DNA from: a virus
Taxonomy: Duplodnaviria; Caudoviricetes
Reading direction: 5' to 3' (one strand)
DNA: 64,000 nt
IMG/VR virus record: IMGVR_UViG_3300035499_000517
Coordinates: 193,735 to 257,734 of that record
Shown here: positions 1 to 64,000 of the stretch, in pieces
Position numbering within the stretch: the first letter of the stretch is position 1
Layout of the letters: the number at the start of each line of letters is the position of its first letter
Position numbers and translations under genes: made by a program
Notes under the pieces: generated by a model
The model's input: the letters and a program-made list of their open reading frames with translations, nothing else
Database searches by the model: none
What the model was told of the DNA's origin: nothing

Positions 1-1
1 A

Positions 2-604
2 AAGCCGGAAGAGGGAAAAAGGGTATCGAAAGATGAACTTCGTTATGCGTATCCTCTTTATGCATTAACACAGGAAAAGGAATATGCAAAAAGATTCAGA
101 AAGCAAAGGAATATGGATTTATTTATCGAGCGTTCTGACAATATTGATGATGACAACGTCGATGAATATCTCATTGCGAATCGCAGTAGACTTCTTAGTG
201 AGAGCTATTTTGAAACGCTCATTACAAGTGATGATGAATACCGGATTCCATCATTCATCAAAGTATTATATACAGAAAATGAACTGGAGTTTTTAAATCA
301 CACTTGTGATGTACATGCAATCTTTAGTCAGCTCCCTGGAGTTCTTCCAATTGAGATATTCCAACCAGAATATCGGCAAGCATTATATGCTCTTCGGTAT
401 AACCGTGTGATTGAGCATTTCAATGTAGGCCTTGGAAATACTGCCGAGGGCGTTACTGATATTGGACTTCAATACGATATGTTTGCTGTTTACATGTATC
501 TTTACGGGAAATATTATAGAGATGATTTCATTTCTACCTGTGAATGCAAACGAGAAGAAGACTTAACAGAAATGGAACTTGCTGCAGCAACAGCTTTTGT
601 TTAG
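2..604 (+). CDS. hypothetical protein, 5'-truncated by window edge; paralog of 25690..26166
   Basis: Frame of ORF 113..604 is open back to position 2 (KPEEGK...YPLYALTQEKEYAKRFRKQRNMDLF). Confidence 0.8.
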   Translation, partial: KPEEGKRVSKDELRYAYPLYALTQEKEYAKRFRKQRNMDLFIERSDNIDDDNVDEYLIANRSRLLSESYFETLITSDDEYRIPSFIKVLYTENELEFLNHTCDVHAIFSQLPGVLPIEIFQPEYRQALYALRYNRVIEHFNVGLGNTAEGVTDIGLQYDMFAVYMYLYGKYYRDDFISTCECKREEDLTEMELAAATAFV

Positions 605-617
605 AAACTCAGGTCTC

Positions 618-629
618 TACACTTCTTTA
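618..629 (+). promoter_or_regulatory. late-type phage promoter TACA-N6-TA
   Basis: Matches recurring NACA-N6-TA motif, directly upstream of RBS of 644. Confidence 0.5.
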
Positions 630-643
630 AAGGAGGTGATAGC

Positions 644-1336
644 ATGGTTTCGACTGAATCAAATGACAATATTGAAGTTGTCGTATTCGAGAATCCTGGA
701 GAATTTGAATACCAGGAAGCTTGTGAAACCGATACTGAAAAGAATAATATCGTAAAGGCTGTTGAAGCTGAAGTACGAGCATCCTTAGAGTATTCTGATT
801 ACATTGCATATTTACGTGCCAATGTAGGGATGGATGCTTGTGCTTTCTTTAATAACGTCTCAAAGGCGAATAATAAGAAAGTTCGTATTGAGGTTCATCA
901 TGCGCCGCTTACATTATATGATATCACAAAGTTGGTATTAGACAGAGCTATTCGTACAGGTGAAGAAATAAACACCTTACTTCTTGCAGAGGAGGTAACC
1001 CGAATTCATTATATGAATCAGGTAGGGTTAATTCCTCTTAGTAAAACACTTCACGAAGTTGTCCATAAATCGGATAAACTTACAATCCCACTTTACATGG
1101 TATTTGGTGATTTCCGTACATTCCTTGAGATGTACCAGGAAGAACTGGATATGAAAGAAAATGCTGGGATTCGAAGGAAGATTGAGCAGGCAATTGAAAG
1201 GACTAAAGAATTGAATTCGAACTCTTTCGATGTTTTGAAGGAAAAGTTCACATACATCAATGTGGATGGTTTCGAGATGCCTGTTAAAATGGAAGACGAG
1301 GTAGAAGTAAAAGCCGAAGTTACAAATGCTGCATAA
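644..1336 (+). CDS. HNH-like fold protein, paralog of 9699..10334
   Basis: CAFF...IEVHHAPLTLYDI...LIPLSKTLHEVVH; RBS AAAGGAGGT. Confidence 0.6.
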   Translation: MVSTESNDNIEVVVFENPGEFEYQEACETDTEKNNIVKAVEAEVRASLEYSDYIAYLRANVGMDACAFFNNVSKANNKKVRIEVHHAPLTLYDITKLVLDRAIRTGEEINTLLLAEEVTRIHYMNQVGLIPLSKTLHEVVHKSDKLTIPLYMVFGDFRTFLEMYQEELDMKENAGIRRKIEQAIERTKELNSNSFDVLKEKFTYINVDGFEMPVKMEDEVEVKAEVTNAA

Positions 1337-1343
1337 CGGCAGC

Positions 1344-1390
1344 AAAAGGGGAACGCACGCGTAATAAAGAATACGCTGCGTTCCCTCTTT
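1344..1390 (+). terminator. intrinsic terminator-like hairpin
   Basis: GGGAACGCA...TGCGTTCCC stem followed by TCTTT after stop of 644..1336. Confidence 0.65.
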
Positions 1391-1510
1391 CACCGGAGTC
1401 GTAAAACGATCAACTTAACAAGCTGTGGGTTTGCCTGATCTGTTATGACCATTACAATCATGTTATGATTTGTAATTCTATATTTAACCCAGAAAATAAT
1501 AGAGATGTAA

Positions 1511-1544
1511 AAATCAACTTGAAAATCATTTATATATCATCTAT
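1511..1544 (+). promoter_or_regulatory. early-type bipartite phage promoter
   Basis: AAATCAACTT-N10-TATATATCATCTAT, repeated at 14148 and 16467. Confidence 0.65.
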
Positions 1545-1574
1545 TTAGTAGTATAAGAAAGGAGAGTTTGCAAA

Positions 1575-2990
1575 ATGGGCATATCTTTAGACGCGTCTAG
1601 GAATCAAAACTACGTAGAAGAGAAGACTAGACAAGAAATGGCCAGTAGAGGGGAAGTTCCTAGTGAATTCCTAAAAGTAAAGAAGCGAACGATTGAAAAT
1701 GAATATATCCCTCCAGAAGAATTAGCCAAAATGAGGGAAACTTATTCACAGGTAGTCGTCCAGGATTTTGAGGATGATTATCACATGTCACGGGAAGAAC
1801 GAGAAGCACAGCGTAAGCGGTACTCGAAGTTCTTCCATTTAAGGCGAAATTATACAAAGAAGATCCGAAGATTGGACAAGTATATTGAAGCCTGTCGTTT
1901 AGTCGTAGAAATCGTCATGGATACCGCAGAAAAGAATGGAGTTATGGATCCAGATGAATTCATCTTGAAAGTTCTTCAGGGGAAGCTTAAGATCGCAGGA
2001 CTTACAATTCCAAAGTATCAAGGAAAAGGAAAGAAGACCTTAAACTGGGATTATATCATTGAATATATCTTGAATCCAAATCGAGATATTGATGAACTTC
2101 TTAAGAGTCAATCCACTTCAAAATGTAGAGAAGAGGAAGTCAAGGAAGAGAAAGAAGTTGATATCGATGAAGTCAAGCAGTACATGGGAGAAGCAACTTA
2201 TAATGAATTTGCAAAGCGGATTATGAGTTACAAAGCTCCGACGAAAGCAAGTTATACAAGTGGAGATGGTGGTTTCGTATTACCAGAAACGAAGCGGCAA
2301 AGAAAAGCACTTGTAAAACACTTCCCGGGATATGAGAAGATGATTCGTGAAATGGATCACGATTCTAAGAGAGAGAAGACCTATCTGTGGCAGATTCAGG
2401 AAGATGATCTTAAATGGATTCGCGAATTCCAGGATGAGAGAGATCGAAAGCTTGGTGATGTTCGTCCAGAATTTAATGGTTCTCTTATGGATGAAGAAGC
2501 TGTTAGTCGTTATATGTTCGAGATGGAGCAGTGGGAAAAGCAGCATAATTTAGTGAAGTATGGAGAAAACACCATTACAGAAGCACAGAAGGAAGAGCTG
2601 GAATATAAGAAGATGCTTGAAGAGAATGGATACAATCTGCGTAATCTTTACGGCAATAAAGAGAGGCAGAAGAAGCTTGAAAAGACAAGAGCAGCTCAGA
2701 AGAAGCAGATCAAGTCTTTGAAGAAGATGTTATCTGATCTTAAGACGAAGCAGAATTCAGCAAATCTGGAAGGAATCAATGGAAGTATCCAGGCATACAA
2801 TAGTGAAACCGAGCAGAAGATCAACAAGAAAATGAAGAAGCAGAAGAAAAAGAAAGTATCAAAAGAAGCTAAGAAGAAAGCGAGTTCATTCGATTCTCTC
2901 TTATTAGACATGGTAGGTTCTGATGAAGCAACCATGAAAGATTATGAGAAGAAGATGAAGAACATGATGTGGAAAGGGAGTGGTAAGTAG
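1575..2990 (+). CDS. hypothetical highly charged protein with Lys-rich C-terminus
   Basis: 471-aa ORF, RBS GAAAGGAG. Confidence 0.85.
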   Translation: MGISLDASRNQNYVEEKTRQEMASRGEVPSEFLKVKKRTIENEYIPPEELAKMRETYSQVVVQDFEDDYHMSREEREAQRKRYSKFFHLRRNYTKKIRRLDKYIEACRLVVEIVMDTAEKNGVMDPDEFILKVLQGKLKIAGLTIPKYQGKGKKTLNWDYIIEYILNPNRDIDELLKSQSTSKCREEEVKEEKEVDIDEVKQYMGEATYNEFAKRIMSYKAPTKASYTSGDGGFVLPETKRQRKALVKHFPGYEKMIREMDHDSKREKTYLWQIQEDDLKWIREFQDERDRKLGDVRPEFNGSLMDEEAVSRYMFEMEQWEKQHNLVKYGENTITEAQKEELEYKKMLEENGYNLRNLYGNKERQKKLEKTRAAQKKQIKSLKKMLSDLKTKQNSANLEGINGSIQAYNSETEQKINKKMKKQKKKKVSKEAKKKASSFDSLLLDMVGSDEATMKDYEKKMKNMMWKGSGK

Positions 2991-4222
2991 TGGGATTTAA
3001 TATTGGAGAGATGTTATCTCAGGCTGAAAGAGAATCTTTAGCTGCGGAATTAGCACAGTTAGAAGAAGATGAAACTTTAGCCGAGGAGTATAATTATGAT
3101 CAGTATTTAAAAGAGCATGATCCAATCAATGCCAGTAGAATTTATCCGGAAAATCCAGAAGATCAATTTGGTGTTAAGGTTGGAAAAGATGAAAAGGAAG
3201 AGGAAGATACTTTCTCTTCCAGAAGAATTACCGATGAAGATATCGAAGCAGCGGCTCCGAAGTATTATCCAAAGGAGAGAGTGTATCGGAGCTTGTTGCT
3301 TGAGATCTTTACCGTAGAGCAGGCAATGGAAATCGAGAAGATTCAGCGTACGTTTACCATCACGAATAATCAGAAGATTTCTCTATATCGAGAGAAGTTG
3401 GATGAATGGGGAAAAGAATATTCCCCATTAGGTGGTGGAACGAATCGTTGGGCAGGAATGGTCGATGGATATGTAATAAAGATTGCATGTGATGATGATG
3501 GAAAGATTGATAATAAGCGAGAGTTTATTTACTCAATTCCATTACAACCATATGTGATCAAGTGTTATGAGACATATGCAGACGGACTCATTGCAGTGTT
3601 TGAATATGTAGAAATCTTCACAATCGATGATTTCTGGAAGAACACGATTCGTATGGGAGAGATTCTTACAGATATTGCAACAGATTTCATGATTGGTGAT
3701 GTTGGAATTAATTCTACGAATTATGTAAACTGGGGATTTCGAGATGATGGAAGCATTGTAATCTTGGATTATGCATACATCTATTCTGTAAAGTTTAAGC
3801 AGTTCCAGTGCCAATGCTCACCAAGTTCTGTTCTTTATTATGATAAGGAGTTTAATAATCTGATTTGTAATACATGTGGAAAGAAGTATTCGTTCCGCGA
3901 TATCAGAAAACGAATTTCCAGGAAAGATCAAGAAGAAGAGATTGGTGATATCAGAGAGAAAGGCTATATATTAACTCAAACAGAGGAGTCAAAGCCGTTT
4001 AATCCAAAATTCGTACATGGGGCGTATGCAAGAATTTACAGCAAGATTAAGAAAGAACGTAAGAAGTCTGGAGAATCTATGTTTAAATTTGGGCGTCGAC
4101 ATGTCAATAACAATGACCCAGCTCCTGAAACATTCGAAGAATTCGAAGATCGTTTAGCAGCTGGTTATTATGATAATGCTTTAGAGCAGTACAAGATTAA
4201 GGAGGAAAATCAAAATGGGTAA
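2990..4222 (+). CDS. protein kinase-like protein with C-terminal Zn ribbon
   Basis: LGGGTNR glycine loop, VIKIA lysine, NKRE helix-C Glu, GD...VNWG catalytic loop, LDYAY (DFG-like), CQC...CNTCG. Confidence 0.7.
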   Translation: MGFNIGEMLSQAERESLAAELAQLEEDETLAEEYNYDQYLKEHDPINASRIYPENPEDQFGVKVGKDEKEEEDTFSSRRITDEDIEAAAPKYYPKERVYRSLLLEIFTVEQAMEIEKIQRTFTITNNQKISLYREKLDEWGKEYSPLGGGTNRWAGMVDGYVIKIACDDDGKIDNKREFIYSIPLQPYVIKCYETYADGLIAVFEYVEIFTIDDFWKNTIRMGEILTDIATDFMIGDVGINSTNYVNWGFRDDGSIVILDYAYIYSVKFKQFQCQCSPSSVLYYDKEFNNLICNTCGKKYSFRDIRKRISRKDQEEEIGDIREKGYILTQTEESKPFNPKFVHGAYARIYSKIKKERKKSGESMFKFGRRHVNNNDPAPETFEEFEDRLAAGYYDNALEQYKIKEENQNG

Positions 4223-5885
4223 AAAGAAAGGCAAAAGAAGATGGACAACGAATGAGATGAAAGGGGACCTGAATGAACAGGCCCTCTTTTCTGATTCGGC
4301 ATTAGAGGAAATGATTCGCAAGCAGTACGGTGTGAGATCAGGAAATGCACCGATGGCAACAAAAGAAGCTTCACAGAGAGTCATTGATGAAGCATTAATG
4401 GAGGTTGGTGTTCCGAGAAGACAGGAGACTCCGAGGAATTATCAGACTCCGGTTGAAACAGTTGCACCTGCACCAAAGCCGGTTGAGCGTCCTGTATATA
4501 CAGAACAGCCGAAGGCTCCAGTAGTAAATGAGAAGCCTGAAGATGCAAATAAAGGCACGACAGTTACTGTCACAATGTCTTCCGAGTCCCTTCCATTCGT
4601 ACAGGATATTGAGCGTGGTGGAAAACTTTTCATCCAGGTTCATGATTGGGCTGGTAACTGTCTGATGATTCCTTATGCAAAGGAAGGAGCGGAGGAATTC
4701 TCTGTAAGAAATATTCCACTTGTAAATGATGGAAGAACCGATGAGGAGCAGATCCAGGGGTCTCTCATGTCACTTGCCTATGGAATGGCAAGTTCCCATG
4801 TACTTTGGGGAATGCCGTCGCTTATCATGGATAAAGAGGAGTTTCATGAAGAAACACTTCACCATGATGTCGATGTAATCGACATGAGATATACAACACT
4901 CTGTATTTCAGATGATGCGCCGGAATATGTTTTCGGTTATATGATTCCGGATCGTTTGATAGATGAGTGGATCGATATTATCAGCGATCATATGGATGAC
5001 CCGGATGCACTCATCCTTACACTCTCTACATTACAGAGACAGATGCATGAGCTCCGCTGGATTAACTTCAAGGATATGTCCGGTGGATTATCTTGCTATA
5101 TGGAAGAGCTTCTGGATGAGAAAGACATCACCAATTTCTTTGAAGGTATCAAGGATACAATGGAGTACGATGAGGAAGGCGTTCTTCAGAATGCAGAGTT
5201 CCTGGCTCCAATTACTACAGCAACAGACATCGATGAATGTATGTTCTATGGGCTTGGGACCATGTTCAACATCTACAGAGATCCTGATGAGAAGTATCCG
5301 GCAGATGAGAATTATGATGATTCTGAAGATGCTGCACCAGAGGAAGAGAATCCATATGATCAGGCACCGAATGGGACCGAAGCTGCAATGACCCCGGAAG
5401 CATTAGCTGCTTGGGCTGCACAGTATAACAGTGAACACAAAATCGGTGGATACGTAAATCCAGACGCGGAGAACGCAGAAAGAGAAGGTGCATCAGTTGA
5501 TGATGCCAGCTTTCCAGCAGACGCCGCTAACACAAGAGCAGATCTTTCAGATTCTTCAGCAGAAACCGACAATGTTCAAGTACACAATGAACATGCTGTA
5601 TCAGATGGGGCTGGGAACAGATACACAGATTCGAGCGATGATCGAAATGTATCTCCGGTCGAGGGAAACAGAGAAGGAGCAGCGGAAGATGATGAAAGAA
5701 GTAGCTCACAATCAGTCGGATATCAGCAGGATGTTGTACCAGCAGAAGAAGAAGTCGAAAAAGAGAGAGAAGAAGAACGACGTGAAGAATCTTCTGAAGC
5801 ACACGAAGTACAAAAAGCAGAAACCTCTGAAGCGAAAGAAGAAGTAGACGAAGATCAGATGATCATCGGAGTCAACAGAGGTTAA
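4215..5885 (+). CDS. hypothetical acidic protein with basic N-terminus and disordered acidic C-terminus
   Basis: 556-aa ORF, RBS AAGGAGG. Confidence 0.85.
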   Translation: MGKKKGKRRWTTNEMKGDLNEQALFSDSALEEMIRKQYGVRSGNAPMATKEASQRVIDEALMEVGVPRRQETPRNYQTPVETVAPAPKPVERPVYTEQPKAPVVNEKPEDANKGTTVTVTMSSESLPFVQDIERGGKLFIQVHDWAGNCLMIPYAKEGAEEFSVRNIPLVNDGRTDEEQIQGSLMSLAYGMASSHVLWGMPSLIMDKEEFHEETLHHDVDVIDMRYTTLCISDDAPEYVFGYMIPDRLIDEWIDIISDHMDDPDALILTLSTLQRQMHELRWINFKDMSGGLSCYMEELLDEKDITNFFEGIKDTMEYDEEGVLQNAEFLAPITTATDIDECMFYGLGTMFNIYRDPDEKYPADENYDDSEDAAPEEENPYDQAPNGTEAAMTPEALAAWAAQYNSEHKIGGYVNPDAENAEREGASVDDASFPADAANTRADLSDSSAETDNVQVHNEHAVSDGAGNRYTDSSDDRNVSPVEGNREGAAEDDERSSSQSVGYQQDVVPAEEEVEKEREEERREESSEAHEVQKAETSEAKEEVDEDQMIIGVNRG

Positions 5886-5907
5886 AGAAACTTCGGGGGT
5901 GAAGTAA

Positions 5908-6543
5908 ATGATTTATTACGCAGATACGATAACCCTTATGAAGAAATATGCCAAGGAAGACCCAGAGGTAATTAAGAAGACCAATTTCATTATCATCAGT
6001 AGTCGCATTAAAGTGACGAAAGAATATGACAATGTGCTTATGGCTTCAAACATGTTTATCAACTCTGGGATGTTAAAAGGAGTCGGGATGGAATTAGATT
6101 CCGACTCCGAATTGGCAAAAGAAAAATTTAAATTTTTTCTTCTCAGGGAACCAAAATCACTAGATCTAATCATTTCAACAGTACAAGCATTCTTGGTTGC
6201 AGATGAGAATACACTATTTTTATGCAGTCCAAATGAATTGCGTTCTGGGTATATGCAAATTATTGCTGAGACGATTGAAGATCTTTTACATTTTCCAGTC
6301 TGTTTATATCCGGAAGAACGGAGTTTTGATTTGGAAGATGTGTTGGAACGCCTGTTGTATTATAAGAAAGAGGTAAAACGGTTGCACCGAATGAAGATGC
6401 GACCAGCTGAAGTTCGTAGATATGTAACAGGATTATCAAAGAAGAAAGTAAAGAAAGAGTTGAAACATCGTAAACTTGATTATGATGGACTCGATCTTGA
6501 TGAGATGAGAAAGTTGTTAGAAGACAACTTTAAAGAGGGATAA
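5908..6543 (+). CDS. hypothetical protein
   Basis: 211-aa ORF in operon, RBS GGGGGTG. Confidence 0.8.
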   Translation: MIYYADTITLMKKYAKEDPEVIKKTNFIIISSRIKVTKEYDNVLMASNMFINSGMLKGVGMELDSDSELAKEKFKFFLLREPKSLDLIISTVQAFLVADENTLFLCSPNELRSGYMQIIAETIEDLLHFPVCLYPEERSFDLEDVLERLLYYKKEVKRLHRMKMRPAEVRRYVTGLSKKKVKKELKHRKLDYDGLDLDEMRKLLEDNFKEG

Positions 6544-6546
6544 ATT

Positions 6547-7290
6547 ATGGCTTTATGGTCAAGAGACAGCTATGATACACCACTGAATGCACTCTTCAAC
6601 TATACGATTATTGAGTATGATATGAAGAGTGCAAATACTTCGCTTGCGAGAGAATTCGACTTATTGCCAGAAGAAGAAATTCGCAAGATAGAAAATTTAC
6701 CAAAGAAAGAACGAGAGATTGCTATTGGTTGTATCAAGAGAGATACAGAAGGGTATTCTGCAAAAGAGAAAATTGCCTTTGAAGCAGCCAGGAAGTTCTT
6801 TTTTGAACAAAATGAGATTTTAGAGGAAGAGGTTGTATCCATTCATAGGGATGCAATCTTTGTTACCCGTTATGTAGAGCACGAGCAAGTGACTAAGAAT
6901 ATTAATTTTCGAAAGAAGAATGCTTATACTTCTTATGTGAATTTGGGAGTTAAGATATTTAAGAAACCAGAAGGGTTAGATATAAAAGGAATTGATGACG
7001 AAATCTATGAAACAAAGCATAGCATGTATTTCGGTTCCTTTTTAAACGATATGATTCATCGCATTGAAGCAACACCAAGGGATTCTTATTTAAGATATAT
7101 CAGGGATTTTTATGACCAATACAAATGGAGAAAATTAGACCCTGGATATTACAGAGAATTCAATGCAAGAAGTAACTTCCATTATTTTGATGGGAGATAT
7201 GCAGATGAAGAATATACAGAAAATCTGGAGCTGGTTGATACTTCTTATAACTTGCAATTGATTTTGAAGTTTCTTATGATGTTACTCTAG
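6547..7290 (+). CDS. small family-B DNA polymerase palm-like protein
   Basis: IIEYDMKSANTS (motif A-like), SIHRDAIFV (motif C-like), LDIKGI. Confidence 0.55.
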   Translation: MALWSRDSYDTPLNALFNYTIIEYDMKSANTSLAREFDLLPEEEIRKIENLPKKEREIAIGCIKRDTEGYSAKEKIAFEAARKFFFEQNEILEEEVVSIHRDAIFVTRYVEHEQVTKNINFRKKNAYTSYVNLGVKIFKKPEGLDIKGIDDEIYETKHSMYFGSFLNDMIHRIEATPRDSYLRYIRDFYDQYKWRKLDPGYYREFNARSNFHYFDGRYADEEYTENLELVDTSYNLQLILKFLMMLL

Positions 7291-7385
7291 CTTTTGCATT
7301 TCCTCTGATTTTATTTATGTAATATTTAATTGATGTGAGAGAGAAAGAAATCTCATGTTGAATTTATTCCAAGGAGGAAAATAAG

Positions 7386-7514
7386 ATGAAAGAAGAGAAA
7401 TCGATTGGGAAACTTGTAGTTGAATCATTGATTCGTGTAATCGCAATGACGACTGCCGTATCATTCGTGATGAATCGGCGGGAAAAAAGAAAGGCGAAGA
7501 AAGCTGTGGAATGA
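7386..7514 (+). CDS. small basic 42-aa protein (MKEEKSIGKLVVESLIRVIAMTTAVSFVMNRREKRKAKKAVE)
   Basis: Not in ORF track (<60 aa); strong RBS AAGGAGG, followed by its own terminator. Confidence 0.65.
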   Translation: MKEEKSIGKLVVESLIRVIAMTTAVSFVMNRREKRKAKKAVE

Positions 7515-7529
7515 TTTTATAGTATTTTT

Positions 7530-7562
7530 AGGGAGCGTGAAAAATCGCTCCCTTATTTTTTG
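7530..7562 (+). terminator. intrinsic terminator
   Basis: AGGGAGCG/CGCTCCCT stem plus T run. Confidence 0.7.
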
Positions 7563-7620
7563 TCGTCGTATCAAAGGGATCACACAAAACCCCTTTAAGG
7601 TGTGAAAGAAAGGAGTCACT

Positions 7621-8352
7621 ATGAGACACAATTATGTTTTAAAGAAAGAGCATGTAACACCAGAGATTGTATCTCACGCTGATGAGGTAATGTATGCGTG
7701 GGTTGATGGATTTTTCATTCTCTACAATCGCGAGCACGGTTTGTGGAAGGAGTATAATATCCACAGTAGAAATCCGATGGTTGTAAGGGCATTCAATCCG
7801 GAATTGGATATGAAGAACCTTGTGAAAGAGGAGAACAACTATAACAGCTATAAGACATCCGCGGAGATCGTCGCATTTCTCAATGAACTGGATTCTGTTA
7901 AGTTGATCTCAATCACCATGATGGATGATCTCGGTCTTAAGGTTCTGGATAGCGGCGAGGTTGAAGTGGAGAGTGAAGTTGACGCCATTGCAGACTGGAA
8001 TGAAGTCGAAGATGATGAGAATCCGTTTGTTGAAGTTCCGGATGTTAAGGATATTCCGCTTAAGACAGATTCACCAGAGCCGGAAGCACCAAAGGCTGAA
8101 CCAGATGTTGAAAAACTGAATAAAACTGCTGATGAATATGCAGCGGCACTCGAAAAGCTCTATGATGATGCCGAAGACTATGTCAGCGGTGTAATGAATA
8201 TGGCAAAAGAATCTGCCGAAGATTGGAAAGAGATCTTTGCGACAGAGCATGAAGAGAAAGTCATCGATAAGACTTCTCTGATTATCGGTGTTAGTGCCGG
8301 TGTTGTTGGAGGCTTTGTACTTACGAAGCTTGTTGATAAGTTGATGAAGTAG
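7621..8352 (+). CDS. acidic tail-anchored membrane protein
   Basis: C-terminal hydrophobic helix LIIGVSAGVVGGFVL then KLVDKLMK. Confidence 0.75.
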   Translation: MRHNYVLKKEHVTPEIVSHADEVMYAWVDGFFILYNREHGLWKEYNIHSRNPMVVRAFNPELDMKNLVKEENNYNSYKTSAEIVAFLNELDSVKLISITMMDDLGLKVLDSGEVEVESEVDAIADWNEVEDDENPFVEVPDVKDIPLKTDSPEPEAPKAEPDVEKLNKTADEYAAALEKLYDDAEDYVSGVMNMAKESAEDWKEIFATEHEEKVIDKTSLIIGVSAGVVGGFVLTKLVDKLMK

Positions 8353-8364
8353 GAGGGAAATGAA

Positions 8365-9075
8365 ATGAAAGGTTACAATGTTTACACTCGTCGTATTAAC
8401 AGTGAGAATACAGAGCACATTAAGAAGGTGCTCTATTTACCAGATGGAGAATTCGGGAAGCTCTGTATGGCTACCGTTAGAAACCATGTGTGGTCGATCT
8501 TCACCATCAATAATCCGGATTGGGTTGTCTCAGCTGAAGGTTTAACCAGCGATGAGAATTTCTGGAACGCTATTATTCATAGTAAGAGTGAGGCTATTCG
8601 GATTTACGTTGAGGATGGGTATGTACCGGAGATTCAGGTATCGGCTGAAGAAGAAACCGATGGTGAAGATATCCTCTTCATCACAAACGCTCCGATCAAT
8701 GAGTATTGGAAGGGTGATTGCTACGTTGAAGAATATGATAGGATTCCCGATGATCTTGATCCGGATGATTATGTTGGAAAATCGATCAGTGATCTTTGCG
8801 GTTCTGAAGAGATGAGTACAGAAGAGATCAAGCAACATATCACAGAGGCCATCAACAGACTCAAAGGTATTGAGAATACAGTCAGTGATGTTTTAAACGA
8901 GGTCCTTGAAAGTGAGGATGCAGAAGCCGGAGATGAACCAAAGACTTATGATGAAGATCAGGTAACTGATATCATGAAATTCTCAGCTGGTTCTGGCTTT
9001 CTCGTGGGTGTTACCCTGACACTTGCTGTTGGTAGTGTGACTCGAGGGCTTTTGAAGCTCCTCGGTAAAAATTAA
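8365..9075 (+). CDS. acidic tail-anchored membrane protein, paralog of 7621..8352
   Basis: C-terminal GFLVGVTLTLAVG then basic tail; similar N-terminus. Confidence 0.75.
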   Translation: MKGYNVYTRRINSENTEHIKKVLYLPDGEFGKLCMATVRNHVWSIFTINNPDWVVSAEGLTSDENFWNAIIHSKSEAIRIYVEDGYVPEIQVSAEEETDGEDILFITNAPINEYWKGDCYVEEYDRIPDDLDPDDYVGKSISDLCGSEEMSTEEIKQHITEAINRLKGIENTVSDVLNEVLESEDAEAGDEPKTYDEDQVTDIMKFSAGSGFLVGVTLTLAVGSVTRGLLKLLGKN

Positions 9076-9085
9076 GACAAAAGAA

Positions 9086-9126
9086 AGAGAGGCGTGGTAA
9101 ATCTATCCACGCCTCTTTTTTTTTTT
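9086..9126. terminator. bidirectional terminator between convergent genes
   Basis: AGAGGCGTGG/CCACGCCTCT stem flanked by A and T runs. Confidence 0.8.
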
Positions 9127-9583
9127 ACTCCTGTGAACTTTGTACTGGTGCGATCGCAATATTATGTTCCGTCATCTGTGCTGTCAATCTTAATGTGACT
9201 TCAACAGAAATAAATTTCATGAGATACTCCTGATCAACAATCAGTTCTGCATTCAAGAGCACTTCTTTTTTTATTGATTTAAATACATGCTCACCGATAT
9301 TTTGTACATCCTTATCGATGTTTTGCATGTTGTACCGTTGTCGCATAAACGTAAGTAATGAGACACGTTCCGAAATCTCTACATCTATCAAATATGTGAT
9401 AAATTGTAGCAACTCTGTTGTTGCTGCTACATTCGCAGATAAACTGTGCTCATCTTTAATAAGTAGCAATGATTGAGCCTTCGTTCTATTTCGCATCTCT
9501 CTTACCAGACCATTTACGTTCTCAAGAATCATGAACATAAAGATCAGTAGTACTACTGCACCCACCATAATTAAGTACTTCAT
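9125..9583 (-). CDS. hypothetical protein with N-terminal transmembrane helix
   Basis: MKYLIMVGAVVLLIFMFMIL. Confidence 0.8.
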   Translation of the reverse strand: MKYLIMVGAVVLLIFMFMILENVNGLVREMRNRTKAQSLLLIKDEHSLSANVAATTELLQFITYLIDVEISERVSLLTFMRQRYNMQNIDKDVQNIGEHVFKSIKKEVLLNAELIVDQEYLMKFISVEVTLRLTAQMTEHNIAIAPVQSSQE

Positions 9584-9698
9584 CTTTATTCACCTTCCCT
9601 TTATTTTTTTTTTATTGATATATTAAGGTCTAACCATTCTCGACCATATGAACTCCCCCTGATTTTCCTATAATACATTATGACTAGTTCCTACTACC

Positions 9699-10334
9699 TT
9701 ATCCATTTACGATTTTATCCGACAATTTTAGAAGCTCATAACTTGTCGAATCCATCATCAGAGAACGATCTACATACCGGTTGTATTTCTCCTTTAGATC
9801 CTCTGTAATTCCGTATTTCTTTAAAAATGCATTCAAATCACCCCAAGCTTGTTTCACATTGATAAAAAGCTCGCGGTCATGCACTTCTTGATGAATCGTT
9901 GTGGATAACATTACAACCTGTATATGATTCCGAAAGTGCTCTTTCAACACTGTGTCCGCAATAGCAAAGGTTGTAATCTTATAGTGTCTACGAAGGTAAT
10001 AGTCGATGACGATATCGCAGATGTCATAGAGTGTAAAGATTGGACCGTGGTGCATTTCTATAGTACAATCTTTATCTGTCAGGTTAGATAACACCTGACA
10101 TCGATTCAATTTTACGTTTTTCTTTAAATAATTGATATACTTCTTATATCGCTTATCTTTCCGAATCAACGCTTCTGTCTTTTTAATGAAGCGATTTCTT
10201 GATTCTAAATTAGAGAAGTATTCTTCATCCTTCTCAAACGGAAGCATATACATTGAACTTGGGGAATCTATAATAGCTGTTTTCCCGCTTGTGTCATATG
10301 TAATGTTTGGTAGCTCTTTTGCCAATTTTCTCAT
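9699..10334 (-). CDS. HNH-like fold protein, paralog of 644..1336
   Basis: CQVL...IEMHHGPIFTLYDI...VVMLSTTIHQEVH. Confidence 0.6.
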   Translation of the reverse strand: MRKLAKELPNITYDTSGKTAIIDSPSSMYMLPFEKDEEYFSNLESRNRFIKKTEALIRKDKRYKKYINYLKKNVKLNRCQVLSNLTDKDCTIEMHHGPIFTLYDICDIVIDYYLRRHYKITTFAIADTVLKEHFRNHIQVVMLSTTIHQEVHDRELFINVKQAWGDLNAFLKKYGITEDLKEKYNRYVDRSLMMDSTSYELLKLSDKIVNG

Positions 10335-10356
10335 CTCCTTTCCCTAACATAAGCCT

Positions 10357-10401
10357 TATACTTGAGTTCAGGTTTCATTTTCAATCATGGACAATTCTTT
10401 A
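10357..10401. promoter_or_regulatory. divergent late-type promoters (- AACT-N6-TA at 10357-10368; + GACA-N6-TA at 10390-10401)
   Basis: Motif copies upstream of both divergent genes. Confidence 0.5.
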
Positions 10402-10432
10402 ATAGGCTAATATGAAGGGTGGTGATGAAAGA

Positions 10433-13096
10433 TTGAGTGAAATAAACCCGATTAAACGGCTTTATGAAGACATCATTCGTATTTTGAATTCGATCACAAT
10501 CAAATACAAATACAAAGCTGATGAATTAGAAACCTTTGAATCAAAGTCAAAGGCAGACAGATATATCAATGCATTAAGCGGGACAGACACGTATTTACAA
10601 TACGATGATTACACCGCAGAAGAATTTATTCGTGCTGGAATCACCGATGAGAAAGCGATTCTCTCTTATCAAATTGATCGCTTCTCAGTACCATCCGAAT
10701 ATAGATCAAAACTCTTACAGTATCGAAGAGAACGTGAGATCTCGGAATATGTAGAGCAAAACAACTACTATCGTATGTTAATCGGTGAACCAGATTTGGA
10801 GGACACCGATTTTATTTATCCTCCAGATGATCTTCGAGAGAAGTATAACATCCCAGAAGGAATCCCTGTACATAAGATTGCTTCTGAGTTGGGTGATTAT
10901 TATATCACACTTCTGGATGGTGAAGGTTATTTTGATGACCTAATTGCACAATATCCAGAGAAAGAATATTTAAAGCATATTGGGACGCACCGTATTACTC
11001 TTTCTTATGCAAGACAGGCAAAGAACTTTGCAATCCTTGCAGTGGAACAGGAAAATGTCATGGAAAGTACTTACCGTGAGTTTATTCGTTCTTATGAGAA
11101 ATGCCGGAACTATTTCATGTCAACTGCTTATACTTATGAATTACGCAATGTGATTCCATATTATGAGAATTTCATTGCGCTTTGCATTTTTATCATGACG
11201 ATCCAACAGGTTTCTATGCGAAGCGTACAGAATGCAGTAGAGCGTGAGTTTTATGATGAATACATGGTGAAGCTATTATATGAGACTTATGGTTTACCAT
11301 ATTTCTCAAGAATTGATGAGCAGACCCAGAAACAGATTTGTCAGAACTTAAATCTCTTAATCCAGAATAAAGCAACTAATAAAGTTATTTTGGATATCGC
11401 ATCTATCTTAGGATTTTCGGACATCAGTATTTATCAGTATTATCTGGTAAAAGAGCAGGGATTTGATGATAATGGACGTCCTATCATTAAAAAGAAAACG
11501 CAGATCAATACTGCGACAGGAAAAGAAGAAGAAGTTTACGATTATGAATCTATGCACAGTGTTTATTTCCAGAAAGTGGATATCACCGAGACAAATATCA
11601 AAGAGGCATTAAGTGATAAGAACAACCGTGTAGAATACAGTGAAGTCACTTATTACGACCCATTCTGGTGGGAAGATGATGAACTTCACACAGAGATTTG
11701 GGATCGTGCTTATAATTATCAGGAAACGAAATACCTCGGTGCTACAATTCCTTACAGAATTACTGAATTGGTATTTCAGTGCATTATTTTAATGCGGATG
11801 ATCATCGATCAATCTGAAAAACTTGGAGAGGATTTAACAGTCAACGTAAATAAGATTACGAATACTCCAATCACGTTGAAAGATGCGGTGATTTTATTCT
11901 TCGCTCTTGTATCGAAGAAGTTCGGAGTAAGTGGTCAGATTATGACAACCCCAAGTAAGATCATCCATATCCTGGAAACAACTGACCAGGAAATCAATCG
12001 TGAGAATGAGCATATTGAAGTTTTAAGCTTCAATTTTGGTGCCTTCACACCAGAACGAATTGAAGAGACAAAAGCAATTTTGGCTCCTTATTTATCTCAT
12101 CGTGAATATAAGATCGTAAATGGTCACGATGTGGATTTGAAAGCAGATGGTACACAGGATACAACAGCTCCCACTCATCTGGTTTCTTATACAACAAACG
12201 AAGATGACTTAAATGAATTCTTCGATTATATTACACAGCTTACGATTCCGGATACAACAGCAGAAGAGAAACGAGAAGCACTCAATAATGCATTTACAAA
12301 TATTGAAGCACTCTATCTTTTCTTATCTTACCAGATGTCAAATACTCAGGATTTAAGTGAGTATTATGCTATCCGGAAGTTTTATGAAACAGCTTTCTAT
12401 AGTACGGAAAGCTCAAAGATGTTCGAAGTAGAAACAGAGGAAGGTGTTAGACCTGCTGAAACCTTTGAAGAATACTTCTTATATACAAACTCTGATATTT
12501 ACAACTTTTTACAGGAATTAGATTCAGAAGATACTGATACTATCTATTCTTATATTGATCATGTCATTTATAAGATGGAAGAAGTTGTTGATGATGTTGG
12601 ATATCTCTATCTTTTAAATGATGGAGAATCCCCACTTACAGAGTTATTACAAATCATGATTAAGTTCTTCAAATCTTATGTAATGGACTTCGTTGATATG
12701 TCATCTCTTATGATCATTGATTGGGAGATGGAAAACACCATACGATTCTTTTCAGAAGCAAACCACATCCATAAAGTGGATGAGCTCACAGAAGAATTCG
12801 GACAGGGCTTTTTGGATACGTTAAATAGCCTCATGGTTCATTATAACGTGGAAGACGAACTTAAATTAGAGGAATACTTAAAGATTCATGCAACTGCGCA
12901 TGTAGAAGATTCCTTTGATATTTACGATTTAAAAGAAGGCATTCGTATTGCAAAAGTAAATGCAGTAAACGAAGCCTTTGATGCATATGACGTGGTGGAT
13001 GGAATTACGGGGACAATACGGATAAGTAGTGATCTTAACTTCACAGACACTTGCGTAAAGAAAATAAAGGAGGATGATACAGATGTCCAAAATTAG
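10433..13096 (+). CDS. large virion structural protein (jumbo-phage baseplate/tail type, putative)
   Basis: Long acidic Tyr-rich ORF with EQNNYYRMLIG motif; late promoter; TTG start after GGTGGTGA (ORF track start 10412). Confidence 0.55.
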   Translation: MSEINPIKRLYEDIIRILNSITIKYKYKADELETFESKSKADRYINALSGTDTYLQYDDYTAEEFIRAGITDEKAILSYQIDRFSVPSEYRSKLLQYRREREISEYVEQNNYYRMLIGEPDLEDTDFIYPPDDLREKYNIPEGIPVHKIASELGDYYITLLDGEGYFDDLIAQYPEKEYLKHIGTHRITLSYARQAKNFAILAVEQENVMESTYREFIRSYEKCRNYFMSTAYTYELRNVIPYYENFIALCIFIMTIQQVSMRSVQNAVEREFYDEYMVKLLYETYGLPYFSRIDEQTQKQICQNLNLLIQNKATNKVILDIASILGFSDISIYQYYLVKEQGFDDNGRPIIKKKTQINTATGKEEEVYDYESMHSVYFQKVDITETNIKEALSDKNNRVEYSEVTYYDPFWWEDDELHTEIWDRAYNYQETKYLGATIPYRITELVFQCIILMRMIIDQSEKLGEDLTVNVNKITNTPITLKDAVILFFALVSKKFGVSGQIMTTPSKIIHILETTDQEINRENEHIEVLSFNFGAFTPERIEETKAILAPYLSHREYKIVNGHDVDLKADGTQDTTAPTHLVSYTTNEDDLNEFFDYITQLTIPDTTAEEKREALNNAFTNIEALYLFLSYQMSNTQDLSEYYAIRKFYETAFYSTESSKMFEVETEEGVRPAETFEEYFLYTNSDIYNFLQELDSEDTDTIYSYIDHVIYKMEEVVDDVGYLYLLNDGESPLTELLQIMIKFFKSYVMDFVDMSSLMIIDWEMENTIRFFSEANHIHKVDELTEEFGQGFLDTLNSLMVHYNVEDELKLEEYLKIHATAHVEDSFDIYDLKEGIRIAKVNAVNEAFDAYDVVDGITGTIRISSDLNFTDTCVKKIKEDDTDVQN

Positions 13097-14069
13097 AAAT
13101 ATACGCGACGCCATTAATCCTTATGACGAGATAAAACCTGGATTATGGGCGGATACAGAAATTATCGCTGGTTATGGTTATCACCATTCCAATGATCGTT
13201 TTGCTCTATCCTATTTGGATGAGCCAATCTTTGATCCACAGAGAAACACAGTTCCAATCTCCGGTGTACAGAGTATTCTTGAGATGCTCTTCGGTGTAAG
13301 TGGTCCGATTGTAATGGATACACTTTATTCCAAGCATGGAATCGGATTACCGGATGAGTCGACTGTTCCTTCATTCCTTGTTCCGACAAACCAGGATATC
13401 GAGGGTGGAGCTACCAGCCGTTCTGCAATTTATCAGGTTGGTCATTTGTGCCAGCTTGTTGGTGTCGGTATTACCGGTACCGCAGAGAATAACATCACTG
13501 TTCACAAGGTTGGATATCGTGAGACTGATATCGAGATGACTGTAAAGACAGCAGATGGATCAATGGATGGAATTATGATTCCATTCCGTTACACAGAGTC
13601 TGAGCTCGATCCTAACGAGCGTCAGATGTATTTTGGAAAGAAGACTGATGCAGACACCGGAAAGATTGCTTATTATCTGAAGAGATTTGAAGCTTTCCCG
13701 GATATCAAGCATGTATGGCGTTCTTCCGATGAACAGCCTGGTAAGAAAGTAACCGAGACGGCAGCAACCAACTCTACCGTTTGGGACCAGTCCAGAGATG
13801 ATGCATTAAAGTCTCTTGTAGAGATTCACTTTACCATTTCTGAGTATGATTTGAAAGAGTGGTTTACCTACAAGCTGGATCAGCCGGAGAGTGCACGTTT
13901 CAATACCGTAGCACTTTACACAGGAAGATATAGCGAGCTCAATAAGAGCGGTGCTGATCAATTCGGTGACTACTGCAATGTCCGTCTGTTCTCAAAGCTT
14001 AACATCCCGACTGAGCATGTGAGCTTAGAGAAAGACTTAGAGTTCATTTATCGTGTTTATGGCTCATAA
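13083..14069 (+). CDS. putative virion structural (baseplate/tail) protein
   Basis: Overlaps upstream gene; beta-rich C-terminus RLFSKLNIP...LEFIYRVY. Confidence 0.5.
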   Translation: MSKIRNIRDAINPYDEIKPGLWADTEIIAGYGYHHSNDRFALSYLDEPIFDPQRNTVPISGVQSILEMLFGVSGPIVMDTLYSKHGIGLPDESTVPSFLVPTNQDIEGGATSRSAIYQVGHLCQLVGVGITGTAENNITVHKVGYRETDIEMTVKTADGSMDGIMIPFRYTESELDPNERQMYFGKKTDADTGKIAYYLKRFEAFPDIKHVWRSSDEQPGKKVTETAATNSTVWDQSRDDALKSLVEIHFTISEYDLKEWFTYKLDQPESARFNTVALYTGRYSELNKSGADQFGDYCNVRLFSKLNIPTEHVSLEKDLEFIYRVYGS

Positions 14070-14147
14070 AATATTGAGGAGATGATTATAAAAGTCATCT
14101 CCTCATTCAAGCGCAATACAAAACCAAGCACATTCCAACAGACGAAT

Positions 14148-14178
14148 AATCAACTTAAATTTGACTTATATATCATCT
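14148..14178 (+). promoter_or_regulatory. early-type bipartite phage promoter
   Basis: AATCAACTT-N10-TATATATCATCT upstream of tubulin. Confidence 0.65.
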
Positions 14179-14234
14179 TCTTGCATAGAAGTAAAATGAA
14201 TTTTTTGCAAGAGAGAATAAGGAGGAAAAGAACT

Positions 14235-15395
14235 ATGTTAACGACCTGTATAATTGGTATTGGAAACTGCGGTAATCAAATTGCCGCACTTGCAAAGAAA
14301 GAGCTTGATGTTGACGTGATTGCAATCAACACAAGCGAAGACGATTTAGCGACGTTACCGGAGGAGGTACGTGAGAAAAGCTATGTAATCGGTGATAAGG
14401 AGGGTTCCGGAAAGAATCGTTCAGAGGCAAAGAAGTTCTTAAAGGATTCTATCACATCAATCGTTGCAGACCCGACGTTTAAGGAAACCCTGATGGGGAA
14501 GGATCAGATTTTCATCATCTCATCTACTGGTGGTGGAACCGGATCGGGTACAGCTCCGATTATGTCAGACATTGTACGTTCCGCATTCCGTAATCCGGAT
14601 GGAACCGAGAAGCCGGTAATTCTTATCGGTGTGCTTCCGAAGCTTTCTGAGGGTTTGTCTACACAGACAAATACCAAGGAGTACTTACATGAACTCTTTG
14701 AGGTTCTGGAGAATCCGACCTACATGTTGTACGATAACAACAACTATTCCAAGGAGACCGCTTATGTCGTACTCCAGAAAGTGAATCAGGAAGTTGTATC
14801 AGACATCAAAGTTCTGGAGTGCTTCTACAACAGTCCGACGCCATTCGATTCCATTGATGGGAAAGATATGAAGATGGTGAACGGAACACCGGGGCGTATC
14901 GCGGTTGCATCTCTTCTTGATATCAAGGAGAAAGACTTGGATGAGATGACAATCGAAGATGCCCTCATCGACAAGTTAAAGAAGAATGCACATGCAGAGC
15001 TGCAGCGTGACGGAATCGTTACAAGAAGTGCTTGTATCACCAACTTAAATGACAAGTTAAACGGCATGTTTGACAGTCATATCTCTCATATAAAGGAGTT
15101 TGTTGGTGAGCCAGTTGAAGAGTTCTTACACATTGCAGTGAATGAGAACCGCGATTATCCGAACAACGTATCTTTAGTTCTTGCAGGTCTTTCACCGATC
15201 AGTGATCGCGTTGATAAGATCAACGACCGTATTGATGAGATTACCCGCGAGCAGGAAGAGAGAGAACGTGCAAGACGTTCAACCAATCTCGACAATGAAG
15301 CAATGGAAAAGGTAAATGAAAAGAGGTCAGTCCGTAACGCAAGTGACAACGAGACGGTAAACCTCAAGGATACCTTTGCGAAGTTCGGGATTTAA
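14235..15395 (+). CDS. phuZ: tubulin/FtsZ-family GTPase (PhuZ/TubZ-like)
   Basis: IGIGNCGNQI, AINT, GSGKN, GGGTGSG signature, YDNN, SIDGKD T7-like loop; ATG after AAGGAGG. Confidence 0.9.
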   Translation: MLTTCIIGIGNCGNQIAALAKKELDVDVIAINTSEDDLATLPEEVREKSYVIGDKEGSGKNRSEAKKFLKDSITSIVADPTFKETLMGKDQIFIISSTGGGTGSGTAPIMSDIVRSAFRNPDGTEKPVILIGVLPKLSEGLSTQTNTKEYLHELFEVLENPTYMLYDNNNYSKETAYVVLQKVNQEVVSDIKVLECFYNSPTPFDSIDGKDMKMVNGTPGRIAVASLLDIKEKDLDEMTIEDALIDKLKKNAHAELQRDGIVTRSACITNLNDKLNGMFDSHISHIKEFVGEPVEEFLHIAVNENRDYPNNVSLVLAGLSPISDRVDKINDRIDEITREQEERERARRSTNLDNEAMEKVNEKRSVRNASDNETVNLKDTFAKFGI

Positions 15396-15468
15396 TCCAG
15401 GAGAGGGAAGACAGGTATAAAAAATTATCTGTCTTCCCACACTAAGCTAAGAAAAGGAGGAACTATAA

Positions 15469-16458
15469 ATGTCACGAAACAGAAACAACAATAATCGGGA
15501 CAGCGGTAACAACAATAACCGTTCCATTATGTTTCCCGATGAGGTAAAGAGCTTCGCCACTTGGGACCGCGAAGCATATCATAAGCGTGTTAAAGGCACG
15601 TATAGTAAGAAAGAAGAAAAGCAGTATTATTGGGAGGACAAGTTAATCTGCTTAGGACCAACAATTGACTTTCTGTGTAGATTCGGAAATAATCCGGATC
15701 AAAAAGTGCAGGAGTACAAGAACTTGTCCTATGCACAGTTCGTTGATCGTGATGAGAAGTTGGTAAAGAAAATCATCAAGACGATTAAGAACGGCGATGG
15801 TGATATGATCACCAATTTGAATTACCTGCCGATTCTCTTAAGAGAGATTTTGGCAGATTCCGCAAAGTTTAATGCGAACCTTCCGGAAGGTGAGACTCCG
15901 GTTCCGGTAGAGATCATTTGTGAGCTGGCTGAGCTTATCTTAAAGAAGAAGATTAAGAAGCTTGCAAAGAAAGATATTCCGGAAAATATGGCATTCGATT
16001 TATTACTCGTAATGCCGGAGAAAGATGCTCTTAAGTATAACCGTTATACAAGAGCAAAACAGATCTTCGATGTGCTCTACATGTATGCAGAAAATAATGT
16101 TGCAATCGACGTTCCGACTATCATGAAAGCAATTGTTGATACGAATGATTACAGCATCGTCATCGGTTATGCATTACAGGAGCGCAAGGATAAGACGAAA
16201 GGCTTCAATGACAATCAGATGAAGTTCTTCGTTGATACGAATGAGTGGATCTTTGATACCATGGAAGATATGGATGACAATGAGATCCGCACCATTATCA
16301 ATAATTACGTAAGAATCAGAAAGAAAGACGCAGCAAACGGCAAGGATGGAAACAGAAGATATTTCTTATCATCTTTACCAGAAGAGGATTATCCGACCGT
16401 GTCCAGAATCATCAAGGATATCAAGGCAAAGAATCCGGATTCAGAGAAATACCTGTAA
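15469..16458 (+). CDS. hypothetical helical protein with Asn-rich N-terminus
   Basis: 329-aa ORF, RBS AAGGAGG. Confidence 0.85.
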   Translation: MSRNRNNNNRDSGNNNNRSIMFPDEVKSFATWDREAYHKRVKGTYSKKEEKQYYWEDKLICLGPTIDFLCRFGNNPDQKVQEYKNLSYAQFVDRDEKLVKKIIKTIKNGDGDMITNLNYLPILLREILADSAKFNANLPEGETPVPVEIICELAELILKKKIKKLAKKDIPENMAFDLLLVMPEKDALKYNRYTRAKQIFDVLYMYAENNVAIDVPTIMKAIVDTNDYSIVIGYALQERKDKTKGFNDNQMKFFVDTNEWIFDTMEDMDDNEIRTIINNYVRIRKKDAANGKDGNRRYFLSSLPEEDYPTVSRIIKDIKAKNPDSEKYL

Positions 16459-16466
16459 GCATCAAG

Positions 16467-16500
16467 AAATCAACTTGAAGTTTACTTATATATTATCTAT
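16467..16500 (+). promoter_or_regulatory. early-type bipartite phage promoter
   Basis: AAATCAACTT-N10-TATATATTATCTAT. Confidence 0.65.
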
Positions 16501-16538
16501 TTAGATGCATAAGGTAAAACAAGAAAGGAGACAGTTTT

Positions 16539-17060
16539 ATGTCAAGTAACAAGAACAACAGAAAACTCATTACCACAAAGGACTTAATGAGAACCACCGG
16601 TAATAAGACACCGGAGCAGTTTATCACCGGAATGGTGGTAAAGAAGAATGGTAAGTATAAGCTTACTGGATCAAAGCAGGAGAAGAGAATCGCGCGTGAG
16701 ATGTGCCGTCATCACATCATCGATAAGAAGGGTAATCTGAAGCCGATTTTCGAGTATTCCGATAACGGCAAGATCGGAAAGTGCCCGATTTGTGGACGTA
16801 AGTTCCCGACCAGATTCCTGGATGATGTACAGGAGAGAACAGAGGATATGACCGAGGCAATCAGCCAGGGTAAGATGATCTCTTGTGCAATCGGTGCAGA
16901 TCGTGAGACAACAAACTTCCTGACAACGCTTTCATTCCAGACAAACCAGTTCCCGAAGGTTTACAAGTCTATGAGAGCGATCGCGGAGAAAGCCGACAGA
17001 AAGAAGAAAAAGAAGAAGAACAAGAAGAATCAGAAGGCGCTTGGCACCTGGTATTCATAA
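16539..17060 (+). CDS. basic Zn-finger protein
   Basis: CRHH...CPICG and poly-Lys C-terminus. Confidence 0.7.
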   Translation: MSSNKNNRKLITTKDLMRTTGNKTPEQFITGMVVKKNGKYKLTGSKQEKRIAREMCRHHIIDKKGNLKPIFEYSDNGKIGKCPICGRKFPTRFLDDVQERTEDMTEAISQGKMISCAIGADRETTNFLTTLSFQTNQFPKVYKSMRAIAEKADRKKKKKKNKKNQKALGTWYS

Positions 17061-17172
17061 GATGTTCCGGTAAGGAATGTGGAGAGACGATATACAAAAG
17101 TCGTCTCTCCTTCTTACTCCTTAATTTTTTTGTATGTTGGTAGGTGTCCACATAATAAGTAAAATACCAAAC

Positions 17173-17184
17173 AACAATATTTTG
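17173..17184 (+). promoter_or_regulatory. late-type promoter AACA-N6-TG
   Basis: Upstream of gyrB RBS. Confidence 0.5.
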
Positions 17185-17216
17185 TAGAAGAAAAAGAAAG
17201 GAGTTTTTAAGGAGTT

Positions 17217-17584
17217 ATGTCGAATAAAGACGTTCGTGTCATGTATATCGAAGATGACATGAAAAAGATACAAACAAAGACGAATTTATATCTACAGAAA
17301 TTCGGAGATTTGGGTGTTTTCCACTTATTCAAAGAGGGAGCACAAAATGCCATTGATGAAGGCATTGATCCGAAATGCTGGGAATACTTAAAGTCTATTG
17401 GAGAAGATAAGAAATTCTTAATTAATATCAGCTATGACAGGCTGGCTGATAAAGTAACGATTGAAGATAACGGTCGTGGAATCCCAGAAGAGGATTATCC
17501 GATCGATATAGTATGTACCAAACTGCAATCTGGAAGTAAATTCTTCCGTGATCAGGGTGGTGCAAGCAGTGGTGAGTTCGGTGT
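17217..17584 (+). CDS. gyrB: type IIA topoisomerase subunit B, exon 1 (GHKL ATPase N-part)
   Basis: EGAQNAIDE, IEDNGRGIP, LQSGSKF, SGEFGV; joined to exon 2 gives GEFGVGITVTNALS. Confidence 0.9.
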
Positions 17585-18775
17585 TAACACAGGCACCCTT
17601 ATGCTGAAAAGCATATGCCAAAACCTCTCTAATTGCGGGGACGAATCCGTAAGCTTCAACTACCAACCGAGAGTGGTGACATTCTTGGGGCAAAGGGTAA
17701 CTCCGGAGATATGGTAATCAAGGTTGAAGTTGGATCAATCGACGCAACGAAGACAGAAAAATTATGAGTATAGTATTAGATTACAAAGAAGCATGGATTT
17801 ATATTAACGGATGTAAAACTAAATACAAGATTGCATCTCCCGGTTATGTATTTATTGCAGAAACTGGAAAGAAGATGGCTGGTGGTTTGGATAAAAATGG
17901 ATACAGGATTGTATCTCTTACTTTTAATGGAAAGAAATATACAAGGAAAGTCCATAGACTCGTTGCCGAGGCATTTATTCCAAATCCTAATAATTATCCT
18001 GAAGTAAATCATGAAGATGGAAATAAGGATAATCCAGACATTCATAATCTGACTTGGTCAACATCAGCAGAAAATACACATCATGCGTATAGGACTCATT
18101 TGAGGAAAGGAAACCTGAAAGATGAGAAGATTGTACGTGAGATTTGTGAAATGCTTCAAAATGAAGTTCGAGTTGGAAAAATATCAAAGAAGATGCAAGT
18201 CAATCAATCATATATCTCTAAAATTAAAAATGGTACGATTTGGAAGAGTGTTTCTAAGGAGTACTATTTTCCAAGAGATAATGATACAAGAGCGTTGATA
18301 GGTGAAGAAAATCCTATGGCTAAAGTCTCTGTAAAGGAGGTAAAGAAAATTTGTAAGTTGTTGGAGAAAGGGAAAACAGCTAAAGAAATTTCGAAAAAGC
18401 TAGGGATATCTATGACGATAATTTACTCTATCAAACAAAGAAAAACTTGGGTAAGCATCAGTAAAGAATATAAGTTCTAAAGGAAAGGTGATTGATATGA
18501 AAAATATAAATCATAAATCCATGCAATCTGTAAATCGCTGATAATTATTTCTGTTGTGTTCAACGACTAGGGAAAGCTAGATATCAGCATTGAGAGAAAT
18601 CTCTAAATACAATTTGTAGGCTGGTTGAAAATAAGGTAGATTGAAATATCTACACGAAGCAAGTAGGCTCAATAATAGAGCGAAATGTAGGCTGAAATAT
18701 GCCCAAACGGGAGGCAATGATATATCTGGTAATAGGATATATAATTGATGATATAGTCTATCCTAGAAATAGGAG
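17585..18775 (+). mobile_element. group I intron gyrB-I1 (1191 nt) with HNH ORF
   Basis: P1 exon GGUGU/IGS GCACC with U.G; AATTGCGGGGA (P), CAACGACTA (R), ATATAGTC (S), P9 TCCTA-GAAA-TAGGA, terminal G; splicing restores frame. Confidence 0.9.
17764..18480 (+). CDS. intron-encoded HNH homing endonuclease
   Basis: KVHRLVAEAFIPNP...VNHEDGNKDN...NLTW plus two C-terminal helical repeats. Confidence 0.9.
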   Translation: MSIVLDYKEAWIYINGCKTKYKIASPGYVFIAETGKKMAGGLDKNGYRIVSLTFNGKKYTRKVHRLVAEAFIPNPNNYPEVNHEDGNKDNPDIHNLTWSTSAENTHHAYRTHLRKGNLKDEKIVREICEMLQNEVRVGKISKKMQVNQSYISKIKNGTIWKSVSKEYYFPRDNDTRALIGEENPMAKVSVKEVKKICKLLEKGKTAKEISKKLGISMTIIYSIKQRKTWVSISKEYKF

Positions 18776-20031
18776 CGGCATCACTGTTACAAACGCACTT
18801 AGTAGCTATTTCTCACTTGAAACTTATCGTGGTGATTACTATCATAAGATTGAGTTTAAAGATGGTCAGAAGGTAGGAGATACCAAAGGAATCCCAACTA
18901 AGAAAGGAAAGAAACATGGTACCATCGTATCATTCATTTCGAATCCTATATATCTTGGTGCTGGAAGTCATCTTCCTTTTGACAAAGTAAGAGAGTGGGT
19001 TACTCTTATGAGTTACCAGCTTGATTACAATATTGAGTTCCATTTGGAGGAATGGGAAGGTCTTAAGATTATTAAGAAGGAAACCATTAAGAGAAAAGAT
19101 TTTTCGGATATGATTTTCTCTTATATCCAAAATCCAAAGGATCTCATTGTACAACCAATCTCTTTATCTGCGAAAGAGAATATCGTAGAGGAGATTAAAC
19201 GAAACATCGTTGATGACAATGGAAAAGTCAAGACGAAGAAAGAAAAGATGAAAAAGCAGGTAAGTCTTTCATTTGCATTCGCTTATGATGAGGGAATGGA
19301 AGTAGACGAAAGGTCTTTTTGTAACTTCACACAAACTGATGATGGTGGTGTTCATGTTGAATCTGTAGAGGAAGTCATCTGCCGGTATTTCCAGCAGCAA
19401 ACAAGAGATTCCTTATCAGAAGCACAAAGAGCAAAGACACCCATCTTATTCCAGGATGTAAAAGCTGGATTAAAGCTTGTAGTAAATCTGTCTACAAATG
19501 CCCAGGTACAATTCATGGGTAATGCAAAGAATCGTATCCAGAATGAGAACTTACGACCAGTTCTTAAAGATATGACATCGAAAGCATTAACAGACTTCTT
19601 TGCAAATGATCAGGCAAGATTACAGGCAATCATTAAAGTAGTAAAAGCAAATGCAAAAGCAAGAATAGAGTTACAGAAAGCAAAGTCAGTAAATGTATCG
19701 AAGAAAGTAGATACGTTTGCAGAGTACGAGTTAGCGAACTTTATCAAGTGCAACAACACCGGAAACAAGTACAAAGAGTTGTTCCTCATTGAGGGACGAA
19801 AGTCAGCTGCAGGTTCCATGGTTAATGGTAGAGATGCAGCTACTCAGGCAATCTTTGGTTTCCGTGGAGTTACTGCAAATGCTTTTAAGAAATCACTTCC
19901 AGAGATTATGGAGAATGGAGAGTGGAAGCAATACGTCAGAGTTCTTCATACTGGAATTGGGCAGTCATTTGATATCCGACGTCTGTATTATAACAAGATA
20001 ATTATATCCACTGACGCGGATATCGACGGAT
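18776..20031 (+). CDS. gyrB: topoisomerase subunit B, exon 2
   Basis: GITVTNALS, HGTIVSF, GGVH, ELFLIEGRKSA, FGFRG, IIISTDADIDG. Confidence 0.9.
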
Positions 20032-20479
20032 TCTGGAGACCATAGTTCGTCTAAAACTTGCTTAACTGCGGGGAAATTTTACCGTGACAGGTAAACGCAT
20101 CTAAGATGTGCTGGTTAAGCTTCAACTACCAACTTGGAATGGTGACAGTCCAAGGGCAAAGGGTAACTCCGGAGATATGGTAATCAAGGTTGAAGATACA
20201 GATAATCGACGCAAGGAAACATCTCACAATGATGAGATATGACTTCAACGACTAGGGAAAGCTAGACAACCAGGATGAGAGAAATCTCTAAATACATTTG
20301 TAGCTGGTTTGAAAATAAGGTAAGTTGAAATACTTACACGAAGCGAGTAGGCCTAAGATAGCAGGCGAAAGGTAGGTTGAAACAAACCGAAACAGCAAGC
20401 TTTATTATATCTGGTAACAGGATATAGTAAATGAAGATATAGTCTGACCTTAATAGAGATATTAAGATTAACACAAGTG
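20032..20479 (+). mobile_element. group I intron gyrB-I2 (448 nt, ORF-less)
   Basis: P1 GACGGAU/GUUCGUC (U.G), P10 ACCAU/AUGGU, AACTGCGGGG, CAACGACTA, ATATAGTC; splicing gives DADIDGYGI...RYMP. Confidence 0.9.
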
Positions 20480-21387
20480 ATGGTATTGGAGTTGGTATTG
20501 CCGGATTTCATGTTCGGTATATGCCAGAAATAGTCGAGCAGGGATTCCTGTATAAGGTATACCCTCCTCTTTACAGAATTGCAGATACTGAGCATCCGTT
20601 TATTGGTAATAGAATGGAGCTTGCGGAAATCTGTATGAAGAAGATTGTCAAGTTCTATAAGGTACGCCTTAATTACCCGAAGTCTGATTATATGAATAAG
20701 TCAGATTTGTGGCAGTTCCTTTATGACACAATTGACTATCTTTCCACAATTAAAGAGCTTTATGATTTCTATAAGATTGATCGTGGACTCATTGAAGTTG
20801 TGATTGCAGGACTCGTTATCTTTGGTGGTATTACCGAAAAGAAGATGGTAGTTCCTGGAACGAATACAACAAGTCATCTTCTCATTGAGAAGAAGTTAAG
20901 TGAGTCTGGATTTGTTCGTGATTTCATGAAGTTTGTACAGAAGAAATATCCAGAAGTAAATCTGGAGAAGAATGTAATCAAAGGTGTTGTAAATGGTGGC
21001 GTTGTTCGTCTCCACATCAATCAGAGATTTGTTAATAAGATCAATGACCTTGTACCAGTTGTACAGAAATATGGTTATGAAGTCTTCAGTAAAGAGAAAG
21101 ATGCGGAAGAGCAGAAGCTTACCATTATGGAGTTCTTAGACAGAACATCAAGACTTACACCAAAGATTATGACACGTTTCAAAGGATTAGGAGAGGCCGA
21201 TGCAGATCAGCTTTGGGATACTACATTAAATCCGGAGAAGCGTAGTTTAGTAAGACTTACATTTGGAGACATCGAACGAGATATCGAGATCTTTAACAAG
21301 TTAAAGTCCGACAAACCAGCTTATCAGAAACAACGAAAAGCGATGTTTGAAGGATATAAGATTCGTCGTGATGATCTTGATAATTAA
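20480..21387 (+). CDS. gyrB: topoisomerase subunit B, exon 3
   Basis: RYMPEIVEQGFLY, PPLY, RFKGLGE, LWDTTLNP; spliced product 843 aa. Confidence 0.9.
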
Positions 21388-21401
21388 GGGAGGTGTTTAA
21401 A

Positions 21402-21800
21402 ATGGCAAGATATACAAGAGAACAACTTATAATACTTCATAGACTTTATCTCGCTCCCACGAATTCTCAGATTAAATTAGGGGTCATTTATCATGACCCC
21501 TCTGGGAGCTTGGAACCATTACAATATGACACAGATCGTAAAGCAGACGATCCGAAGATTATTGTTCCAAAGAAATATTTACGTGTAGATACAGACTTGA
21601 CGTTGTATCCACAGTATGCAATCGATAACTTCCCGAAAGGGCCAATGGATGCATTTTTGATTTATACATTATCTACTAGAGCAGGAGAAGATGGTGGATA
21701 CGAAGGGTATTCTACAATCATCGTCTGTGTTGCAAAAGGTATAAAAGATGACTTGAAGATTGATCATTTATCAGATCATTCTGACATGCCGCTTCGTTAG
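21402..21800 (+). CDS. hypothetical protein between gyrB and gyrA
   Basis: RBS GGGAGGT, ATG at 21402. Confidence 0.75.
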   Translation: MARYTREQLIILHRLYLAPTNSQIKLGVIYHDPSGSLEPLQYDTDRKADDPKIIVPKKYLRVDTDLTLYPQYAIDNFPKGPMDAFLIYTLSTRAGEDGGYEGYSTIIVCVAKGIKDDLKIDHLSDHSDMPLR

Positions 21801-21815
21801 GGAGGTGATTGAAAA

Positions 21816-24209
21816 ATGGCGAAGAAAAAAGTAAATAAAGACGTTGCAAATATGAAGCATAAAGAAGCAAACGAACGGAATGTCGCAGACATTTCAGAAG
21901 AGTGGCTTCTTATATTTGGTGCAAATGTAAATATTGCAAGAATGTCACCAAATATGATTGATGGATTAAAACCAGTAGCAAGAAGAGCATTATATGCACT
22001 TCATACAAATCCGAATCATGGTCTGGTGTTTCGAAAGGTAGCGAGAGCTTCCGCTGATACAATTGCGTTTCATCCTCATGGAGATACGTCAGTATCAGAT
22101 ACAATTTATAACATGGGCTCAAGTTGGGCACAGAATATCATGTATGTAGACCCGCAGGGAAACTTTGGAAATGTACGAGGCGATGCTCCGGCACATCCAC
22201 GTTATCCTGAGGTAAGATTGAGTAGAGCTGCAAACTGGATCTTCTTCAGTGATCTGAAAGATTCCAATGTCCCAATGAGACCTACTTATGATGGAGATAG
22301 TGTAGAGCCGGATTACTTACCTGCTCGTATTCCAACGATCCTTTGTAATCCACAGTTCTCAGGAATTGGCATTGGACTTGCAACAAATATTCCACCGTTT
22401 AATCCGACGGAAGTCTGTAAAGCAACGATCAAGCTAATCAAAGATCCAAACGCAAAGATTCTTCTGATTCCGGATTCTCCGACAGGATGTGATATTGTAG
22501 ATACTGGAAACTTTGAAGCATTGAATGAGTTTGGTGATGATGTCACATTAACAATGCAGGCAACTTATGAGATTGACTACATTGAAAATGTCATCACTGT
22601 AACATCTTTACCGCTTCAGATTTCTGTAGAGCAGGTCATCAAAGCTGTGGTAGATGCAAGAAAAGCAAAGAATGGAGATTTGGACGGACTGATTGATATT
22701 CACGATAATACCGCAGAAGACAGAGTAGAGCTTAAGTTCTTACTTAAGAAGGATGAGAATCCAGATGAGTTCGTTGAAAAGCTTATGAAGAAGCGTACGA
22801 ACTTAAAGAAGTCTTATGCAGTAGAGATTCGTTGTATCGAAGATCTTCAGTCAAAAGTATTTGGTACAAAGGCACTTCTTTTGGAGTGGATTGAGTACCG
22901 GAGAGAATGTGTCAGGGCAATCTACAATAAGAAGCTCATGGATGCATTATCCGAACATCATATGAACGAAGTCTTCTTGTTTGTATTCAATGGAGAGAAT
23001 ATCTCTAAGACAATCAAGATTGCAAAGAGTGCAAGAAACCGAGAAGACATGGAAAAGAACTTCATGAAAGAGTACGGAATCACATCACTTCAGGCAAAGA
23101 CTCTTGCGGCAATGCGTACTTACCAGTATTCCAAGGATGCCTATGCTGGATACAAAGAGCGTAAGAAAGAGCTCGAAGCAAACATCAAAGAGTTCACAGA
23201 GATTCTGGAAGATGACGCTGCTGTTGATGAAGTCATCATCGGACAATTAGAAGAAGCAATCAAACTTTTCTGTGGTCCGAGAAGATCCCAGGTGATCAAA
23301 GCTGGAAAGGTAAAAGAGAAGATTCCGAATACAAAACATCTGATTGGAATCAGTAAAGATGGATATATCAAGAAGCTTGACATTACAGGATCTCCATCCA
23401 TTGGAACTGTAGGAAAGACTTCTCAGGTAATCGTTACAGTGATTTCAAACAGAGATAACTTGTTGATCTTCGATTCTTCAGGAAGAATTAGTCGTGTCGG
23501 TGTATCATCAATTCCAGTAATGGATAAAGATGATCCAGGAATTGAGTTATCCAGATACTTCAAAGCAACTGGAGAACCAATTGCAATCATAAACGAGCAT
23601 GACATGATGGAATCAACAGAAGATATCATTCTGGTTACCGCAAATGGTATTGGTAAACGTGTCAAGATGTCTGAGTTTGCAAAGATCAAAGATTTTAAGG
23701 AATCCATTACATTAAATGATGGAGATTCTTTGGTTGCAGCAATTCCGGCAGGAGATGAGGAGTTTATCATCTATACAAACTTTGGTGATGGAATCCGTTT
23801 GAAAGCTGGAGATATCAAGAGACAAAGCAAGGATGCAAAAGGATTAAGCTTAATTACTTTGCGTGCAAATGAAAAGGTTGTTGGAATTGACTTCTTGGAG
23901 AAAGGGTGTGATAAGTTGCTTTACATCACATCTGCAGGAAGAATGAAGATGACTGAAGGAAAGTTACTTCCACTTATGAATCGAAGGGATGAACCGTTAT
24001 CATTAATTGGATTGGATGCAAACGAGTACCTGGTTGGTGTAAGTTTTGTATCGAAGAAAGATACGGTAAAGGTTTACCGGAGAAAGTCTGAACCAGTTGA
24101 AGTGAAGCTTAAGGATGTACCAGTGACAACACGGGTAGCAAAAGCTGAAAAGATGGTAAAGACACCAAAGGGAGATACCGTAACTGGATTTACGATTATT
24201 CGTGGTTAA
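21816..24209 (+). CDS. gyrA: type IIA topoisomerase subunit A
   Basis: DGLKPVARR, HPHGD, QGNFG, PRY catalytic Tyr, GIGIGLATNIPP, C-terminal beta-pinwheel blades. Confidence 0.92.
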   Translation: MAKKKVNKDVANMKHKEANERNVADISEEWLLIFGANVNIARMSPNMIDGLKPVARRALYALHTNPNHGLVFRKVARASADTIAFHPHGDTSVSDTIYNMGSSWAQNIMYVDPQGNFGNVRGDAPAHPRYPEVRLSRAANWIFFSDLKDSNVPMRPTYDGDSVEPDYLPARIPTILCNPQFSGIGIGLATNIPPFNPTEVCKATIKLIKDPNAKILLIPDSPTGCDIVDTGNFEALNEFGDDVTLTMQATYEIDYIENVITVTSLPLQISVEQVIKAVVDARKAKNGDLDGLIDIHDNTAEDRVELKFLLKKDENPDEFVEKLMKKRTNLKKSYAVEIRCIEDLQSKVFGTKALLLEWIEYRRECVRAIYNKKLMDALSEHHMNEVFLFVFNGENISKTIKIAKSARNREDMEKNFMKEYGITSLQAKTLAAMRTYQYSKDAYAGYKERKKELEANIKEFTEILEDDAAVDEVIIGQLEEAIKLFCGPRRSQVIKAGKVKEKIPNTKHLIGISKDGYIKKLDITGSPSIGTVGKTSQVIVTVISNRDNLLIFDSSGRISRVGVSSIPVMDKDDPGIELSRYFKATGEPIAIINEHDMMESTEDIILVTANGIGKRVKMSEFAKIKDFKESITLNDGDSLVAAIPAGDEEFIIYTNFGDGIRLKAGDIKRQSKDAKGLSLITLRANEKVVGIDFLEKGCDKLLYITSAGRMKMTEGKLLPLMNRRDEPLSLIGLDANEYLVGVSFVSKKDTVKVYRRKSEPVEVKLKDVPVTTRVAKAEKMVKTPKGDTVTGFTIIRG

Positions 24210-24216
24210 AAGAAGA

Positions 24217-24253
24217 AAGAAGCGTGACTAGAAATGGTTGCGCTTCTTTTTTT
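24217..24253 (+). terminator. intrinsic terminator
   Basis: AAAGAAGCGTGACT/GGTTGCGCTTCTTT stem plus T run. Confidence 0.75.
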
Positions 24254-24271
24254 ATCCCAAGAAATCGAAAA

Positions 24272-24283
24272 TACATTTCTTTA
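24272..24283 (+). promoter_or_regulatory. late-type promoter TACA-N6-TA
   Basis: Upstream of 24318. Confidence 0.5.
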
Positions 24284-24317
24284 AGCAAGAACAAACCAAA
24301 GGAAGGAGGAAATCCTT

Positions 24318-25241
24318 ATGGATGGTGACCTAGAAAAGTTATTTGATAATACGGGTAATAATATAAATGAATCTGTAGAAACGGAGGTAGAAGGCGTGAG
24401 CGCTATAAAAGAAGATGGTCAGGCAGTCGGAGCTATGCTTCCGGTTACTGCGCCTGATGAAGTTTATGAGAAGAATATTCTTACAACAGAAGCAGTCGAT
24501 AACGAATATGATTCTCTTAAATTAAAGAAAGAGGAAAAAGAAAAGGCAACAAACCAGCAGCTGGACTCATCAAAATCTGAGTCTAAGCCGGATGCTGCTC
24601 CAAAGAATGAAGCATCTCCTTTAGCAAAGGAATATAAGGAGAATGCTGAAGAGATCGAGCAGCTTATGAAAGAATGTGGAATGAAGACTTCTTATGAGCC
24701 GGTATTTGAAGAGGGCAATGAAGCTGCAATCTTTGAAGATGGTGATGAAGCATTTACTGAGGGTGGAGATCGTCACATCGATGATGACATCAAGCCAATG
24801 ATCGATAAGCTCAACGAAAAGGGTTATAAGACTATGGCTTCTTGTTCTGGACATCCATCATCAAGATCGAAATCCGACCGGTACCGTGACGGTGTAAAGT
24901 ATGGAAAGCTTTACTCCACTGCGCGTGTTGTATTTGATAAGATCTATGACTTCCCGAATGTACCGGATGGCTGGTCAAAGAAAGTTATGAAGGATGATAA
25001 CCGTGTCGGCATTTATGTTGATCCACCTTCATTTAAAATTATTAATGGACTTCCGGAGAAGCAGTATACGAATTGGAAACGTCGTTACATGGCTGCTCTT
25101 GAGAAGTGGGTTAATGATCTTCCAAAAGAAGGAGAGACAAAAGAGGATGACAATTCAGATATTGCTCTTGAGTCTGTTCTTAATGACCTTACAACAGATG
25201 CCCTTGTTGGTCAGGGTTATGGTGAATCTTATACAGATTAA
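24318..25241 (+). CDS. putative internal head protein with acidic propeptide and TYW3-like domain
   Basis: IDDDIKPMIDKLNEKGYKTMASCSGH; FEE/FED/FTE motifs just before it. Confidence 0.5.
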   Translation: MDGDLEKLFDNTGNNINESVETEVEGVSAIKEDGQAVGAMLPVTAPDEVYEKNILTTEAVDNEYDSLKLKKEEKEKATNQQLDSSKSESKPDAAPKNEASPLAKEYKENAEEIEQLMKECGMKTSYEPVFEEGNEAAIFEDGDEAFTEGGDRHIDDDIKPMIDKLNEKGYKTMASCSGHPSSRSKSDRYRDGVKYGKLYSTARVVFDKIYDFPNVPDGWSKKVMKDDNRVGIYVDPPSFKIINGLPEKQYTNWKRRYMAALEKWVNDLPKEGETKEDDNSDIALESVLNDLTTDALVGQGYGESYTD

Positions 25242-25315
25242 TCAACCAACTTACAAAATTACTAAACAGAGTGATTCAAAGCGAGTCACTCTGTTTTTCA
25301 TACCTGAAATTCATT

Positions 25316-25329
25316 TATATATTATCTAT
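25316..25329 (+). promoter_or_regulatory. early-type promoter core TATATATTATCTAT
   Basis: Identical to core at 16487. Confidence 0.6.
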
Positions 25330-25364
25330 ATAGAGAATGGATAAATAACTACAAAGGAGGATAA

Positions 25365-25697
25365 TTGATGAGTAAGAAAGACAAAGATCCCGATGATTAT
25401 TGTAAGGGAGGCATTCTCACAAATCGCGCATTAGATTTTGCATCTGTGTGCTTAAGCTCGTATTTAGAGAACTATAAACTTCTTAATTATGATCCTCGTA
25501 TCACGTATGAGAAGAGAGAAAAAGCAATTAAGAAAGTAAGAAAGGGGGTTGAGAAAATTGATGAAGGGAAGTTAAAGAAAGTATTCGTAATGGAAGAACT
25601 CGCAAGACATGCACCGATGATAGAGAAAGATGCGTTATCTTACAATGCATCTCTCAAAGAAAAGGATGAGATTGGTCTCGGTGGTTTTTATGGCTAA
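25365..25697 (+). CDS. hypothetical protein
   Basis: RBS AAAGGAGG. Confidence 0.8.
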   Translation: MMSKKDKDPDDYCKGGILTNRALDFASVCLSSYLENYKLLNYDPRITYEKREKAIKKVRKGVEKIDEGKLKKVFVMEELARHAPMIEKDALSYNASLKEKDEIGLGGFYG

Positions 25698-26166
25698 ACG
25701 TAAATTCTATATTTTCTACAAGGTAAAAATACATGAGCCAGTGGAGATTTATGCATTCACAGAGAATGCACCACTTGCCCATGCATTTGCAACAAGTCGG
25801 AATATGGATATCTTTATGATGCGTGAAAAACGTTTCGATGATTTAATGGCCCGACAATTCGCATTTGACAATAGTGACAAAATGCTTTTCTGGAACATCT
25901 TATCCGACCGTGAAAAATCTTATGAAGTACCAACTACGTATTCAGAAGATTATAAGATCGGATATCGATGTGATCAAATATTCGATGAGTCCATGGAGCT
26001 TCAAAAGCAACTTCTAAATATTCCATTCACGGAAGATATTCGAGAAGCTCTGGACTTTATTTCTGATGATATGAAAGCAATCTACGATAATAAAGATTCT
26101 AAGGTAGGTCCTTTCAATACATTCCAAATATTCTTAGATCTCTTTGGGGAGACAGTTTTGAAATAA
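25690..26166 (+). CDS. hypothetical protein, paralog of 2..604
   Basis: IYAFTE...F...RNMDIF motif. Confidence 0.8.
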   Translation: MAKRKFYIFYKVKIHEPVEIYAFTENAPLAHAFATSRNMDIFMMREKRFDDLMARQFAFDNSDKMLFWNILSDREKSYEVPTTYSEDYKIGYRCDQIFDESMELQKQLLNIPFTEDIREALDFISDDMKAIYDNKDSKVGPFNTFQIFLDLFGETVLK

Positions 26167-26225
26167 TAGAAACCGTCTAACCAAAAAATAAATCCAATTG
26201 ACAAAATTTAAGGAGGAAAAATAAA

Positions 26226-27107
26226 ATGAGCAAAAAGAAGAATTCCTTCAGCAAGATGCTGAAGGAGCATGAAAAGAAAGTCTTGGTAAAGATTAACGGC
26301 GAGGAGAGAAAGCTGACAGATCTCTCAAAGGAGTCTGTAGATGGCATCGTTGCAACATCGATCGATTCAGTGGTGCCGGTATCTGTAACAGAGGCAGTAG
26401 AGGCGGCAAACGGTAATGCTGCTGGTGGTCTTGTTGTAGATACTTCCTATGCACAGACCGCTTGGTCACTTTATGAGAACGCTCTGAAGTTCTCTGGTGC
26501 AAAGCAGACCATGCTTCTCATCTCTCCAATTGCAGACATCGAGGAGATTCTCGAAGGAATGTCTGATGAGCTGGAACCGCTTTATGCAAGAACCAATCTT
26601 CAGTTGGTAATGGATTCCATTCCGGAGAAGTCTTGGAAGCGTTTAAAGAAGTGGGCAGCTGAGCCGGCGCAGTATCCGGATATGTTCGTTCTTCGAATTC
26701 CGAATCTGGTACTGTTTACCAATTCTATTAAGAAAGGCGTTGCAACAGAGGCAAGATCTTTTGATCTCGTGATTTGCTTCGTAGCAACCGAAAAGAATCT
26801 GCGCAAGCTTGCAAAGAAGGCTCCGGATATCTTCGAGGAGAGTGTAAAGTTTGCAGTAGAGAAGACTGTTTCCGTATTAAAGGATTTCGGATCCAGCTCC
26901 GTTCATGTTGAGATTGATTCGAAGTTCATGGGCGATGACCCGTACGGATATGCAAAGATCTGGGGCAAGATCTTAAATGACTCGGTATCTAAGAAAGATA
27001 TCTTAACCAGAATCGTATTCTGTACAACAGATTCCGATACGCTGGTTTCCTTCAGCAATGAGATTGCTCGTTCATTCGCGCAGTCTTTCTGGAAAGTTGA
27101 AGATTAA
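26226..27107 (+). CDS. hypothetical protein, possibly degenerate macrodomain (bacterial PARG-like)
   Basis: LYARTNL, IPNLVLF, FDLVICF, FMGDDP..YAKIW, RIVFC. Confidence 0.4.
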   Translation: MSKKKNSFSKMLKEHEKKVLVKINGEERKLTDLSKESVDGIVATSIDSVVPVSVTEAVEAANGNAAGGLVVDTSYAQTAWSLYENALKFSGAKQTMLLISPIADIEEILEGMSDELEPLYARTNLQLVMDSIPEKSWKRLKKWAAEPAQYPDMFVLRIPNLVLFTNSIKKGVATEARSFDLVICFVATEKNLRKLAKKAPDIFEESVKFAVEKTVSVLKDFGSSSVHVEIDSKFMGDDPYGYAKIWGKILNDSVSKKDILTRIVFCTTDSDTLVSFSNEIARSFAQSFWKVED

Positions 27108-27165
27108 AAAGAGTTAAGTGTTGCCTGGAAACCATCTGGGCAACACTCCTTTTAGGAGGAGAATA

Positions 27166-29232
27166 ATGGTAGATATCAACAAAGAAGTACCTCGCATTAA
27201 GACTGTCGAACAGTTGCGAGAATATTTAAACCCGATTTATCAGATTGATAAATATACGACATCCCCAAAGGAATATGAATCATTCATTACTCGTATTTGG
27301 AATATCGTGCGGGGATGTATTGACATTGAAGAATGTCGTGAATATCCGGTTACCTTTAAATTTACAGAGGGAGGAAAGAAGTATAAAGTAGAGCTTCGTT
27401 TATTCCTCGATAACATCTGTATTTGGTATCCTTTTTCGTTACTTGGTGATCTTGATTTCATGGATGATTCTTTTATCATTCAACCAGAACAGACACCAAA
27501 GGTAAATGATTTTATTAACGAACACATCTTGACGGTACTCCGTAAGTATCACGTCAAGAATATTGATATTAACAAATTCTGTGCAAAGACAACGGCTTAT
27601 GTTGCTGCTGTTAGTACAGACTTTTCGATCATCATGGGACTTCATTACGATGAAAGTACCTTCCAGCAGATGTATATGGATCCCGAATATCGGGAGATGA
27701 TCAATACAAAATTCGAAGGAACCGAGCAGCCAGCTGAGATTGAAGATAAACTTCATCAGGTGCAGGTTCGTTTTATTGAGAAAATTCGAAATGACAAGAA
27801 TAATCCAATCTCTGTTCTGATTCGTTCAGGTACAGGATTAAAAGAGAAGCAGCTTGTAGAGTTTATGATTATGGTAGGTATGCGACCGACTCTTAATAAT
27901 GAGATCGTAACTTACCCAATCAACAACGGGCTTCTTATTGATGGATTAGATCGTCCGTCCTATATGTATATTGATGCATTAGGTGCAAGAAAACCTGTCC
28001 TCGCAAATAATAAAGAGATGGGCCCTGTAGGTTACTTCTGTAAGACCCTAAACCTTGCAGTTCGTAGCTTAGAGATTTGGACAAAGGAATACAACTGTGG
28101 AACAGACTTCACAGTTACGTATGAAATCAAGTCTCACAAGCACTTAAATCTTCTTCGTGGGAAATATATGTATGATGAAGATATGGATGATTTTAAGCTT
28201 GTCGATACAAAGAATTCAAAATTGGTGGGTAAGAAGATTAAGGTTCGTTCTGCAGTGACTTGTTGCTGTGGACAGAATCGTGTATGCCCGGTTTGTGTAG
28301 GAGAGATCGTAAATTACAATTACGATATCGCAAAGGGATTCTCAGTTTTTATTACAGAGCAGTGGTCAAAGGATGTTGAACAGAATGTCTTATCGACGAA
28401 ACATCTTCTGATTACAAAGTCTGAACGTATCGAGTTCTCAGATGCTTTCAACAAGAACTTCAAGTTGGAGGGTGAAGAGATTAAGTTACTGGATGGAATT
28501 AAGAATGCGAAAGAGCTTGCAATCTTTATCGAGCCTGATGAGATTAAGAAAGTAGAAGAGCTCGATCCAAACTCCACTTATAATACTTACATTGATACGG
28601 GAAGATTCTACATTGTAAATACAAAGACTGGTGAGATGACTGAGGCTTCTGTATTGAATGGAAAGAAGATCTATATCAGATCTGAAACTTCTACAATACT
28701 GGAGGCAAATAATGGTTATATTCCTCTGAAAGATATTGATGAGGATCAACCAATCTTTGAGATCTCCATTAATAACAACCCGCTTACCAAGCCATTTTAT
28801 GACCTCATTGCTCTCCTTGATTCTGAGAAGCGTGAGGATATGGACGAAGTTACGATTGATACGATTAGTCAGAAACTCCTTGACATATTCGTAGAAGGTA
28901 ACATGAATGTACCGGTTGCTGCTGGTGAGATTGTGTTAAATCGTCTCTGTCGCAAACCGAATAACGTACAAAAACGTCCAAACTTTGGTCGTACGAGATT
29001 ACCGGATTACAAGTTCTATGGACTTACCAAGGTCGTTGAGAATAATGAGTCAGTAACAACTGGTATGACATTTGAGCAGCTGGAACGTCAGATGACAAAT
29101 CTCGATATCTCTAAGAGAAACGGTACTGGATACTTCGATCCAATGTTTAAAGAATGGATCGATATGAGTCCACTTCATAAATACCGTGAGGAGATTGAGG
29201 CCGAGAAGGCTGCTGGCACTTACGAAGGTTAA
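27166..29232 (+). CDS. phage multisubunit RNA polymerase beta-prime C-terminal subunit
   Basis: Bridge helix ARK...GY, CGT, RSAVTC...VCPVCVG Zn site, trigger-loop-like QNVLSTKH; no NADFDGD, so beta-prime is split. Confidence 0.85.
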   Translation: MVDINKEVPRIKTVEQLREYLNPIYQIDKYTTSPKEYESFITRIWNIVRGCIDIEECREYPVTFKFTEGGKKYKVELRLFLDNICIWYPFSLLGDLDFMDDSFIIQPEQTPKVNDFINEHILTVLRKYHVKNIDINKFCAKTTAYVAAVSTDFSIIMGLHYDESTFQQMYMDPEYREMINTKFEGTEQPAEIEDKLHQVQVRFIEKIRNDKNNPISVLIRSGTGLKEKQLVEFMIMVGMRPTLNNEIVTYPINNGLLIDGLDRPSYMYIDALGARKPVLANNKEMGPVGYFCKTLNLAVRSLEIWTKEYNCGTDFTVTYEIKSHKHLNLLRGKYMYDEDMDDFKLVDTKNSKLVGKKIKVRSAVTCCCGQNRVCPVCVGEIVNYNYDIAKGFSVFITEQWSKDVEQNVLSTKHLLITKSERIEFSDAFNKNFKLEGEEIKLLDGIKNAKELAIFIEPDEIKKVEELDPNSTYNTYIDTGRFYIVNTKTGEMTEASVLNGKKIYIRSETSTILEANNGYIPLKDIDEDQPIFEISINNNPLTKPFYDLIALLDSEKREDMDEVTIDTISQKLLDIFVEGNMNVPVAAGEIVLNRLCRKPNNVQKRPNFGRTRLPDYKFYGLTKVVENNESVTTGMTFEQLERQMTNLDISKRNGTGYFDPMFKEWIDMSPLHKYREEIEAEKAAGTYEG

Positions 29233-29235
29233 ATA

Positions 29236-29270
29236 AAAGGAGGGAGTTTTATAATTCCCTCTTTTTTTTT
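29236..29270 (+). terminator. intrinsic terminator
   Basis: GAGGGAGT/ATTCCCTC stem plus T9. Confidence 0.75.
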
Positions 29271-29285
29271 ATTTGGAGAAACGAT

Positions 29286-29513
29286 ATGAAACTATATGAA
29301 TTTTATAAAAAGAATAAGAAAAGGGCAGAATCCAGGATTACATCGGTAGTCAAGAAGGATGTAAAGTGTGGGATTGCATCAGCATTAATGATTGGTGGTA
29401 CTCTCATCATTGGTGGAGGTGTGACCGTTGAAGATCCAAAATCGATTTTATTCGGTGGAATCTGTGTTATTATTGGATTTTTTATTTTCTTATTTCTTAT
29501 ATGGAGTGATTAA
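29286..29513 (+). CDS. small two-TM membrane protein
   Basis: Two hydrophobic segments. Confidence 0.7.
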   Translation: MKLYEFYKKNKKRAESRITSVVKKDVKCGIASALMIGGTLIIGGGVTVEDPKSILFGGICVIIGFFIFLFLIWSD

Positions 29514-29515
29514 AT

Positions 29516-30181
29516 ATGAAGAAAATATTTAAGTTTTATAGCAAGAATTGGTTTGATGTGAACGTATTAATTTCACTTGTATTTTTCCTAATAGGAATTT
29601 TGGTAGCATCCGTTGGTGTAGTTGAAGAAAACAGAGTTGAGTTATTAATAGCAGCTGCATGTTTTATTGCTGCCTTACTTTTTTTCCTCATGGCAAAGAC
29701 TGATAATCCTTTTGTCAAAGGATTTAAAGATCCAACCAAGACAAAGGAAGAAAAAATAAAGGAAAGATTTCGCAATCCTGAACATGCATTATACACATTA
29801 ACAAGACTTCAGGATGTTGAGAAAGAGATATCGAGATTAGAGGAGTTGTATGAAGAAAGCTTGGAAGCTGATGAACCAAGTTTTACAGCTATTGTAGGAA
29901 AACCATCCCCTGATCTTAATTTACAAGATGCATTTGCACATAAGGATAGAATCAACAGGGTCTCAGCTCGATTTATAACACATTTTAGTGAGGGTGCCAC
30001 CGATGCTAGATATATCCCAGAAGCATACTTAGTAATGAATGTGAAACCAGCAGAATACTGGATGAAACTTTCCAATTATTGCAGGGAGATGTCTAATTAT
30101 CTTGAAAATAAGGATAGGAAAAAGATTGAAGAATTAAAGGAAGAAGAGAAAAACCTAAAGGCAATTCTTCTTCTTAAGTGA
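29516..30181 (+). CDS. membrane protein (two N-terminal TM) with coiled coil
   Basis: Hydrophobic N-terminus. Confidence 0.75.
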   Translation: MKKIFKFYSKNWFDVNVLISLVFFLIGILVASVGVVEENRVELLIAAACFIAALLFFLMAKTDNPFVKGFKDPTKTKEEKIKERFRNPEHALYTLTRLQDVEKEISRLEELYEESLEADEPSFTAIVGKPSPDLNLQDAFAHKDRINRVSARFITHFSEGATDARYIPEAYLVMNVKPAEYWMKLSNYCREMSNYLENKDRKKIEELKEEEKNLKAILLLK

Positions 30182-30196
30182 TTGGAGAAGTGAAGT

Positions 30197-30910
30197 ATGG
30201 ATAAGATTGTAATTTATAAGCCTACAAAATTACAGAATGGTCGGTACACAGAGAACCAATATTCCATGCTGTATTGTATGGGCTTTGAATCAATTGATGA
30301 AATCAAAGATGTGATTGAACGAAATGAACTCGGTGAAGTTACTGATATTTTAAAGGATTTGACTTTACCAAAAAAAGATAAGGATAAGTATCCGTATTCA
30401 GGATATATTAATCCGTCTTGTTGTGCATACGTTATGCGACTGGATGATGAATACAGAATGCTTCAATCTGTAGATTTCAGTTATCTGGATTTCCGGAGAC
30501 ATCTTGATAAGAAATTTCGAAAGACTGATATTATATCATCAAATTTCCCAAAGATCAGTAAGAATGATCTAAAACCAATTTCTTTACATTGTAATTATCC
30601 ACTTTATATAACGAACTTTGTGGCTTCACCAACTAGCATCACCCCGGCTGATCTCGTTGATCAGATCTATCAGTTTGCAAAGACAAATAGATCTCTTACA
30701 ACACGAGACGTGTTTATTTCCAATGGTGGGAATATCCCTTATCTTAGAGAAGTTGATAGACTTTATCGGGAGAAATTTTCGAAGCCACCACTATTCTACG
30801 CTAATTTTGGCACGGATCATAGTGAATATTTTAGTGTAAAGATGAGTATTCATAATTCGGCCATTGTGTTGAATGAACTTGACCGATGGTATGGCAGGAA
30901 GTTATTTTAA
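30197..30910 (+). CDS. hypothetical protein
   Basis: 237-aa ORF with RBS. Confidence 0.75.
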   Translation: MDKIVIYKPTKLQNGRYTENQYSMLYCMGFESIDEIKDVIERNELGEVTDILKDLTLPKKDKDKYPYSGYINPSCCAYVMRLDDEYRMLQSVDFSYLDFRRHLDKKFRKTDIISSNFPKISKNDLKPISLHCNYPLYITNFVASPTSITPADLVDQIYQFAKTNRSLTTRDVFISNGGNIPYLREVDRLYREKFSKPPLFYANFGTDHSEYFSVKMSIHNSAIVLNELDRWYGRKLF

Positions 30911-30965
30911 TTTCTAATATAAGAAAAACGTAAAAGTTAAGAAAAAAATAAAGGTGGTGAAGTAG

Positions 30966-31220
30966 ATGTCAATTGAGCAAAAAATTAAACGAGCTAAGAA
31001 GGACTATCCAAATATTATGGAATCCATATGTGCCCTCTTGGCTAAAAATGATATCCGCTACACATCATCAAAAGGCGAAATCGTAATTTGCGATAAAACA
31101 AAAAGAGAAATTCTTGAAATCGTCTACTCACTACCTATTGATGCAGAAAATCTGTTCATTCTGGTGGATGTTGTATCTACCAAGGAAGAAGTATTCATAC
31201 GCAAAAAGAACAGTATCTGA
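30966..31220 (+). CDS. hypothetical protein
   Basis: RBS AAGGTGG; followed by hairpin. Confidence 0.7.
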   Translation: MSIEQKIKRAKKDYPNIMESICALLAKNDIRYTSSKGEIVICDKTKREILEIVYSLPIDAENLFILVDVVSTKEEVFIRKKNSI

Positions 31221-31314
31221 CTTCTTGTTCTTCGGACCCAGAGGCAAAAAAGCTTCTGGGTCCTTTTTTACACAAAAAAAAAAGAGGGACTTCCGGATTG
31301 TCCCTCTTTCTTCT

Positions 31315-31563
31315 TTAGAATTTGAAGATGTCCATGTTATTGGACTTTCCTTTCTTCTTATTCTTTTTCTTCTTCTTTTTCTTCTTATCCGATTTTGCTC
31401 GATCCTTCGGTGAGACATATTCATCACGCATTGCATCTACAAAACTTCTTGGTTTTCCATTCGAATAAGTACCACAGAGAAATCTTTGTCCCTCCTCACT
31501 TGTAACAGTTTCTCCAACTTTCTTTGCTACCTTGATGAGGGTTTCCACATTAATTTCAGCCAT
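31315..31563 (-). CDS. small protein with poly-Lys tail
   Basis: RBS AAAGGAGG; own early promoter. Confidence 0.8.
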   Translation of the reverse strand: MAEINVETLIKVAKKVGETVTSEEGQRFLCGTYSNGKPRSFVDAMRDEYVSPKDRAKSDKKKKKKKKNKKKGKSNNMDIFKF

Positions 31564-31594
31564 AAATGAAACCTCCTTTCTTTTTATCGATCAT

Positions 31595-31608
31595 ATAGAT
31601 AATATATA
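31595..31608 (-). promoter_or_regulatory. early-type promoter core
   Basis: TATATATTATCTAT on minus strand. Confidence 0.6.
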
Positions 31609-31622
31609 AATGAAATTTCATT

Positions 31623-31871
31623 TCAAAAGTCAGAGTCATCGATCTCTATCTCTTCATATTTCATCCATATTATATTCCACACGACATTCATTGCAATCGG
31701 AAGTGCAAAGAATACGATTGCACCTGCATACTCCTGTTTGAATAGCATAAAGAAACCTATGATGAGTGAAGCGATTTCTTCAGTAAAAGTTATGACATAT
31801 ACAATTGCCATGATAAACGGATGATCTTTTTCAACCTGCATAATCCTTCTAACTTTTCTTTTTCTTCCCAC
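31623..31871 (-). CDS. small two-TM membrane protein
   Basis: GTG start after GGAGGAGG; two hydrophobic helices. Confidence 0.7.
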   Translation of the reverse strand: MGRKRKVRRIMQVEKDHPFIMAIVYVITFTEEIASLIIGFFMLFKQEYAGAIVFFALPIAMNVVWNIIWMKYEEIEIDDSDF

Positions 31872-32103
31872 GATTAACGTACCTCCTCCATAAAATATAA
31901 GCATTTATAATCATTGCAAGACCTACTATTGCCAATGCTAGTAAAACATAGAGTATCGAATCAGAATCAATAATCTCTACTGATGATAGCATAGCTGTTG
32001 CAAAGAATAATGCTTCCAATGTACAGAAAAATGTTATTAGAATTGCTAATATAATACGCAATACTTTTTCTGTACTATCTCCTTTCCCATTAATTTTTCT
32101 CAT
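31849..32103 (-). CDS. small two-TM membrane protein
   Basis: Two hydrophobic helices, basic C-terminus. Confidence 0.7.
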   Translation of the reverse strand: MRKINGKGDSTEKVLRIILAILITFFCTLEALFFATAMLSSVEIIDSDSILYVLLALAIVGLAMIINAYILWRRYVNRGKKKKS

Positions 32104-32184
32104 GTCTCTTTTTCCTTTCTTTAGTTTATTTGGATTTAAATGTAAGTAGATAAGACAATACCCATTTACATACCATCTATTCTA

Positions 32185-32198
32185 ATAGATAATATATA
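32185..32198 (-). promoter_or_regulatory. early-type promoter core
   Basis: TATATATTATCTAT on minus strand. Confidence 0.6.
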
Positions 32199-32227
32199 AA
32201 TGAAATTCGTGTGAAATTCACCAGAAA

Positions 32228-32239
32228 AACAGTATAGTA
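32228..32239 (+). promoter_or_regulatory. late-type promoter AACA-N6-TA
   Basis: Upstream of structural operon. Confidence 0.6.
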
Positions 32240-32274
32240 ACAGGCTTTGATATAAAGTGAGGTGAATTAAAAGT

Positions 32275-34119
32275 ATGAACTATTACAAATTTACACGGAC
32301 CTCAGGCACGTATCAAATTGCAGTTAGAAATGACCTTGGTGGTGATATCTCCAGTTATTTTAATGGAGATATCATTTTTAGCGAATATGATGAAATCATA
32401 GATAATGGACATCGTTATGTCTTAAATAAAGACGACGGTTTATTTTATGATGCCTATAATGAAATAAGAAATACCGCGAATTTTACGAAGACAGTTTCTT
32501 CTGATTCTGTTGTCGTAGATTTGACACGTTCGGGACTTACCATTTATGATAGTAAGAGAAACCCGAAAGTAATTGGACATGCAGATGTAGATGACCATCT
32601 CATGTTAAATCTTTCTTTTTATACAGACGATTCTTCAAACGTCTGGGCATCTGTTTCTTATCAGGATGAAGATGGAATCTGGAAAGATGGTTATATCATC
32701 TATAAGAATTACCGAAATAATTTTGCAAATGTCAGAATCTCTGATTTCCACTATGGAACTGTCCTTACGGATGGTTCCGTTGATAATGCAAAGGTTGTAG
32801 AACTGAAAGAAAAAGCCGTTGGTGGTTCAGCCACCAGCAAGCGTCGTGCCGCAAGAAGCACTTCTGGAACATCGAGTACAACGAAATCGACTACTACAAC
32901 AAAGGTGACATTACCTACTACTTCAAGAAGTTCAAGTAAGACAGGAGATAAAACAACCGGATCATCAACGGTTAGCACATATGCTGGTCGTGTTGATGCT
33001 TATGGCGACAATCTTACACAATTTGCAAAAGACGTTGCAAATCATTCACCAAATGTTGTACAGAACCAGAAGAACTATCCGAAAGCAACTAAATACACGG
33101 ATACTAAAGGAAGGACACAATACAAATATGATTACAGCACTATCGTGGATACCGATTCTATTAAAGCAATATATCCGCTTCACGATTTAGATGTTCGAAC
33201 TTTTAAGAGCAATTTTTCTTATAACGCAAAATACTATAACCGTTTTAAAAAAGCAATGCCCGATGATGTGCTTAGCAAAGGATTCATGCATATCTTCTTT
33301 ACCAGACCTGATTTAAATCTTTATGATGAATCCAGTAATCTGGTATCGAAAGTCAAGAAGGATGCATTCTTTAATTATAAGCATAAGCAGAAACCAAATC
33401 TGTTACATCAGCTTTGCCATATAGACGGTGACGACTTTATGTATTTCTTATCTAATAAGGCAGGAAGTTTCTCCCTTACAGATGAGAGTATTAAGTATGC
33501 AGAGTATGGCAAGAACTTCCAGAACTACAGTATTCAGTTAGGAAAAGGAATCTTTGATTCCCAAGTTGCTTCTACATTTGATATTTCTTATGTTGATGAC
33601 CGTGATTATGATGTCATGGCAATTCATAAGATGTGGATCCAGTATATCTCCAATGTCTATCATGGAAATTGGGATCCAAAAACGCAGTATATTTATAAGA
33701 AGATTCTCGACTATGCAGTTTCTGTTCATGTAATTGTAACTGCCGAGGATTTTGAGACCATTCTCTATTGGTCAAAATATTATGGTGTATTTCCAATCAA
33801 CGTCCCTTATTCAGCACTTTCTTGGGAAACAGGAAATTTTGTAAGTAAGAACTCTATGAATATTACTTATGGATATTCTTGGAAAGAAGATTGGAACCCA
33901 GCAGCTCTTACAGATCTTAATGTAAATTGCTTTGGATATAACTCTGTTTCTTCAGCAAAGTATATCCAGACTTATAACTCAAATCTCGGTCGTACAGGAA
34001 CGACTTGGGTTGGTGAACCATTCGTTGAAACGATTAAAGATCTCAGCACCGAAGGAAAACAGTACGGTTCTGGGGTAATTTTAAAACTCCGGTTTAAGCC
34101 CGGACCAATAACAACTTAG
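32275..34119 (+). CDS. baseplate/tail-tube-initiator-like protein with N-terminal SH3b-like region and Ser/Thr linker
   Basis: HIFFTRPDLNL, SFSLTD, YWSKYYGVFPINVP tube-fold motifs. Confidence 0.55.
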   Translation: MNYYKFTRTSGTYQIAVRNDLGGDISSYFNGDIIFSEYDEIIDNGHRYVLNKDDGLFYDAYNEIRNTANFTKTVSSDSVVVDLTRSGLTIYDSKRNPKVIGHADVDDHLMLNLSFYTDDSSNVWASVSYQDEDGIWKDGYIIYKNYRNNFANVRISDFHYGTVLTDGSVDNAKVVELKEKAVGGSATSKRRAARSTSGTSSTTKSTTTTKVTLPTTSRSSSKTGDKTTGSSTVSTYAGRVDAYGDNLTQFAKDVANHSPNVVQNQKNYPKATKYTDTKGRTQYKYDYSTIVDTDSIKAIYPLHDLDVRTFKSNFSYNAKYYNRFKKAMPDDVLSKGFMHIFFTRPDLNLYDESSNLVSKVKKDAFFNYKHKQKPNLLHQLCHIDGDDFMYFLSNKAGSFSLTDESIKYAEYGKNFQNYSIQLGKGIFDSQVASTFDISYVDDRDYDVMAIHKMWIQYISNVYHGNWDPKTQYIYKKILDYAVSVHVIVTAEDFETILYWSKYYGVFPINVPYSALSWETGNFVSKNSMNITYGYSWKEDWNPAALTDLNVNCFGYNSVSSAKYIQTYNSNLGRTGTTWVGEPFVETIKDLSTEGKQYGSGVILKLRFKPGPITT

Positions 34120-34138
34120 AAACGAGGTGACAGAAGAT

Positions 34139-37100
34139 ATGGCTGATACTGCTGAAACCATCGAGCGCGACTATGTCGATAATTTTTCGATTAAAGAGCT
34201 CGTTATTGATAACATCATGCCAGAGTATTTTCCTGATATGGATTCTGATAATCTTGTTGCGGGAACAACTGGTATGTTGGCAGAATACGTATCTACTATT
34301 ACAGAAGATGCTTTTAATACAGGATCTTCTCTGGTAGCCGAAGCTTTTCCATCTCGTGCAAAGATGGAAAGTTCTATCTATTCAAATGCCGCGATATTCC
34401 AGCTTACGAATAGCTTTGCAGATGCAGCGAAATGTAATTTCGTTATCGTTATTCCGGAAGCAGATATCCGTGCGAATTTTGTATCCAAAGAGGGAAGTAG
34501 CTATAAATATTTCTACATTGATGCAGACTTCTCTGTGGAAGTAGAAGACAAAGTGTTCTCTTTGGATTATGATATTGAAATAAGAGCGATGTATCGTGAG
34601 TCCAAAGGTGCTTGGATTTATTCCGCTAAGTATCTGATGGATGACTTTACAAACTCTGTATCAGATAAGACAGACCCTTATGTAAAGTTAAAACAGGCAT
34701 CAGGTCTTATCGCCCTTACTGTAGAAATGGGGCAGTATGAAAGAGAAGAGCGTTATGAAGCAATTACTGATAACGCAACACTTAACTATCCAACCATTGA
34801 TGTTCCCTATTCTGGGAAACTTCTTGGTTTTGATGTGCTTTATAAGGCACCCGGTGACAGTGATTACAATACACAGCTGACACCAAAGGTTATGTATTCT
34901 CTCCCGGATAAAAGTCCGTTTGTTTATTTTAAACCAATTGACAGCGAGACGTTCCAGTTATCCTTTACAACAAAGGATGCTTATTTCCAGCCAGAGTTTA
35001 ACTCAGAGCTTAAGATCATCATCTATACGACATTAGCTTCAGAGGGAAACTTTGATTACTATGATGGAGATGATTATACTGTATCAAAGGGAGACAAATA
35101 CGAATATGAAAACAGCTGGATGGTTGTAGCAAAACCAATTGGTGCTGCAACTGGAGGAGCAGAAGCTACTGACATCGAAGGATTACAGCAGCTTACAGTT
35201 GAAGGGTTCTCTACAGCAAATGCCCTTACCACAGAGAACGACTTACAGTTGTATTTCAACAATTATGATTATCGCTATAAGAGTAAAGTCTTATTCTTAA
35301 AGAAGCGAAACGATGCAGTAGAACTCTTATTCTCTGCATTTATGTATATCCAGAATGGGGACTATATCTATCCGACAAATACGCTCACTATGGATACCAA
35401 TGTCCTTGAGTTTGAGCATAAAGATGGAGGTTTCTATAATCTGGATCCAGGGTATCTGTTTAGTTATAAACAGGATGAGATCTTCTTAGTTCCACTTCTC
35501 TATTATCCAATTGATGGGGAAGGAGAATACTATGATGAGAAAGGTCATTATTATGATAAAGATGGTACTCCAAATACAGATTTAGACATCGATGAAACAA
35601 GACTTGCTGTAAAGATCCGTATGGGTACTGTAAAGGCTTCGGATGCTTCTTATTGGAAGCTCTCCGCTGATGATAACCTTTATCATTACACATTCTCAAA
35701 TGGAGATACTGATGATGATAATCATCCGCCAATTACAACAGAAGATGTTGCAAAACTTTATGTAGATGGGAGTGTTACACGTTCTGGAATTGATGCTGAT
35801 GATAAGGTATTTGACTTTATGAAAGATACTGAAAAAGAGGATCAGGCAAGAAAGGATTATCTTGCATTCTACGAGACCTATAAAGAGCGAGAAGAGAAAC
35901 CGAATTTAACTTTCGATGAGTATATCTTTGAATACACATACAAGGATTACAAGAAAGAATTTGGAATTGACAATCGCCTTATGGTCTTTGATGTGGACTT
36001 TGAAAACTTCCCGGATGCAAGACCATTCATGTTTACGAATCCGTTCATCACAACCATTACAGAAACAACTGGACTTGTTTCTTACTTCCAGACATTCATC
36101 TCAAAAAATGCAGAGTTAAACTTTGTCCGTGAGAATGATTCTGATGCATTTGCACAGTTTATTGCTTACCACTTGGATGTGAGCCGTGATATTTCAAAGG
36201 ATAAGAAGTATAACTTCAGAATGGAAATCATGCCTTCTGTTGAAGCAGAAGAGGGAAGTCCTTATATCGACTCCTCAACGATTTATAATACTGAGAATGC
36301 TGATCAGTTTGAATTGTATGAAGGAGCATCTCCAAGCTTAACCAATTACAACAAGAAGCTTCTTGAGAAGAACAGACTTCGTGTTATCATGACATTCATC
36401 AACGACGATGATATGGAATGTGGTTATATGGAGATGATTCCGACAAAGGATATCGACAATTCTGATCACTACGTATTTGAGGCAGAATTCCATACAGATG
36501 ATTACATCACATCAGCAAATACATTTAGAGTTGTTCACATATGCCCATTCTGTGGAAATGTGATTTACAATTCTGCAAATGCAAATATTGATGATTTCGA
36601 TTACTATTGCGATTCTTGCGGAAAGACTTTCAAGGAAGGTATTATCAATATCCGTGAGAATGATACAATCTTGCTTCCAATTGATGGTGCGAATATCAAA
36701 ATCACAATGATTTACAAGGATCCATCCAATGATGCTGATCCTATTACAAACAACGATTTTGCTGAGTATCATGAATCGTTCAATGGTTACGTTTGGACGA
36801 ACGTGTATAATGCTCAGGACGACACATTAACCTTTATCAAGCCTCTTGATATGATACGAAGTGTAATCTCTTATAAGGATTATTATGCACATGGAGTTGA
36901 TGCACTCGATTGTACCATCAGTGAGATGCCACTCCTTAAATATTCTATCTTGGCTTATAAAGATACAGGTATGAAAATTACCGATCCACTTCTTGAAGAT
37001 GATATCGGAAAGTTCCAGTACTTTATGGATACTTTCCTTGGGAATTACAATATTCTTCAGGAAGCAAAGACCTATCTTGGTGGAATGAATATTGACGCCA

Positions 37101-37525
37101 AGTTCTATAATAGCTATGGAAAGAGTACGAACTTCATGATTGGTGATGATCGTACAGAAGAGTTTATTGATACAAATAATATCAGTATTACACTTACCAT
37201 CACTTTGGATACAGGTGTTGATGAATACGCTTGTGAAACAGAACTTAAAGCTTACATCAAAGATTACATTGAAGAGATAAACTCTGATGGAACGAATGAG
37301 CTTTATGTATCCAACTTGATTCGTTACATTGAAGAGAACTTCTCTTATGTAAATCACATGGTATTCTGTAAGATCAATAATTATGATACTACGTACCAGG
37401 CCATACGAAACTATGCAATTAGCTTGACTGAATTGACAAAGGAAGAAAGACGACACTTCGTTCCTGATATCCTTACAATCAACAAGAACAGCATAGACAT
37501 TACCTTTATCCAGCCTGAATCATAA
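34139..37525 (+). CDS. baseplate wedge protein (T4 gp6-like, jumbo type)
   Basis: EAFPSRAKMESSIYSNA, ATGGAE; internal CPFC...CDSC Zn ribbon. Confidence 0.6.
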   Translation: MADTAETIERDYVDNFSIKELVIDNIMPEYFPDMDSDNLVAGTTGMLAEYVSTITEDAFNTGSSLVAEAFPSRAKMESSIYSNAAIFQLTNSFADAAKCNFVIVIPEADIRANFVSKEGSSYKYFYIDADFSVEVEDKVFSLDYDIEIRAMYRESKGAWIYSAKYLMDDFTNSVSDKTDPYVKLKQASGLIALTVEMGQYEREERYEAITDNATLNYPTIDVPYSGKLLGFDVLYKAPGDSDYNTQLTPKVMYSLPDKSPFVYFKPIDSETFQLSFTTKDAYFQPEFNSELKIIIYTTLASEGNFDYYDGDDYTVSKGDKYEYENSWMVVAKPIGAATGGAEATDIEGLQQLTVEGFSTANALTTENDLQLYFNNYDYRYKSKVLFLKKRNDAVELLFSAFMYIQNGDYIYPTNTLTMDTNVLEFEHKDGGFYNLDPGYLFSYKQDEIFLVPLLYYPIDGEGEYYDEKGHYYDKDGTPNTDLDIDETRLAVKIRMGTVKASDASYWKLSADDNLYHYTFSNGDTDDDNHPPITTEDVAKLYVDGSVTRSGIDADDKVFDFMKDTEKEDQARKDYLAFYETYKEREEKPNLTFDEYIFEYTYKDYKKEFGIDNRLMVFDVDFENFPDARPFMFTNPFITTITETTGLVSYFQTFISKNAELNFVRENDSDAFAQFIAYHLDVSRDISKDKKYNFRMEIMPSVEAEEGSPYIDSSTIYNTENADQFELYEGASPSLTNYNKKLLEKNRLRVIMTFINDDDMECGYMEMIPTKDIDNSDHYVFEAEFHTDDYITSANTFRVVHICPFCGNVIYNSANANIDDFDYYCDSCGKTFKEGIINIRENDTILLPIDGANIKITMIYKDPSNDADPITNNDFAEYHESFNGYVWTNVYNAQDDTLTFIKPLDMIRSVISYKDYYAHGVDALDCTISEMPLLKYSILAYKDTGMKITDPLLEDDIGKFQYFMDTFLGNYNILQEAKTYLGGMNIDAKFYNSYGKSTNFMIGDDRTEEFIDTNNISITLTITLDTGVDEYACETELKAYIKDYIEEINSDGTNELYVSNLIRYIEENFSYVNHMVFCKINNYDTTYQAIRNYAISLTELTKEERRHFVPDILTINKNSIDITFIQPES

Positions 37526-37532
37526 GCTGGAA

Positions 37533-37544
37533 AACATTAAGGTA
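37533..37544 (+). promoter_or_regulatory. late-type promoter AACA-N6-TA
   Basis: Upstream of 37577. Confidence 0.6.
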
Positions 37545-37576
37545 AGTAGAAACTAAAGTAAAGGAGATGATCAAGC

Positions 37577-38458
37577 ATGTCTTTAGAGAATAGCAAAAAG
37601 TCTGTGTCCGATTTTATTTCCAATCTGGAAGCAGAGCGGAAGCAGGCTGCTATGGATACATTACACAAAAACAAGCCGGCTACAAAAGCCGTTAAGATTG
37701 CTCAGGAATGCAGTGAAGCTAAAGAGCTGACCACCCAGGACATTTTTGCAAAGATCTATCGCGATGCCTTGCCGCTTGATGATAGTTACAAGGCTGGAGC
37801 AAGTTCTGAGCTGGATCAGGGTGTGATTTCCTTCATTAAGAAGAGAGATCCAAAGGGATCTGCATATAACTATATTACAGAAAGAGCAAAATCTGGTTCC
37901 ATCCAGGCAAAACAGATCTTAGAGTCTGTTGACCGGGAGATTGATGGACATTTCCGTCATTTCTATGAAGGAATCAAAGAGGCTGAGTTCGATGACATTA
38001 AGTTGGACGAGGGAGATCGTAAGAGCATCGTTGACAAGATCAATGGTGATATGGGATATGATGAGGTTTCTCAGATTATCAACGATCACGTTCAGCAGAC
38101 CGTTCAGGAAGAGATTACAAGAACCAAAGAGGAAGATGATCACTTAAAAGAGCTTCAGGATAGTCTGTCTCAGGATGAGACAATGACAACTGAGTCTGCA
38201 ATTGAAACAGAGCTCTTACGTAGAGGCGAAGGTCCGAAACCTTATCAGCCGACTCTCTTCTCAGGTATCATGATCTCGCAGGTAGAAGCCTTTAATGAAA
38301 GTGGTCTTGATGAAGAGCACGTTCAGAAGAAAGCATTCTTCGAGTCCGTAAAGGAATATACGAAGTGGGATATGCTCAGTACTTTGGGTATTGAGAACTT
38401 CAAACAGAAGGATGTTGATTATCTGGCTACAAGATACGCTAGATGTGAAATGAATTAA
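37577..38458 (+). CDS. putative head/scaffold-associated virion protein
   Basis: Multiple ILES/FYEG/TTES/FNES/FFES motifs; late promoter. Confidence 0.5.
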   Translation: MSLENSKKSVSDFISNLEAERKQAAMDTLHKNKPATKAVKIAQECSEAKELTTQDIFAKIYRDALPLDDSYKAGASSELDQGVISFIKKRDPKGSAYNYITERAKSGSIQAKQILESVDREIDGHFRHFYEGIKEAEFDDIKLDEGDRKSIVDKINGDMGYDEVSQIINDHVQQTVQEEITRTKEEDDHLKELQDSLSQDETMTTESAIETELLRRGEGPKPYQPTLFSGIMISQVEAFNESGLDEEHVQKKAFFESVKEYTKWDMLSTLGIENFKQKDVDYLATRYARCEMN

Positions 38459-38534
38459 GTTGTAAATGGGAGAGGATAGATCTGGTTTCTGTCCTCTCCT
38501 TTTCCTATTTGCAAGAAAGGGTTTTTGTAGTATT

Positions 38535-39077
38535 ATGCATAAGGAAGGATTTTTTGAAGTGTTTAAACCAGCTAAAGTAAACTACGATAAAGTTGTTACA
38601 CAGTCTCCACCTGTATTTTATCCACAAGAAAAAGATTGGACTTGTTTCCTTGGATGTATTCGTACCATATTAACGGGTATTACAGAAGATATTCCAAGTG
38701 AAGAAGAGTTCGTAGAGAAATACCAATTGGAGAAGAAACCGTACTTTTCAGAAGACATCAAAAATTCAGAAATGCTAAAGGATTATAGTGTTATGTACGG
38801 TTGTGATGATCCATTGGTTTCTTTTGATGATATCCTGCTACATTGTAGAGAGGGATATTATGTGATGTTAGAAACGATGTATAATTTCTCTCATTGGTTT
38901 GTGCTTCTTGGATATTATCCATCACACAACGATGTAGAGATTAGTCGAATCTTAGTATACGATCCTTATTATGACGAAGTACGTCTACTTAATTTGGATG
39001 AGTTTTTAGGAATGTGGATAGATGGAGATTTTCCACATACGAAAGTGGAAAAAGACTATATCGCAATCAAGAAATAA
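38535..39077 (+). CDS. C39-like (papain-fold) cysteine peptidase
   Basis: PQEKDWTC, SHWFVL, VYDP catalytic Q/C/H/D pattern. Confidence 0.7.
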   Translation: MHKEGFFEVFKPAKVNYDKVVTQSPPVFYPQEKDWTCFLGCIRTILTGITEDIPSEEEFVEKYQLEKKPYFSEDIKNSEMLKDYSVMYGCDDPLVSFDDILLHCREGYYVMLETMYNFSHWFVLLGYYPSHNDVEISRILVYDPYYDEVRLLNLDEFLGMWIDGDFPHTKVEKDYIAIKK

Positions 39078-39082
39078 AAAAG

Positions 39083-39113
39083 AAGAGGATGGAATTTGTT
39101 TTCCATCCTCTTT
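39083..39113. terminator. bidirectional terminator
   Basis: AAGAGGATGGAA/TTCCATCCTCTT stem between convergent genes. Confidence 0.75.
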
Positions 39114-39119
39114 ACTTTA

Positions 39120-40462
39120 TCAAAATACACCAAAGACATCTCCGTTATTTCCAGATACAACCCCTGGATCATATCCATTTAATTCATCAAATGCATCCAT
39201 GTTTTGTGAACCAAAATCAAAGAATGCATCTTTATCTGGTTCCAGAGTATTATCCAAACCGGCATTATCAATTAAGCCTTTCTTATGTAAGGCTCTTGTC
39301 TTTTCTTGCTCTCTCATGAGAGTTTCTCGGTAAATGTCTTCATAGGAAGGTTTACTTTGTCGTTCAACCTCTAATCGCACTGTATCAATAACAGACTCTG
39401 GCAATGCTGAATAATCGATCTCTTCTGGTCGAAGCATTCCAGTATTTCGTTCTTCCTGCTGATACAATATATCTTCTTTTGAGAATCCAAATACTTCTAA
39501 GTTATTTCCATAATAATAAACATACATGCCAATGAGATATGACATGATACTGTCATCATGGAATCCTACAGCTGCTTGGATCTTTGTTCCTTTCATAACG
39601 AGCTTTGTAATATCTCTTGTGACATTATGCCCAACGAAATCCTCTTTATGAGTCTTAATACGATCAGCCAAGATACTAAACATGACTTCACGAGATCTCA
39701 CATCGGTATAAACACCATAATTAGATTTCTCTTTTGCTTTCTTCTTTAATACAGATTCTACTGTATTTAAATCATCCATTTTCTCTTCTGCAAGTTTTTT
39801 AAACTTATCAAAGTATACTCTACCAGCAATATCAGATTCCATCAGGAATGCAATAACAGAATCACCAACAGAGTTACGCTCGATACAAAGGATTGCTCTT
39901 GGTATATGCTTCTTTACAAGCTCTACAATACACCTGATGAATTCAGGCTCACCAACATAAGAGCATTCGAATTCCGCAACTAATTTTGTTGTATAAGGAT
40001 TTATGATAGACATCGCATTATTATCACCACCGGTTCCTGTAGAACAGTCAATGCCGACAATGTAAGGGATGCCTCGGACAAGTTTTTCGTAGATATTAAG
40101 ACGATAGTATTTACAGATCATGATCGTCTCAATCGGCTTCTTTTCAAGCTCAATGATTCGATCCATATCATCACGATCATAGGGAGAATTAGAAGAACCG
40201 CGAAGTCTTTGTAATAAGATCTCGCGGCGAACAACCAATTTATTATTGATTTTATTGGCAATATTTCTAAACCATTCAAGGGATAATCCAATTTGTTGAT
40301 AAGAGTATTCCATATAAAATACTCCCATCTTATTATCTTTAACAGATAATTCCCTTAACTCATCTATAGATTTATTATAAAATAAATCGTTCCACACTGC
40401 ACATTTTGCAAGAAGCTGTTCTGCCCTTGCACCTGCATCAGTGTCGATGTCTCCAGGCGTTG
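39120..40462 (-). CDS. terL: terminase large subunit, exon 3 (nuclease domain)
   Basis: (S)TPGD, YIVGIDCSTG, DNNA, CIERNSVG, HDDSIMS. Confidence 0.88.
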
Positions 40463-41628
40463 CAATAGTATGAAACTATTTAGACTATATCTTCATCTCT
40501 AAAATAGAGAGCCCCCCGTTTCGGTTTCTTGATATTATCTCACCTACATTTCGTCCTATGATTGGACCTACTCGGTTCAAGCACTTTCTGCTTGCCTTTC
40601 CCTAGTCGTTGAACTTACACCCAATGCTTTTCGAAGATTTCGCACTTTATCACTAACCCTTTTCCCTATTTTGTCTTTTGTCGTTTTACCACCAAAATAT
40701 TTTACAATAGTAGTGGTTTTACAACCTGAAAGTATCATTTCTTTTATTTTATCCTCTTCTTCTTTCGTGAATCTTTTCTTTGTTTGAGATAAAACAGAAT
40801 TTGGTATATCATACTCAGAACTGATTTCTTTATGACGTTTACCGGATTTTATGGAGAATACTAATGCATATATAGCGTTATTTGTAACCTTTGTTTCTCC
40901 AGTTAATGCACAATAAGTTTGAAAACAGTCCATTCCAGATTCAAGGGATTTGCAAATGAATCTAACTACTTCTTCATTATACACTGCATTTGGTGCATTC
41001 ACACCAGAATTTACTTGAAGTCCCATTCGTAATGCATGTCTTGTATTTTCTCCACTTGTAGTCCACTCTAAATTCTTATAATAATTATTCGTTTTATCTC
41101 CGTCCATATGATTCACCACATTCAATTCATCATCATGCTCAGGAAGAAATGTACTTGCGACCATCCGATGAACTGCAACAGGAGATTTTAATCTCTTTCC
41201 ATCAATATGTCGAATGATCCCAATTCGTTTATATCCATCCTTATCATAATGAAATTTCAATTCTTTTACTCTTGAAAAAGAGAATACTTTTCCGTAATTA
41301 GATATTACGTATTGATACTTTACAATTCCAGGGTATTTCAAAAATCTAAATTCTTCATCATCATGTTCTTTAAATTTATAAAATTCTTCTAAAAGTTTAT
41401 TCATGTGAATAATCACCTCCGTTAGATAAAAGTTGTGGTGATAATTATTCACACAAATGGGTGATTAGCTGCGGATCGATCTATCTTTAACCTTGATTAC
41501 CATATCTCCGGAGTTACCCTTTGCCCCAAGAATGTTACCACTCTTGGTTGGTAGTTAAAGATTTTTAGAAAGTCCCCGCAGTTAGAGGGGTTTGTATTAC
41601 AGGTCACCCTGTAATCACGCCGCATTTA
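40463..41628 (-). mobile_element. group I intron terL-I2 (1166 nt) with HNH ORF
   Basis: P1 UCACGU/GCGUGA (U.G), AACTGCGGGG, CAACGACTA, ATATAGTC, P9 AATAGT/ACTATT, terminal G; splicing gives ILTSTPGD. Confidence 0.9.
40577..41404 (-). CDS. intron-encoded HNH homing endonuclease
   Basis: YVISNYGKV, AVHRMVASTF, VNHMDGDKTNN...NLEW; ATG after GGAGGTG; C-terminus overlaps intron core. Confidence 0.9.
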   Translation of the reverse strand: MNKLLEEFYKFKEHDDEEFRFLKYPGIVKYQYVISNYGKVFSFSRVKELKFHYDKDGYKRIGIIRHIDGKRLKSPVAVHRMVASTFLPEHDDELNVVNHMDGDKTNNYYKNLEWTTSGENTRHALRMGLQVNSGVNAPNAVYNEEVVRFICKSLESGMDCFQTYCALTGETKVTNNAIYALVFSIKSGKRHKEISSEYDIPNSVLSQTKKRFTKEEEDKIKEMILSGCKTTTIVKYFGGKTTKDKIGKRVSDKVRNLRKALGVSSTTRERQAESA

Positions 41629-42075
41629 ACGTGAGTATTCGCCCGTAGATTGCTCCGACCTCCGCTGATTTACGTGATGCAGTTTCAAACGTAGATACAG
41701 AGTTTTCAATAATGACATCGATATATGGTGTAAACTCCACCTCATCAAAATGAAGAATTGGTGCAGTCAAACCACGACCCATGCCGAGTGCTGCTTCATA
41801 TGAAATAGCTTTTGCGCGAACAACGATTTCATTTCCTGTAACAGGATGCTGATATCGTGTTGCACTCTTCTTTGATTTGGTAATTTTTCCATCTTCTTCC
41901 ATAATGGATTCGTAACGTAAATATACTGGTAAGCACGATATGATATCACCGAAATCTCTAAGATTTGTCTTTGCATTATCACCATCTTTATTGATGAAGA
42001 TGAATGTTGACTTAGATGTTCCAAATGAATATGCCCATGTTTGTGCTGCTAGTGCTGACTTTGTTTTACCTTGTT
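41629..42075 (-). CDS. terL: terminase large subunit, exon 2 (ATPase)
   Basis: QGKTKS Walker A half, GRGLT, LHFDEVEF Walker B. Confidence 0.88.
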
Positions 42076-42396
42076 CATAACTTAGACTATATCATCATCC
42101 GATTTCTCGGAGCCTCCCATTTCGGATTATTTCACCTACATTTCGCCCTATGATTGAGCCTACTCGGTTCAAGTATTTCTACTTGCCTTTCCCTAGTCGT
42201 TGAAGCTTCGTCTTAATTTCTTAGGATACTTGCTTGCGGATTTTCTCTATTCTTAACCTTGATTACCATATCTCCGGAGTTACCCTTTGCCCCAAGAATG
42301 TCACCACTCTTGGTTGGTAGTTAAGACATAACAAGACGTTCCCGCAGTTAAAGAGGTTTTTCCAATCCATTGCTGGATTTCGCGGCAACAAGGTTC
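42076..42396 (-). mobile_element. group I intron terL-I1 (321 nt, ORF-less, atypical)
   Basis: AACTGCGGGAA, CAACGACTA, ATATAGTC; P10 ACCUUGUU/AACAAGGU; splicing restores LPRQQGKT. Confidence 0.85.
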
Positions 42397-42796
42397 GCCG
42401 AGGTAAACAGAGCCAACTATCTAGTCCGTGTAACAAGCACCAAGTTTGTGCTATATTTCCACGGTTTGCTATATAAGGAACGCCTTCTGGAGAACCAGCA
42501 GATGGTATCCTTACAACTTCCCTTAAATAGTACCAGATATTATGTACGCACTCTATCGTGATTCTTGAAATCTGATCTTTTGTCAGATCAGGTTCATCTG
42601 AATCTTTCTTCGTCTTGAAAGGATCTACATTGACAAGATACGGATCTTTGATCTCAAGCATAAAATACCATTCTTTTACACCAAGAGTTTTTAAGTCCAG
42701 TGCAACTTGCAAGAAGGATTTATTCTTGGTACCAGTATCGTAATATCGTCCTTTAATACAGATAATCCGATTTTTCGGAGTACTTGTATTATCCAT
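42397..42796 (-). CDS. terL: terminase large subunit, exon 1
   Basis: TKNKSFL, ECVHNIWYYLREVVRIP, NRGN, LPR; spliced product 729 aa. Confidence 0.85.
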
Positions 42797-42814
42797 AGTA
42801 TCACTTCCTTTCTT

Positions 42815-42870
42815 TAAAATTAAGTCTTCGAAAATAAATGGCATTTCATCATAGGTTTGACAAGTTTTTA
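42815..42870. promoter_or_regulatory. divergent late-type promoters (- GACT-N6-TA 42815-42826; + GACA-N6-TA 42859-42870)
   Basis: Motif copies before terL and AAA ATPase. Confidence 0.45.
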
Positions 42871-42892
42871 ATATGGAAAGGAGAGTTTTTAT

Positions 42893-44068
42893 ATGAGAGA
42901 CACATTGACAAAGTCAACGTCAGATGTTCTGACAAGTCAAATTAACAAAGTAATTGACAATATGAGAGATGTGCTTCATCTTACAATATCAATATCAGAA
43001 TTTGATGAAGCATATGAGAAGTTTCATGCGGTGATTTATAAGATGAATAAAGAGCTGTATGAAAAGCATAGAATGCCTACCGTAAATCCGAATTACTATG
43101 ATTTGACATCTGGTGCACATTACACAATTCGTGTGGGAAGATTTACATGGATAGAGGTTAGTGCTGTATTAGAGGACCATTATGGAAGCAGTCATAAAAC
43201 GACATGCTTGCTTATTTATGGAAAGAATAAAGAGAAAGTCCGCTCTGTTATTTTAAAGAGAATTCTTGAGAATACAGATGATGATATTAAAATAAAGAAT
43301 TGCGGAAGATATGGAAGTACTTCTATATACCGAGTAAGTCCAAGAGCATTGAATTCCATTGTGCTTCCGATTGAGACAAAGAAGAATCTCGTAGCTGGAT
43401 TATATGGTTGGTGGAATTCAAAAGACTGGTATGAGAAACACCATTTGATTCATAAGATTGGTGTTCTTTTATATGGAGAACCTGGAACTGGAAAAAGTAC
43501 GATTGTAAAAGCAATTAGCACGATGTTTCAGAATGCTCCGATCATTATAATCAAATCAACTGATGTAGAAGATGGTTTATCTACAATTTTAAGAGAACGT
43601 GAAAAGACGGTTGGTCCAATCATTATATTATTTGAGGATTTTGATATGTTCTTTTACGACAGAGATCAAAAGCCAGCAAATACAAATCAAACAAATGAGA
43701 TGCAACCTGGCGTTGTTGTAACGACATCTGAAAGAAATAATAGTATGACAGAATCTCAGAATCTGGTATTCCAGATGTTGGATGGGAATTATTCAACTGA
43801 TGATACAATTTATATAGCTACGACCAATCATATTGAAAGGTTGGATAAAGCGCTGATTCGTTATGGACGATTTGATATTCAAGAAGAAATCAAATGCTTT
43901 GATAAAGAATTAACCATGAAGTTTTTAAATCAATTTGGTTATGGAGAAGGGTTTTTTAATAAGTATCTTACCGATGATGATTTACCGATTCAGCCAGCGA
44001 AGTTACAGGCGATGATTATGAAACATCGGTCAATGCAGATTATGAAGAAAAGAGGCGGGTTATCTTGA
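42893..44068 (+). CDS. BCS1-like AAA+ ATPase
   Basis: WY...GVLLYGEPGTGKS, ILFEDFD, LDG, ATTNH..RLDKALIRYGRFD. Confidence 0.85.
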   Translation: MRDTLTKSTSDVLTSQINKVIDNMRDVLHLTISISEFDEAYEKFHAVIYKMNKELYEKHRMPTVNPNYYDLTSGAHYTIRVGRFTWIEVSAVLEDHYGSSHKTTCLLIYGKNKEKVRSVILKRILENTDDDIKIKNCGRYGSTSIYRVSPRALNSIVLPIETKKNLVAGLYGWWNSKDWYEKHHLIHKIGVLLYGEPGTGKSTIVKAISTMFQNAPIIIIKSTDVEDGLSTILREREKTVGPIIILFEDFDMFFYDRDQKPANTNQTNEMQPGVVVTTSERNNSMTESQNLVFQMLDGNYSTDDTIYIATTNHIERLDKALIRYGRFDIQEEIKCFDKELTMKFLNQFGYGEGFFNKYLTDDDLPIQPAKLQAMIMKHRSMQIMKKRGGLS

Positions 44069-44712
44069 TTACAAAGAAATTTGAATCATTAAACGATCCA
44101 TATCCAGAAAAAGTTAATGCTAGTAGTGTGATTTCTGGATGTTTAATTGGTATTGGAGTAATTGCAAATACTGTTATTGAAAATAAGTATATTGGAGCAA
44201 TGCTATTTAGCTTAGCTCTACTTACCATTATCAAATGTGGATTTCAGTTATATACAGGAAGAATTGGATATGTACTTGATAAAAGACATCGTGTTGAAGA
44301 TTATATCTTTATTTTTCTTGGTAATTACATTGGAATATTTTTAACCTTTGTATCCTGGTACTTTGCACAGGATGAACTTACACAAATAGCCATGGAAGAG
44401 ATTGCTGATACAAAATTTTCAAAATGTTATGATACCATGTTTGTAGCTGGGATTCTTTGTGGAATACTCATGATGGTTGCAGTCTATGCAAAAGAGACCA
44501 TCATTACAGTATTCTGTATCATGACATTTATTTTATCTGGATTTGAGCATTGTATTGCTGATATTCCATATGCATTAATCACGACCTCAGAAATACCAAT
44601 GGCTGAGGTTTGTATAAAATTATTTCTGGTTATTTTAGGAAATTCAATTGGGTCAATATGTATTTATGCTTTAATTAAATTATCTAAATTAGGAGGAGAA
44701 AATCATGAATGA
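44065..44712 (+). CDS. formate/nitrite transporter (FNT) family channel
   Basis: QLYTG, FLGNYIG, GILCGILM, FILSGFEHCIAD, ILGNSIG; ~6 TM. Confidence 0.88.
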   Translation: MITKKFESLNDPYPEKVNASSVISGCLIGIGVIANTVIENKYIGAMLFSLALLTIIKCGFQLYTGRIGYVLDKRHRVEDYIFIFLGNYIGIFLTFVSWYFAQDELTQIAMEEIADTKFSKCYDTMFVAGILCGILMMVAVYAKETIITVFCIMTFILSGFEHCIADIPYALITTSEIPMAEVCIKLFLVILGNSIGSICIYALIKLSKLGGENHE

Positions 44713-45286
44713 AGAACTTGGGATGATTGGTAAACTAAGAGTCAATATTGAGACACTACAGAGTTGCTTTGCATTTATCTCACAATTTGAAGTATGGAAA
44801 AATCTTGATGATGGTTTACATGAATTACGAAAAGAAGAGGTTCGCAAATCATCTGAGAAAGCGTATGAAATTATTAAGCTTTATGAGAAGTTGGTACATT
44901 TGCATATTTGTAATGATTCCATTGATTACAATCATAATATAACACCGCTTATTTATCTTTTGGCTTGGTATTATACTGAAGAGAAGAAAACCACGTTTCA
45001 TATTCAAAATGAAATTTATGTAGTGATTGAAGCAATGGTCGTTATTATCAAACCTGATATGGATCATGATACGTTCTTTGCTATTGCTTCATTTATCATT
45101 CAAAATGCAAGAGATAGAGACGAAGCGAAGAAACTCTATTATTTATTGGAACCATATGCTCGTGTAGATCATAAACCATCAGCTGCTCCAATATCATCTG
45201 TTATTTCATTCAATGGACTTTACAGTATCGTGCATTCCATTGGTCCAATTATTACAATTGCGAAAGAAGATGGAGAAGGGAAATAA
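44705..45286 (+). CDS. hypothetical protein
   Basis: RBS AGGAGG, overlaps FNT stop. Confidence 0.75.
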   Translation: MNEELGMIGKLRVNIETLQSCFAFISQFEVWKNLDDGLHELRKEEVRKSSEKAYEIIKLYEKLVHLHICNDSIDYNHNITPLIYLLAWYYTEEKKTTFHIQNEIYVVIEAMVVIIKPDMDHDTFFAIASFIIQNARDRDEAKKLYYLLEPYARVDHKPSAAPISSVISFNGLYSIVHSIGPIITIAKEDGEGK

Positions 45287-45302
45287 TCCCTTCTCCATTT
45301 TT

Positions 45303-45779
45303 TTATTCCTCGGTATGCTTATCTTCACAATGTGAGTAGAAAATGTGATATCTTGGTTTTTCCTCATCAAAGACTTTCCAACGTATGTAATCATCAAGGA
45401 AAATTCCAATGAAAGATAGGAAGAACCACCAAATCGAGAATAACAAGCATATTTGTCCACATAAGTTATATGGCATCTGGCTATAATCCCAAACTCCAAG
45501 TTTTAACCAGAGATTTAAGATACAACCAGATATAAATTCTATTGCAGTTACAAAAACTGAAGAGATAAACATCTGGCTAATCAGTGGCATATCCCATGGA
45601 TAAAACTCATTGATCTCACCAATTCCCACAAAACAAATTCCACCAACTAAAAACATGGAAGGGTGTGAATACCCACGGTAAATGAGTTCTACCAAAACAT
45701 AAGCACAACCTCCATATAAAAATAATACGAGCATCTTAAACAGATTCTTCATATTGAGCTTCTTTTTCATATTTTTCAC
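45303..45779 (-). CDS. DUF1113 / putative ABC-transporter permease-like membrane protein
   Basis: YRGYSHPSMF, EFISGCILN, WDYSQMPYNLCGQICL. Confidence 0.75.
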   Translation of the reverse strand: MKNMKKKLNMKNLFKMLVLFLYGGCAYVLVELIYRGYSHPSMFLVGGICFVGIGEINEFYPWDMPLISQMFISSVFVTAIEFISGCILNLWLKLGVWDYSQMPYNLCGQICLLFSIWWFFLSFIGIFLDDYIRWKVFDEEKPRYHIFYSHCEDKHTEE

Positions 45780-45783
45780 CTCT

Positions 45784-46359
45784 TTAGATTAACGCATCCA
45801 AATCATCGAATGTATCATCTGCAAGCGCGGGTTTAATATCTGCCGCTGCCGGAGCTCCTTTAATTTCACTCAGACCAGCAATCATCTCAGATTTGAAACG
45901 ATTTGCTGTTGCTGAAGACTTTCTGCAGAAACGATACCAACCGGAACCGTCAAAGTAAACGGTAACCAGTAAGGTGTCAATATCATACTTGTCAAATGCA
46001 CTGTGATTTCTGAGATATTCAATAGACCGATCAATCACGTCCTTCAATCTATCCATCTGCTGTTTTGAGATATTGAAGCACTTTGAAAATTCAGACTCTT
46101 TCTTCGGCTTCTCGTGATTCGGATCTTTTGTCATATAAATGGCAAATTCCGGAATCCACTTTCCTTTCTTTAAGGTGATCGCAGTCTGAAAGACGGTTGC
46201 TGTTCTTGGAAACAACTTCCACATCTCTGAGAAGATTCTCGACATACAAGTCTGAATCTCTTTTGCGACAATCTTCCGCTCTTTCTTTTCTGCATGTTTT
46301 TCAAGAAATCCTTCTGTAAACACTTCATCGGAAGGATTCACATATAATGTCTGTCTCAT
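45784..46359 (-). CDS. hypothetical protein, possible head protein
   Basis: N-terminal VFTEG motif; RBS AAAGGA. Confidence 0.75.
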   Translation of the reverse strand: MRQTLYVNPSDEVFTEGFLEKHAEKKERKIVAKEIQTCMSRIFSEMWKLFPRTATVFQTAITLKKGKWIPEFAIYMTKDPNHEKPKKESEFSKCFNISKQQMDRLKDVIDRSIEYLRNHSAFDKYDIDTLLVTVYFDGSGWYRFCRKSSATANRFKSEMIAGLSEIKGAPAAADIKPALADDTFDDLDALI

Positions 46360-46418
46360 TTTTTTATCATCCTTTCTTTAAGAAAAGGGACCATCCTTTC
46401 GAATAGTCCCTATCTTTA

Positions 46419-46661
46419 TTAGTCATCGTCACTATCTACTGTGACTTTCTCGGTTACTTTTGCCCAGATACAAGCAGTTTCCGGTTTTGTATCGCTTACG
46501 ACGATACCACCACCGCCTAATGATTCCTCCAAGGTCGAGCCATCTGCCATGAGAACCTGACTAGCATCAGTCTCCGGATGCATTACCTTACGATCATCAG
46601 GAGCATTCACCGGGTCTTCCGGTGGAAAATATAATCTGGATCCTTCAACAACTTCTGTCAT
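46419..46661 (-). CDS. small putative tail/baseplate protein
   Basis: HPETDASQV...DG.TLE...GGIVVSDTKP...IW motif. Confidence 0.6.
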   Translation of the reverse strand: MTEVVEGSRLYFPPEDPVNAPDDRKVMHPETDASQVLMADGSTLEESLGGGGIVVSDTKPETACIWAKVTEKVTVDSDDD

Positions 46662-46677
46662 ATCTTATCACCTCTTT

Positions 46678-46923
46678 CTACCAAGTTTGATCTGCTTTCT
46701 GGAAAATTACATCATCAGGGACTTCACGTTCCCCAACTTTCAGAAAAGCAAAGTCAGAAGGCACTGCTGTTTCCATATTGGTGAGCATCTTCGGTCTTCC
46801 TAACACGTTGTCGTATCGTGTAATTGGAAACGATAATACACGAACTTTCTCACCATCAGCATTTGTCATTGTTCCCCAAAGAGGGGTGTCATAGTATCCA
46901 CCAATTGGTAATACCTGTGCCAT
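46678..46923 (-). CDS. small putative virion protein
   Basis: FPITRYDNVLG; RBS GGAGGG. Confidence 0.65.
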   Translation of the reverse strand: MAQVLPIGGYYDTPLWGTMTNADGEKVRVLSFPITRYDNVLGRPKMLTNMETAVPSDFAFLKVGEREVPDDVIFQKADQTW

Positions 46924-46937
46924 ATCTCATCCCTCCT

Positions 46938-47108
46938 TTAGTTATTAATATAAACTTTTGTAACGCCACTCGGAACCTTCATCGTTCTTGGTTCCTTTCC
47001 GGTTTTCTCTGCGATGAAATACTCCGGATTTACACCAGTCGTTTTTTCTTTTTCGCAAACCTTGACGTTTTCTACTTCATACGCTTTTGTATGCTTAAAG
47101 ATTGCCAT
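46938..47108 (-). CDS. small 56-aa protein (MAIFKHTKAYEVEN...KVYINN)
   Basis: Not in ORF track; RBS GGAGGT; fills operon gap exactly. Confidence 0.7.
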   Translation of the reverse strand: MAIFKHTKAYEVENVKVCEKEKTTGVNPEYFIAEKTGKEPRTMKVPSGVTKVYINN

Positions 47109-47112
47109 TTAG

Positions 47113-48357
47113 TTACCTCCCTACAGTATAAGTTCCAGTCTTCTCAACATAGAAGTCATCTGTTGAATCACGATTCAGTGAGAAGTTTGCATAAATATGG
47201 TCAATACCACGCATCTCATCTTCCAAGGTCTCCATTGTAGTAGGAGAACCAAGATACTGCCCTCCCTGCTCCGGATCGTATTTACGCATTAATTCAATCC
47301 AGAGTTTCGTGCTCTTCCAGTCTCTTGCAGTTGGCTCTTCAGAGGATACAACAATTCCTCCACCACTTCCAGAACCAGCAGCACGATCTAAGGCTTCTTC
47401 GTATTCCTGTAATCCCATCAAAAGGATTACTTCGGTATGATTTACCCAGTTAGGTAAATACAAATCCTGGTCTGTTGCTGTAAAGAAGAATGACATAGAC
47501 ATCGTCATAAACGAAATATCATAAGTATCTTTTACAGCATTTAACATCGTCATATCAGCATCCGAAGTGCAGAGCGTTAATCCTTCTGCTAACTTTGGTG
47601 CAGTAATATAGTTGATCTGAAGCTTTGTACTTCCAACTACCAGACGAGAATAAATCTCTGATCTTTCAAACGGCACGAAGCAAATTTCATTTGCACAAAC
47701 ATAGCCGTCTGTTGTTTCACTTTCACGCTCATCACCATTTAAGTCGTACCATGTAACCGTAAAGTTCACGATGAACTGCCCTTCTGCATAGTTAAACTTG
47801 TTATAGAGCGCTTTCTTTGCCAGCTTGTCAGCATCTGTTCCAGAGTAATCTTTATATGCAAGATTGTATCTCGCATTTAAGAACTGGATCAATCCTAAAT
47901 CCTTAGGAGCTGCATTTAACTGGATATAGAATCCATTTCCTTCCTGAGAAACACTAAAGGCTTCCGGATACAGATTCATTAATTTATCTCCAGAAAGAAT
48001 TGATGGAGTTTTACCATCACTTCGTTTCTTGAAATTCCAATCCTTTACGTCCATTAAACAGGTCATAAAGTACGTATCATTATAGACTTCATTTTCTTCA
48101 TTCGGTCTTACATAATTTTCATATGCATCCGAACGAGAACGAAACTGACTCATGAGCTCATAAACAGGAAGATTTTCCTGACTATACCACATGATTCGTC
48201 CGTCTTCTCTTCGCTTATAGACTAAGTCACCTGCCTGCTTGTCAAGCATAACTTCATCTTTTACAGCATGTTCCTGATATAAGACATCCAGGAAAGTAGC
48301 TCCAAATCTGGTATTCGGTGTCATGGACTCAGTTGCCGTTCTTGTACTATTAGCCAT
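47113..48357 (-). CDS. putative virion structural protein
   Basis: In late operon; GGGIVVSSEEP...LW motif also seen in 46419..46661. Confidence 0.6.
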   Translation of the reverse strand: MANSTRTATESMTPNTRFGATFLDVLYQEHAVKDEVMLDKQAGDLVYKRREDGRIMWYSQENLPVYELMSQFRSRSDAYENYVRPNEENEVYNDTYFMTCLMDVKDWNFKKRSDGKTPSILSGDKLMNLYPEAFSVSQEGNGFYIQLNAAPKDLGLIQFLNARYNLAYKDYSGTDADKLAKKALYNKFNYAEGQFIVNFTVTWYDLNGDERESETTDGYVCANEICFVPFERSEIYSRLVVGSTKLQINYITAPKLAEGLTLCTSDADMTMLNAVKDTYDISFMTMSMSFFFTATDQDLYLPNWVNHTEVILLMGLQEYEEALDRAAGSGSGGGIVVSSEEPTARDWKSTKLWIELMRKYDPEQGGQYLGSPTTMETLEDEMRGIDHIYANFSLNRDSTDDFYVEKTGTYTVGR

Positions 48358-51300
48358 TATCATCACCACCTTCTTTAAATTCTTCCGGATCGCGGTTACC
48401 TAATAAGAACACTCTCCAGCGTTCCTCTCCATCCGGATTCTCCGGTTTATAGTAATTATCTGGATTTAACAAATAAACGTCTTCGCCTTTATCATTTTGT
48501 ACCTTGTATAAAGTATCGATGATTTCGTAATTTGTCAGAATATCTTCCTGGTTAAACTGCAAAATACTAGGATCTAAGAGACCAAGTTCGGTAACTCTCT
48601 CATACATGAACATAGACATCATGATCGTGTAAGTATCATCTTCACGAGACCAAGGTTCTTTCTCCTCGGTATTCTCGTTTGCTGCTGTATCACCTGTCAC
48701 ATCATGAATGATGAGATTTTTATACTTTCTTTCTACGAAACTTTCTCTTGCAAGATCCGAAATCGTATAATAATCATCAAAGGAAATATCAAAGTATTCC
48801 CAATCTGTATCGCGCTGATAAATCTCCAAGTTATAGTAAGAATGAATACCAGCAAGTTTAATCTCCCATGGAGAGATCGGGAAGATATTAAAGCAATTCA
48901 AACGACGACCGTTTAAGTAGATTTCATAATAGCGGTTATCATATGGCTTATCAATGATACCACGTAAATCCACGTAATCCGAATCGAGCTGCTCTACATA
49001 GTAGATCAGACGATTTCGATATGGTGTAATATCAACAGACATCGTAGAACGTCTTTCCAATGTCTCAAGTGCACGTACTTGTAAAATACCGTTGAACTTT
49101 CTAAAGTCATAACGGTTACGAGAACGAAGTCTTCCATCGTAGAATACTCTCGTATACTCAGCGATTGGCTCTAAGTTCTCACTGTGTACGTTGAATATTG
49201 GATAACAGGTTGCCTGTGCTGTCTTTGTAAAGAAGTATGGATTCTTTGCAATTGCAATCGTAAGCTCTTTATCCATAACATCTGCTGAAATTGCTGTAAT
49301 CTTAAGCTTGTTAAGAATAGTAAAGTTTACTCCAGTATTATCACGATTGATGATTGATTCACCCTGTGTAACAACACGGTTGAAGGTAATGTAATCTTCA
49401 TCACGGTTGATTTCAAAGAGATTTGTCGTTTTCTTTACTTCGCCCTCTGTTACAGTACCGGCAGCAATCTTTTCCTGAAGCTCTTCCTTTGTGATATCTT
49501 TTTCTGATAAGTTCTGTCCTTCATAGTTGAAGTACTGACCATCTTCGTTATAATAAGCTCCAGATGATAACTTGTAAACTGTAATCAGTTCTACTGGAAC
49601 TTCATAAGCATTGTAATCATCAGAGACTACTTCTAAACGGAAGTTATCAACAGAGATACGATCCAGGCATTCCTCAGTTCCAAAGAAGAAGTATAAATCA
49701 GAAAGTGTTGCCTGTATCTCATCTGTCAAATCGAAGGTAATCACAACGCTCGGATTCTCAGCTGTAAAGGTAACAACTTCATACTGATTTAAGGTCGGAA
49801 ATACCTCAATCTCAAAATACGTTACATCATCCGGAACCTGGTCAACAGGCACATATAAGTTATCACAATACTCACTTCTTTCATAAATGAAGTTTGAAAT
49901 AAACAAACCATCTACGAAGATACGAGCTGTCAGTGTATTATCCGGATCGGGTTTTGAAATGCTAAATACATAGCAAGGCTCAATGAGCGTCTTACCTGTA
50001 CTAACACTAACCTCTGTGTAACGATTTGGTAAGTCTGCTTCTTCTGCAGAGAAATCATACTTGTTTGTTACCTGTCGTTTTGCTAATTCATAATCATGAA
50101 GAGCATTGAAGTTATCTCCGATGAACTCTTCTAATTTTCTTGTCTTGTATTCCAGAGGAGGAACCTTTCCCATGTAATTCTTCGTATAATCAATTTCATC
50201 ATAGAAGTAATTTACAATAGGATGATTTACAATGAAATCAAAGACTTTCTTGAAGTCTGCAAGACGAATTGGTCTTTGCTCTTCCAAGTAAGCAGCCTTT
50301 TCTTCCTCTGTCATTTCATTGACTGTCTTATCATACTGATGAGTTTCATCAAATTCTGCTTTCAGCTGTTCTTTTGTCTTTCCACGATTTTCCGGTTCTG
50401 ATGCCCACTCATAGAAAAGACCAAGCCTTGATTCCTCAGGGTCTTCAAACTCTTCCGGAATAATAACCTCTGCTTCCGGAACTTCTGATAACATAGAATC
50501 ATTCTCAAGATCATAATCTTCGAAATACAGCATATTGAAGATTTTCTCCAGAGAATAGTCTGGATATTTATACTTCAAATAGGAGTAATAGAACTCATAC
50601 ATATACTTGTAAGACAAGTCATAAGGCGGAATATAAAAGTAATAAACACGATACGTATCATTCTCTTCTACATCCTGATTGATTCTGTAAATATTCGGGT
50701 AATTTACCTGAATATGAGAATTTTCAATATGGGTAAAACCATCTCCACGATTCCGATAAAGAATCATATTTTCTGTTGGAACTGGCATTCCATAAAGTTT
50801 TTCATCTTTATCTGTTATCATGAAAAGATCAGACATGACCTCATCACTTGGTGAAGTACGACTCTGGATGTATCCAGATTCATAATCTCCTTCCTCTTTT
50901 CTATATCCATACTTCGGATAAAGATAACGATAAAAAAGAAATCGGATCGTTAAAGATCCGGTATAATTCATAAGTGCTTCGCGAGTCTCTTTATCATACT
51001 CGATGTAAACATCTCCATTTTCTCCAATGGAGACATCCTGTGGCATACTTCCATACTTGGAGTCACCGCAATAAACAACTGCAAACATGGAACCTGTATA
51101 GTTATTGGATAAATCCACTTTGCTTGCAGTCAAATAAGTCCCTAAAATACGACCATAAGAAGCCCCATCTTCCGAGTTTCTCATAAGCATTCCTGAATTT
51201 GTTATCAGGTCTGCATACATCGTATTATTGATAATCTGCACAGAAAACTTGTGCTCAATATACGTATAATTATTTCCAGTATCATCGAAATTCTTTTCAT

Positions 51301-51754
51301 ATAAGAAATCCCGCTTGAATGGGAAAATGATGCGGAAGTAATCATCGTAGATCATAATTTTGCAATCCCGTAAGATATGATCATCCATTATGATAACCGG
51401 AAGTTTTGAGAAGATCCTATGATTTCCTGTAATATCAGAAATACCAATCTCTTCTTTATAATAATCCGAGGTTCGATATCTTTCACGAGAACTTACAGTC
51501 ACGAGTTCGGCAGGAATATTTGCACACACGCGCTCTTGTTTGTCCAGATATAAATCTCCGAAATCTGGTTGGGACGTGACATTTCTTGTGGTATAAAAGA
51601 ACTCTTCGTAGACAATTGTGCTTCTCTGTAAACGATACAGATACGAGTACGAATTATCAACAGTCATACGAAGGGCTTTTTCTAATGCCTCACTATCAAA
51701 CGTACCATTAGTAAGAGCAGCCTGTAGAAATTCTTTACTGGATTTTGAAGCCAT
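48350..51754 (-). CDS. large putative virion structural (baseplate) protein
   Basis: 1134 aa, repeated IFVDG/VFYDGR/IYLNGR strands; late promoter. Confidence 0.6.
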   Translation of the reverse strand: MASKSSKEFLQAALTNGTFDSEALEKALRMTVDNSYSYLYRLQRSTIVYEEFFYTTRNVTSQPDFGDLYLDKQERVCANIPAELVTVSSRERYRTSDYYKEEIGISDITGNHRIFSKLPVIIMDDHILRDCKIMIYDDYFRIIFPFKRDFLYEKNFDDTGNNYTYIEHKFSVQIINNTMYADLITNSGMLMRNSEDGASYGRILGTYLTASKVDLSNNYTGSMFAVVYCGDSKYGSMPQDVSIGENGDVYIEYDKETREALMNYTGSLTIRFLFYRYLYPKYGYRKEEGDYESGYIQSRTSPSDEVMSDLFMITDKDEKLYGMPVPTENMILYRNRGDGFTHIENSHIQVNYPNIYRINQDVEENDTYRVYYFYIPPYDLSYKYMYEFYYSYLKYKYPDYSLEKIFNMLYFEDYDLENDSMLSEVPEAEVIIPEEFEDPEESRLGLFYEWASEPENRGKTKEQLKAEFDETHQYDKTVNEMTEEEKAAYLEEQRPIRLADFKKVFDFIVNHPIVNYFYDEIDYTKNYMGKVPPLEYKTRKLEEFIGDNFNALHDYELAKRQVTNKYDFSAEEADLPNRYTEVSVSTGKTLIEPCYVFSISKPDPDNTLTARIFVDGLFISNFIYERSEYCDNLYVPVDQVPDDVTYFEIEVFPTLNQYEVVTFTAENPSVVITFDLTDEIQATLSDLYFFFGTEECLDRISVDNFRLEVVSDDYNAYEVPVELITVYKLSSGAYYNEDGQYFNYEGQNLSEKDITKEELQEKIAAGTVTEGEVKKTTNLFEINRDEDYITFNRVVTQGESIINRDNTGVNFTILNKLKITAISADVMDKELTIAIAKNPYFFTKTAQATCYPIFNVHSENLEPIAEYTRVFYDGRLRSRNRYDFRKFNGILQVRALETLERRSTMSVDITPYRNRLIYYVEQLDSDYVDLRGIIDKPYDNRYYEIYLNGRRLNCFNIFPISPWEIKLAGIHSYYNLEIYQRDTDWEYFDISFDDYYTISDLARESFVERKYKNLIIHDVTGDTAANENTEEKEPWSREDDTYTIMMSMFMYERVTELGLLDPSILQFNQEDILTNYEIIDTLYKVQNDKGEDVYLLNPDNYYKPENPDGEERWRVFLLGNRDPEEFKEGGDDNG

Positions 51755-51785
51755 ATTACATGTTCACATCCTTTCTAATTCTGCT

Positions 51786-51832
51786 TATATCTATGTTTTT
51801 TAAGCATTTTAGCAGCAAAAAACATTGACTTA
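51786..51832. promoter_or_regulatory. divergent late-type promoters (- 51786-51797; + 51821-51832), both AACA-N6-TA
   Basis: Perfect motif on each strand before divergent structural genes. Confidence 0.65.
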
Positions 51833-51867
51833 AGTAGAAAGTAAACTATGAAATGAGGTGAATAAGA

Positions 51868-52827
51868 GTGGGTTATTATACAGAAGCCAGTCTTTCTGAT
51901 TCTACGATGTTTCAGAATTTGAATAAATCTGCGTCATTAATGGCGAAAATTCAAAAGGCAATCAAAAATGGCGTTGCCCTTGATAAAAGTTATTTTGAAG
52001 CCCAGTACTTATTGATCACCAAAACGAATATATCTCCCCTTGCAAATTATGTATTAAGAGCATTTGATGAGGGGAAGATACGATTAATCTACAATAAGAG
52101 AGACCATGTTACAGTGGCTCTTCCCTTTGTAGTACTTACCATTGGTGGTCAAACAACAGCATGTATCTTTATTAATGAATTCTCCGGAATGTCAAAGGGA
52201 GATGACATGCAGCTTACGATTGAAATGAAGAAGCTCTATACGCTTATGGAATCTGCGTATGTTGCTTCTTTGTACTTTACAAAGCCATTGTACTTTACGA
52301 AGAATGCTTCCTTTATAAAAGCAATGGCAAATATCTATTCTCAAATGATTCTTCGGATATTAAACCGCGAGTATGCATTATCGCTTGATAAAGATGCGTT
52401 TGATACAGCAAATTACACATCTGCAAGATTCTTCTATGAGAGAATCTTAGGTCTTACTAATCCGGACCTTGTACATGCATATTCCGTTGCTCTTTGCAAT
52501 AATCCGAGTGAAACAACGATTTCCCTTGCGGATAATATGTATTCTGCAGCAAAGGTGAGAACGATTGATGAATACGTTAATTACACCGCAAAATCTAACC
52601 CAAAGATGGGAGATTTGAAATTCCGGTATTTCTTTGAGCGTTGGGTTGCTTCTTATGGCACCGGTGCGACATTAGCAATCGATTCCTTCCCATATATTTA
52701 CTACTGCATTGCAAATGTACTTTTGGGAGGATTCCTTATCAATTCAACAGCAATGATGGAGTTTATCAAGAATACTAGAGGTATTAACACCTTATATTCT
52801 GAGATTATCCGAATCATTGGTGCTTAG
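51868..52827 (+). CDS. putative virion protein
   Basis: GTG start, RBS GAGGTG; YYTEA motif. Confidence 0.7.
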   Translation: MGYYTEASLSDSTMFQNLNKSASLMAKIQKAIKNGVALDKSYFEAQYLLITKTNISPLANYVLRAFDEGKIRLIYNKRDHVTVALPFVVLTIGGQTTACIFINEFSGMSKGDDMQLTIEMKKLYTLMESAYVASLYFTKPLYFTKNASFIKAMANIYSQMILRILNREYALSLDKDAFDTANYTSARFFYERILGLTNPDLVHAYSVALCNNPSETTISLADNMYSAAKVRTIDEYVNYTAKSNPKMGDLKFRYFFERWVASYGTGATLAIDSFPYIYYCIANVLLGGFLINSTAMMEFIKNTRGINTLYSEIIRIIGA

Positions 52828-52844
52828 AAAGGAGAAATTCGAAA

Positions 52845-53552
52845 ATGAAAGCATTTAATGGATTTATATTAACGAAATATGAAGATCCGGATACTGGTGA
52901 AGTAAAGATGGTGCCTTACTTTCCAATTGTCGATAGTGCAGACATCATCAATACAACACCGGTACAGGCTGATGAAAAACTCACCATGATGTCTGAGCGT
53001 TGGACATTAGCAGAAGGCATTGATGGTATTGATAAAACAAGTTATATTTTTACTTGTAAATATTCAGGATATTCAGGAACAGAAGATGCTGACACGTTAG
53101 AGCAGATTGGTTCTTCGTTCTTGGATGCTGAAGTGCATTACGATTTATACCGGAGTGGAAAACTGGAAGTTTGGGGAATTATCCGTTTGAATGGACAGAA
53201 AGCTTCGTTTGATGATACAAGAGATTTGTATTTAAAGACGTTCTACCTTCCGTTCTCGATCCCTGATAACGTTCCGGTAAGAACTAGTTATGCATTTGGA
53301 CCTGTAGAAGGGTTAAGCTTGGTTTCTTCTTTGTCAACTATCATGGTTACAAATACAAATTTGAACCCGACAAAGTCAAAGAAGAAATACTATGCAAAAC
53401 TTGACATCAAGCAGGTTGTGGAAAAAGAAGCGGGAGTTTTGGATCTGTTTTATAGATCAGCAGATGCAAGCTATTCAGCTTACACTTATGAATCTTATGT
53501 AAACAAGTATTTGCCAATCAGATTTGATATCAATGGACTTACTTGGAAATAA
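52845..53552 (+). CDS. putative tail-fibre-associated protein
   Basis: YRSGKLEVWG...LPFS motif typical of fibre tip domains. Confidence 0.5.
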   Translation: MKAFNGFILTKYEDPDTGEVKMVPYFPIVDSADIINTTPVQADEKLTMMSERWTLAEGIDGIDKTSYIFTCKYSGYSGTEDADTLEQIGSSFLDAEVHYDLYRSGKLEVWGIIRLNGQKASFDDTRDLYLKTFYLPFSIPDNVPVRTSYAFGPVEGLSLVSSLSTIMVTNTNLNPTKSKKKYYAKLDIKQVVEKEAGVLDLFYRSADASYSAYTYESYVNKYLPIRFDINGLTWK

Positions 53553-53567
53553 TTTCAAAATGAGAGG

Positions 53568-53826
53568 TAAGAAGAGGAGACGAGTCATTGTACCCGTCTC
53601 CTCTTTTTCGACTTACCGAGAGGAACTAATCGTTTTGGGATCACAAGATCCCCATCCAGAAGTATAAGGCTTACATACAGCCTTAACTCTATGTTTCTTA
53701 ATAGATTGAGGGGAGAAGAGGCCGACTCTGGGAAGTCGGCCAATGTTTGGGGTTGTTTAAGGAAAAAGTTTCCTGTAACTAAAGATACTTGGAAGTACCA
53801 CACTTTCAAGTAGAGGGTTTCTACTC
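53568..53826 (-). ncRNA. candidate structured non-coding RNA
   Basis: Late-type promoter AACA-N6-TG (53826-53837), string of hairpins, terminator, no credible ORF. Confidence 0.45.
53572..53608. terminator. bidirectional terminator
   Basis: AAGAGGAGACG/CGTCTCCTCTT stem. Confidence 0.75.
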
Positions 53827-53849
53827 ATAATATTGTTTTAGATTAAAAT

Positions 53850-54845
53850 CTAAACCCATTCTACACGATAACGGTTGTGATATTCATCAACCGCAATGCT
53901 TGTACTTCGGTTAATATCCAAATGCTCAACCTGAGGAATTGGATAATCTGATAATTCTTCTCCATCTGCTGCAATTGCACGAAGTTCATACTCATCTGTA
54001 TTATGATCGACAAAAGCAACGAGTTCAACATTTCGATTCTCGTATTTTAAATATGCTTCTGTTTCCGAACGATCATCTTCGGAAGCAAGCATTTGTGCAA
54101 TATTGTCATACAATGTATCTTCATCTGCATCAATCGGTGTTGCATCTCCATAAATGGAAGCATCCGAACGATCCTGTTGAATCAGTTTCTTTAAGAAGTT
54201 GGAAGAGAAATCAGATAGATTCTCTCCATCATAGCTACCAGCTGCGGCAGCCGCTGCTTCTTTTCGCTCCTTCATATTAAGGTCTGCGATATTCTTCTTT
54301 AAGCTTGTGATGTTATTGATAAGCTGACTCGATACACTACGAGATTGGTTAATGGAACTGATAAGATCTGTTGTGAACTTACCAACTCCTCTTGCAGAAG
54401 ATTTCGAAGCCTCCATTGCGTAATAACGCTTCTGTAAGGAATCTGTAAACTTTGTTGCATCCTGAAGCATATTACGCATCAGAGCAATGTCTGTTTCAAA
54501 CTCCTCATTGTAATCTTTGGGGCCTTCTTTTTCTTTCTTTTTCTTCTTCTTTTTCTTACCACTTCCACCGTGTAAGAAGTCATACACATCACTGTTTCGG
54601 TAATTCTTGGAAGCCTTTACTTTTGGAGTACGAAACTGGGATAAGGTGTATTCCCAATCATCGTCTTCCTCTTCCTGATTTGCTTCTGCTAAAGCTTTTG
54701 CTTCCTTATCTTTCTTAACTTCTTTTGGTCGAAATTGATTAAATGACATAGATTGTGTTTCCTGCTCCATCTCATCAAATTCATCCAAAAGAGATTTCTT
54801 TTGTCGCTTCGGTTGATTGGAATAATCCAAAATAATCTTCGACAC
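53850..54845 (-). CDS. hypothetical coiled-coil protein with poly-Lys tract
   Basis: 331 aa; promoter GACA-N6-TA at 54880-54891. Confidence 0.8.
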   Translation of the reverse strand: MSKIILDYSNQPKRQKKSLLDEFDEMEQETQSMSFNQFRPKEVKKDKEAKALAEANQEEEDDDWEYTLSQFRTPKVKASKNYRNSDVYDFLHGGSGKKKKKKKKEKEGPKDYNEEFETDIALMRNMLQDATKFTDSLQKRYYAMEASKSSARGVGKFTTDLISSINQSRSVSSQLINNITSLKKNIADLNMKERKEAAAAAAGSYDGENLSDFSSNFLKKLIQQDRSDASIYGDATPIDADEDTLYDNIAQMLASEDDRSETEAYLKYENRNVELVAFVDHNTDEYELRAIAADGEELSDYPIPQVEHLDINRSTSIAVDEYHNRYRVEWV

Positions 54846-54897
54846 TTGTTAACACCCCTTTCTATATCCTGTTAGGTATTAAAGATATGTCAAACCT

Positions 54898-55203
54898 TTA
54901 AAAATACAAGGGTCGATGATGTGTAAGGACATCAACCTTAAAAGAATCTGGAGGATAATCCTCCTCTATACTAGTATCTTCATGATCTGGAAGTTCATCT
55001 TTGGGATTTTCCAAATCATAATTCAATTGGTTCATAAGATCTACCAAACTTTCATGAAATGCATCACGAAATGCAATAATACGTGGATCTGGATTATAAT
55101 CAACTCGTATTCGAATTCTTAAGTTAGAAATCCTTTCTCTGCAATCAGAATAATGCTTACAACCCAGCTTCCTATCTAATTTCTTCTTTTGTCTTTTATT
55201 CAT
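54898..55203 (-). CDS. hypothetical protein, MNKRQ family
   Basis: Starts MNKRQKKKLDRKLG. Confidence 0.75.
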   Translation of the reverse strand: MNKRQKKKLDRKLGCKHYSDCRERISNLRIRIRVDYNPDPRIIAFRDAFHESLVDLMNQLNYDLENPKDELPDHEDTSIEEDYPPDSFKVDVLTHHRPLYF

Positions 55204-55786
55204 CTTTCTTCTCCATCGTAATATCAAATATAGACTTCAATTGCTCCTTATCAATCTCAGCCTTAACATCTTTTAGTGTTTCAGCTGTTGGATCAAAGAT
55301 TCCCATTTTCGCAGCGCTAACTATTTCCTTTCCAGTTGGATCGGTTGTTACATAGATCATTTCTTTAGCTTCTTTCGGCTGTTCCATCTCGAACTCATCA
55401 TAGATCTGATAGAATGATTTTAATCCATAACCTGTTGGGTTTGGATGCTCATTTAATTTTTCCATTGGTAATGGACCAAGAAGGAATTGACTTGGAACTC
55501 CGAAGATGTTTTTATTTTTATTTACAGCATTGATTCGCTGAATCATCTCACGGATTTCAACTACATCACTAGCTGTACATTCCTGACCCAAATAATCACT
55601 GTGAATGATCTCTTCCTCTCTATTAGGAAATGCTGAAGCGAGAAGTGCTTTCATCGTCTTATCAAACATGGATGCATTCATCATAATAAAATCTTCAGTA
55701 TCCTTTTTACTCTTTGCTTTCTTATAACCTTGATATGTCTTATGACATAACTTCTTTTCGAATTTCTTCATCTGCCTTTTGTTCAT
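55196..55786 (-). CDS. hypothetical protein, MNKRQ family
   Basis: Starts MNKRQMKKFEKKL; RBS AGGAGGT. Confidence 0.8.
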   Translation of the reverse strand: MNKRQMKKFEKKLCHKTYQGYKKAKSKKDTEDFIMMNASMFDKTMKALLASAFPNREEEIIHSDYLGQECTASDVVEIREMIQRINAVNKNKNIFGVPSQFLLGPLPMEKLNEHPNPTGYGLKSFYQIYDEFEMEQPKEAKEMIYVTTDPTGKEIVSAAKMGIFDPTAETLKDVKAEIDKEQLKSIFDITMEKKDE

Positions 55787-56081
55787 TTTGATCACCTCCT
55801 AATACTCTAATTGAATAACTCTTTGATGCCTTTTTCAGCTCAAGTATATTTGGAACACATTCAAATGTCTTACCTTTTGGTATCCACGAATTGCATGAAA
55901 ATTGTATAGTAACAGGTTCACCTTTAACACTGTCAGGTGGAGTACCTACACCATTTATCCTCACCTTTCCAAGGCTTAAATACTCTGAAAACTTTTTACA
56001 GAGTTTCAAATAGGCTTTATATGCGTGATAGGTTTTAAAACCTAATCTCCCTATCAATTTCTTTTTCTGTCTTCTGTTCAT
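55740..56081 (-). CDS. hypothetical protein, MNKRQ family
   Basis: Starts MNRRQKKKLIGRLG; RBS AAGGAGG. Confidence 0.75.
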   Translation of the reverse strand: MNRRQKKKLIGRLGFKTYHAYKAYLKLCKKFSEYLSLGKVRINGVGTPPDSVKGEPVTIQFSCNSWIPKGKTFECVPNILELKKASKSYSIRVLGGDQNEQKADEEIRKEVMS

Positions 56082-56146
56082 TTTAGAATCCTCCTTTTAT
56101 TAAAAGAAGAGTCTCGTGCAAGATAATAACTCACACGAGACTCCAT

Positions 56147-56525
56147 TTACATTTTTGCATATACTTGACGATTCATATCAAATGGTTCAAATGATATATC
56201 AAGACCATCTTCTTCATCATCGTCATCTTCAATCTTTTCTTTGTTAATACCATTCTTATTATGCTTATTTCCCTTATTGTCGGCTGCTACAAATTCAGAA
56301 GCTAAGCTTGTAAGAGAAATAGATTCTTCCAGTTCCACATCATTGATAAGCTTGATAGAGCTACCTTTTGCATACGGATGATTGAAATACTCAAGTTCAC
56401 GCAACTTATCATCTGTATCAGCGGAACGATATCGTCTTTTCAATAGTTTAAACGTCATGTAGACTTCATCAGAACCTAATTTCTTTTCTCGATTTATGAT
56501 AATAACGACATCGCTATTTTCAATG
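56147..56525 (-). CDS. dnaB: DnaB-like replicative helicase, exon 2
   Basis: IENSDVVIIINRE...FKLLKRRY. Confidence 0.85.
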
Positions 56526-57698
56526 CATATATAAATTTTATATGTAGACTATATCTTCATCTTTATACCCTTTTATCAGATATAAAGAGCCACTCATTTC
56601 GGTTTCCCTACTCTACTCGCTTCTTCATCTAAGGATTTCTCCAGAGATTATGCTTTCGATAGTCGTTGAACCGTTCAGAATATCTTTGAATATTAGCCCT
56701 TTTCGAATTTTACTTACCGTTTGCGCTTTTGGTCCGATTTTCTCATGTGGAATCTCAGGCCAAATTATATGTGCAATTTCAGTGTTCTTTTTGCCCTCAG
56801 AGATTAATCTTCTGATTCTAGGAATATTTCTTATCGTTTCCAATTGTGTTTTAGTATACTTGGTATTGCTACTAAAATTATAATCTTTTGATATCTCTTT
56901 CCAGGCAATCCTGTTTTTGATTCGAACTAATAACGTACGATTTGATTTATTATCCTCCATTTTCATTCTTTTTAATATTTCATCATAAGAAAGGTTTTCC
57001 TCAAGATACTTGCAAATTTCTCTAGCTTGATCATCCGTTATAATTGCCCAACAACAATTTTCACCAAATGTATTTATTTCTTTACATTTAAATGCTTTTG
57101 ATACATTTTCGCCGCGGGTTTTCCAACTTAAATTCTTATAATAATTATCTAATCCATTATTATTGAGATGATCTGGTACTAAGTCAGTTCTTCCTTCATA
57201 TTTTTTAGGAATTTTGATAAAACAAAAAGCTACTAATTGATGAACTAAAACCCATTCACCTTTATCATCTTTATTCTTGAGATAAACTGCATAATATGGG
57301 TGATGCTTCTTATTTGCAATCTTTTTATGTAATAACTTCTTACCTTTCTTTATCCTAACATCACCGAGTGATGAAACTTGATAGGTGTTACTTATTATAT
57401 TTTTAAATCCATTTAAAGTTTTCCACATAATTTTTTCCATATAAAAATCTCCTTTCTATTTAAACTATCAAATCGTTACTTAAAATTTTAATTCTGACTT
57501 GGCTGCGGATTGTCCGTATCTTCAACCTTGATTACCATATCTCCGGAGTTACCCTTTGCCCTTATCCTGTCGCCAGATATAAGTTGGTAGTTGAAGCGTA
57601 GCCGGCACATAAAATGTGTCCATTGGTGAAATGGAAAGTCCCCGCAATTAAAGTGGTTATTTTTACACACCTCACGGTATGGGGAGACCATTGAGTTA
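56526..57698 (-). mobile_element. group I intron dnaB-I1 (1173 nt) with HNH ORF
   Basis: P1 GGGAGAU/GUCUCCC (U.G), P10 UCAAUG/CAUUGA, AATTGCGGGGA, CAACGACTA, ATATAGTC; splicing gives GAWEIIENSD. Confidence 0.9.
56625..57440 (-). CDS. intron-encoded HNH homing endonuclease (NUMOD4-like N-terminus)
   Basis: WK...YQVSSLGDVR, LVHQLVAFCF, PDHLNNNGLDN...NLSW. Confidence 0.88.
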   Translation of the reverse strand: MEKIMWKTLNGFKNIISNTYQVSSLGDVRIKKGKKLLHKKIANKKHHPYYAVYLKNKDDKGEWVLVHQLVAFCFIKIPKKYEGRTDLVPDHLNNNGLDNYYKNLSWKTRGENVSKAFKCKEINTFGENCCWAIITDDQAREICKYLEENLSYDEILKRMKMEDNKSNRTLLVRIKNRIAWKEISKDYNFSSNTKYTKTQLETIRNIPRIRRLISEGKKNTEIAHIIWPEIPHEKIGPKAQTVSKIRKGLIFKDILNGSTTIESIISGEILR

Positions 57699-59044
57699 AT
57701 CTCCCAGGCACCAGCGACGCCATCTCGTCCGACGAGCTTCGTGACGTCTGATTTCTTTGCTTGAATTGCTGCATCTACAATAGATGAAGCAGTTCTATTT
57801 AACTGCTGAGCTGTAATTACTGGAATATCCCAATATATTGCTAAATCCTTCAATTCATTTGTGATATTCTTAAGCTCAGCTTTTTCATTTTCTCCCTTTT
57901 CTGCTGGACGTATTCTCTTTAAATAATCCAGAATTAACGCAATGACTTCTACTCCTTCATCTTCCAAATCCTGGATGATTCCATATAAGTCATTTGTATC
58001 AATGCTTCTATTTGGATAATACTTAATGATGATATCAATATTACTTTTATCAGTAAGCGTTAATCCACCTTGCTTAATCAGCATCTTCTTTACTTGCTTT
58101 GGAGAGTAGTTTCTTATGTCATCATCACTTGCCACAATATTAAAGATTCGCTCAATCGTCTCTTCAATACTATTCTCCATTGTAATCATAAGAACTGCTG
58201 GTCGATTCTCTGGATTCTTACATTGAACCCCTGCATTGTATTTTCTTATATCAAGTGCAGTGTCCAACAAAATTTGAGATTTACCACCACCTGGGAATGC
58301 TAAGTATGTATAAAGACGTTTACTCATGTACCCAGGGGCTAAAAAGGTATTCAGATGCCGAATACCCGTAATAAAGATTCGATTCCGGTTGTTTAATTTC
58401 TCCATAGAATCGAATAACACAGTCTCAAAGACTTCTTCTTGTAAAGAAAAAGTTTGATCTGCTCCCAAAGAATTGGATCTTCTCTTAATATTGATGATAG
58501 AATTTGCGATCTGATACAAATCCTCACTGAGCTGTTTGTAACTCTTTACATCAGATTCATCCATAAGAGAAAACAATTCTTCGATAATATGTTTTAAGGT
58601 GATCGTATATCCAAACGCCAATCGATCATCGATTTGTTTTAATAAGTATTTCGATTCTTCATAATTGATCTGGCGTTTATTTGTCGTTACTTGATCCAGA
58701 ATACTTGCTCTGTAATCATCACAATCTGGATCTTCTTTACAGTATGTCTTAATAACATCTTCTTGGACCAACCCCTCGCGTAAATATCCTTCAATAGTCT
58801 TTTCGATTAGCCAAATACGGTTGGTCAGTTCAATTTCACTTTCCTTATATACGGACTTATCTAGTGACTTGAACAGTTTGTCTATATTCGTCAGAGCTTT
58901 TCTTGTTTTCAAAGCTCCTTCTTTGTATAAAAACTGAATGGTCATATCAAGCGTCGTCAAGTCCATTTTAATTGGTAATTTCGACGTTCGTAGTTCGACC
59001 ATGCGCTTGCGAATACTCGCATGCAGCTGTGATCTATTATCCAT
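57699..59044 (-). CDS. dnaB: DnaB-like replicative helicase, exon 1
   Basis: AFPGGGKS, ITMEN, ILDYL, ELKDLA, PVITAQQLNR; spliced product 574 aa. Confidence 0.88.
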
Positions 59045-59077
59045 AATTTCCTTTACTTCTTTCTACGTTTTATCGTT

Positions 59078-59159
59078 TAATAGAGTGTAAAATCGTTAGT
59101 TAATTACTATCCCTAGGAGATTATAAGCGGGTAGAAACCTAGCGAAAAACAAAGCTATA
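59078..59159. promoter_or_regulatory. divergent late-type promoters (- TACA-N6-TA 59078-59089; + AACA-N6-TA 59148-59159)
   Basis: Before dnaB and portal. Confidence 0.55.
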
Positions 59160-59175
59160 ACGATTTAAGAAAGGG

Positions 59176-61554
59176 GTGAGATCCTTGGCGAAGAAACCAG
59201 ATAAGAAAGAATCCGCTTATAGTAAATTGCGGAAAACGTTTAGTTCTTCGATGGATGGAGTTAGTTCTTTACTTGATGACTTATCACTTTCCTTATATGG
59301 AACAGTGACACAGGACGACTCCGATAAATTAAATGATCGATTTAATGAAATCATGAGCTCCGAGATCGATTCCATTACAGGAAATGGAGTAAATGATTAT
59401 TCGACCTTTTTAGGACAAGTATATTCAAATGACAAAGATTCTGCTTCGATCATGCGAGAACTCAATGCAAAAATGGATCTTGATACCGCTGGAAATGGAT
59501 TAAATCCAGCGCAGTTTATCAACGAGCAGTATCGAAACCGCATGATTCAGCAGGCAGATGCTTATAATATATCAAATCAGCTGATTGAGCTTCAGGAAGC
59601 AAAATCAGTCATGCGCGATGCAATTATCTCAACTGATGTAAATACCGGAAGAATTAACCGTGTGATTACATTTGAACAGTCAACAGTAAATGATCCAAGC
59701 GATAGCTACTTGCCGATTATTGAAAAAATGGAGAAGAAATTCAATCTTCATGCAAGAATTAAAAGTATCGTAGATCATTGCTTAGGTTATGGTGAATATT
59801 ATGTATATCACATTCCATACCATGAGTTATTTGAGAATTTTGCAAGAAAATACAGAAAGACAAATAAAGGTGGAAGAAACTTCTTTGAGTCAGCGGTTGA
59901 TAGTACCGTTGAAAAAGTAGAGATCTTTGGTCTTTATGACAGATCTTCAAAAGAAGATAAAGCATTCTTTGAATCTGTAGAGGGGGAGATCGGTAGTGTT
60001 ATTGGGATGGATCGTGGGAATAAAGATTATGGAAAGATTGATGATGATGTAAAATCACTTCTTGGAACAGACCGAATCACAATTTCTACATCACCAATTC
60101 CGATTCCAATCTTGGAAGAAAGCATGGAATCCTTATCTGCTTTTGCTGATGAATACATCACAGAAGATGGAGATCATTTCATGGAAGATGGAGCATCAAA
60201 GTCTTCCAAGAAAGAAGGAAAGAAGCTTCAGACAACAGAAGATGCTTATCTTAGAAAATACGGAAATGAGATGTATGATAACGATGGTGTCTATGGAGCT
60301 TCGAATCCGAATAACGGTGAGAAATTTGCAGACTTAAAAGACTGCTATGTAAAAGAAGTTCCACCAACACAGATGATACCGGTAGAAATTATGGGAAATA
60401 CCCTCTTCTATTTGTATGTACAAGCAGAAGATGCAGTCCCGCTTAATACTATTCTCTCTTATCAGAGTGCTTTTAAGCAGAAAGATCCATCCAATAAAGT
60501 GGATGCTCTGGTAGAAGATATTGCAACAAGAATTGTAGGAAAATTCGATCAGAAATTTGTTGCAAAGAATGATAAGTTTAGAAAGCTTATCGTTGCAGCA
60601 CTCAACTACTATGAGTTAGGAAATACAAGGATTCATTTCCAGGTAGTTCCAAAAGAGTATGTAACAGAGTTTAAGATCAATAAAGATGAGAACGATCATG
60701 GACATTCCATGCTTGAGAACTCATTATTCTATGCAAAGTTATATCTTATGCTGTTACTCTTTAAGATTGTAACGATTATCACAAAGTCAAATGATCAGGA
60801 GATCAACTATCTAAGAACTTCAGGTATTGACAAGAATGTGTATAATAAAGCACAACAGATTGCAAGACAGAAACAGGCAAGACGAATTACTGTAAATGAC
60901 ATGTTCTCATATACAGGCGTGTTAAATAAGATTGGTGCAGGTTCGTCCATTTATATGCCACTTGGTAAAAATGGCGACAGGCCAATCGAAACCGAAATTT
61001 TGCAAGGACAATCTGTTGAAATGAATAACGACTTGATGGAGACTTTGAGGAATAATTATATTCTCTCGACAGGTGTTCCGTCGGCAATTATGAATTACTT
61101 AAATGAAGCAGATTTTGCAAAGTCAATTGAGACGGCAAATACAAAGATGCATGGAAGGACGATCAATTATCAGTTGGATTTTAATGATCCAATCACAGAG
61201 ATGTATCAGAAGCTGCTCAGATATACAACATCCATGCCAGAAGAAATCATTGCGTCAGTTCGTGTGAAATTCCCAGAGCCAAAGGGAACAAGCAACCTGA
61301 CAAGACAGGATGCAATCAACAATTACCAGACCTTACAGGAGTTCCTTGTAAAGGTTTACTTTGGTGATTCACCTGATGATGACGCCCATGTAAAGCAGTT
61401 CATTAGTGAAATTGCAAGAATGCACTTGCCAATGATTAACTTCGAGGCAATTGATGAAATTTATACGAATACAAAGATACCTGCAACAGAGAAGGCACTG
61501 AATAGTGACGATGAATTGGACGATGTAGACAATCCAAACGCAGCATATCAATAA
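59176..61554 (+). CDS. portal protein (jumbo-phage type)
   Basis: LGYGEYY, RPIETEILQGQ...ILSTGVPS matches T4 gp20-type portal pattern. Confidence 0.65.
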   Translation: MRSLAKKPDKKESAYSKLRKTFSSSMDGVSSLLDDLSLSLYGTVTQDDSDKLNDRFNEIMSSEIDSITGNGVNDYSTFLGQVYSNDKDSASIMRELNAKMDLDTAGNGLNPAQFINEQYRNRMIQQADAYNISNQLIELQEAKSVMRDAIISTDVNTGRINRVITFEQSTVNDPSDSYLPIIEKMEKKFNLHARIKSIVDHCLGYGEYYVYHIPYHELFENFARKYRKTNKGGRNFFESAVDSTVEKVEIFGLYDRSSKEDKAFFESVEGEIGSVIGMDRGNKDYGKIDDDVKSLLGTDRITISTSPIPIPILEESMESLSAFADEYITEDGDHFMEDGASKSSKKEGKKLQTTEDAYLRKYGNEMYDNDGVYGASNPNNGEKFADLKDCYVKEVPPTQMIPVEIMGNTLFYLYVQAEDAVPLNTILSYQSAFKQKDPSNKVDALVEDIATRIVGKFDQKFVAKNDKFRKLIVAALNYYELGNTRIHFQVVPKEYVTEFKINKDENDHGHSMLENSLFYAKLYLMLLLFKIVTIITKSNDQEINYLRTSGIDKNVYNKAQQIARQKQARRITVNDMFSYTGVLNKIGAGSSIYMPLGKNGDRPIETEILQGQSVEMNNDLMETLRNNYILSTGVPSAIMNYLNEADFAKSIETANTKMHGRTINYQLDFNDPITEMYQKLLRYTTSMPEEIIASVRVKFPEPKGTSNLTRQDAINNYQTLQEFLVKVYFGDSPDDDAHVKQFISEIARMHLPMINFEAIDEIYTNTKIPATEKALNSDDELDDVDNPNAAYQ

Positions 61555-61561
61555 AGAATAG

Positions 61562-61605
61562 AAAAAAGAAAACCTATCAAATGCGATGGGTTTTCTTTTT
61601 TTTTT
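61562..61605 (+). terminator. intrinsic terminator
   Basis: AAGAAAACCTATC/GATGGGTTTTCTT stem plus T run. Confidence 0.75.
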
Positions 61606-61938
61606 ACCCATTTTTCGATAATAAACTTTCTATGACCCAGAGAAAGGTCAAGATGTAGTTTTTCTCATATCTTTTCTTCTTAAACGACTCCAAGTTTCAT
61701 TTTTAATCATAAACGTTTTTTTTTAATAAATATAAAACCAAAGGTGGTGATGGACTTCATCAATTATATGAATAGATGAGAATAATCTTAGCTTCAAGGA
61801 TTGACCGGAAATCTCATCGTATACTTCGTGACAAATACCATTGTTTTTATGAAAAACATTCCTTATCATTTGTAGGACGAATCTATGTGACATCTTGAAA
61901 GGATTGGATTCTAATAGAGAGGAAGGTGAAAGAAAAGA

Positions 61939-64000
61939 ATGGGATTTGAAGAATTAAAATTCTTAAATACTGACTTTCAGGGTGACCCTGTGAACTGTAT
62001 TGTTTACATCAACAGCATTGAGTCGGCCGGAAAGAAATCTTATGTCTTGGATGAACGTAACCAGAATTTATGGAGGGAGTTGATCTCCAATTCGGTTGCG
62101 GTATTTAAGGTCTTTTCCATTCATAAGATCATTTATGACAGATTAACAAGCGCAGATGTTGATTATATGATCAAACATAACTCACGCTTGGGTACCGCTT
62201 TAAACAACTATTATGGTTCTGAGATTGTTAAAGCTGGAAACATTGACAAAGTCCTTAGTACGATTACACAGGACAAGTTAAATTCATTAGAACCAAAGTT
62301 CCGTGAAGGAATTATCAGATACTTCAGTGGAAAGTTATCTGTGGAGGGAGCTCCTGCTTGGTTGGCAGAACTTTATGATCAGCCAGAGTTAGCATCGTAT
62401 GATACTGTTGAAACGATGTGTGGTACTCAGGATGCTCTTGATATTATATACAAAAATAAAGCATTAATGGACGCTCTCGCTGTCTATGGTGATTTCTTAA
62501 AGCCAGTTGCAGCAAGCGCTGACTTAATGGCAGATCTCGTAAAAGATGATCCGGAAAGAGCAAAGACTTTGGATGAAATCGAAAAGTCCGATGCGTGGAT
62601 GCATACAATTCTCGAAGACAATGTCGGTTTGGGCAAATTTATTGCTCATAAGTCTGGATTTGCTCTTACTATTTATTCGAACTTTGATGATATGGTAAAT
62701 ACAACAAGTGTTATGAATACGCTTGTAGCCAATGCTGGTGTACTTGCTTATGTTCAAAGATCAGATCTTGGTACTGCTAAGACATTAAAGTGGCGCGTAA
62801 AGCGTGATGGAAGAACCGTAAATTCCATGGATGATGTCTTTAGTGATACCGAACTTGTTACAACGATTGCAGACAGCAATGGAACTTCAACTGATGCAAT
62901 GGCAATCTTAGTTGAGTCTGCGCCCGGTATGCAGGTTCTTATTGCAAATGATGAGATTGCAGAAGTTGCACTTGGTACACTTTCTGCAGCAAATAACGGA
63001 ACTGCTCATGCATTAGTAACAACGGATGCAGGTGTTGCCCGTTTCGATGATACGGAAAATTATCCGGATCTTTATACACAGATCTTTGATTCTGCTGACC
63101 GGATGGAATACTTAATGAATAACGAAGAGACTGCAACTGCAATCTTTAAAGTTCCAAAATTCGTTAAATATATTGGTGAAAGTGAAGTTGCAATGACAGC
63201 ACTTCTTGCTTCTCCACTGGCAATTCGTTGTCTTGATGATGTAGACGAAGGAAAGAAACTTCTTCTTGATTGTGATTTAGCAGCTGAGAAACTCGTATCA
63301 AACAAGTATACTTTTAACTATATCACAGGTCGTCCACGTTGGGCCCATTACGTTGCTTATTCTTATCCAATGATGAGCAATATCGTAACAGATTATACAA
63401 AGATCAGCCCGATTCTTGAAGATGAAGGATGGTTAAGCGTTATGAAAGATTCATGGTTAGCATTAGACTCAATCATGAATAACGCTGCTTCTATCAGGGC
63501 ATTCAAGGATGTCATTGATGATAATAATTCATTCGTTGACATGTTTATTGAATCAGATACGTTAACGAAATATCTGACTAATATGACATCGATCTTTGGT
63601 TCCGATACAATCGTAAGTGAAATGAGTAACGATAATACCTTGTTAAAAGTTGTTACAAATAGCACCTCTGCGATGAGTTCGATTATGGATAGCGCTGTTG
63701 GTATGGTATCAGTAAGCGATTCTGTTTCGGCAATGCACGCAATTGCAAATTCTAAAATCTTAGTAAGATCACTGATTGCAAGTGAAACTGCATTTATGAG
63801 TGTTATTTACTCAGAAACCGCGATGAAAGAAATTGCTGCCAGTGAAATTGCAATGGAGCTTATCGCAGCGAACGGAACTAGAATGGTAAATGTTGCAGCT
63901 TCCAGCGTGGCTGTTAACGCCGTGATTGCTTCTAAGGATGTCGCATTGGCTACTTGCGTGGCATCTTCTACCGCAATGACAGCATTGGCAGCTTCCAGCG
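61939..64000 (+). CDS. large repeat protein (10-aa AMxxIAxSxx repeats), 3'-truncated; putative tail/virion protein
   Basis: Not in ORF track (runs off end); starts MGFEELKFLNTDF, ends ...AMKEIAASEI AMELIAANGT...AMTALAASS. Confidence 0.75.
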   Translation, partial: MGFEELKFLNTDFQGDPVNCIVYINSIESAGKKSYVLDERNQNLWRELISNSVAVFKVFSIHKIIYDRLTSADVDYMIKHNSRLGTALNNYYGSEIVKAGNIDKVLSTITQDKLNSLEPKFREGIIRYFSGKLSVEGAPAWLAELYDQPELASYDTVETMCGTQDALDIIYKNKALMDALAVYGDFLKPVAASADLMADLVKDDPERAKTLDEIEKSDAWMHTILEDNVGLGKFIAHKSGFALTIYSNFDDMVNTTSVMNTLVANAGVLAYVQRSDLGTAKTLKWRVKRDGRTVNSMDDVFSDTELVTTIADSNGTSTDAMAILVESAPGMQVLIANDEIAEVALGTLSAANNGTAHALVTTDAGVARFDDTENYPDLYTQIFDSADRMEYLMNNEETATAIFKVPKFVKYIGESEVAMTALLASPLAIRCLDDVDEGKKLLLDCDLAAEKLVSNKYTFNYITGRPRWAHYVAYSYPMMSNIVTDYTKISPILEDEGWLSVMKDSWLALDSIMNNAASIRAFKDVIDDNNSFVDMFIESDTLTKYLTNMTSIFGSDTIVSEMSNDNTLLKVVTNSTSAMSSIMDSAVGMVSVSDSVSAMHAIANSKILVRSLIASETAFMSVIYSETAMKEIAASEIAMELIAANGTRMVNVAASSVAVNAVIASKDVALATCVASSTAMTALAASS

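What the first reader, a model, noticed from the sequence alone, without database searches (positions are those of the whole stretch)
17585..57698. Five sister group I introns in gyrB, terL and dnaB share an identical 38-nt P5abc block
Seen: GGGCAAAGGGTAACTCCGGAGATATGGTAATCAAGGTT is identical at 17688-17725(+), 20154-20191(+), 41489-41526(-), 42255-42292(-) and 57524-57561(-). P1, P2, P6, P8, P9 and even P/Q core bases differ between the copies. The flanks UACCAA-[GNRA hairpin: GUGA, GUGA, GUGA, GUAA, GCGA, with covarying stems]-...UAUGGUA-AUCAAG resemble the Tetrahymena P5abc domain (P5a, A-rich bulge, P5b), with an enlarged P5c containing a self-complementary CUCCGGAG. All five also carry extensions after the 5' strand of P7. 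Inference: invariance of a peripheral element suggests a shared trans partner (phage splicing factor, ligand, or intron-intron kissing). Such a partner could co-regulate maturation of helicase, topoisomerase and terminase. Ongoing gene conversion is the alternative.
Basis: partly seen in the sequence, partly recalled or inferred. Interest (0 to 1): 0.82.

Follow-up and report, generated by a model that had tools for sequence, protein, structure and literature searches.

The report
Phage introns swapping structural modules
Five self-splicing introns in three essential genes of a jumbo phage share one identical 38-base stretch because it is a tightly constrained folding core of the RNA and because the intron copies exchange parts by DNA recombination, not because a shared partner co-regulates the genes.

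Summary
The 38-mer is exact at all five sites. Each lies in a complete group I intron; removing them restores GyrB (843 aa), TerL (745 aa) and DnaB (574 aa), three of five junctions matching intron-less alleles. The block is the junction, P5c hairpin and A-rich bulge of a Tetrahymena-like P5abc domain, on an IA-type core with P7.1/P7.2. Here it is no more invariant than the catalytic core. Across phages the 18-nt P5c shows 47 variants among 114 introns with compensatory pairs; the palindrome survives in 25; single genomes mix up to six variants; the same P5c sits in a Brochothrix phage. This argues against kissing or a required trans partner. Best reading: structural constraint plus ectopic recombination. 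Subgroup and L5c partner unresolved; splicing not shown. The scan noted similar intron shuffling on other DNA before.

The parts
17585..18775 (+). gyrB intron 1 (1191 nt), group I, HNH ORF in P6 loop; splits the SSGEFGV-G ATP-lid motif
   Evidence: junction matches intron-less allele L614
20032..20479 (+). gyrB intron 2 (448 nt), ORF-less, no P2, extra stem in P5; just after the Toprim DxD motif
   Evidence: P1/P10 pairing; homolog alignment
42076..42396 (-). terL intron 1 (321 nt), ORF-less, in Walker A; C-G pair at the 5' splice site, no P9 hairpin
   Evidence: intron-less allele L602
40463..41628 (-). terL intron 2 (1166 nt), HNH ORF in P6 loop
   Evidence: intron-less allele L602
56526..57698 (-). 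dnaB intron (1173 nt), HNH ORF in P6 loop, extra stem in P5
   Evidence: P1, P10, open frame of 574 aa; no intron-less allele found
17688..17725 (+). 38-nt block: last base of P5b, GG junction, P5c (17691-17708), J5c/5a, P5a 3' strand, A-rich bulge
20154..20191 (+). 38-nt block (P5c 20157-20174)
41489..41526 (-). 38-nt block (P5c 41506-41523)
42255..42292 (-). 38-nt block (P5c 42272-42289)
57524..57561 (-). 38-nt block (P5c 57541-57558)
17764..18480 (+). NUMOD4-HNH-HTH endonuclease ORF, 238 aa
   Evidence: Pfam HNH_3 1.3e-6, NUMOD4 1.8e-5
40577..41404 (-). NUMOD4-HNH endonuclease ORF, 275 aa; its 3' end runs into P6/P7
56625..57440 (-). NUMOD4-HNH endonuclease ORF, 271 aa (weak Pfam hits); 3' end runs into P6/P7
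18570..18708 (+). P7.1/P7.2-type extension, gyrB intron 1 (139 nt)
20255..20393 (+). P7.1/P7.2-type extension, gyrB intron 2 (139 nt)
40518..40602 (-). P7.1/P7.2-type extension, terL intron 2 (85 nt)
42119..42193 (-). P7.1/P7.2-type extension, terL intron 1 (75 nt)
56596..56659 (-). P7.1/P7.2-type extension, dnaB intron (64 nt)
17217..21387 (+). gyrB, exons 17217-17584, 18776-20031, 20480-21387 (843 aa spliced)
39120..42844 (-). terL, exons 42844-42397, 42075-41629, 40462-39120 (745 aa spliced, 99.5% identical to intron-less P0242)
56147..59044 (-). dnaB, exons 59044-57699, 56525-56147 (574 aa spliced)

Best explanation
The five elements are cis-acting self-splicing group I introns of one phage intron family (IA-type core plus P5abc). 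The 38-mer is the intramolecular folding core of P5abc (three-helix junction, P5c, A-rich bulge), which packs on P4-P6 of the same intron as in Tetrahymena. It is identical in the five copies for two reasons. (1) Purifying selection holds it about as tightly as the catalytic core. (2) Paralogous introns recombine at the DNA level: the site-specific shell (P1, P2, P9, P10) stays tied to each exon, while inner modules are copied between loci using the conserved blocks as homology, so one P5c variant goes to fixation in a phage lineage. Shown: sequence, frames, covariation, block swaps. Inferred: tertiary packing, actual splicing, the recombination route, and that conversion contributed to this particular block (no variation is left in it here to prove that).
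For: Exon joins restore full proteins and match intron-less alleles. P5a, P5b, P5c covary: 86% of cells paired, 15 of 18 pairs with two-sided changes, 0/500 shuffles; the central P5c pair is paired in 47/47 with three Watson-Crick types and 114/114 in the larger set. L5b loop covaries with a P6a receptor: CC at the receptor position in 10 of 24 GNAA-loop introns versus 1 of 74 GNGA-loop introns, the known GNRA/helix rule (own knowledge). Among the five copies P4 5' strand 6/6, R 11/11 and S 11/12 are as invariant as the block. Orthologous introns with 91-100% identical exons and 0-3 differences in 45 nt of P1-P3 differ by 6-8 of 23 nt in P5b, 5 of 26 in P5c, 9 of 30 in P6, with both alleles exactly present in paralogs (G011/G012). 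In this phage's own species the dnaB intron of G001 carries the P5b of terL intron 1, and the window's terL intron 2 carries the P5b of G001's terL intron 1. P5c identity is 29% within genomes versus 12% between (genomes not independent).
Against: Within the window's lineage P5c shows no difference between orthologs (0/130), so conversion of the block itself is seen only in G011/G012. Many related genomes are not homogenised (G003: at least six P5c variants), so conversion is incomplete or slow. A few swaps have identical flanks of over 30 nt on both sides, where assembly chimeras cannot be excluded. The loop of P5c is strongly conserved and its partner is unidentified.
Confidence: 0.72

Rival explanations
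1. Common descent plus purifying selection alone explain the 38-mer; recombination affects neighbouring stems but played no part in its identity.
For: Block is as invariant as the core; the identical 18-nt P5c also occurs in a Brochothrix herellevirus polA intron; at the gyrB site 1 this P5c type is kept across distant phages where other types dominate.
Against: 47 P5c variants are tolerated; P5c type follows phage lineage across different P7-extension lineages; a P5c swap is seen at one G011/G012 site.
Confidence: 0.14
2. A shared trans-acting protein or ligand binds P5c and coordinates splicing of gyrase, terminase and helicase mRNAs.
For: The six-base P5c loop is highly conserved (but four of its bases were fixed by my search pattern); no cis partner found; L2 cannot pair with it. 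Host RNA chaperones aid T4 intron splicing (PMC3984707).
Against: Stem sequence varies compensatorily; different variants 400 nt apart in one gene; same module in phages of Staphylococcus, Brochothrix, Bacillus, E. coli and in giant-virus contigs; introns are optional, intron-less terL and gyrB alleles exist in the same species; family members occupy about 30 site clusters.
Confidence: 0.06
3. Introns dimerise through the palindrome in P5c.
For: Secondary-structure cofolding favours a dimer by about 14 kcal/mol (ignores tertiary and non-canonical pairs); the commonest single-base variant keeps wobble pairing.
Against: Palindrome in only 25 of 114 introns; broken in an intron of the closest complete relative G002 and in G006/G008; most of its bases are in the covarying P5c stem, not a loop.
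Confidence: 0.02
4. Recent spread of one whole intron to five sites.
For: All five belong to one family; shared blocks of 42-56 nt.
Against: Ribozymes are only 58-76% identical; their ORFs about 26-29% identical; four of the five sites are occupied in distant relatives too.
Confidence: 0.03
5. The shared and swapped blocks are assembly artefacts (repeat collapse).
For: All data are metagenome assemblies; three swaps have long identical flanks on both sides.
Against: Most swaps have 14 nt or less of identity on one side, below any assembly word size; both terL intron 2 alleles and the other gyrB intron 1 allele recur in independent samples; helices stay paired after swaps.
Confidence: 0.03

Closest known systems
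Staphylococcus phage K polA intron carrying ORF89/I-KsaIII (AY176327.1) and Brochothrix phage BtpYZU04 polA intron
   Same: 72.6% identity over P3-P6; same 18-nt P5c with the same loop; Brochothrix has the identical P5c 18-mer; HNH ORF in K-type introns.
   Different: Single P7.1-type stem instead of the branched P7.1/P7.2 extension; HNH ORF placed after P3, not in P6.
E. coli phage rV5 terL intron 1 (DQ832317.1)
   Same: P5abc plus minimal P7.1 and P7.2 hairpins, same P7 and P3 strands, terminase host gene; RF00028 84.9 bits.
   Different: Fully paired P5c with another loop; no elaborated P7 extension.
Tetrahymena LSU intron (IC1) P5abc domain
   Same: P5a/P5b/P5c junction with AA opposite GG, A-rich bulge, GNRA loop on P5b docking on P6 (comparison from own knowledge of the P4-P6 sequence and structure).
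   Different: P5c longer with a purine-rich internal loop; bulge 7 nt; helical receptor instead of the 11-nt receptor; no L5c-L2 pairing; IA-type P7 extension; no P2.1, P9.1, P9.2.
Multiple related introns in T4 (td, nrdB, nrdD), Twort orf142 and Jug gut phages
   Same: Several similar group I introns in essential genes of one phage; Twort orf142 introns 2 and 3 are highly similar (PMC10136302); Jug phages average 18.5 introns, terL split, splicing confirmed by RNA reads (PMC12880540). Domain shuffling between T4 introns was shown experimentally (Bryk and Belfort 1990, from memory, not retrieved).
   Different: T4/Twort introns are IA2 without P5abc (own knowledge); natural, genome-wide module exchange traced between orthologs was not found in the papers I could search.

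Membership tests
Group I intron | P3-P7 core with P, Q, R, S elements | tested here: met
   All five have P4, P6, P7 and P3 strands; RF00028 hits on the two ORF-less ones, E 5.5e-9 and 4e-7, below gathering score.
Group I intron | U-G wobble at the 5' splice site in P1 | tested here: inconclusive
   Met in four; terL intron 1 has C-G, also in three relatives. Rare C-G cases are known (own knowledge).
Group I intron | Terminal G and in-frame exon ligation | tested here: met
   5/5 end in G; frames restored; three junctions match intron-less alleles.
Group I intron | Guanosine-dependent self-splicing | not testable with these tools
Indirect: P1 covaries with synonymous exon changes in gyrB intron 2.
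P5abc domain (Tetrahymena type) | P5a, P5b, P5c three-helix junction with A-rich bulge | tested here: met
   Covariation in all three helices; folding.
P5abc domain (Tetrahymena type) | GNRA loop L5b docking on P6a/b | tested here: met
   Loop and receptor covary; sequences not independent.
Subgroup IC1 | Short J7/3 without P7.1/P7.2; L5c-L2 pairing; P2.1, P9.1, P9.2 | tested here: not met
   64-139 nt extension; L2 is a GNRA loop or absent; 3' tails hold one hairpin or none.
Class IA | Extra stems (P7.1/P7.2) between P7 and P3 | tested here: met
   minimal two-hairpin form in rV5.
Subgroup IA3 versus IA2 | P7 signature | tested here: inconclusive
   A-U pair with bulged C in 42 of 53 family introns; only 1 of 12 archaeal IA3 and 0 of 27 IB4 introns have it (PMC6125680 supplement).
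Subgroup IA3 versus IA2 | Best score against GISSD subgroup covariance models | not testable with these tools
   Models not available; no paper describing IA3 peripheral elements could be retrieved.
Mobile intron with homing endonuclease | Endonuclease ORF in a loop and existence of intron-less alleles | tested here: met
   HNH/NUMOD4 ORFs in three P6 loops; intron-less terL and gyrB site 1 alleles.
Mobile intron with homing endonuclease | Cleavage of the intron-less site | not testable with these tools
   Needs biochemistry.

The most novel reading that the evidence does not exclude
In these jumbo phages the 5-24 paralogous introns act as one recombining pool of ribozyme modules, and the invariant blocks flanking P6 give a routine route by which a homing endonuclease gene is cleanly removed from, or moved into, an intron at another locus, leaving a working ribozyme.
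Probability: 0.35. Interest if true: 0.6.

Novelty: new variant of a known kind. Interest (0 to 1): 0.42.

Why it matters
It turns a striking repeat into a natural record of how group I introns evolve in phages: a site-bound shell and exchangeable inner modules. It offers a testable route for clean gain and loss of homing endonucleases (P5b was swapped in 6 of 8 endonuclease-discordant ortholog pairs versus 1 of 9 others), and a large natural variant set for P5abc, the best-studied RNA folding domain, on a core type where it has had little study. It gives no evidence for a new regulatory system.

Tried and rejected
The window's own genome is not held. Plasmids gave one weak hit: no IStron link. 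Searched for a complement of the P5c loop in L2 and elsewhere: none shared by the five. RNAalifold recovered P5a and P5b but not P5c; Vienna folds only its top three pairs; the P5c model rests on covariation. A tree of the ribozyme without the block is only rough, as the sequences are mosaics. Searches for papers on IA3 peripheral structure and on T4 intron domain shuffling found nothing usable; Twort, Coxiella and Staphylococcus jumbo phage papers were not held. A U-G junction for terL intron 1 was rejected: it inserts four residues into Walker A. Caveat: my patterns fixed six of the 18 P5c positions, so their invariance is not a result.
Full report
Observation. The 38-mer is present exactly at the five stated places and has no further near copy in the window. 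Each copy lies between the P4 5' and 3' strands of a complete group I core. Host genes are gyrB (two introns), terL (two) and dnaB. A tubulin-like ORF at 14082-15395 and homologs on 200-280 kb contigs point to a phiKZ-like jumbo phage; some contigs with the block are labelled human gut. The host is unknown.

Boundaries. Scoring junctions against intron-less homologs and reading P1/P10 gives introns at 17585-18775, 20032-20479, 42396-42076, 41628-40463 and 57698-56526, all ending in G. Spliced GyrB is 843 aa, TerL 745 aa, DnaB 574 aa. An intron-less terL allele of the same species is colinear over 2238 nt and 99.5% identical in protein, and confirms both terL junctions; an intron-less allele confirms gyrB site 1. 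Three introns carry NUMOD4-HNH ORFs in the P6 loop, about 26-29% identical to each other.

What the block is. It comprises the last base of P5b, two G's opposite two A's at the junction, an 18-nt P5c, the P5a 3' strand and the A-rich bulge. This matches Tetrahymena P5abc in order and in several bases (own knowledge). On a gapless alignment of 47 family members, 86% of cells pair and 15 of 18 pairs show two-sided changes; P5c alone exceeds all shuffles and slid controls in cells paired and covariation score. The window's variant has three purine-purine oppositions where other variants have Watson-Crick pairs. The P5b loop covaries with a receptor in P6a: CC in 10 of 24 GNAA introns, 1 of 74 GNGA introns. 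So the domain most likely folds back on its own P4-P6 (inference). A model of this module also hits introns of phage K, rV5, Grass, a Brochothrix phage and giant-virus-like contigs, with or without P7 extensions. The partner of the P5c loop was not found; it cannot pair with L2 as in Tetrahymena.

How invariant is it? Among the five copies the catalytic elements are equally fixed (P4 5' strand 6/6, R 11/11, S 11/12). The exact 38-mer is in 14 loci of other viral contigs. But the family holds 47 P5c variants among 114 distinct introns, the palindrome in 25. Complete relatives mix variants: G003 at least six, G011 six among 23 introns. Conspecific orthologs have single changes in the bulge part of the 38-mer. 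A model search finds 7, 11, 2, 24 and 16 family members in five complete genomes, at about 30 site clusters. The trio of genes is therefore not special, and the introns are optional.

Recombination between paralogs. In 12 ortholog pairs of G011/G012, exons differ by 2% and the P1-P3 shell by 1%, but P5b by 13%, in blocks: four pairs differ at 6-8 of 23 P5b bases, with both alleles exactly present at other loci; the same holds for P5 strands, one P5c, one P6, and several P7.1/P7.2 and P8 stems. In the window's species, terL intron 2 keeps P1 and P2 and a closely similar 3' half, but its P4-P6 domain is replaced; the dnaB intron of G001 has the P5b of terL intron 1. Whole-intron replacement would change the shell, point mutation would not recreate paralog alleles, and most tracts have too little identity on one flank for assembly chimeras; both allele types recur in independent samples. 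P5b was swapped in 6 of 8 pairs discordant for the endonuclease and 1 of 9 others (Fisher p 0.015, pairs not independent), and some ORF-less P6 stems equal or nearly equal a paralog's. This suggests endonuclease loss or gain by conversion across P6 (inference).

Mechanism. Shown: introns, structure by covariation, mosaic alleles. Inferred: self-splicing in cis with P5abc as folding scaffold; homing by HNH nickases at cognate sites (PMC12908238 for the general scheme); repair or replication-linked recombination that uses conserved blocks of paralogous introns as homology; selection keeping only swaps that preserve helices. Together these fix one P5c variant per lineage.

Comparison. Group I membership is met except for activity and one C-G splice pair. 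IC1 membership fails. Class IA is met by the P7 extension; IA2 versus IA3 is unresolved. Over half of catalogued viral group I introns are IA2 (PMC11835236). Intron-rich gut jumbo phages are published (PMC12880540), similar sister introns in Twort too (PMC10136302), and T4 intron domain shuffling is recalled from the older literature but was not retrieved. Earlier notes of this scan report comparable shuffling in other viruses and further introns elsewhere in this genome; I did not test those.

Verdict. Real feature, correct structural reading, unsupported regulatory inference. A new variant of a known kind, of moderate interest for its unusually clear ortholog-versus-paralog evidence.

Noticed in passing
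window 42076-42396 (-): terL intron 1 has a C-G pair at the 5' splice site and no P9. The C is forced by the protein (Gln codon; U would make a stop) and is shared by three relatives and the intron-less allele.
   Followed up: yes
window 20032-20479 (+); L610, L614: gyrB intron 2 lacks P2; its guide sequence differs between conspecifics in step with synonymous exon changes.
   Followed up: partly
G011 and G012 (L582-L593): Two 250-kb jumbo phages hold 24 and 16 introns of this family, up to seven within about 2 kb, with very short exons.
   Followed up: partly
L378, L401, L408, L426: Introns with the same P5abc but no P7 extension and very short P3-P8 regions; L408 and L426 seem to lack a P8 stem altogether.
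   Followed up: no
window 40577-41404 and 56625-57440 (-): The endonuclease ORFs end inside the ribozyme core (P6, P7, P7.1).
   Followed up: no
window 14082-15395 (+), 21816-24209 (+): Tubulin/PhuZ-like gene and a gyrA next to gyrB; chimallin not looked for.
   Followed up: no
L371:1465-1540 (Brochothrix phage BtpYZU04): Unannotated group I intron in polA with the identical 18-nt P5c.
   Followed up: partly
L610:2863-3488: A conspecific gyrB has a gap of about 620 nt between called ORFs at intron 1, ORF-less version of that intron with a paralog-like P6.
   Followed up: partly

Follow-up and report, generated by a model that had tools for sequence, protein, structure and literature searches.

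The terL gene in the 64-kb stretch of giant gut phage DNA analysed here (the window) is split, within the Walker A motif of its product, by a 321-nt group I intron (terL-I1) that has neither a U·G wobble pair at its 5' splice site nor a P9 hairpin. To our knowledge, both features are taught as near-invariant in group I ribozymes, and the natural exceptions that we know of are single cases. The locus raises the question of whether such an intron can splice, and on what terms. An initial annotation, made from the window alone, had taken it for a minimal and crippled or assisted ribozyme, acting as a regulatory bottleneck or needing help from sister introns. We find that terL-I1 belongs to the group I introns and is IA-like in build, and that the U·G pair and P9 are typical, non-universal features of such introns.

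Joining of the three terL exons, with terL-I1 and a second intron (terL-I2) removed, gives a TerL protein of 745 amino acids with no internal stop (Table 1). Matches to PHROG terminases identify the product, whose nearest annotated relatives are the TerL proteins of Bacillus phage BpSp and phiKZ-like phages, and no second copy of terL was seen within the window. Translation of unspliced terL RNA yields a stub of 193 amino acids. Gene callers present terL as a 193-aa unknown protein and fragments, and terL-I1 itself falls under the Rfam gathering score of 50, as do its four sister introns (two in gyrB, terL-I2 and one in dnaB), three of which carry HNH ORFs; at the gathering threshold Rfam gave no match anywhere in the 64-kb window. 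An intron-encoded endonuclease, a trait of mobile introns, was looked for in terL-I1, and no ORF was present. An AAA ATPase gene (42893-44068, plus strand) lies divergent from terL, an arrangement that is kept in L232, L235 and L238-L240.

Table 1. Positions in the window of the terL exons, of terL-I1 with its structural elements, and of the sister introns.
Feature	Position	Strand	Description
terL exon 1	42397..42844	-	last base C, which opens the Gln codon of LPRQQGKT; second possible start 42796
terL-I1	42076..42396	-	group I intron, no ORF of its own; RF00028 47.5 bits, E 5.5e-9 (Rfam)
P1	42383..42400	-	exon CGGC (42400-42397) with guide GCCG (42386-42383)
P10, guide half	42387..42394	-	8 Watson-Crick pairs with 3' exon 42075-42068
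P2 hairpin	42364..42379	-	GNRA loop: GCAA; GUAA in other strains
P4 and P5	within 42235..42346	-	P4: 42346-42341 with 42240-42235; P5: 42336-42333 with 42247-42244
P5abc-like extension	42251..42326	-	P5a, A-rich bulge, P5b hairpin with GNRA loop (42313-42292), P5c-like part
P7	within 42084..42200	-	42200-42194 with 42089-42084; bulged C, G-C guanosine site
3' end without P9	42076..42083	-	possible one-pair P9.0 (A42083-U42077), 5-nt loop, terminal G42076
terL exon 2	41629..42075	-	53% identical to intronless TerL of L005
Sister intron terL-I2	40463..41628	-	U·G, P9 present; HNH/NUMOD4 ORF 41452-40577
terL exon 3	39120..40462	-	
gyrB intron 1	17585-18775	+	group I, U·G, P9; HNH ORF 17764-18480
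gyrB intron 2	20032-20479	+	group I, U·G, P9; end 13 nt past Rfam match
dnaB intron	57698-56526	-	group I, U·G, P9; HNH ORF 57440-56625

As the initial annotation had stated, the joined exons restore the motif LPRQQGKT, and among the 17 in-frame junctions that use the terminal G only 42397|42075 does so. The same motif is the commonest one in intronless relatives (29 of 47 distinct junctions). A sequencing error had been named as a possible refutation. However, C42397 was seen in 11 contigs and the 9-nt tail of the intron in 12 (assemblies rather than raw reads, from 12 JGI samples and with three haplotypes), so the bases of terL-I1 are not sequencing errors.

The P3-P4-P5-P6-P7-P8 core of terL-I1 is complete and in the right order. 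The splice-site pair is C42397-G42386, in place of the U·G wobble that the four other introns of the window possess, as had been observed before. G42396·U42387 and A42395-U42388 form P1ex, and the 8-bp P10 is directly stacked on the 4-bp P1; the earlier hint that this long P10 matters is borne out. Between the strands of P7 lie a P7.1/7.2-type insert, the 3' strand of P3 and a 5-bp P8 with a GAAA loop, and the guanosine site consists of G42198-C42085 beside the bulged C42199. The extension in P5 is one that we liken to the P5abc domain of Tetrahymena, and P5 itself retains a CU:AG receptor though the L9 loop is gone. The description of a 9-nt tail after P7 without P9 was right about the missing hairpin, but the first U of that tail (42084) still belongs to a P7 pair. 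Only 7 nt thus separate P7 from the terminal G, with no hairpin among them; one A-U pair of P9.0 is possible and is kept in both tail alleles. By eye, no hairpin able to replace P9 was seen in the 3' exon. The word 'minimal' does not suit an intron with P2, a P5abc-like domain and a P7 extension, when introns at the same site are as short as 198 nt.

Introns of subgroup IA (T4 td, SPO1 or Twort type) have extra helices between P7 and the 3' strand of P3, and an A-U pair beside the bulged C. In terL-I1 a 75-nt insert with hairpins is found between P7 and the P3 3' strand, and an A-U pair is likewise placed beside the bulged C of P7; we class the intron as IA-like only, because L9 is absent and the P5abc-like domain is atypical of IA. 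Minimum free energy folding of the whole intron was no better than that of shuffled sequences (z -1.0), as expected from the P3/P7 pseudoknot. Seven differences between strains were found in terL-I1. GNRA loops are preserved in two of them, pairs become wobbles in another two, and two more fall in the terminal loop; the seventh replaces a C·A mismatch in P6a of the window allele by a pair, as in L007. Such a pattern is in line with selection on structure.

The C at position -1 is forced by the protein, since it begins the Gln codon, and with AA or AG in the 3' exon a U would give a UAA or UAG stop. For the same reason, C-to-U editing would be no cure for the splice site. The codon at the junction begins with C in all 47 distinct intronless junctions. 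Introns at the same site were gathered by scanning viral, metagenome and genome contigs and by protein look-ups, and all 27 distinct complete ones (198-1292 nt) end in G and have the pair C(-1)-G. At the terL Gln codon the reading frame continues into intron sequence in about 64 protein clusters, versus 53 that are intronless, and the third base of the junction codon is always A or G, as Gln requires. At this site 5 of the 9 P1/P10 pairs change on both sides, in 23 such cells (counts that are inflated by related rows), while the C-G pair is invariant; this covariation was exceeded in 0 of 500 shuffles and lay above all slid controls. The rows L072, L074, L084 and L178 were excluded as false. 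Two of the intronless alleles, L118 and L124, read PRRQGKT in place of PRQQGKT, with a codon that still starts with C. P0124, in which the codon is TGG, was considered as a reversion to U(-1) and rejected, as its contig is frameshifted and intronless. Two terL relatives occur in Lachnospiraceae MAGs, a hint at the host group.

The first intron base lies opposite a U that later pairs with the 3' exon. A G(+1)·U pair held in the first 24 sequences, and was considered as an obligatory compensation for C-G; it was then dropped and is a preference only, as G is found in 56 of 64 protein clusters and A(+1) in 8 of 64, as well as in L232, L233 and L236. The U·G intron L207 also has G(+1)·U.

How does the C-G site compare with U·G sites? 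Its P1 is short, at 4-6 bp, and has about the stability of the U·G helices, mostly of 5-10 bp, found at six other sites in terL, a comparison in which the 5' ends of L184, L003-I2, L058/L059 and some others were misplaced. The U at -1 was fixed by the reading-frame pattern for 5 of the 6 other sites, so that the count of 37/37 U·G pairs there is partly by construction, with a free search in agreement at most of them. In a tree of 78 cores (P3-P7), the C-G-site cores do not form one clade (9 changes, at least 5 of them forced; AU p 1e-7) but are intermixed with U·G-site cores, and the J4/5-J5/4 variant of terL-I1 recurs in L085, a core from another site. This scatter indicates that ordinary cores serve the C-G site. 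Exchange between sister introns has affected these trees, and we draw no direction or donor from them.

Several other features were seen among these introns. The same-site intron L089 has a 276-aa ORF at 3692-4522 that looks HNH-like by eye, so homing probably targets this insertion site in some lineages. L001 (4443-4903) and L089 (3443-4734), both at the same site, have an A·C mismatch in which C of the P7 3' strand stands opposite A beside the guanosine-binding pair. The Walker A introns of L049, L051, L054, L058 and L059 show a compensatory double change in P7 (GAUCA with UGAUC). In L233 (640-1120) the 5' part of the Walker A intron joins the 3' end of the next terL intron and exon 2 is missing, which reflects either a true deletion or an assembly error between similar introns.

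Loss of P9 has a different distribution from that of the C-G pair. The hairpin is present in 24 of the 27 same-site introns, nearly always with a GNRA cap, and the L003 same-site intron has a weak 4-bp remnant; complete absence is limited, within this set, to the lineage of the window. The tail of terL-I1 looks like a clean deletion of P9 from forms such as L062 and L125. Introns without P9 and with U·G were found at other terL sites (L012, L015, L034, L038, L050, L054 and L060, with tails of 7-16 nt) and in other genes (L195, L197, two in L207, and L213), the tails overall being 5-16 nt long. Since automatic junction calls were unreliable for one set of introns, only hand-checked junctions were used. 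The P9-less introns do not form one clade (6-7 changes, AU p 7e-6), and P9 was lost at least six times in this intron family, with U·G in every case outside the lineage of the window. As most C-G introns keep P9 and the other P9-less introns have U·G, the two traits are independent and each is recurrent. Their meeting in one intron is what is special about terL-I1.

The shortest tail seen belongs to the dnaB intron L213 of the nearest relative (G001, minus strand), which has 3 bases between P7 and the terminal G. It is the orthologue of the P9-containing dnaB intron of the window, is devoid of the HNH ORF, and has U·G and a 5-bp P10. In introns that keep P9, the L9 loop is GAAA with a CC:GG receptor in P5 in L112 (3371-3703) and L125 (2453-2769), and GAGA or GUGA loops mostly go with a CU:AG receptor, L058 and L059 being exceptions. 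The 249-kb phage G003, the genome of L012, has about 20 intron P7 motifs, several of them tightly clustered with very short exons (L192, L195). In the Goslar record, an HNH gene follows immediately on the intron core.

What could make up for the missing hairpin? P9.0 is A/U, AA/UU or AC/GU in the P9-less terL introns, and 1-2 pairs are found in most other P9-less introns. P10 has a median of 8 bp without P9 versus 3 bp with it (p 0.003, uncorrected for kinship), with exceptions in both directions: L112 and L125 have 7-8 bp despite P9, and in two P9-less introns P10 is no longer than 3-4 bp. In the P10 comparison the 5' ends of L049 and L054 were misplaced, as were those of the introns named above for P1. 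The P5abc-like domain is present in 9/9 P9-less cores of the tree versus 19/69 P9-containing cores, and 5 further P9-less introns also carry it (14/14 in total); when kinship is allowed for, the link is non-significant (3:0 of 5 independent pairs, p 0.25). Two compact introns of L003 (4398-4595 and 4945-5153), which have no P5abc, 14-15-nt tails and at most a weak A-U stem, are borderline cases for this link. P5abc stabilises the core of the Tetrahymena intron. The P5abc-like domain is a plausible substitute for the L9-P5 contact. Earlier work cited in PMC11417360 found that the second step can proceed with P9.0 or P10 by itself, and that loss of either one alone is tolerated.

Taken together, these comparisons make it likely that terL-I1 is a working group I intron, one that would splice in cis through the two conventional steps. 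The guide would pair with the end of the exon, and free guanosine in the P7 pocket would cut after C42397; P1ex would then yield to the 8-bp P10, the terminal G would enter the pocket, and the joining of the exons would restore LPRQQGKT. The C-G pair, imposed by the exon, would be tolerated on ordinary cores with a short P1, and P9 would have been deleted later, in the lineage of the window. Choice of the 3' site presumably rests with the single P9.0 pair, the long P10 and the very short link to P7, and loss of the L9-P5 contact is probably offset by the P5abc-like domain. The Anabaena intron takes C or U at -1 (PMC12355055), while non-U·G pairs usually cut efficiency and increase cryptic splicing (PMC11417360), and P9 has been termed essential (PMC3873408). 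The first step may run several-fold slower than with U·G, and general host RNA chaperones may help. The term 'crippled' finds no support, as the C-G pair is set by the Gln codon and shared by all same-site introns, most of which have a normal P9 hairpin, U·G sites too show repeated loss of P9, and the strain differences keep the structure. We offer more tentatively a wider proposal, that gut jumbo phages harbour a natural class of group I ribozymes which sheds P9 repeatedly, down to 3 nt between P7 and the terminal G, with a P5abc-like domain or a phage factor replacing the L9-P5 contact, to which terL-I1 would add efficient wobble-free C-G docking, and so the targeting of C sites.

Splicing in vivo may instead need a specific protein cofactor of phage or host origin in the place of P9, much as weak fungal introns depend on CYT-18, and repeated P9 loss in jumbo phages would then reflect this factor. 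The loss of P9 at least six times in one phage group and the tail of just 3 nt in a near relative favour this, and protein help is known for bacterial and phage introns (PMC3984707). However, the P9-less introns have the most peripheral RNA structure rather than the least, P9 is kept, with covariation of loop and receptor, in most introns of the same genomes, and L007 keeps terL-I1 though it does not have the HNH ORF of terL-I2. No candidate factor was identified, and we consider a dedicated cofactor rather unlikely. Provision of the missing P9/L9 contact, or of catalysis, in trans by sister intron RNAs is much less credible. The four sister introns share long sequence blocks with terL-I1, the P5 receptor has survived its loop, and the distribution would allow such help, since all the P9-less introns seen come from genomes that also have sister introns. 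Against it, the guides of the sister introns match their own exons only, terL-I1 has a complete core and guanosine site of its own, and P9 sits covalently between P7 and the terminal G, so that an intermolecular stand-in would presumably be weak. Dependence on sister introns is also unsupported by a 96%-identical relative that does not have the HNH gene of the neighbouring intron and keeps terL-I1.

A C-G pair reduces the reactivity of the 5' splice site in model ribozymes. Selection could thus have favoured a slow first step as a regulatory bottleneck, one that reduces or postpones TerL and so times DNA packaging, a reading to which the stub encoded by unspliced RNA, interrupted within the ATP-binding motif, and the cost of non-U·G pairs in general (PMC11417360) lend some weight. 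The codon, however, fully explains the C, as the 47 intronless junctions attest, the close relatives L087 and L088 have no intron at all, and no condition-sensing element was seen; we regard selection for delay as improbable, though slightly less so than help in trans. Least probable of all is that the junction differs (with cutting after G42396, a terminal A and the product LPRRQGKT), that the intron is dead or that the sequence is in error. Such a junction would agree with the G opposite U at the start of most same-site introns and with the PRRQGKT of two intronless alleles. Yet the A(+1) of eight protein clusters and three further introns (L232, L233 and L236) does not fit, the third codon base is always that of Gln, a reversed G-U pair abolishes activity of the Anabaena intron (PMC12355055), and identical bases in 11-12 contigs speak against error. 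Splicing in cis by terL-I1 itself thus stays our preferred reading.

Two fungal mitochondrial group I introns with C·G splice sites, in the cox1 genes of Aspergillus nidulans and Podospora anserina, were reportedly described by Hur and Waring in 1995 (NAR 23:4466) and are said to cleave unaided. [quoted passage not shown] Whereas they are two organellar cases, the site here is that of a phage, holds introns of at least 27 distinct sequences whose cores come from several lineages, has U barred by a stop codon and includes one lineage that also does without P9. A natural group I intron modelled without P9, like terL-I1, is Pr.rnl.1 of Prasinoderma coloniale mitochondria, for which trans-splicing was confirmed by RT-PCR (PMC3873408); it is an rRNA intron in two pieces, possibly three, whereas terL-I1 is continuous, belongs to an mRNA and shares its site with relatives that contain P9. 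The nearest annotated DNA match (73% over the core and P5 extension) is to the DNA polymerase introns of Staphylococcus kayviruses (phage K, A5W; the I-KsaIII intron), which differ in lying in another gene and in having an HNH ORF. Gut Jug jumbo phages (PMC12880540) are alike in having many introns per genome and a split terL, with RNA reads supporting splicing of 37 of 76 introns, but they are T4-like Bacteroides phages with introns of about 206 nt, while the TerL studied here is nearest to BpSp and phiKZ-like phages. In our literature search, which covered few subscription journals, we found no phage C-G site family, no repeated P9 loss tied to P5abc and no intron with both traits.

All four combinations of U·G or C-G with or without P9 occur here among cores that are closely related, and some form orthologous pairs between phages that are 96% identical. 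With this natural two-by-two set one can test how much a living gene gains from the wobble and from the L9-P5 contact, and whether their loss is made good by P5abc or P10. A C-tolerant compact ribozyme would also broaden the targets for trans-splicing and circular-RNA tools. The value of the family lies in a natural test of two ribozyme rules, rather than in a new mechanism, and the terL site shows that an intron site can persist where the codon forbids U.

Follow-up and report, generated by a model that had tools for sequence, protein, structure and literature searches.

Small RNAs of the RoxS/RsaE type in Firmicutes mask ribosome-binding sites via C-rich motifs, while those of the DapZ/MicL type are embedded in 3' UTRs and have an internal promoter of their own. 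In case of jumbo phages that encode their own RNA polymerases, we know of few small RNAs and of none with a known function. In the giant Pseudomonas phages 201phi2-1 and phiKZ, ORF-less start-to-terminator units have been described as 'sRNAs' by ONT-cappable-seq (PMC11512511). For Bacillus phage AR9, the mapped late-promoter consensus is AACA-(6N)-TA/G with the last base as the start site (PMC5312081), and two orphan late starts are listed: 75478(-), 'antisense to g090', with a step height of 3757 that is among the highest, and 115851(+), 'antisense to g142', with a step height of 278 (Lavysh et al. 2017, Table S3, PMC5312081). In the AR9 genome (KU878088), the first corresponds to a unit of ~70 nt at 75410-75478 (-) between g090 and g091, AAUGUCCUCCUG..., which contains no ORF and is followed by a 21-bp terminator. 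The second, at 115851-115940 (+), AUAAAAUAAACCCCUCAAUAAAAG..., is likewise free of ORFs and ends in a terminator common to the convergent g142. Judged by sequence, both 'antisense' transcripts are short intergenic units without an ORF, in which an exposed UCCUCC/CCUCC or CCCCUC precedes the terminator.

Here, we analyzed a gap between two convergent genes within a 64,000-nt stretch of viral DNA (the window; positions 193,735 to 257,734 of IMG/VR record IMGVR_UViG_3300035499_000517). A first-pass annotation, made from the letters alone, had proposed a single ~260-nt non-coding RNA behind an orphan late promoter. The orphan late promoter, the structured character and the non-coding character of the region held up, whereas the gap was found to contain a tandem of gene-less minus-strand units instead of a single one, with separate promoters P1 and P2 (Table 1). 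The locus is a real conserved feature and belongs with the phage-encoded small RNAs and orphan late transcripts of AR9-like phages. We consider the two units to be, probably, free-standing genes for stable late small non-coding RNAs.

Table 1. Features of the locus and of its surroundings, in window positions. RNA letters are given for the minus strand.
Feature	Position	Strand	Remark
Gap between convergent genes	53553-53849		297 nt; no called gene (74-aa TTG ORF aside)
331-aa gene	53850-54845	-	stop at 53850 bounds the gap
235-aa gene	52845-53552	+	convergent; stop at 53552 bounds the gap
P1, predicted late promoter AACAATATTATG, AACA-N6-TG	53826-53837	-	predicted +1 is G at 53826
H1, 5' hairpin GAGUAGA/UCUACUU	53808-53826	-	fold; begins at +1 of P1
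H2, hairpin GGUACUU/AAGUAUC	53784-53799	-	fold; lineage-specific
H3, hairpin GGAAAC/UUUCC	53761-53773	-	fold
C-rich single strand AACAACCCCAAACA	53744-53757	-	mean unpaired probability 0.91
H4, hairpin GGCCGACU/AGUCGGCC	53720-53741	-	at the position of T1, the unit 1 terminator of relatives; no U tail here
C/U-rich single strand UCUUCUCCCCUC	53708-53719	-	mean unpaired probability 0.85
P2, predicted late promoter AACATAGAGTTA, AACA-N6-TA	53684-53695	-	predicted +1 is A at 53684
H5, 5' hairpin AAGGCU/AGCCUU	53666-53684	-	begins at +1 of P2; stem positions 3-6 vary by lineage, always pair
H6, hairpin GGGAUC/GAUCCC	53637-53652	-	fold
CU-rich linker GUUCCUCUCGG	53616-53626	-	directly before the terminator; unpaired probability 0.56-0.66
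T2, 14-bp two-way terminator	53569-53608	both	common to the convergent 235-aa gene; outer extension 53566-53617
Predicted long RNA, P1 to T2	53569-53826	-	~258 nt, inferred
Predicted short RNA, P2 to T2	53569-53684	-	~116 nt, inferred
PhuZ-type tubulin	14082-15395		elsewhere in the window
Phage RNA polymerase beta-like protein	27118-29232		ORF; phrog_3015 (RNA polymerase beta subunit), E = 1e-48

The closest resemblance is to the AR9 orphan transcripts, with which the units share the late promoter consensus AACA-N6-TA, the lack of an ORF before a strong hairpin, a convergent arrangement with the 3' end of a gene, a terminator in common with that gene and an exposed C-rich tract. Unlike the units described here, the AR9 orphan RNAs are ~70-95 nt long, have no hairpin flush with +1, are single instead of tandem and lie in other neighbourhoods. 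The likeness is one of layout only, since model R1 gave no match in the two AR9 loci (L163 and L164). We found no syntenic counterpart of the locus in AR9, and AR9 g142, considered as a homologue of the neighbouring 235-aa protein, was rejected. The 201phi2-1 and phiKZ sRNAs are also small non-coding units of nucleus-forming jumbo phages, some of them intergenic and conserved in position and fold, but they belong to another phage lineage and promoter type and are mostly 5'-UTR-derived premature-termination products (PMC11512511); they were detected experimentally while ours are predicted. With RNAs of the RoxS/RsaE type, the units have in common that they are short and (here by prediction) stable, carry unpaired C-rich tracts plus a terminator and occur where Shine-Dalgarno sequences are strong; they differ in being phage-encoded and behind a phage polymerase promoter, in having no Rfam match and in showing complementarity to start regions at chance level. 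As in the DapZ/MicL type, unit 1 starts close behind a gene (~13 nt past the stop of the 331-aa gene), whose downstream terminator it shares in relatives. It differs from that type in that the unit lies apart from this gene in one lineage (L021), in polymerase and host group, and in offering no evidence for an Hfq-type seed.

The source of the window is an uncultured, tubulin-encoding AR9-like jumbo (giant) gut phage. In addition to the tubulin and the polymerase protein listed in Table 1, the window codes for gyrase and DnaB-like proteins and for several virion proteins. A 319-aa virion protein encoded beside the locus has cultured relatives only in the Bacillus phages AR9/PBS1 and in Staphylococcus jumbo phages, at 20-27% identity. 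Searches of cultured-phage DNA and proteins with the gap region and both flanking genes returned no match, and the nearest record found is a 24.6-kb IMG/VR fragment of 98% identity. The gap is GC-richer than other intergenic DNA (39.7% vs 34.2%), as had been noted at first reading, its sense strand contains more C than G (22.6% vs 17.2%), and it folds better than shuffled versions of itself on both strands (z = -6.1 for the minus and -4.7 for the plus strand).

The AACA-N6-TG motif that the first-pass annotation had described as perfect and without a gene behind it was found as AACAATATTATG at 53837-53826 (-), with no gene downstream on the same strand. The annotation had overlooked another perfect late promoter within the region, P2. 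Both fit the AR9 consensus AACA-(6N)-TA/G, and on this sequence basis we predict P1 and P2 to be late promoters of the AR9-type non-virion RNA polymerase. Motif statistics bear on the alternative that the gap is an ordinary 3' UTR and terminator region of two convergent genes, in which the AACA motifs are chance look-alikes and the hairpins plain terminators. Bare AACA-N6-TG is not enriched in the window (30 matches vs 43 expected), P1 overlaps with a weak sigma-70-like match, and T2 serves as terminator of the 235-aa gene while the corresponding unit 1 terminator of relatives, T1, could terminate the 331-aa gene. These observations suit such a 3' UTR, which we nevertheless consider very unlikely for reasons that come from the comparison of relatives and from the hairpins described below. 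The fuller motif AACA-N6-T[AG]A is enriched between genes, with 8 of 23 sites falling in the 9.4% of window bases that are intergenic. Five of these eight lie 17-36 nt upstream of gene starts, and three of the genes concerned have virion-structural matches. In a complete 255-kb relative (G002; IMGVR_UViG_3300045988_162914), ~24 of 36 late promoters precede genes, at a distance of 20-46 nt. A longer word, AACA-N6-TR-AG[TC]AGAA, has exactly four occurrences in the window, always between genes and once at the P1 site; it was derived from these very sites and is descriptive, not an independent test.

The 331-aa protein has hundreds of metagenomic homologues, and the DNA around homologues was retrieved and compared; a search for loci with an alignment of this protein was dominated by a poly-lysine pattern. 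In relatives with 68-71% identity of the 331-aa protein, the gene order is unchanged and the gap, 269-288 nt long, contains no called gene. At 60% identity the gap measures 137 nt, at 51% just a 40-nt terminator is present, and distant relatives have gaps of 40-50 nt with one terminator. Across lineages the gap sequence is largely unalignable, yet P1 and P2 occur at the same places, and a relaxed pattern ([AT]AC[AT]-N6-T[AG]A) matches the P1 and P2 positions alone in each gap. Six other metagenomic lineages retain P2 and five retain P1. The loci that keep P1 are L006, L007/L020, L010, L013, L168 and L021; P2 is kept in L010, L013, L015 and L017/G002, and with one mismatch each in L007 (TACA) and L021 (AACT). 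The ends of the motifs are also maintained, as TG-A for P1 and TA-A for P2, with the exception of an 80% relative (L167) that has TT for TG at P1. The persistence of two motifs at homologous positions amid scrambled sequence, together with the finding that distant relatives need only a 40-50-nt gap with one terminator, argues against an ordinary 3' UTR. Searching viral contigs with degenerate DNA patterns for P1 and P2 gave chance matches only, none of them beside a homologue, and the exact H4 word had no match in metagenome contigs.

All lineages with the element contain unit 2, and five contain unit 1. In two lineages (L017, which is G002, and L021), where insertions have placed other genes by the 331-aa gene, the element still adjoins the homologue of the 235-aa gene and has its promoter or promoters intact. 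The element is thus an independent entity rather than a trailing part of the 331-aa gene. In L021, a separate terminator serves the 331-aa gene and unit 1 persists elsewhere, which again is hard to reconcile with a mere 3' UTR. The insertions between the 331-aa gene and the RNA element consist of small genes (L017 4038-5259; L021 4086-4691), which makes the junction next to the element an apparent hot spot of gene gain. This brings up a DNA-level or evolutionary role, in which promoter-hairpin modules act as recombination or plasticity hot spots (cf. T4-type promoter-stem-loop cassettes) or as a replication or packaging site and the RNA is a by-product. The new genes right by the element, the occurrence of like orphan units at several gene junctions of the window and G002, and the possibility of forming the hairpins in DNA as well (plus strand z = -4.7) would fit such a cassette. 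A recombination site would need neither the promoter words nor the exact register of the stems relative to +1, both of which are conserved. Selection at the RNA level is suggested by the G.U pairs and by the better fold of the sense strand in unit 2. Neither repeats nor an AT-rich tract for unwinding were noted. We therefore give this explanation little credence.

Each unit opens with a promoter and a hairpin pairing from +1 or +2; variable hairpins occupy the middle, and an unpaired C/U-rich linker and then an A-run lead up to a strong terminator. All hairpins listed in the first-pass annotation exist, with the coordinates of Table 1. Its remark that a G.U pair in the terminator favours the minus strand also holds: the one such pair of T2 turns into a mismatch on the plus strand. 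A simple terminator scan did not call T2, which rests on the fold results. While the unit 1 terminator is U-tailed in relatives, the equivalent hairpin of this phage, H4, is followed by CUCUUCUCCCCUC. As H4 is not backed by a U tract, transcripts from P1 probably read through to T2, and the predicted output of the locus is likely a read-through RNA of ~258 nt plus a nested RNA of ~116 nt.

A hairpin beginning at +1 or +2 was found in all 12 units examined. Compared with random 32-mers of the same loci, empirical p values per unit were 0.003-0.23, and 0.003-0.05 for the seven unit-2 copies. Unit 1 also has its hairpin at +1/+2 in L007, L010, L013 and L021, with differing stem sequences. In G002, flush hairpins were located behind three of 11 orphan late promoters and none of ~24 promoters before genes; after pooling with the window, the counts were 5/14 for orphan and 0/29 for gene promoters (Fisher p = 0.002). 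The flush hairpin is restricted to orphan late promoters and absent behind mRNA promoters, a distribution that further weakens the case for an ordinary 3' UTR. It also provides a simple rule for finding further such genes in AR9-like phage genomes.

The first-pass annotation had named a lack of structural conservation in relatives as evidence against a dedicated RNA. Wherever enough sequence is available, both the terminator and the flush 5' hairpins are retained, the latter with compensatory changes, whereas the middle hairpins H2, H3 and H6 are not conserved. At stem positions 3-6 of the flush hairpin, both sides differ between lineages and still pair, a covariation based on about seven lineages with few independent events and on motifs chosen in part after the fact. 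In seven of eight copies of unit 2, the better fold is that of the sense and not of the antisense strand; unit 1 shows no strand preference in folding. A covariance model built from unit 2 of four lineages gave a weak match to unit 2 of the window lineage (16 bits) and also found unit 1 copies, with E = 1e-4 in L010 and E = 0.02 in L013 and L007. This supports a tandem duplication, and unit 1 looks like a duplicate of an older unit 2.

No conserved ORF or ribosome-binding site was found on either strand in the relatives compared. The 74-aa TTG ORF at 53585-53809, which the first reading had already described as lacking a ribosome-binding site, indeed has none and proved lineage-specific, being absent or at most 34 aa long in relatives. 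That the locus encodes a small protein, through this ORF or through an opposite-strand mini-ORF, is extremely improbable. The 74-aa ORF does exist, and an SD-like word with an ATG is found opposite the CU-rich linker in L007, L010, L013 and L017, but the resulting mini-ORFs of 4, 7, 13 and 26 aa have no common sequence and lie downstream of a terminator. Both kinds of ORF were rejected as genes, for want of a ribosome-binding site or of conservation. A scan for tRNA and tmRNA genes found none. An Rfam scan, which the first-pass annotation had suggested, gave no family match at gathering thresholds for the window or eight related loci; on the region itself, matches at E up to 10 were sub-threshold chance matches only. 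Outside its training copy, model R1 found essentially terminators alone in the window and G002, and it missed a third unit of the window at 1340-1468. This behavior indicates that the units share a layout and do not form a searchable family.

For the two putative small RNA genes, we propose that the phage's own non-virion RNA polymerase would transcribe both units late in infection. With a flush stem at the 5' end and the terminator stem at the 3' end, the RNAs would be protected from exonucleases on both sides (in Firmicute hosts, RNase J-type 5' decay), so that stable RNAs of ~116 nt (P2 to T2) would be expected. Transcription and RNA stability themselves are the steps that we infer. The main competing explanation is cis-antisense control, because every unit shares its terminator with a convergent gene: head-on transcription against the late operon of the 235-aa and 319-aa genes would create a 3' overlap that alters termination, processing or stability of the mRNA. 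All units here and in AR9 are convergent with the 3' end of a gene and have the terminator in common with it, and the AR9 counterparts were classed as antisense transcripts by Lavysh et al. (PMC5312081). The attachment of the element to the 235-aa gene when other genes are inserted and the conservation of the upper stem and loop of T2 beyond the need of a plain terminator are also consistent with such control. However, the overlap comprises the terminator hairpin alone, which folds on itself in both RNAs, and sharing a two-way terminator may merely save space. Further, the flush 5' hairpin, the conserved linker and the tandem duplication are left unexplained, so that we regard cis-antisense control as unlikely.

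Within the reading as two stable small RNAs, we tentatively suggest a trans-acting regulatory RNA whose exposed C/U-rich linker binds G-rich RNA, such as ribosome-binding sites, or a protein. The roles suggested by the first-pass annotation, namely protein sponge, packaging RNA or scaffold RNA, received no computed support. The linker sequence of relatives, CAU-N6-9-GACUCCUC, mirrors a Shine-Dalgarno sequence together with AUG, which suggests masking of translation start regions. Further, CCUC or CUCC occurs in the 25 nt before the terminator A-run in 7/8 unit-2-type RNAs compared with 8.4% of background windows, although the choice of motif was post hoc and the lineages are related to one another. 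Target tests gave no support beyond chance. Among random 120-nt pieces of the window, 43% contain an accessible 9-mer able to pair with the SD consensus at <= -7 kcal/mol. When C-rich segments of the window were paired with its 53 translation start regions, duplex energies were no better than those of shuffles. The best result of a genome-wide target search in G002 had p = 0.06 (start region of the 120-aa gene 179820-180182, 10 contiguous pairs including the AUG). Start-site masking is accordingly a possible but doubtful mechanism for the two RNAs. A more far-reaching version, in which a genome-wide class of 'anti-start-site' RNAs made by the phage polymerase would carry linkers antisense to the SD and AUG of particular phage or host mRNAs and shut off translation late, seems unlikely to us; if true, these RNAs would extend the timing programme of nucleus-forming jumbo phages by a post-transcriptional layer. 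The locus offers a clean, conserved, two-copy example with precise predicted ends and is thus directly testable. Cultured AR9, which carries two orphan late transcripts of the same layout, is suitable for direct tests as well.

Additional units with related features were seen in the window and in G002. The third orphan unit of the window (1340-1468, minus strand) has the promoter AACATGATTGTA (1464-1453), a long stem from +1, an exposed GACUCC and a U-tailed terminator common to the convergent gene 644-1336; its gap folds with z = -4.2. At 7515-7638 (-), the beginning of the plus-strand gene 7621-8352 contains the promoter AACATAATTGTG (7638-7627). The predicted transcript is antisense to the ribosome-binding site and ATG of this gene (CAUAGUGACUCCUUUC) and continues into hairpins; model R1 scored it at 20 bits (E = 0.11). 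The segment 61540-61662 (-), with a near-consensus promoter (AACTACATCTTG), a hairpin flush with +1, a terminator and z = -5.6, may be another orphan unit. Further orphan late-promoter units of G002 are located at 183020-183120 (-), 91520-91606 (-) and 153553 (-). The one from 183109 starts directly past the stop of a gene; its hairpin is flush, UUCCUCUCUUUC is exposed, and the terminator has a U tail.

Two other kinds of recurrent sequence were observed in the window. A promoter-like word, AACTTGAA-N8-10-TTATATAT-N1-3-ATCTATTTAG, is found upstream of the plus-strand genes at 1575 and 16539 and may mark an earlier promoter class. Repeat blocks of ~70 nt (…GGGGCAAAGGGTAACTCCGGAGATATGGTAATCAAGGTTGAAG… and 'GAAGATATAGTCT') occur at ~17690-17760 (+), 41455-41525 (-) and 57445-57515 (-) as well as near 20460 and 56500. 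They adjoin gene pieces and an HNH endonuclease ORF (40577-41452) and look like intron ends.
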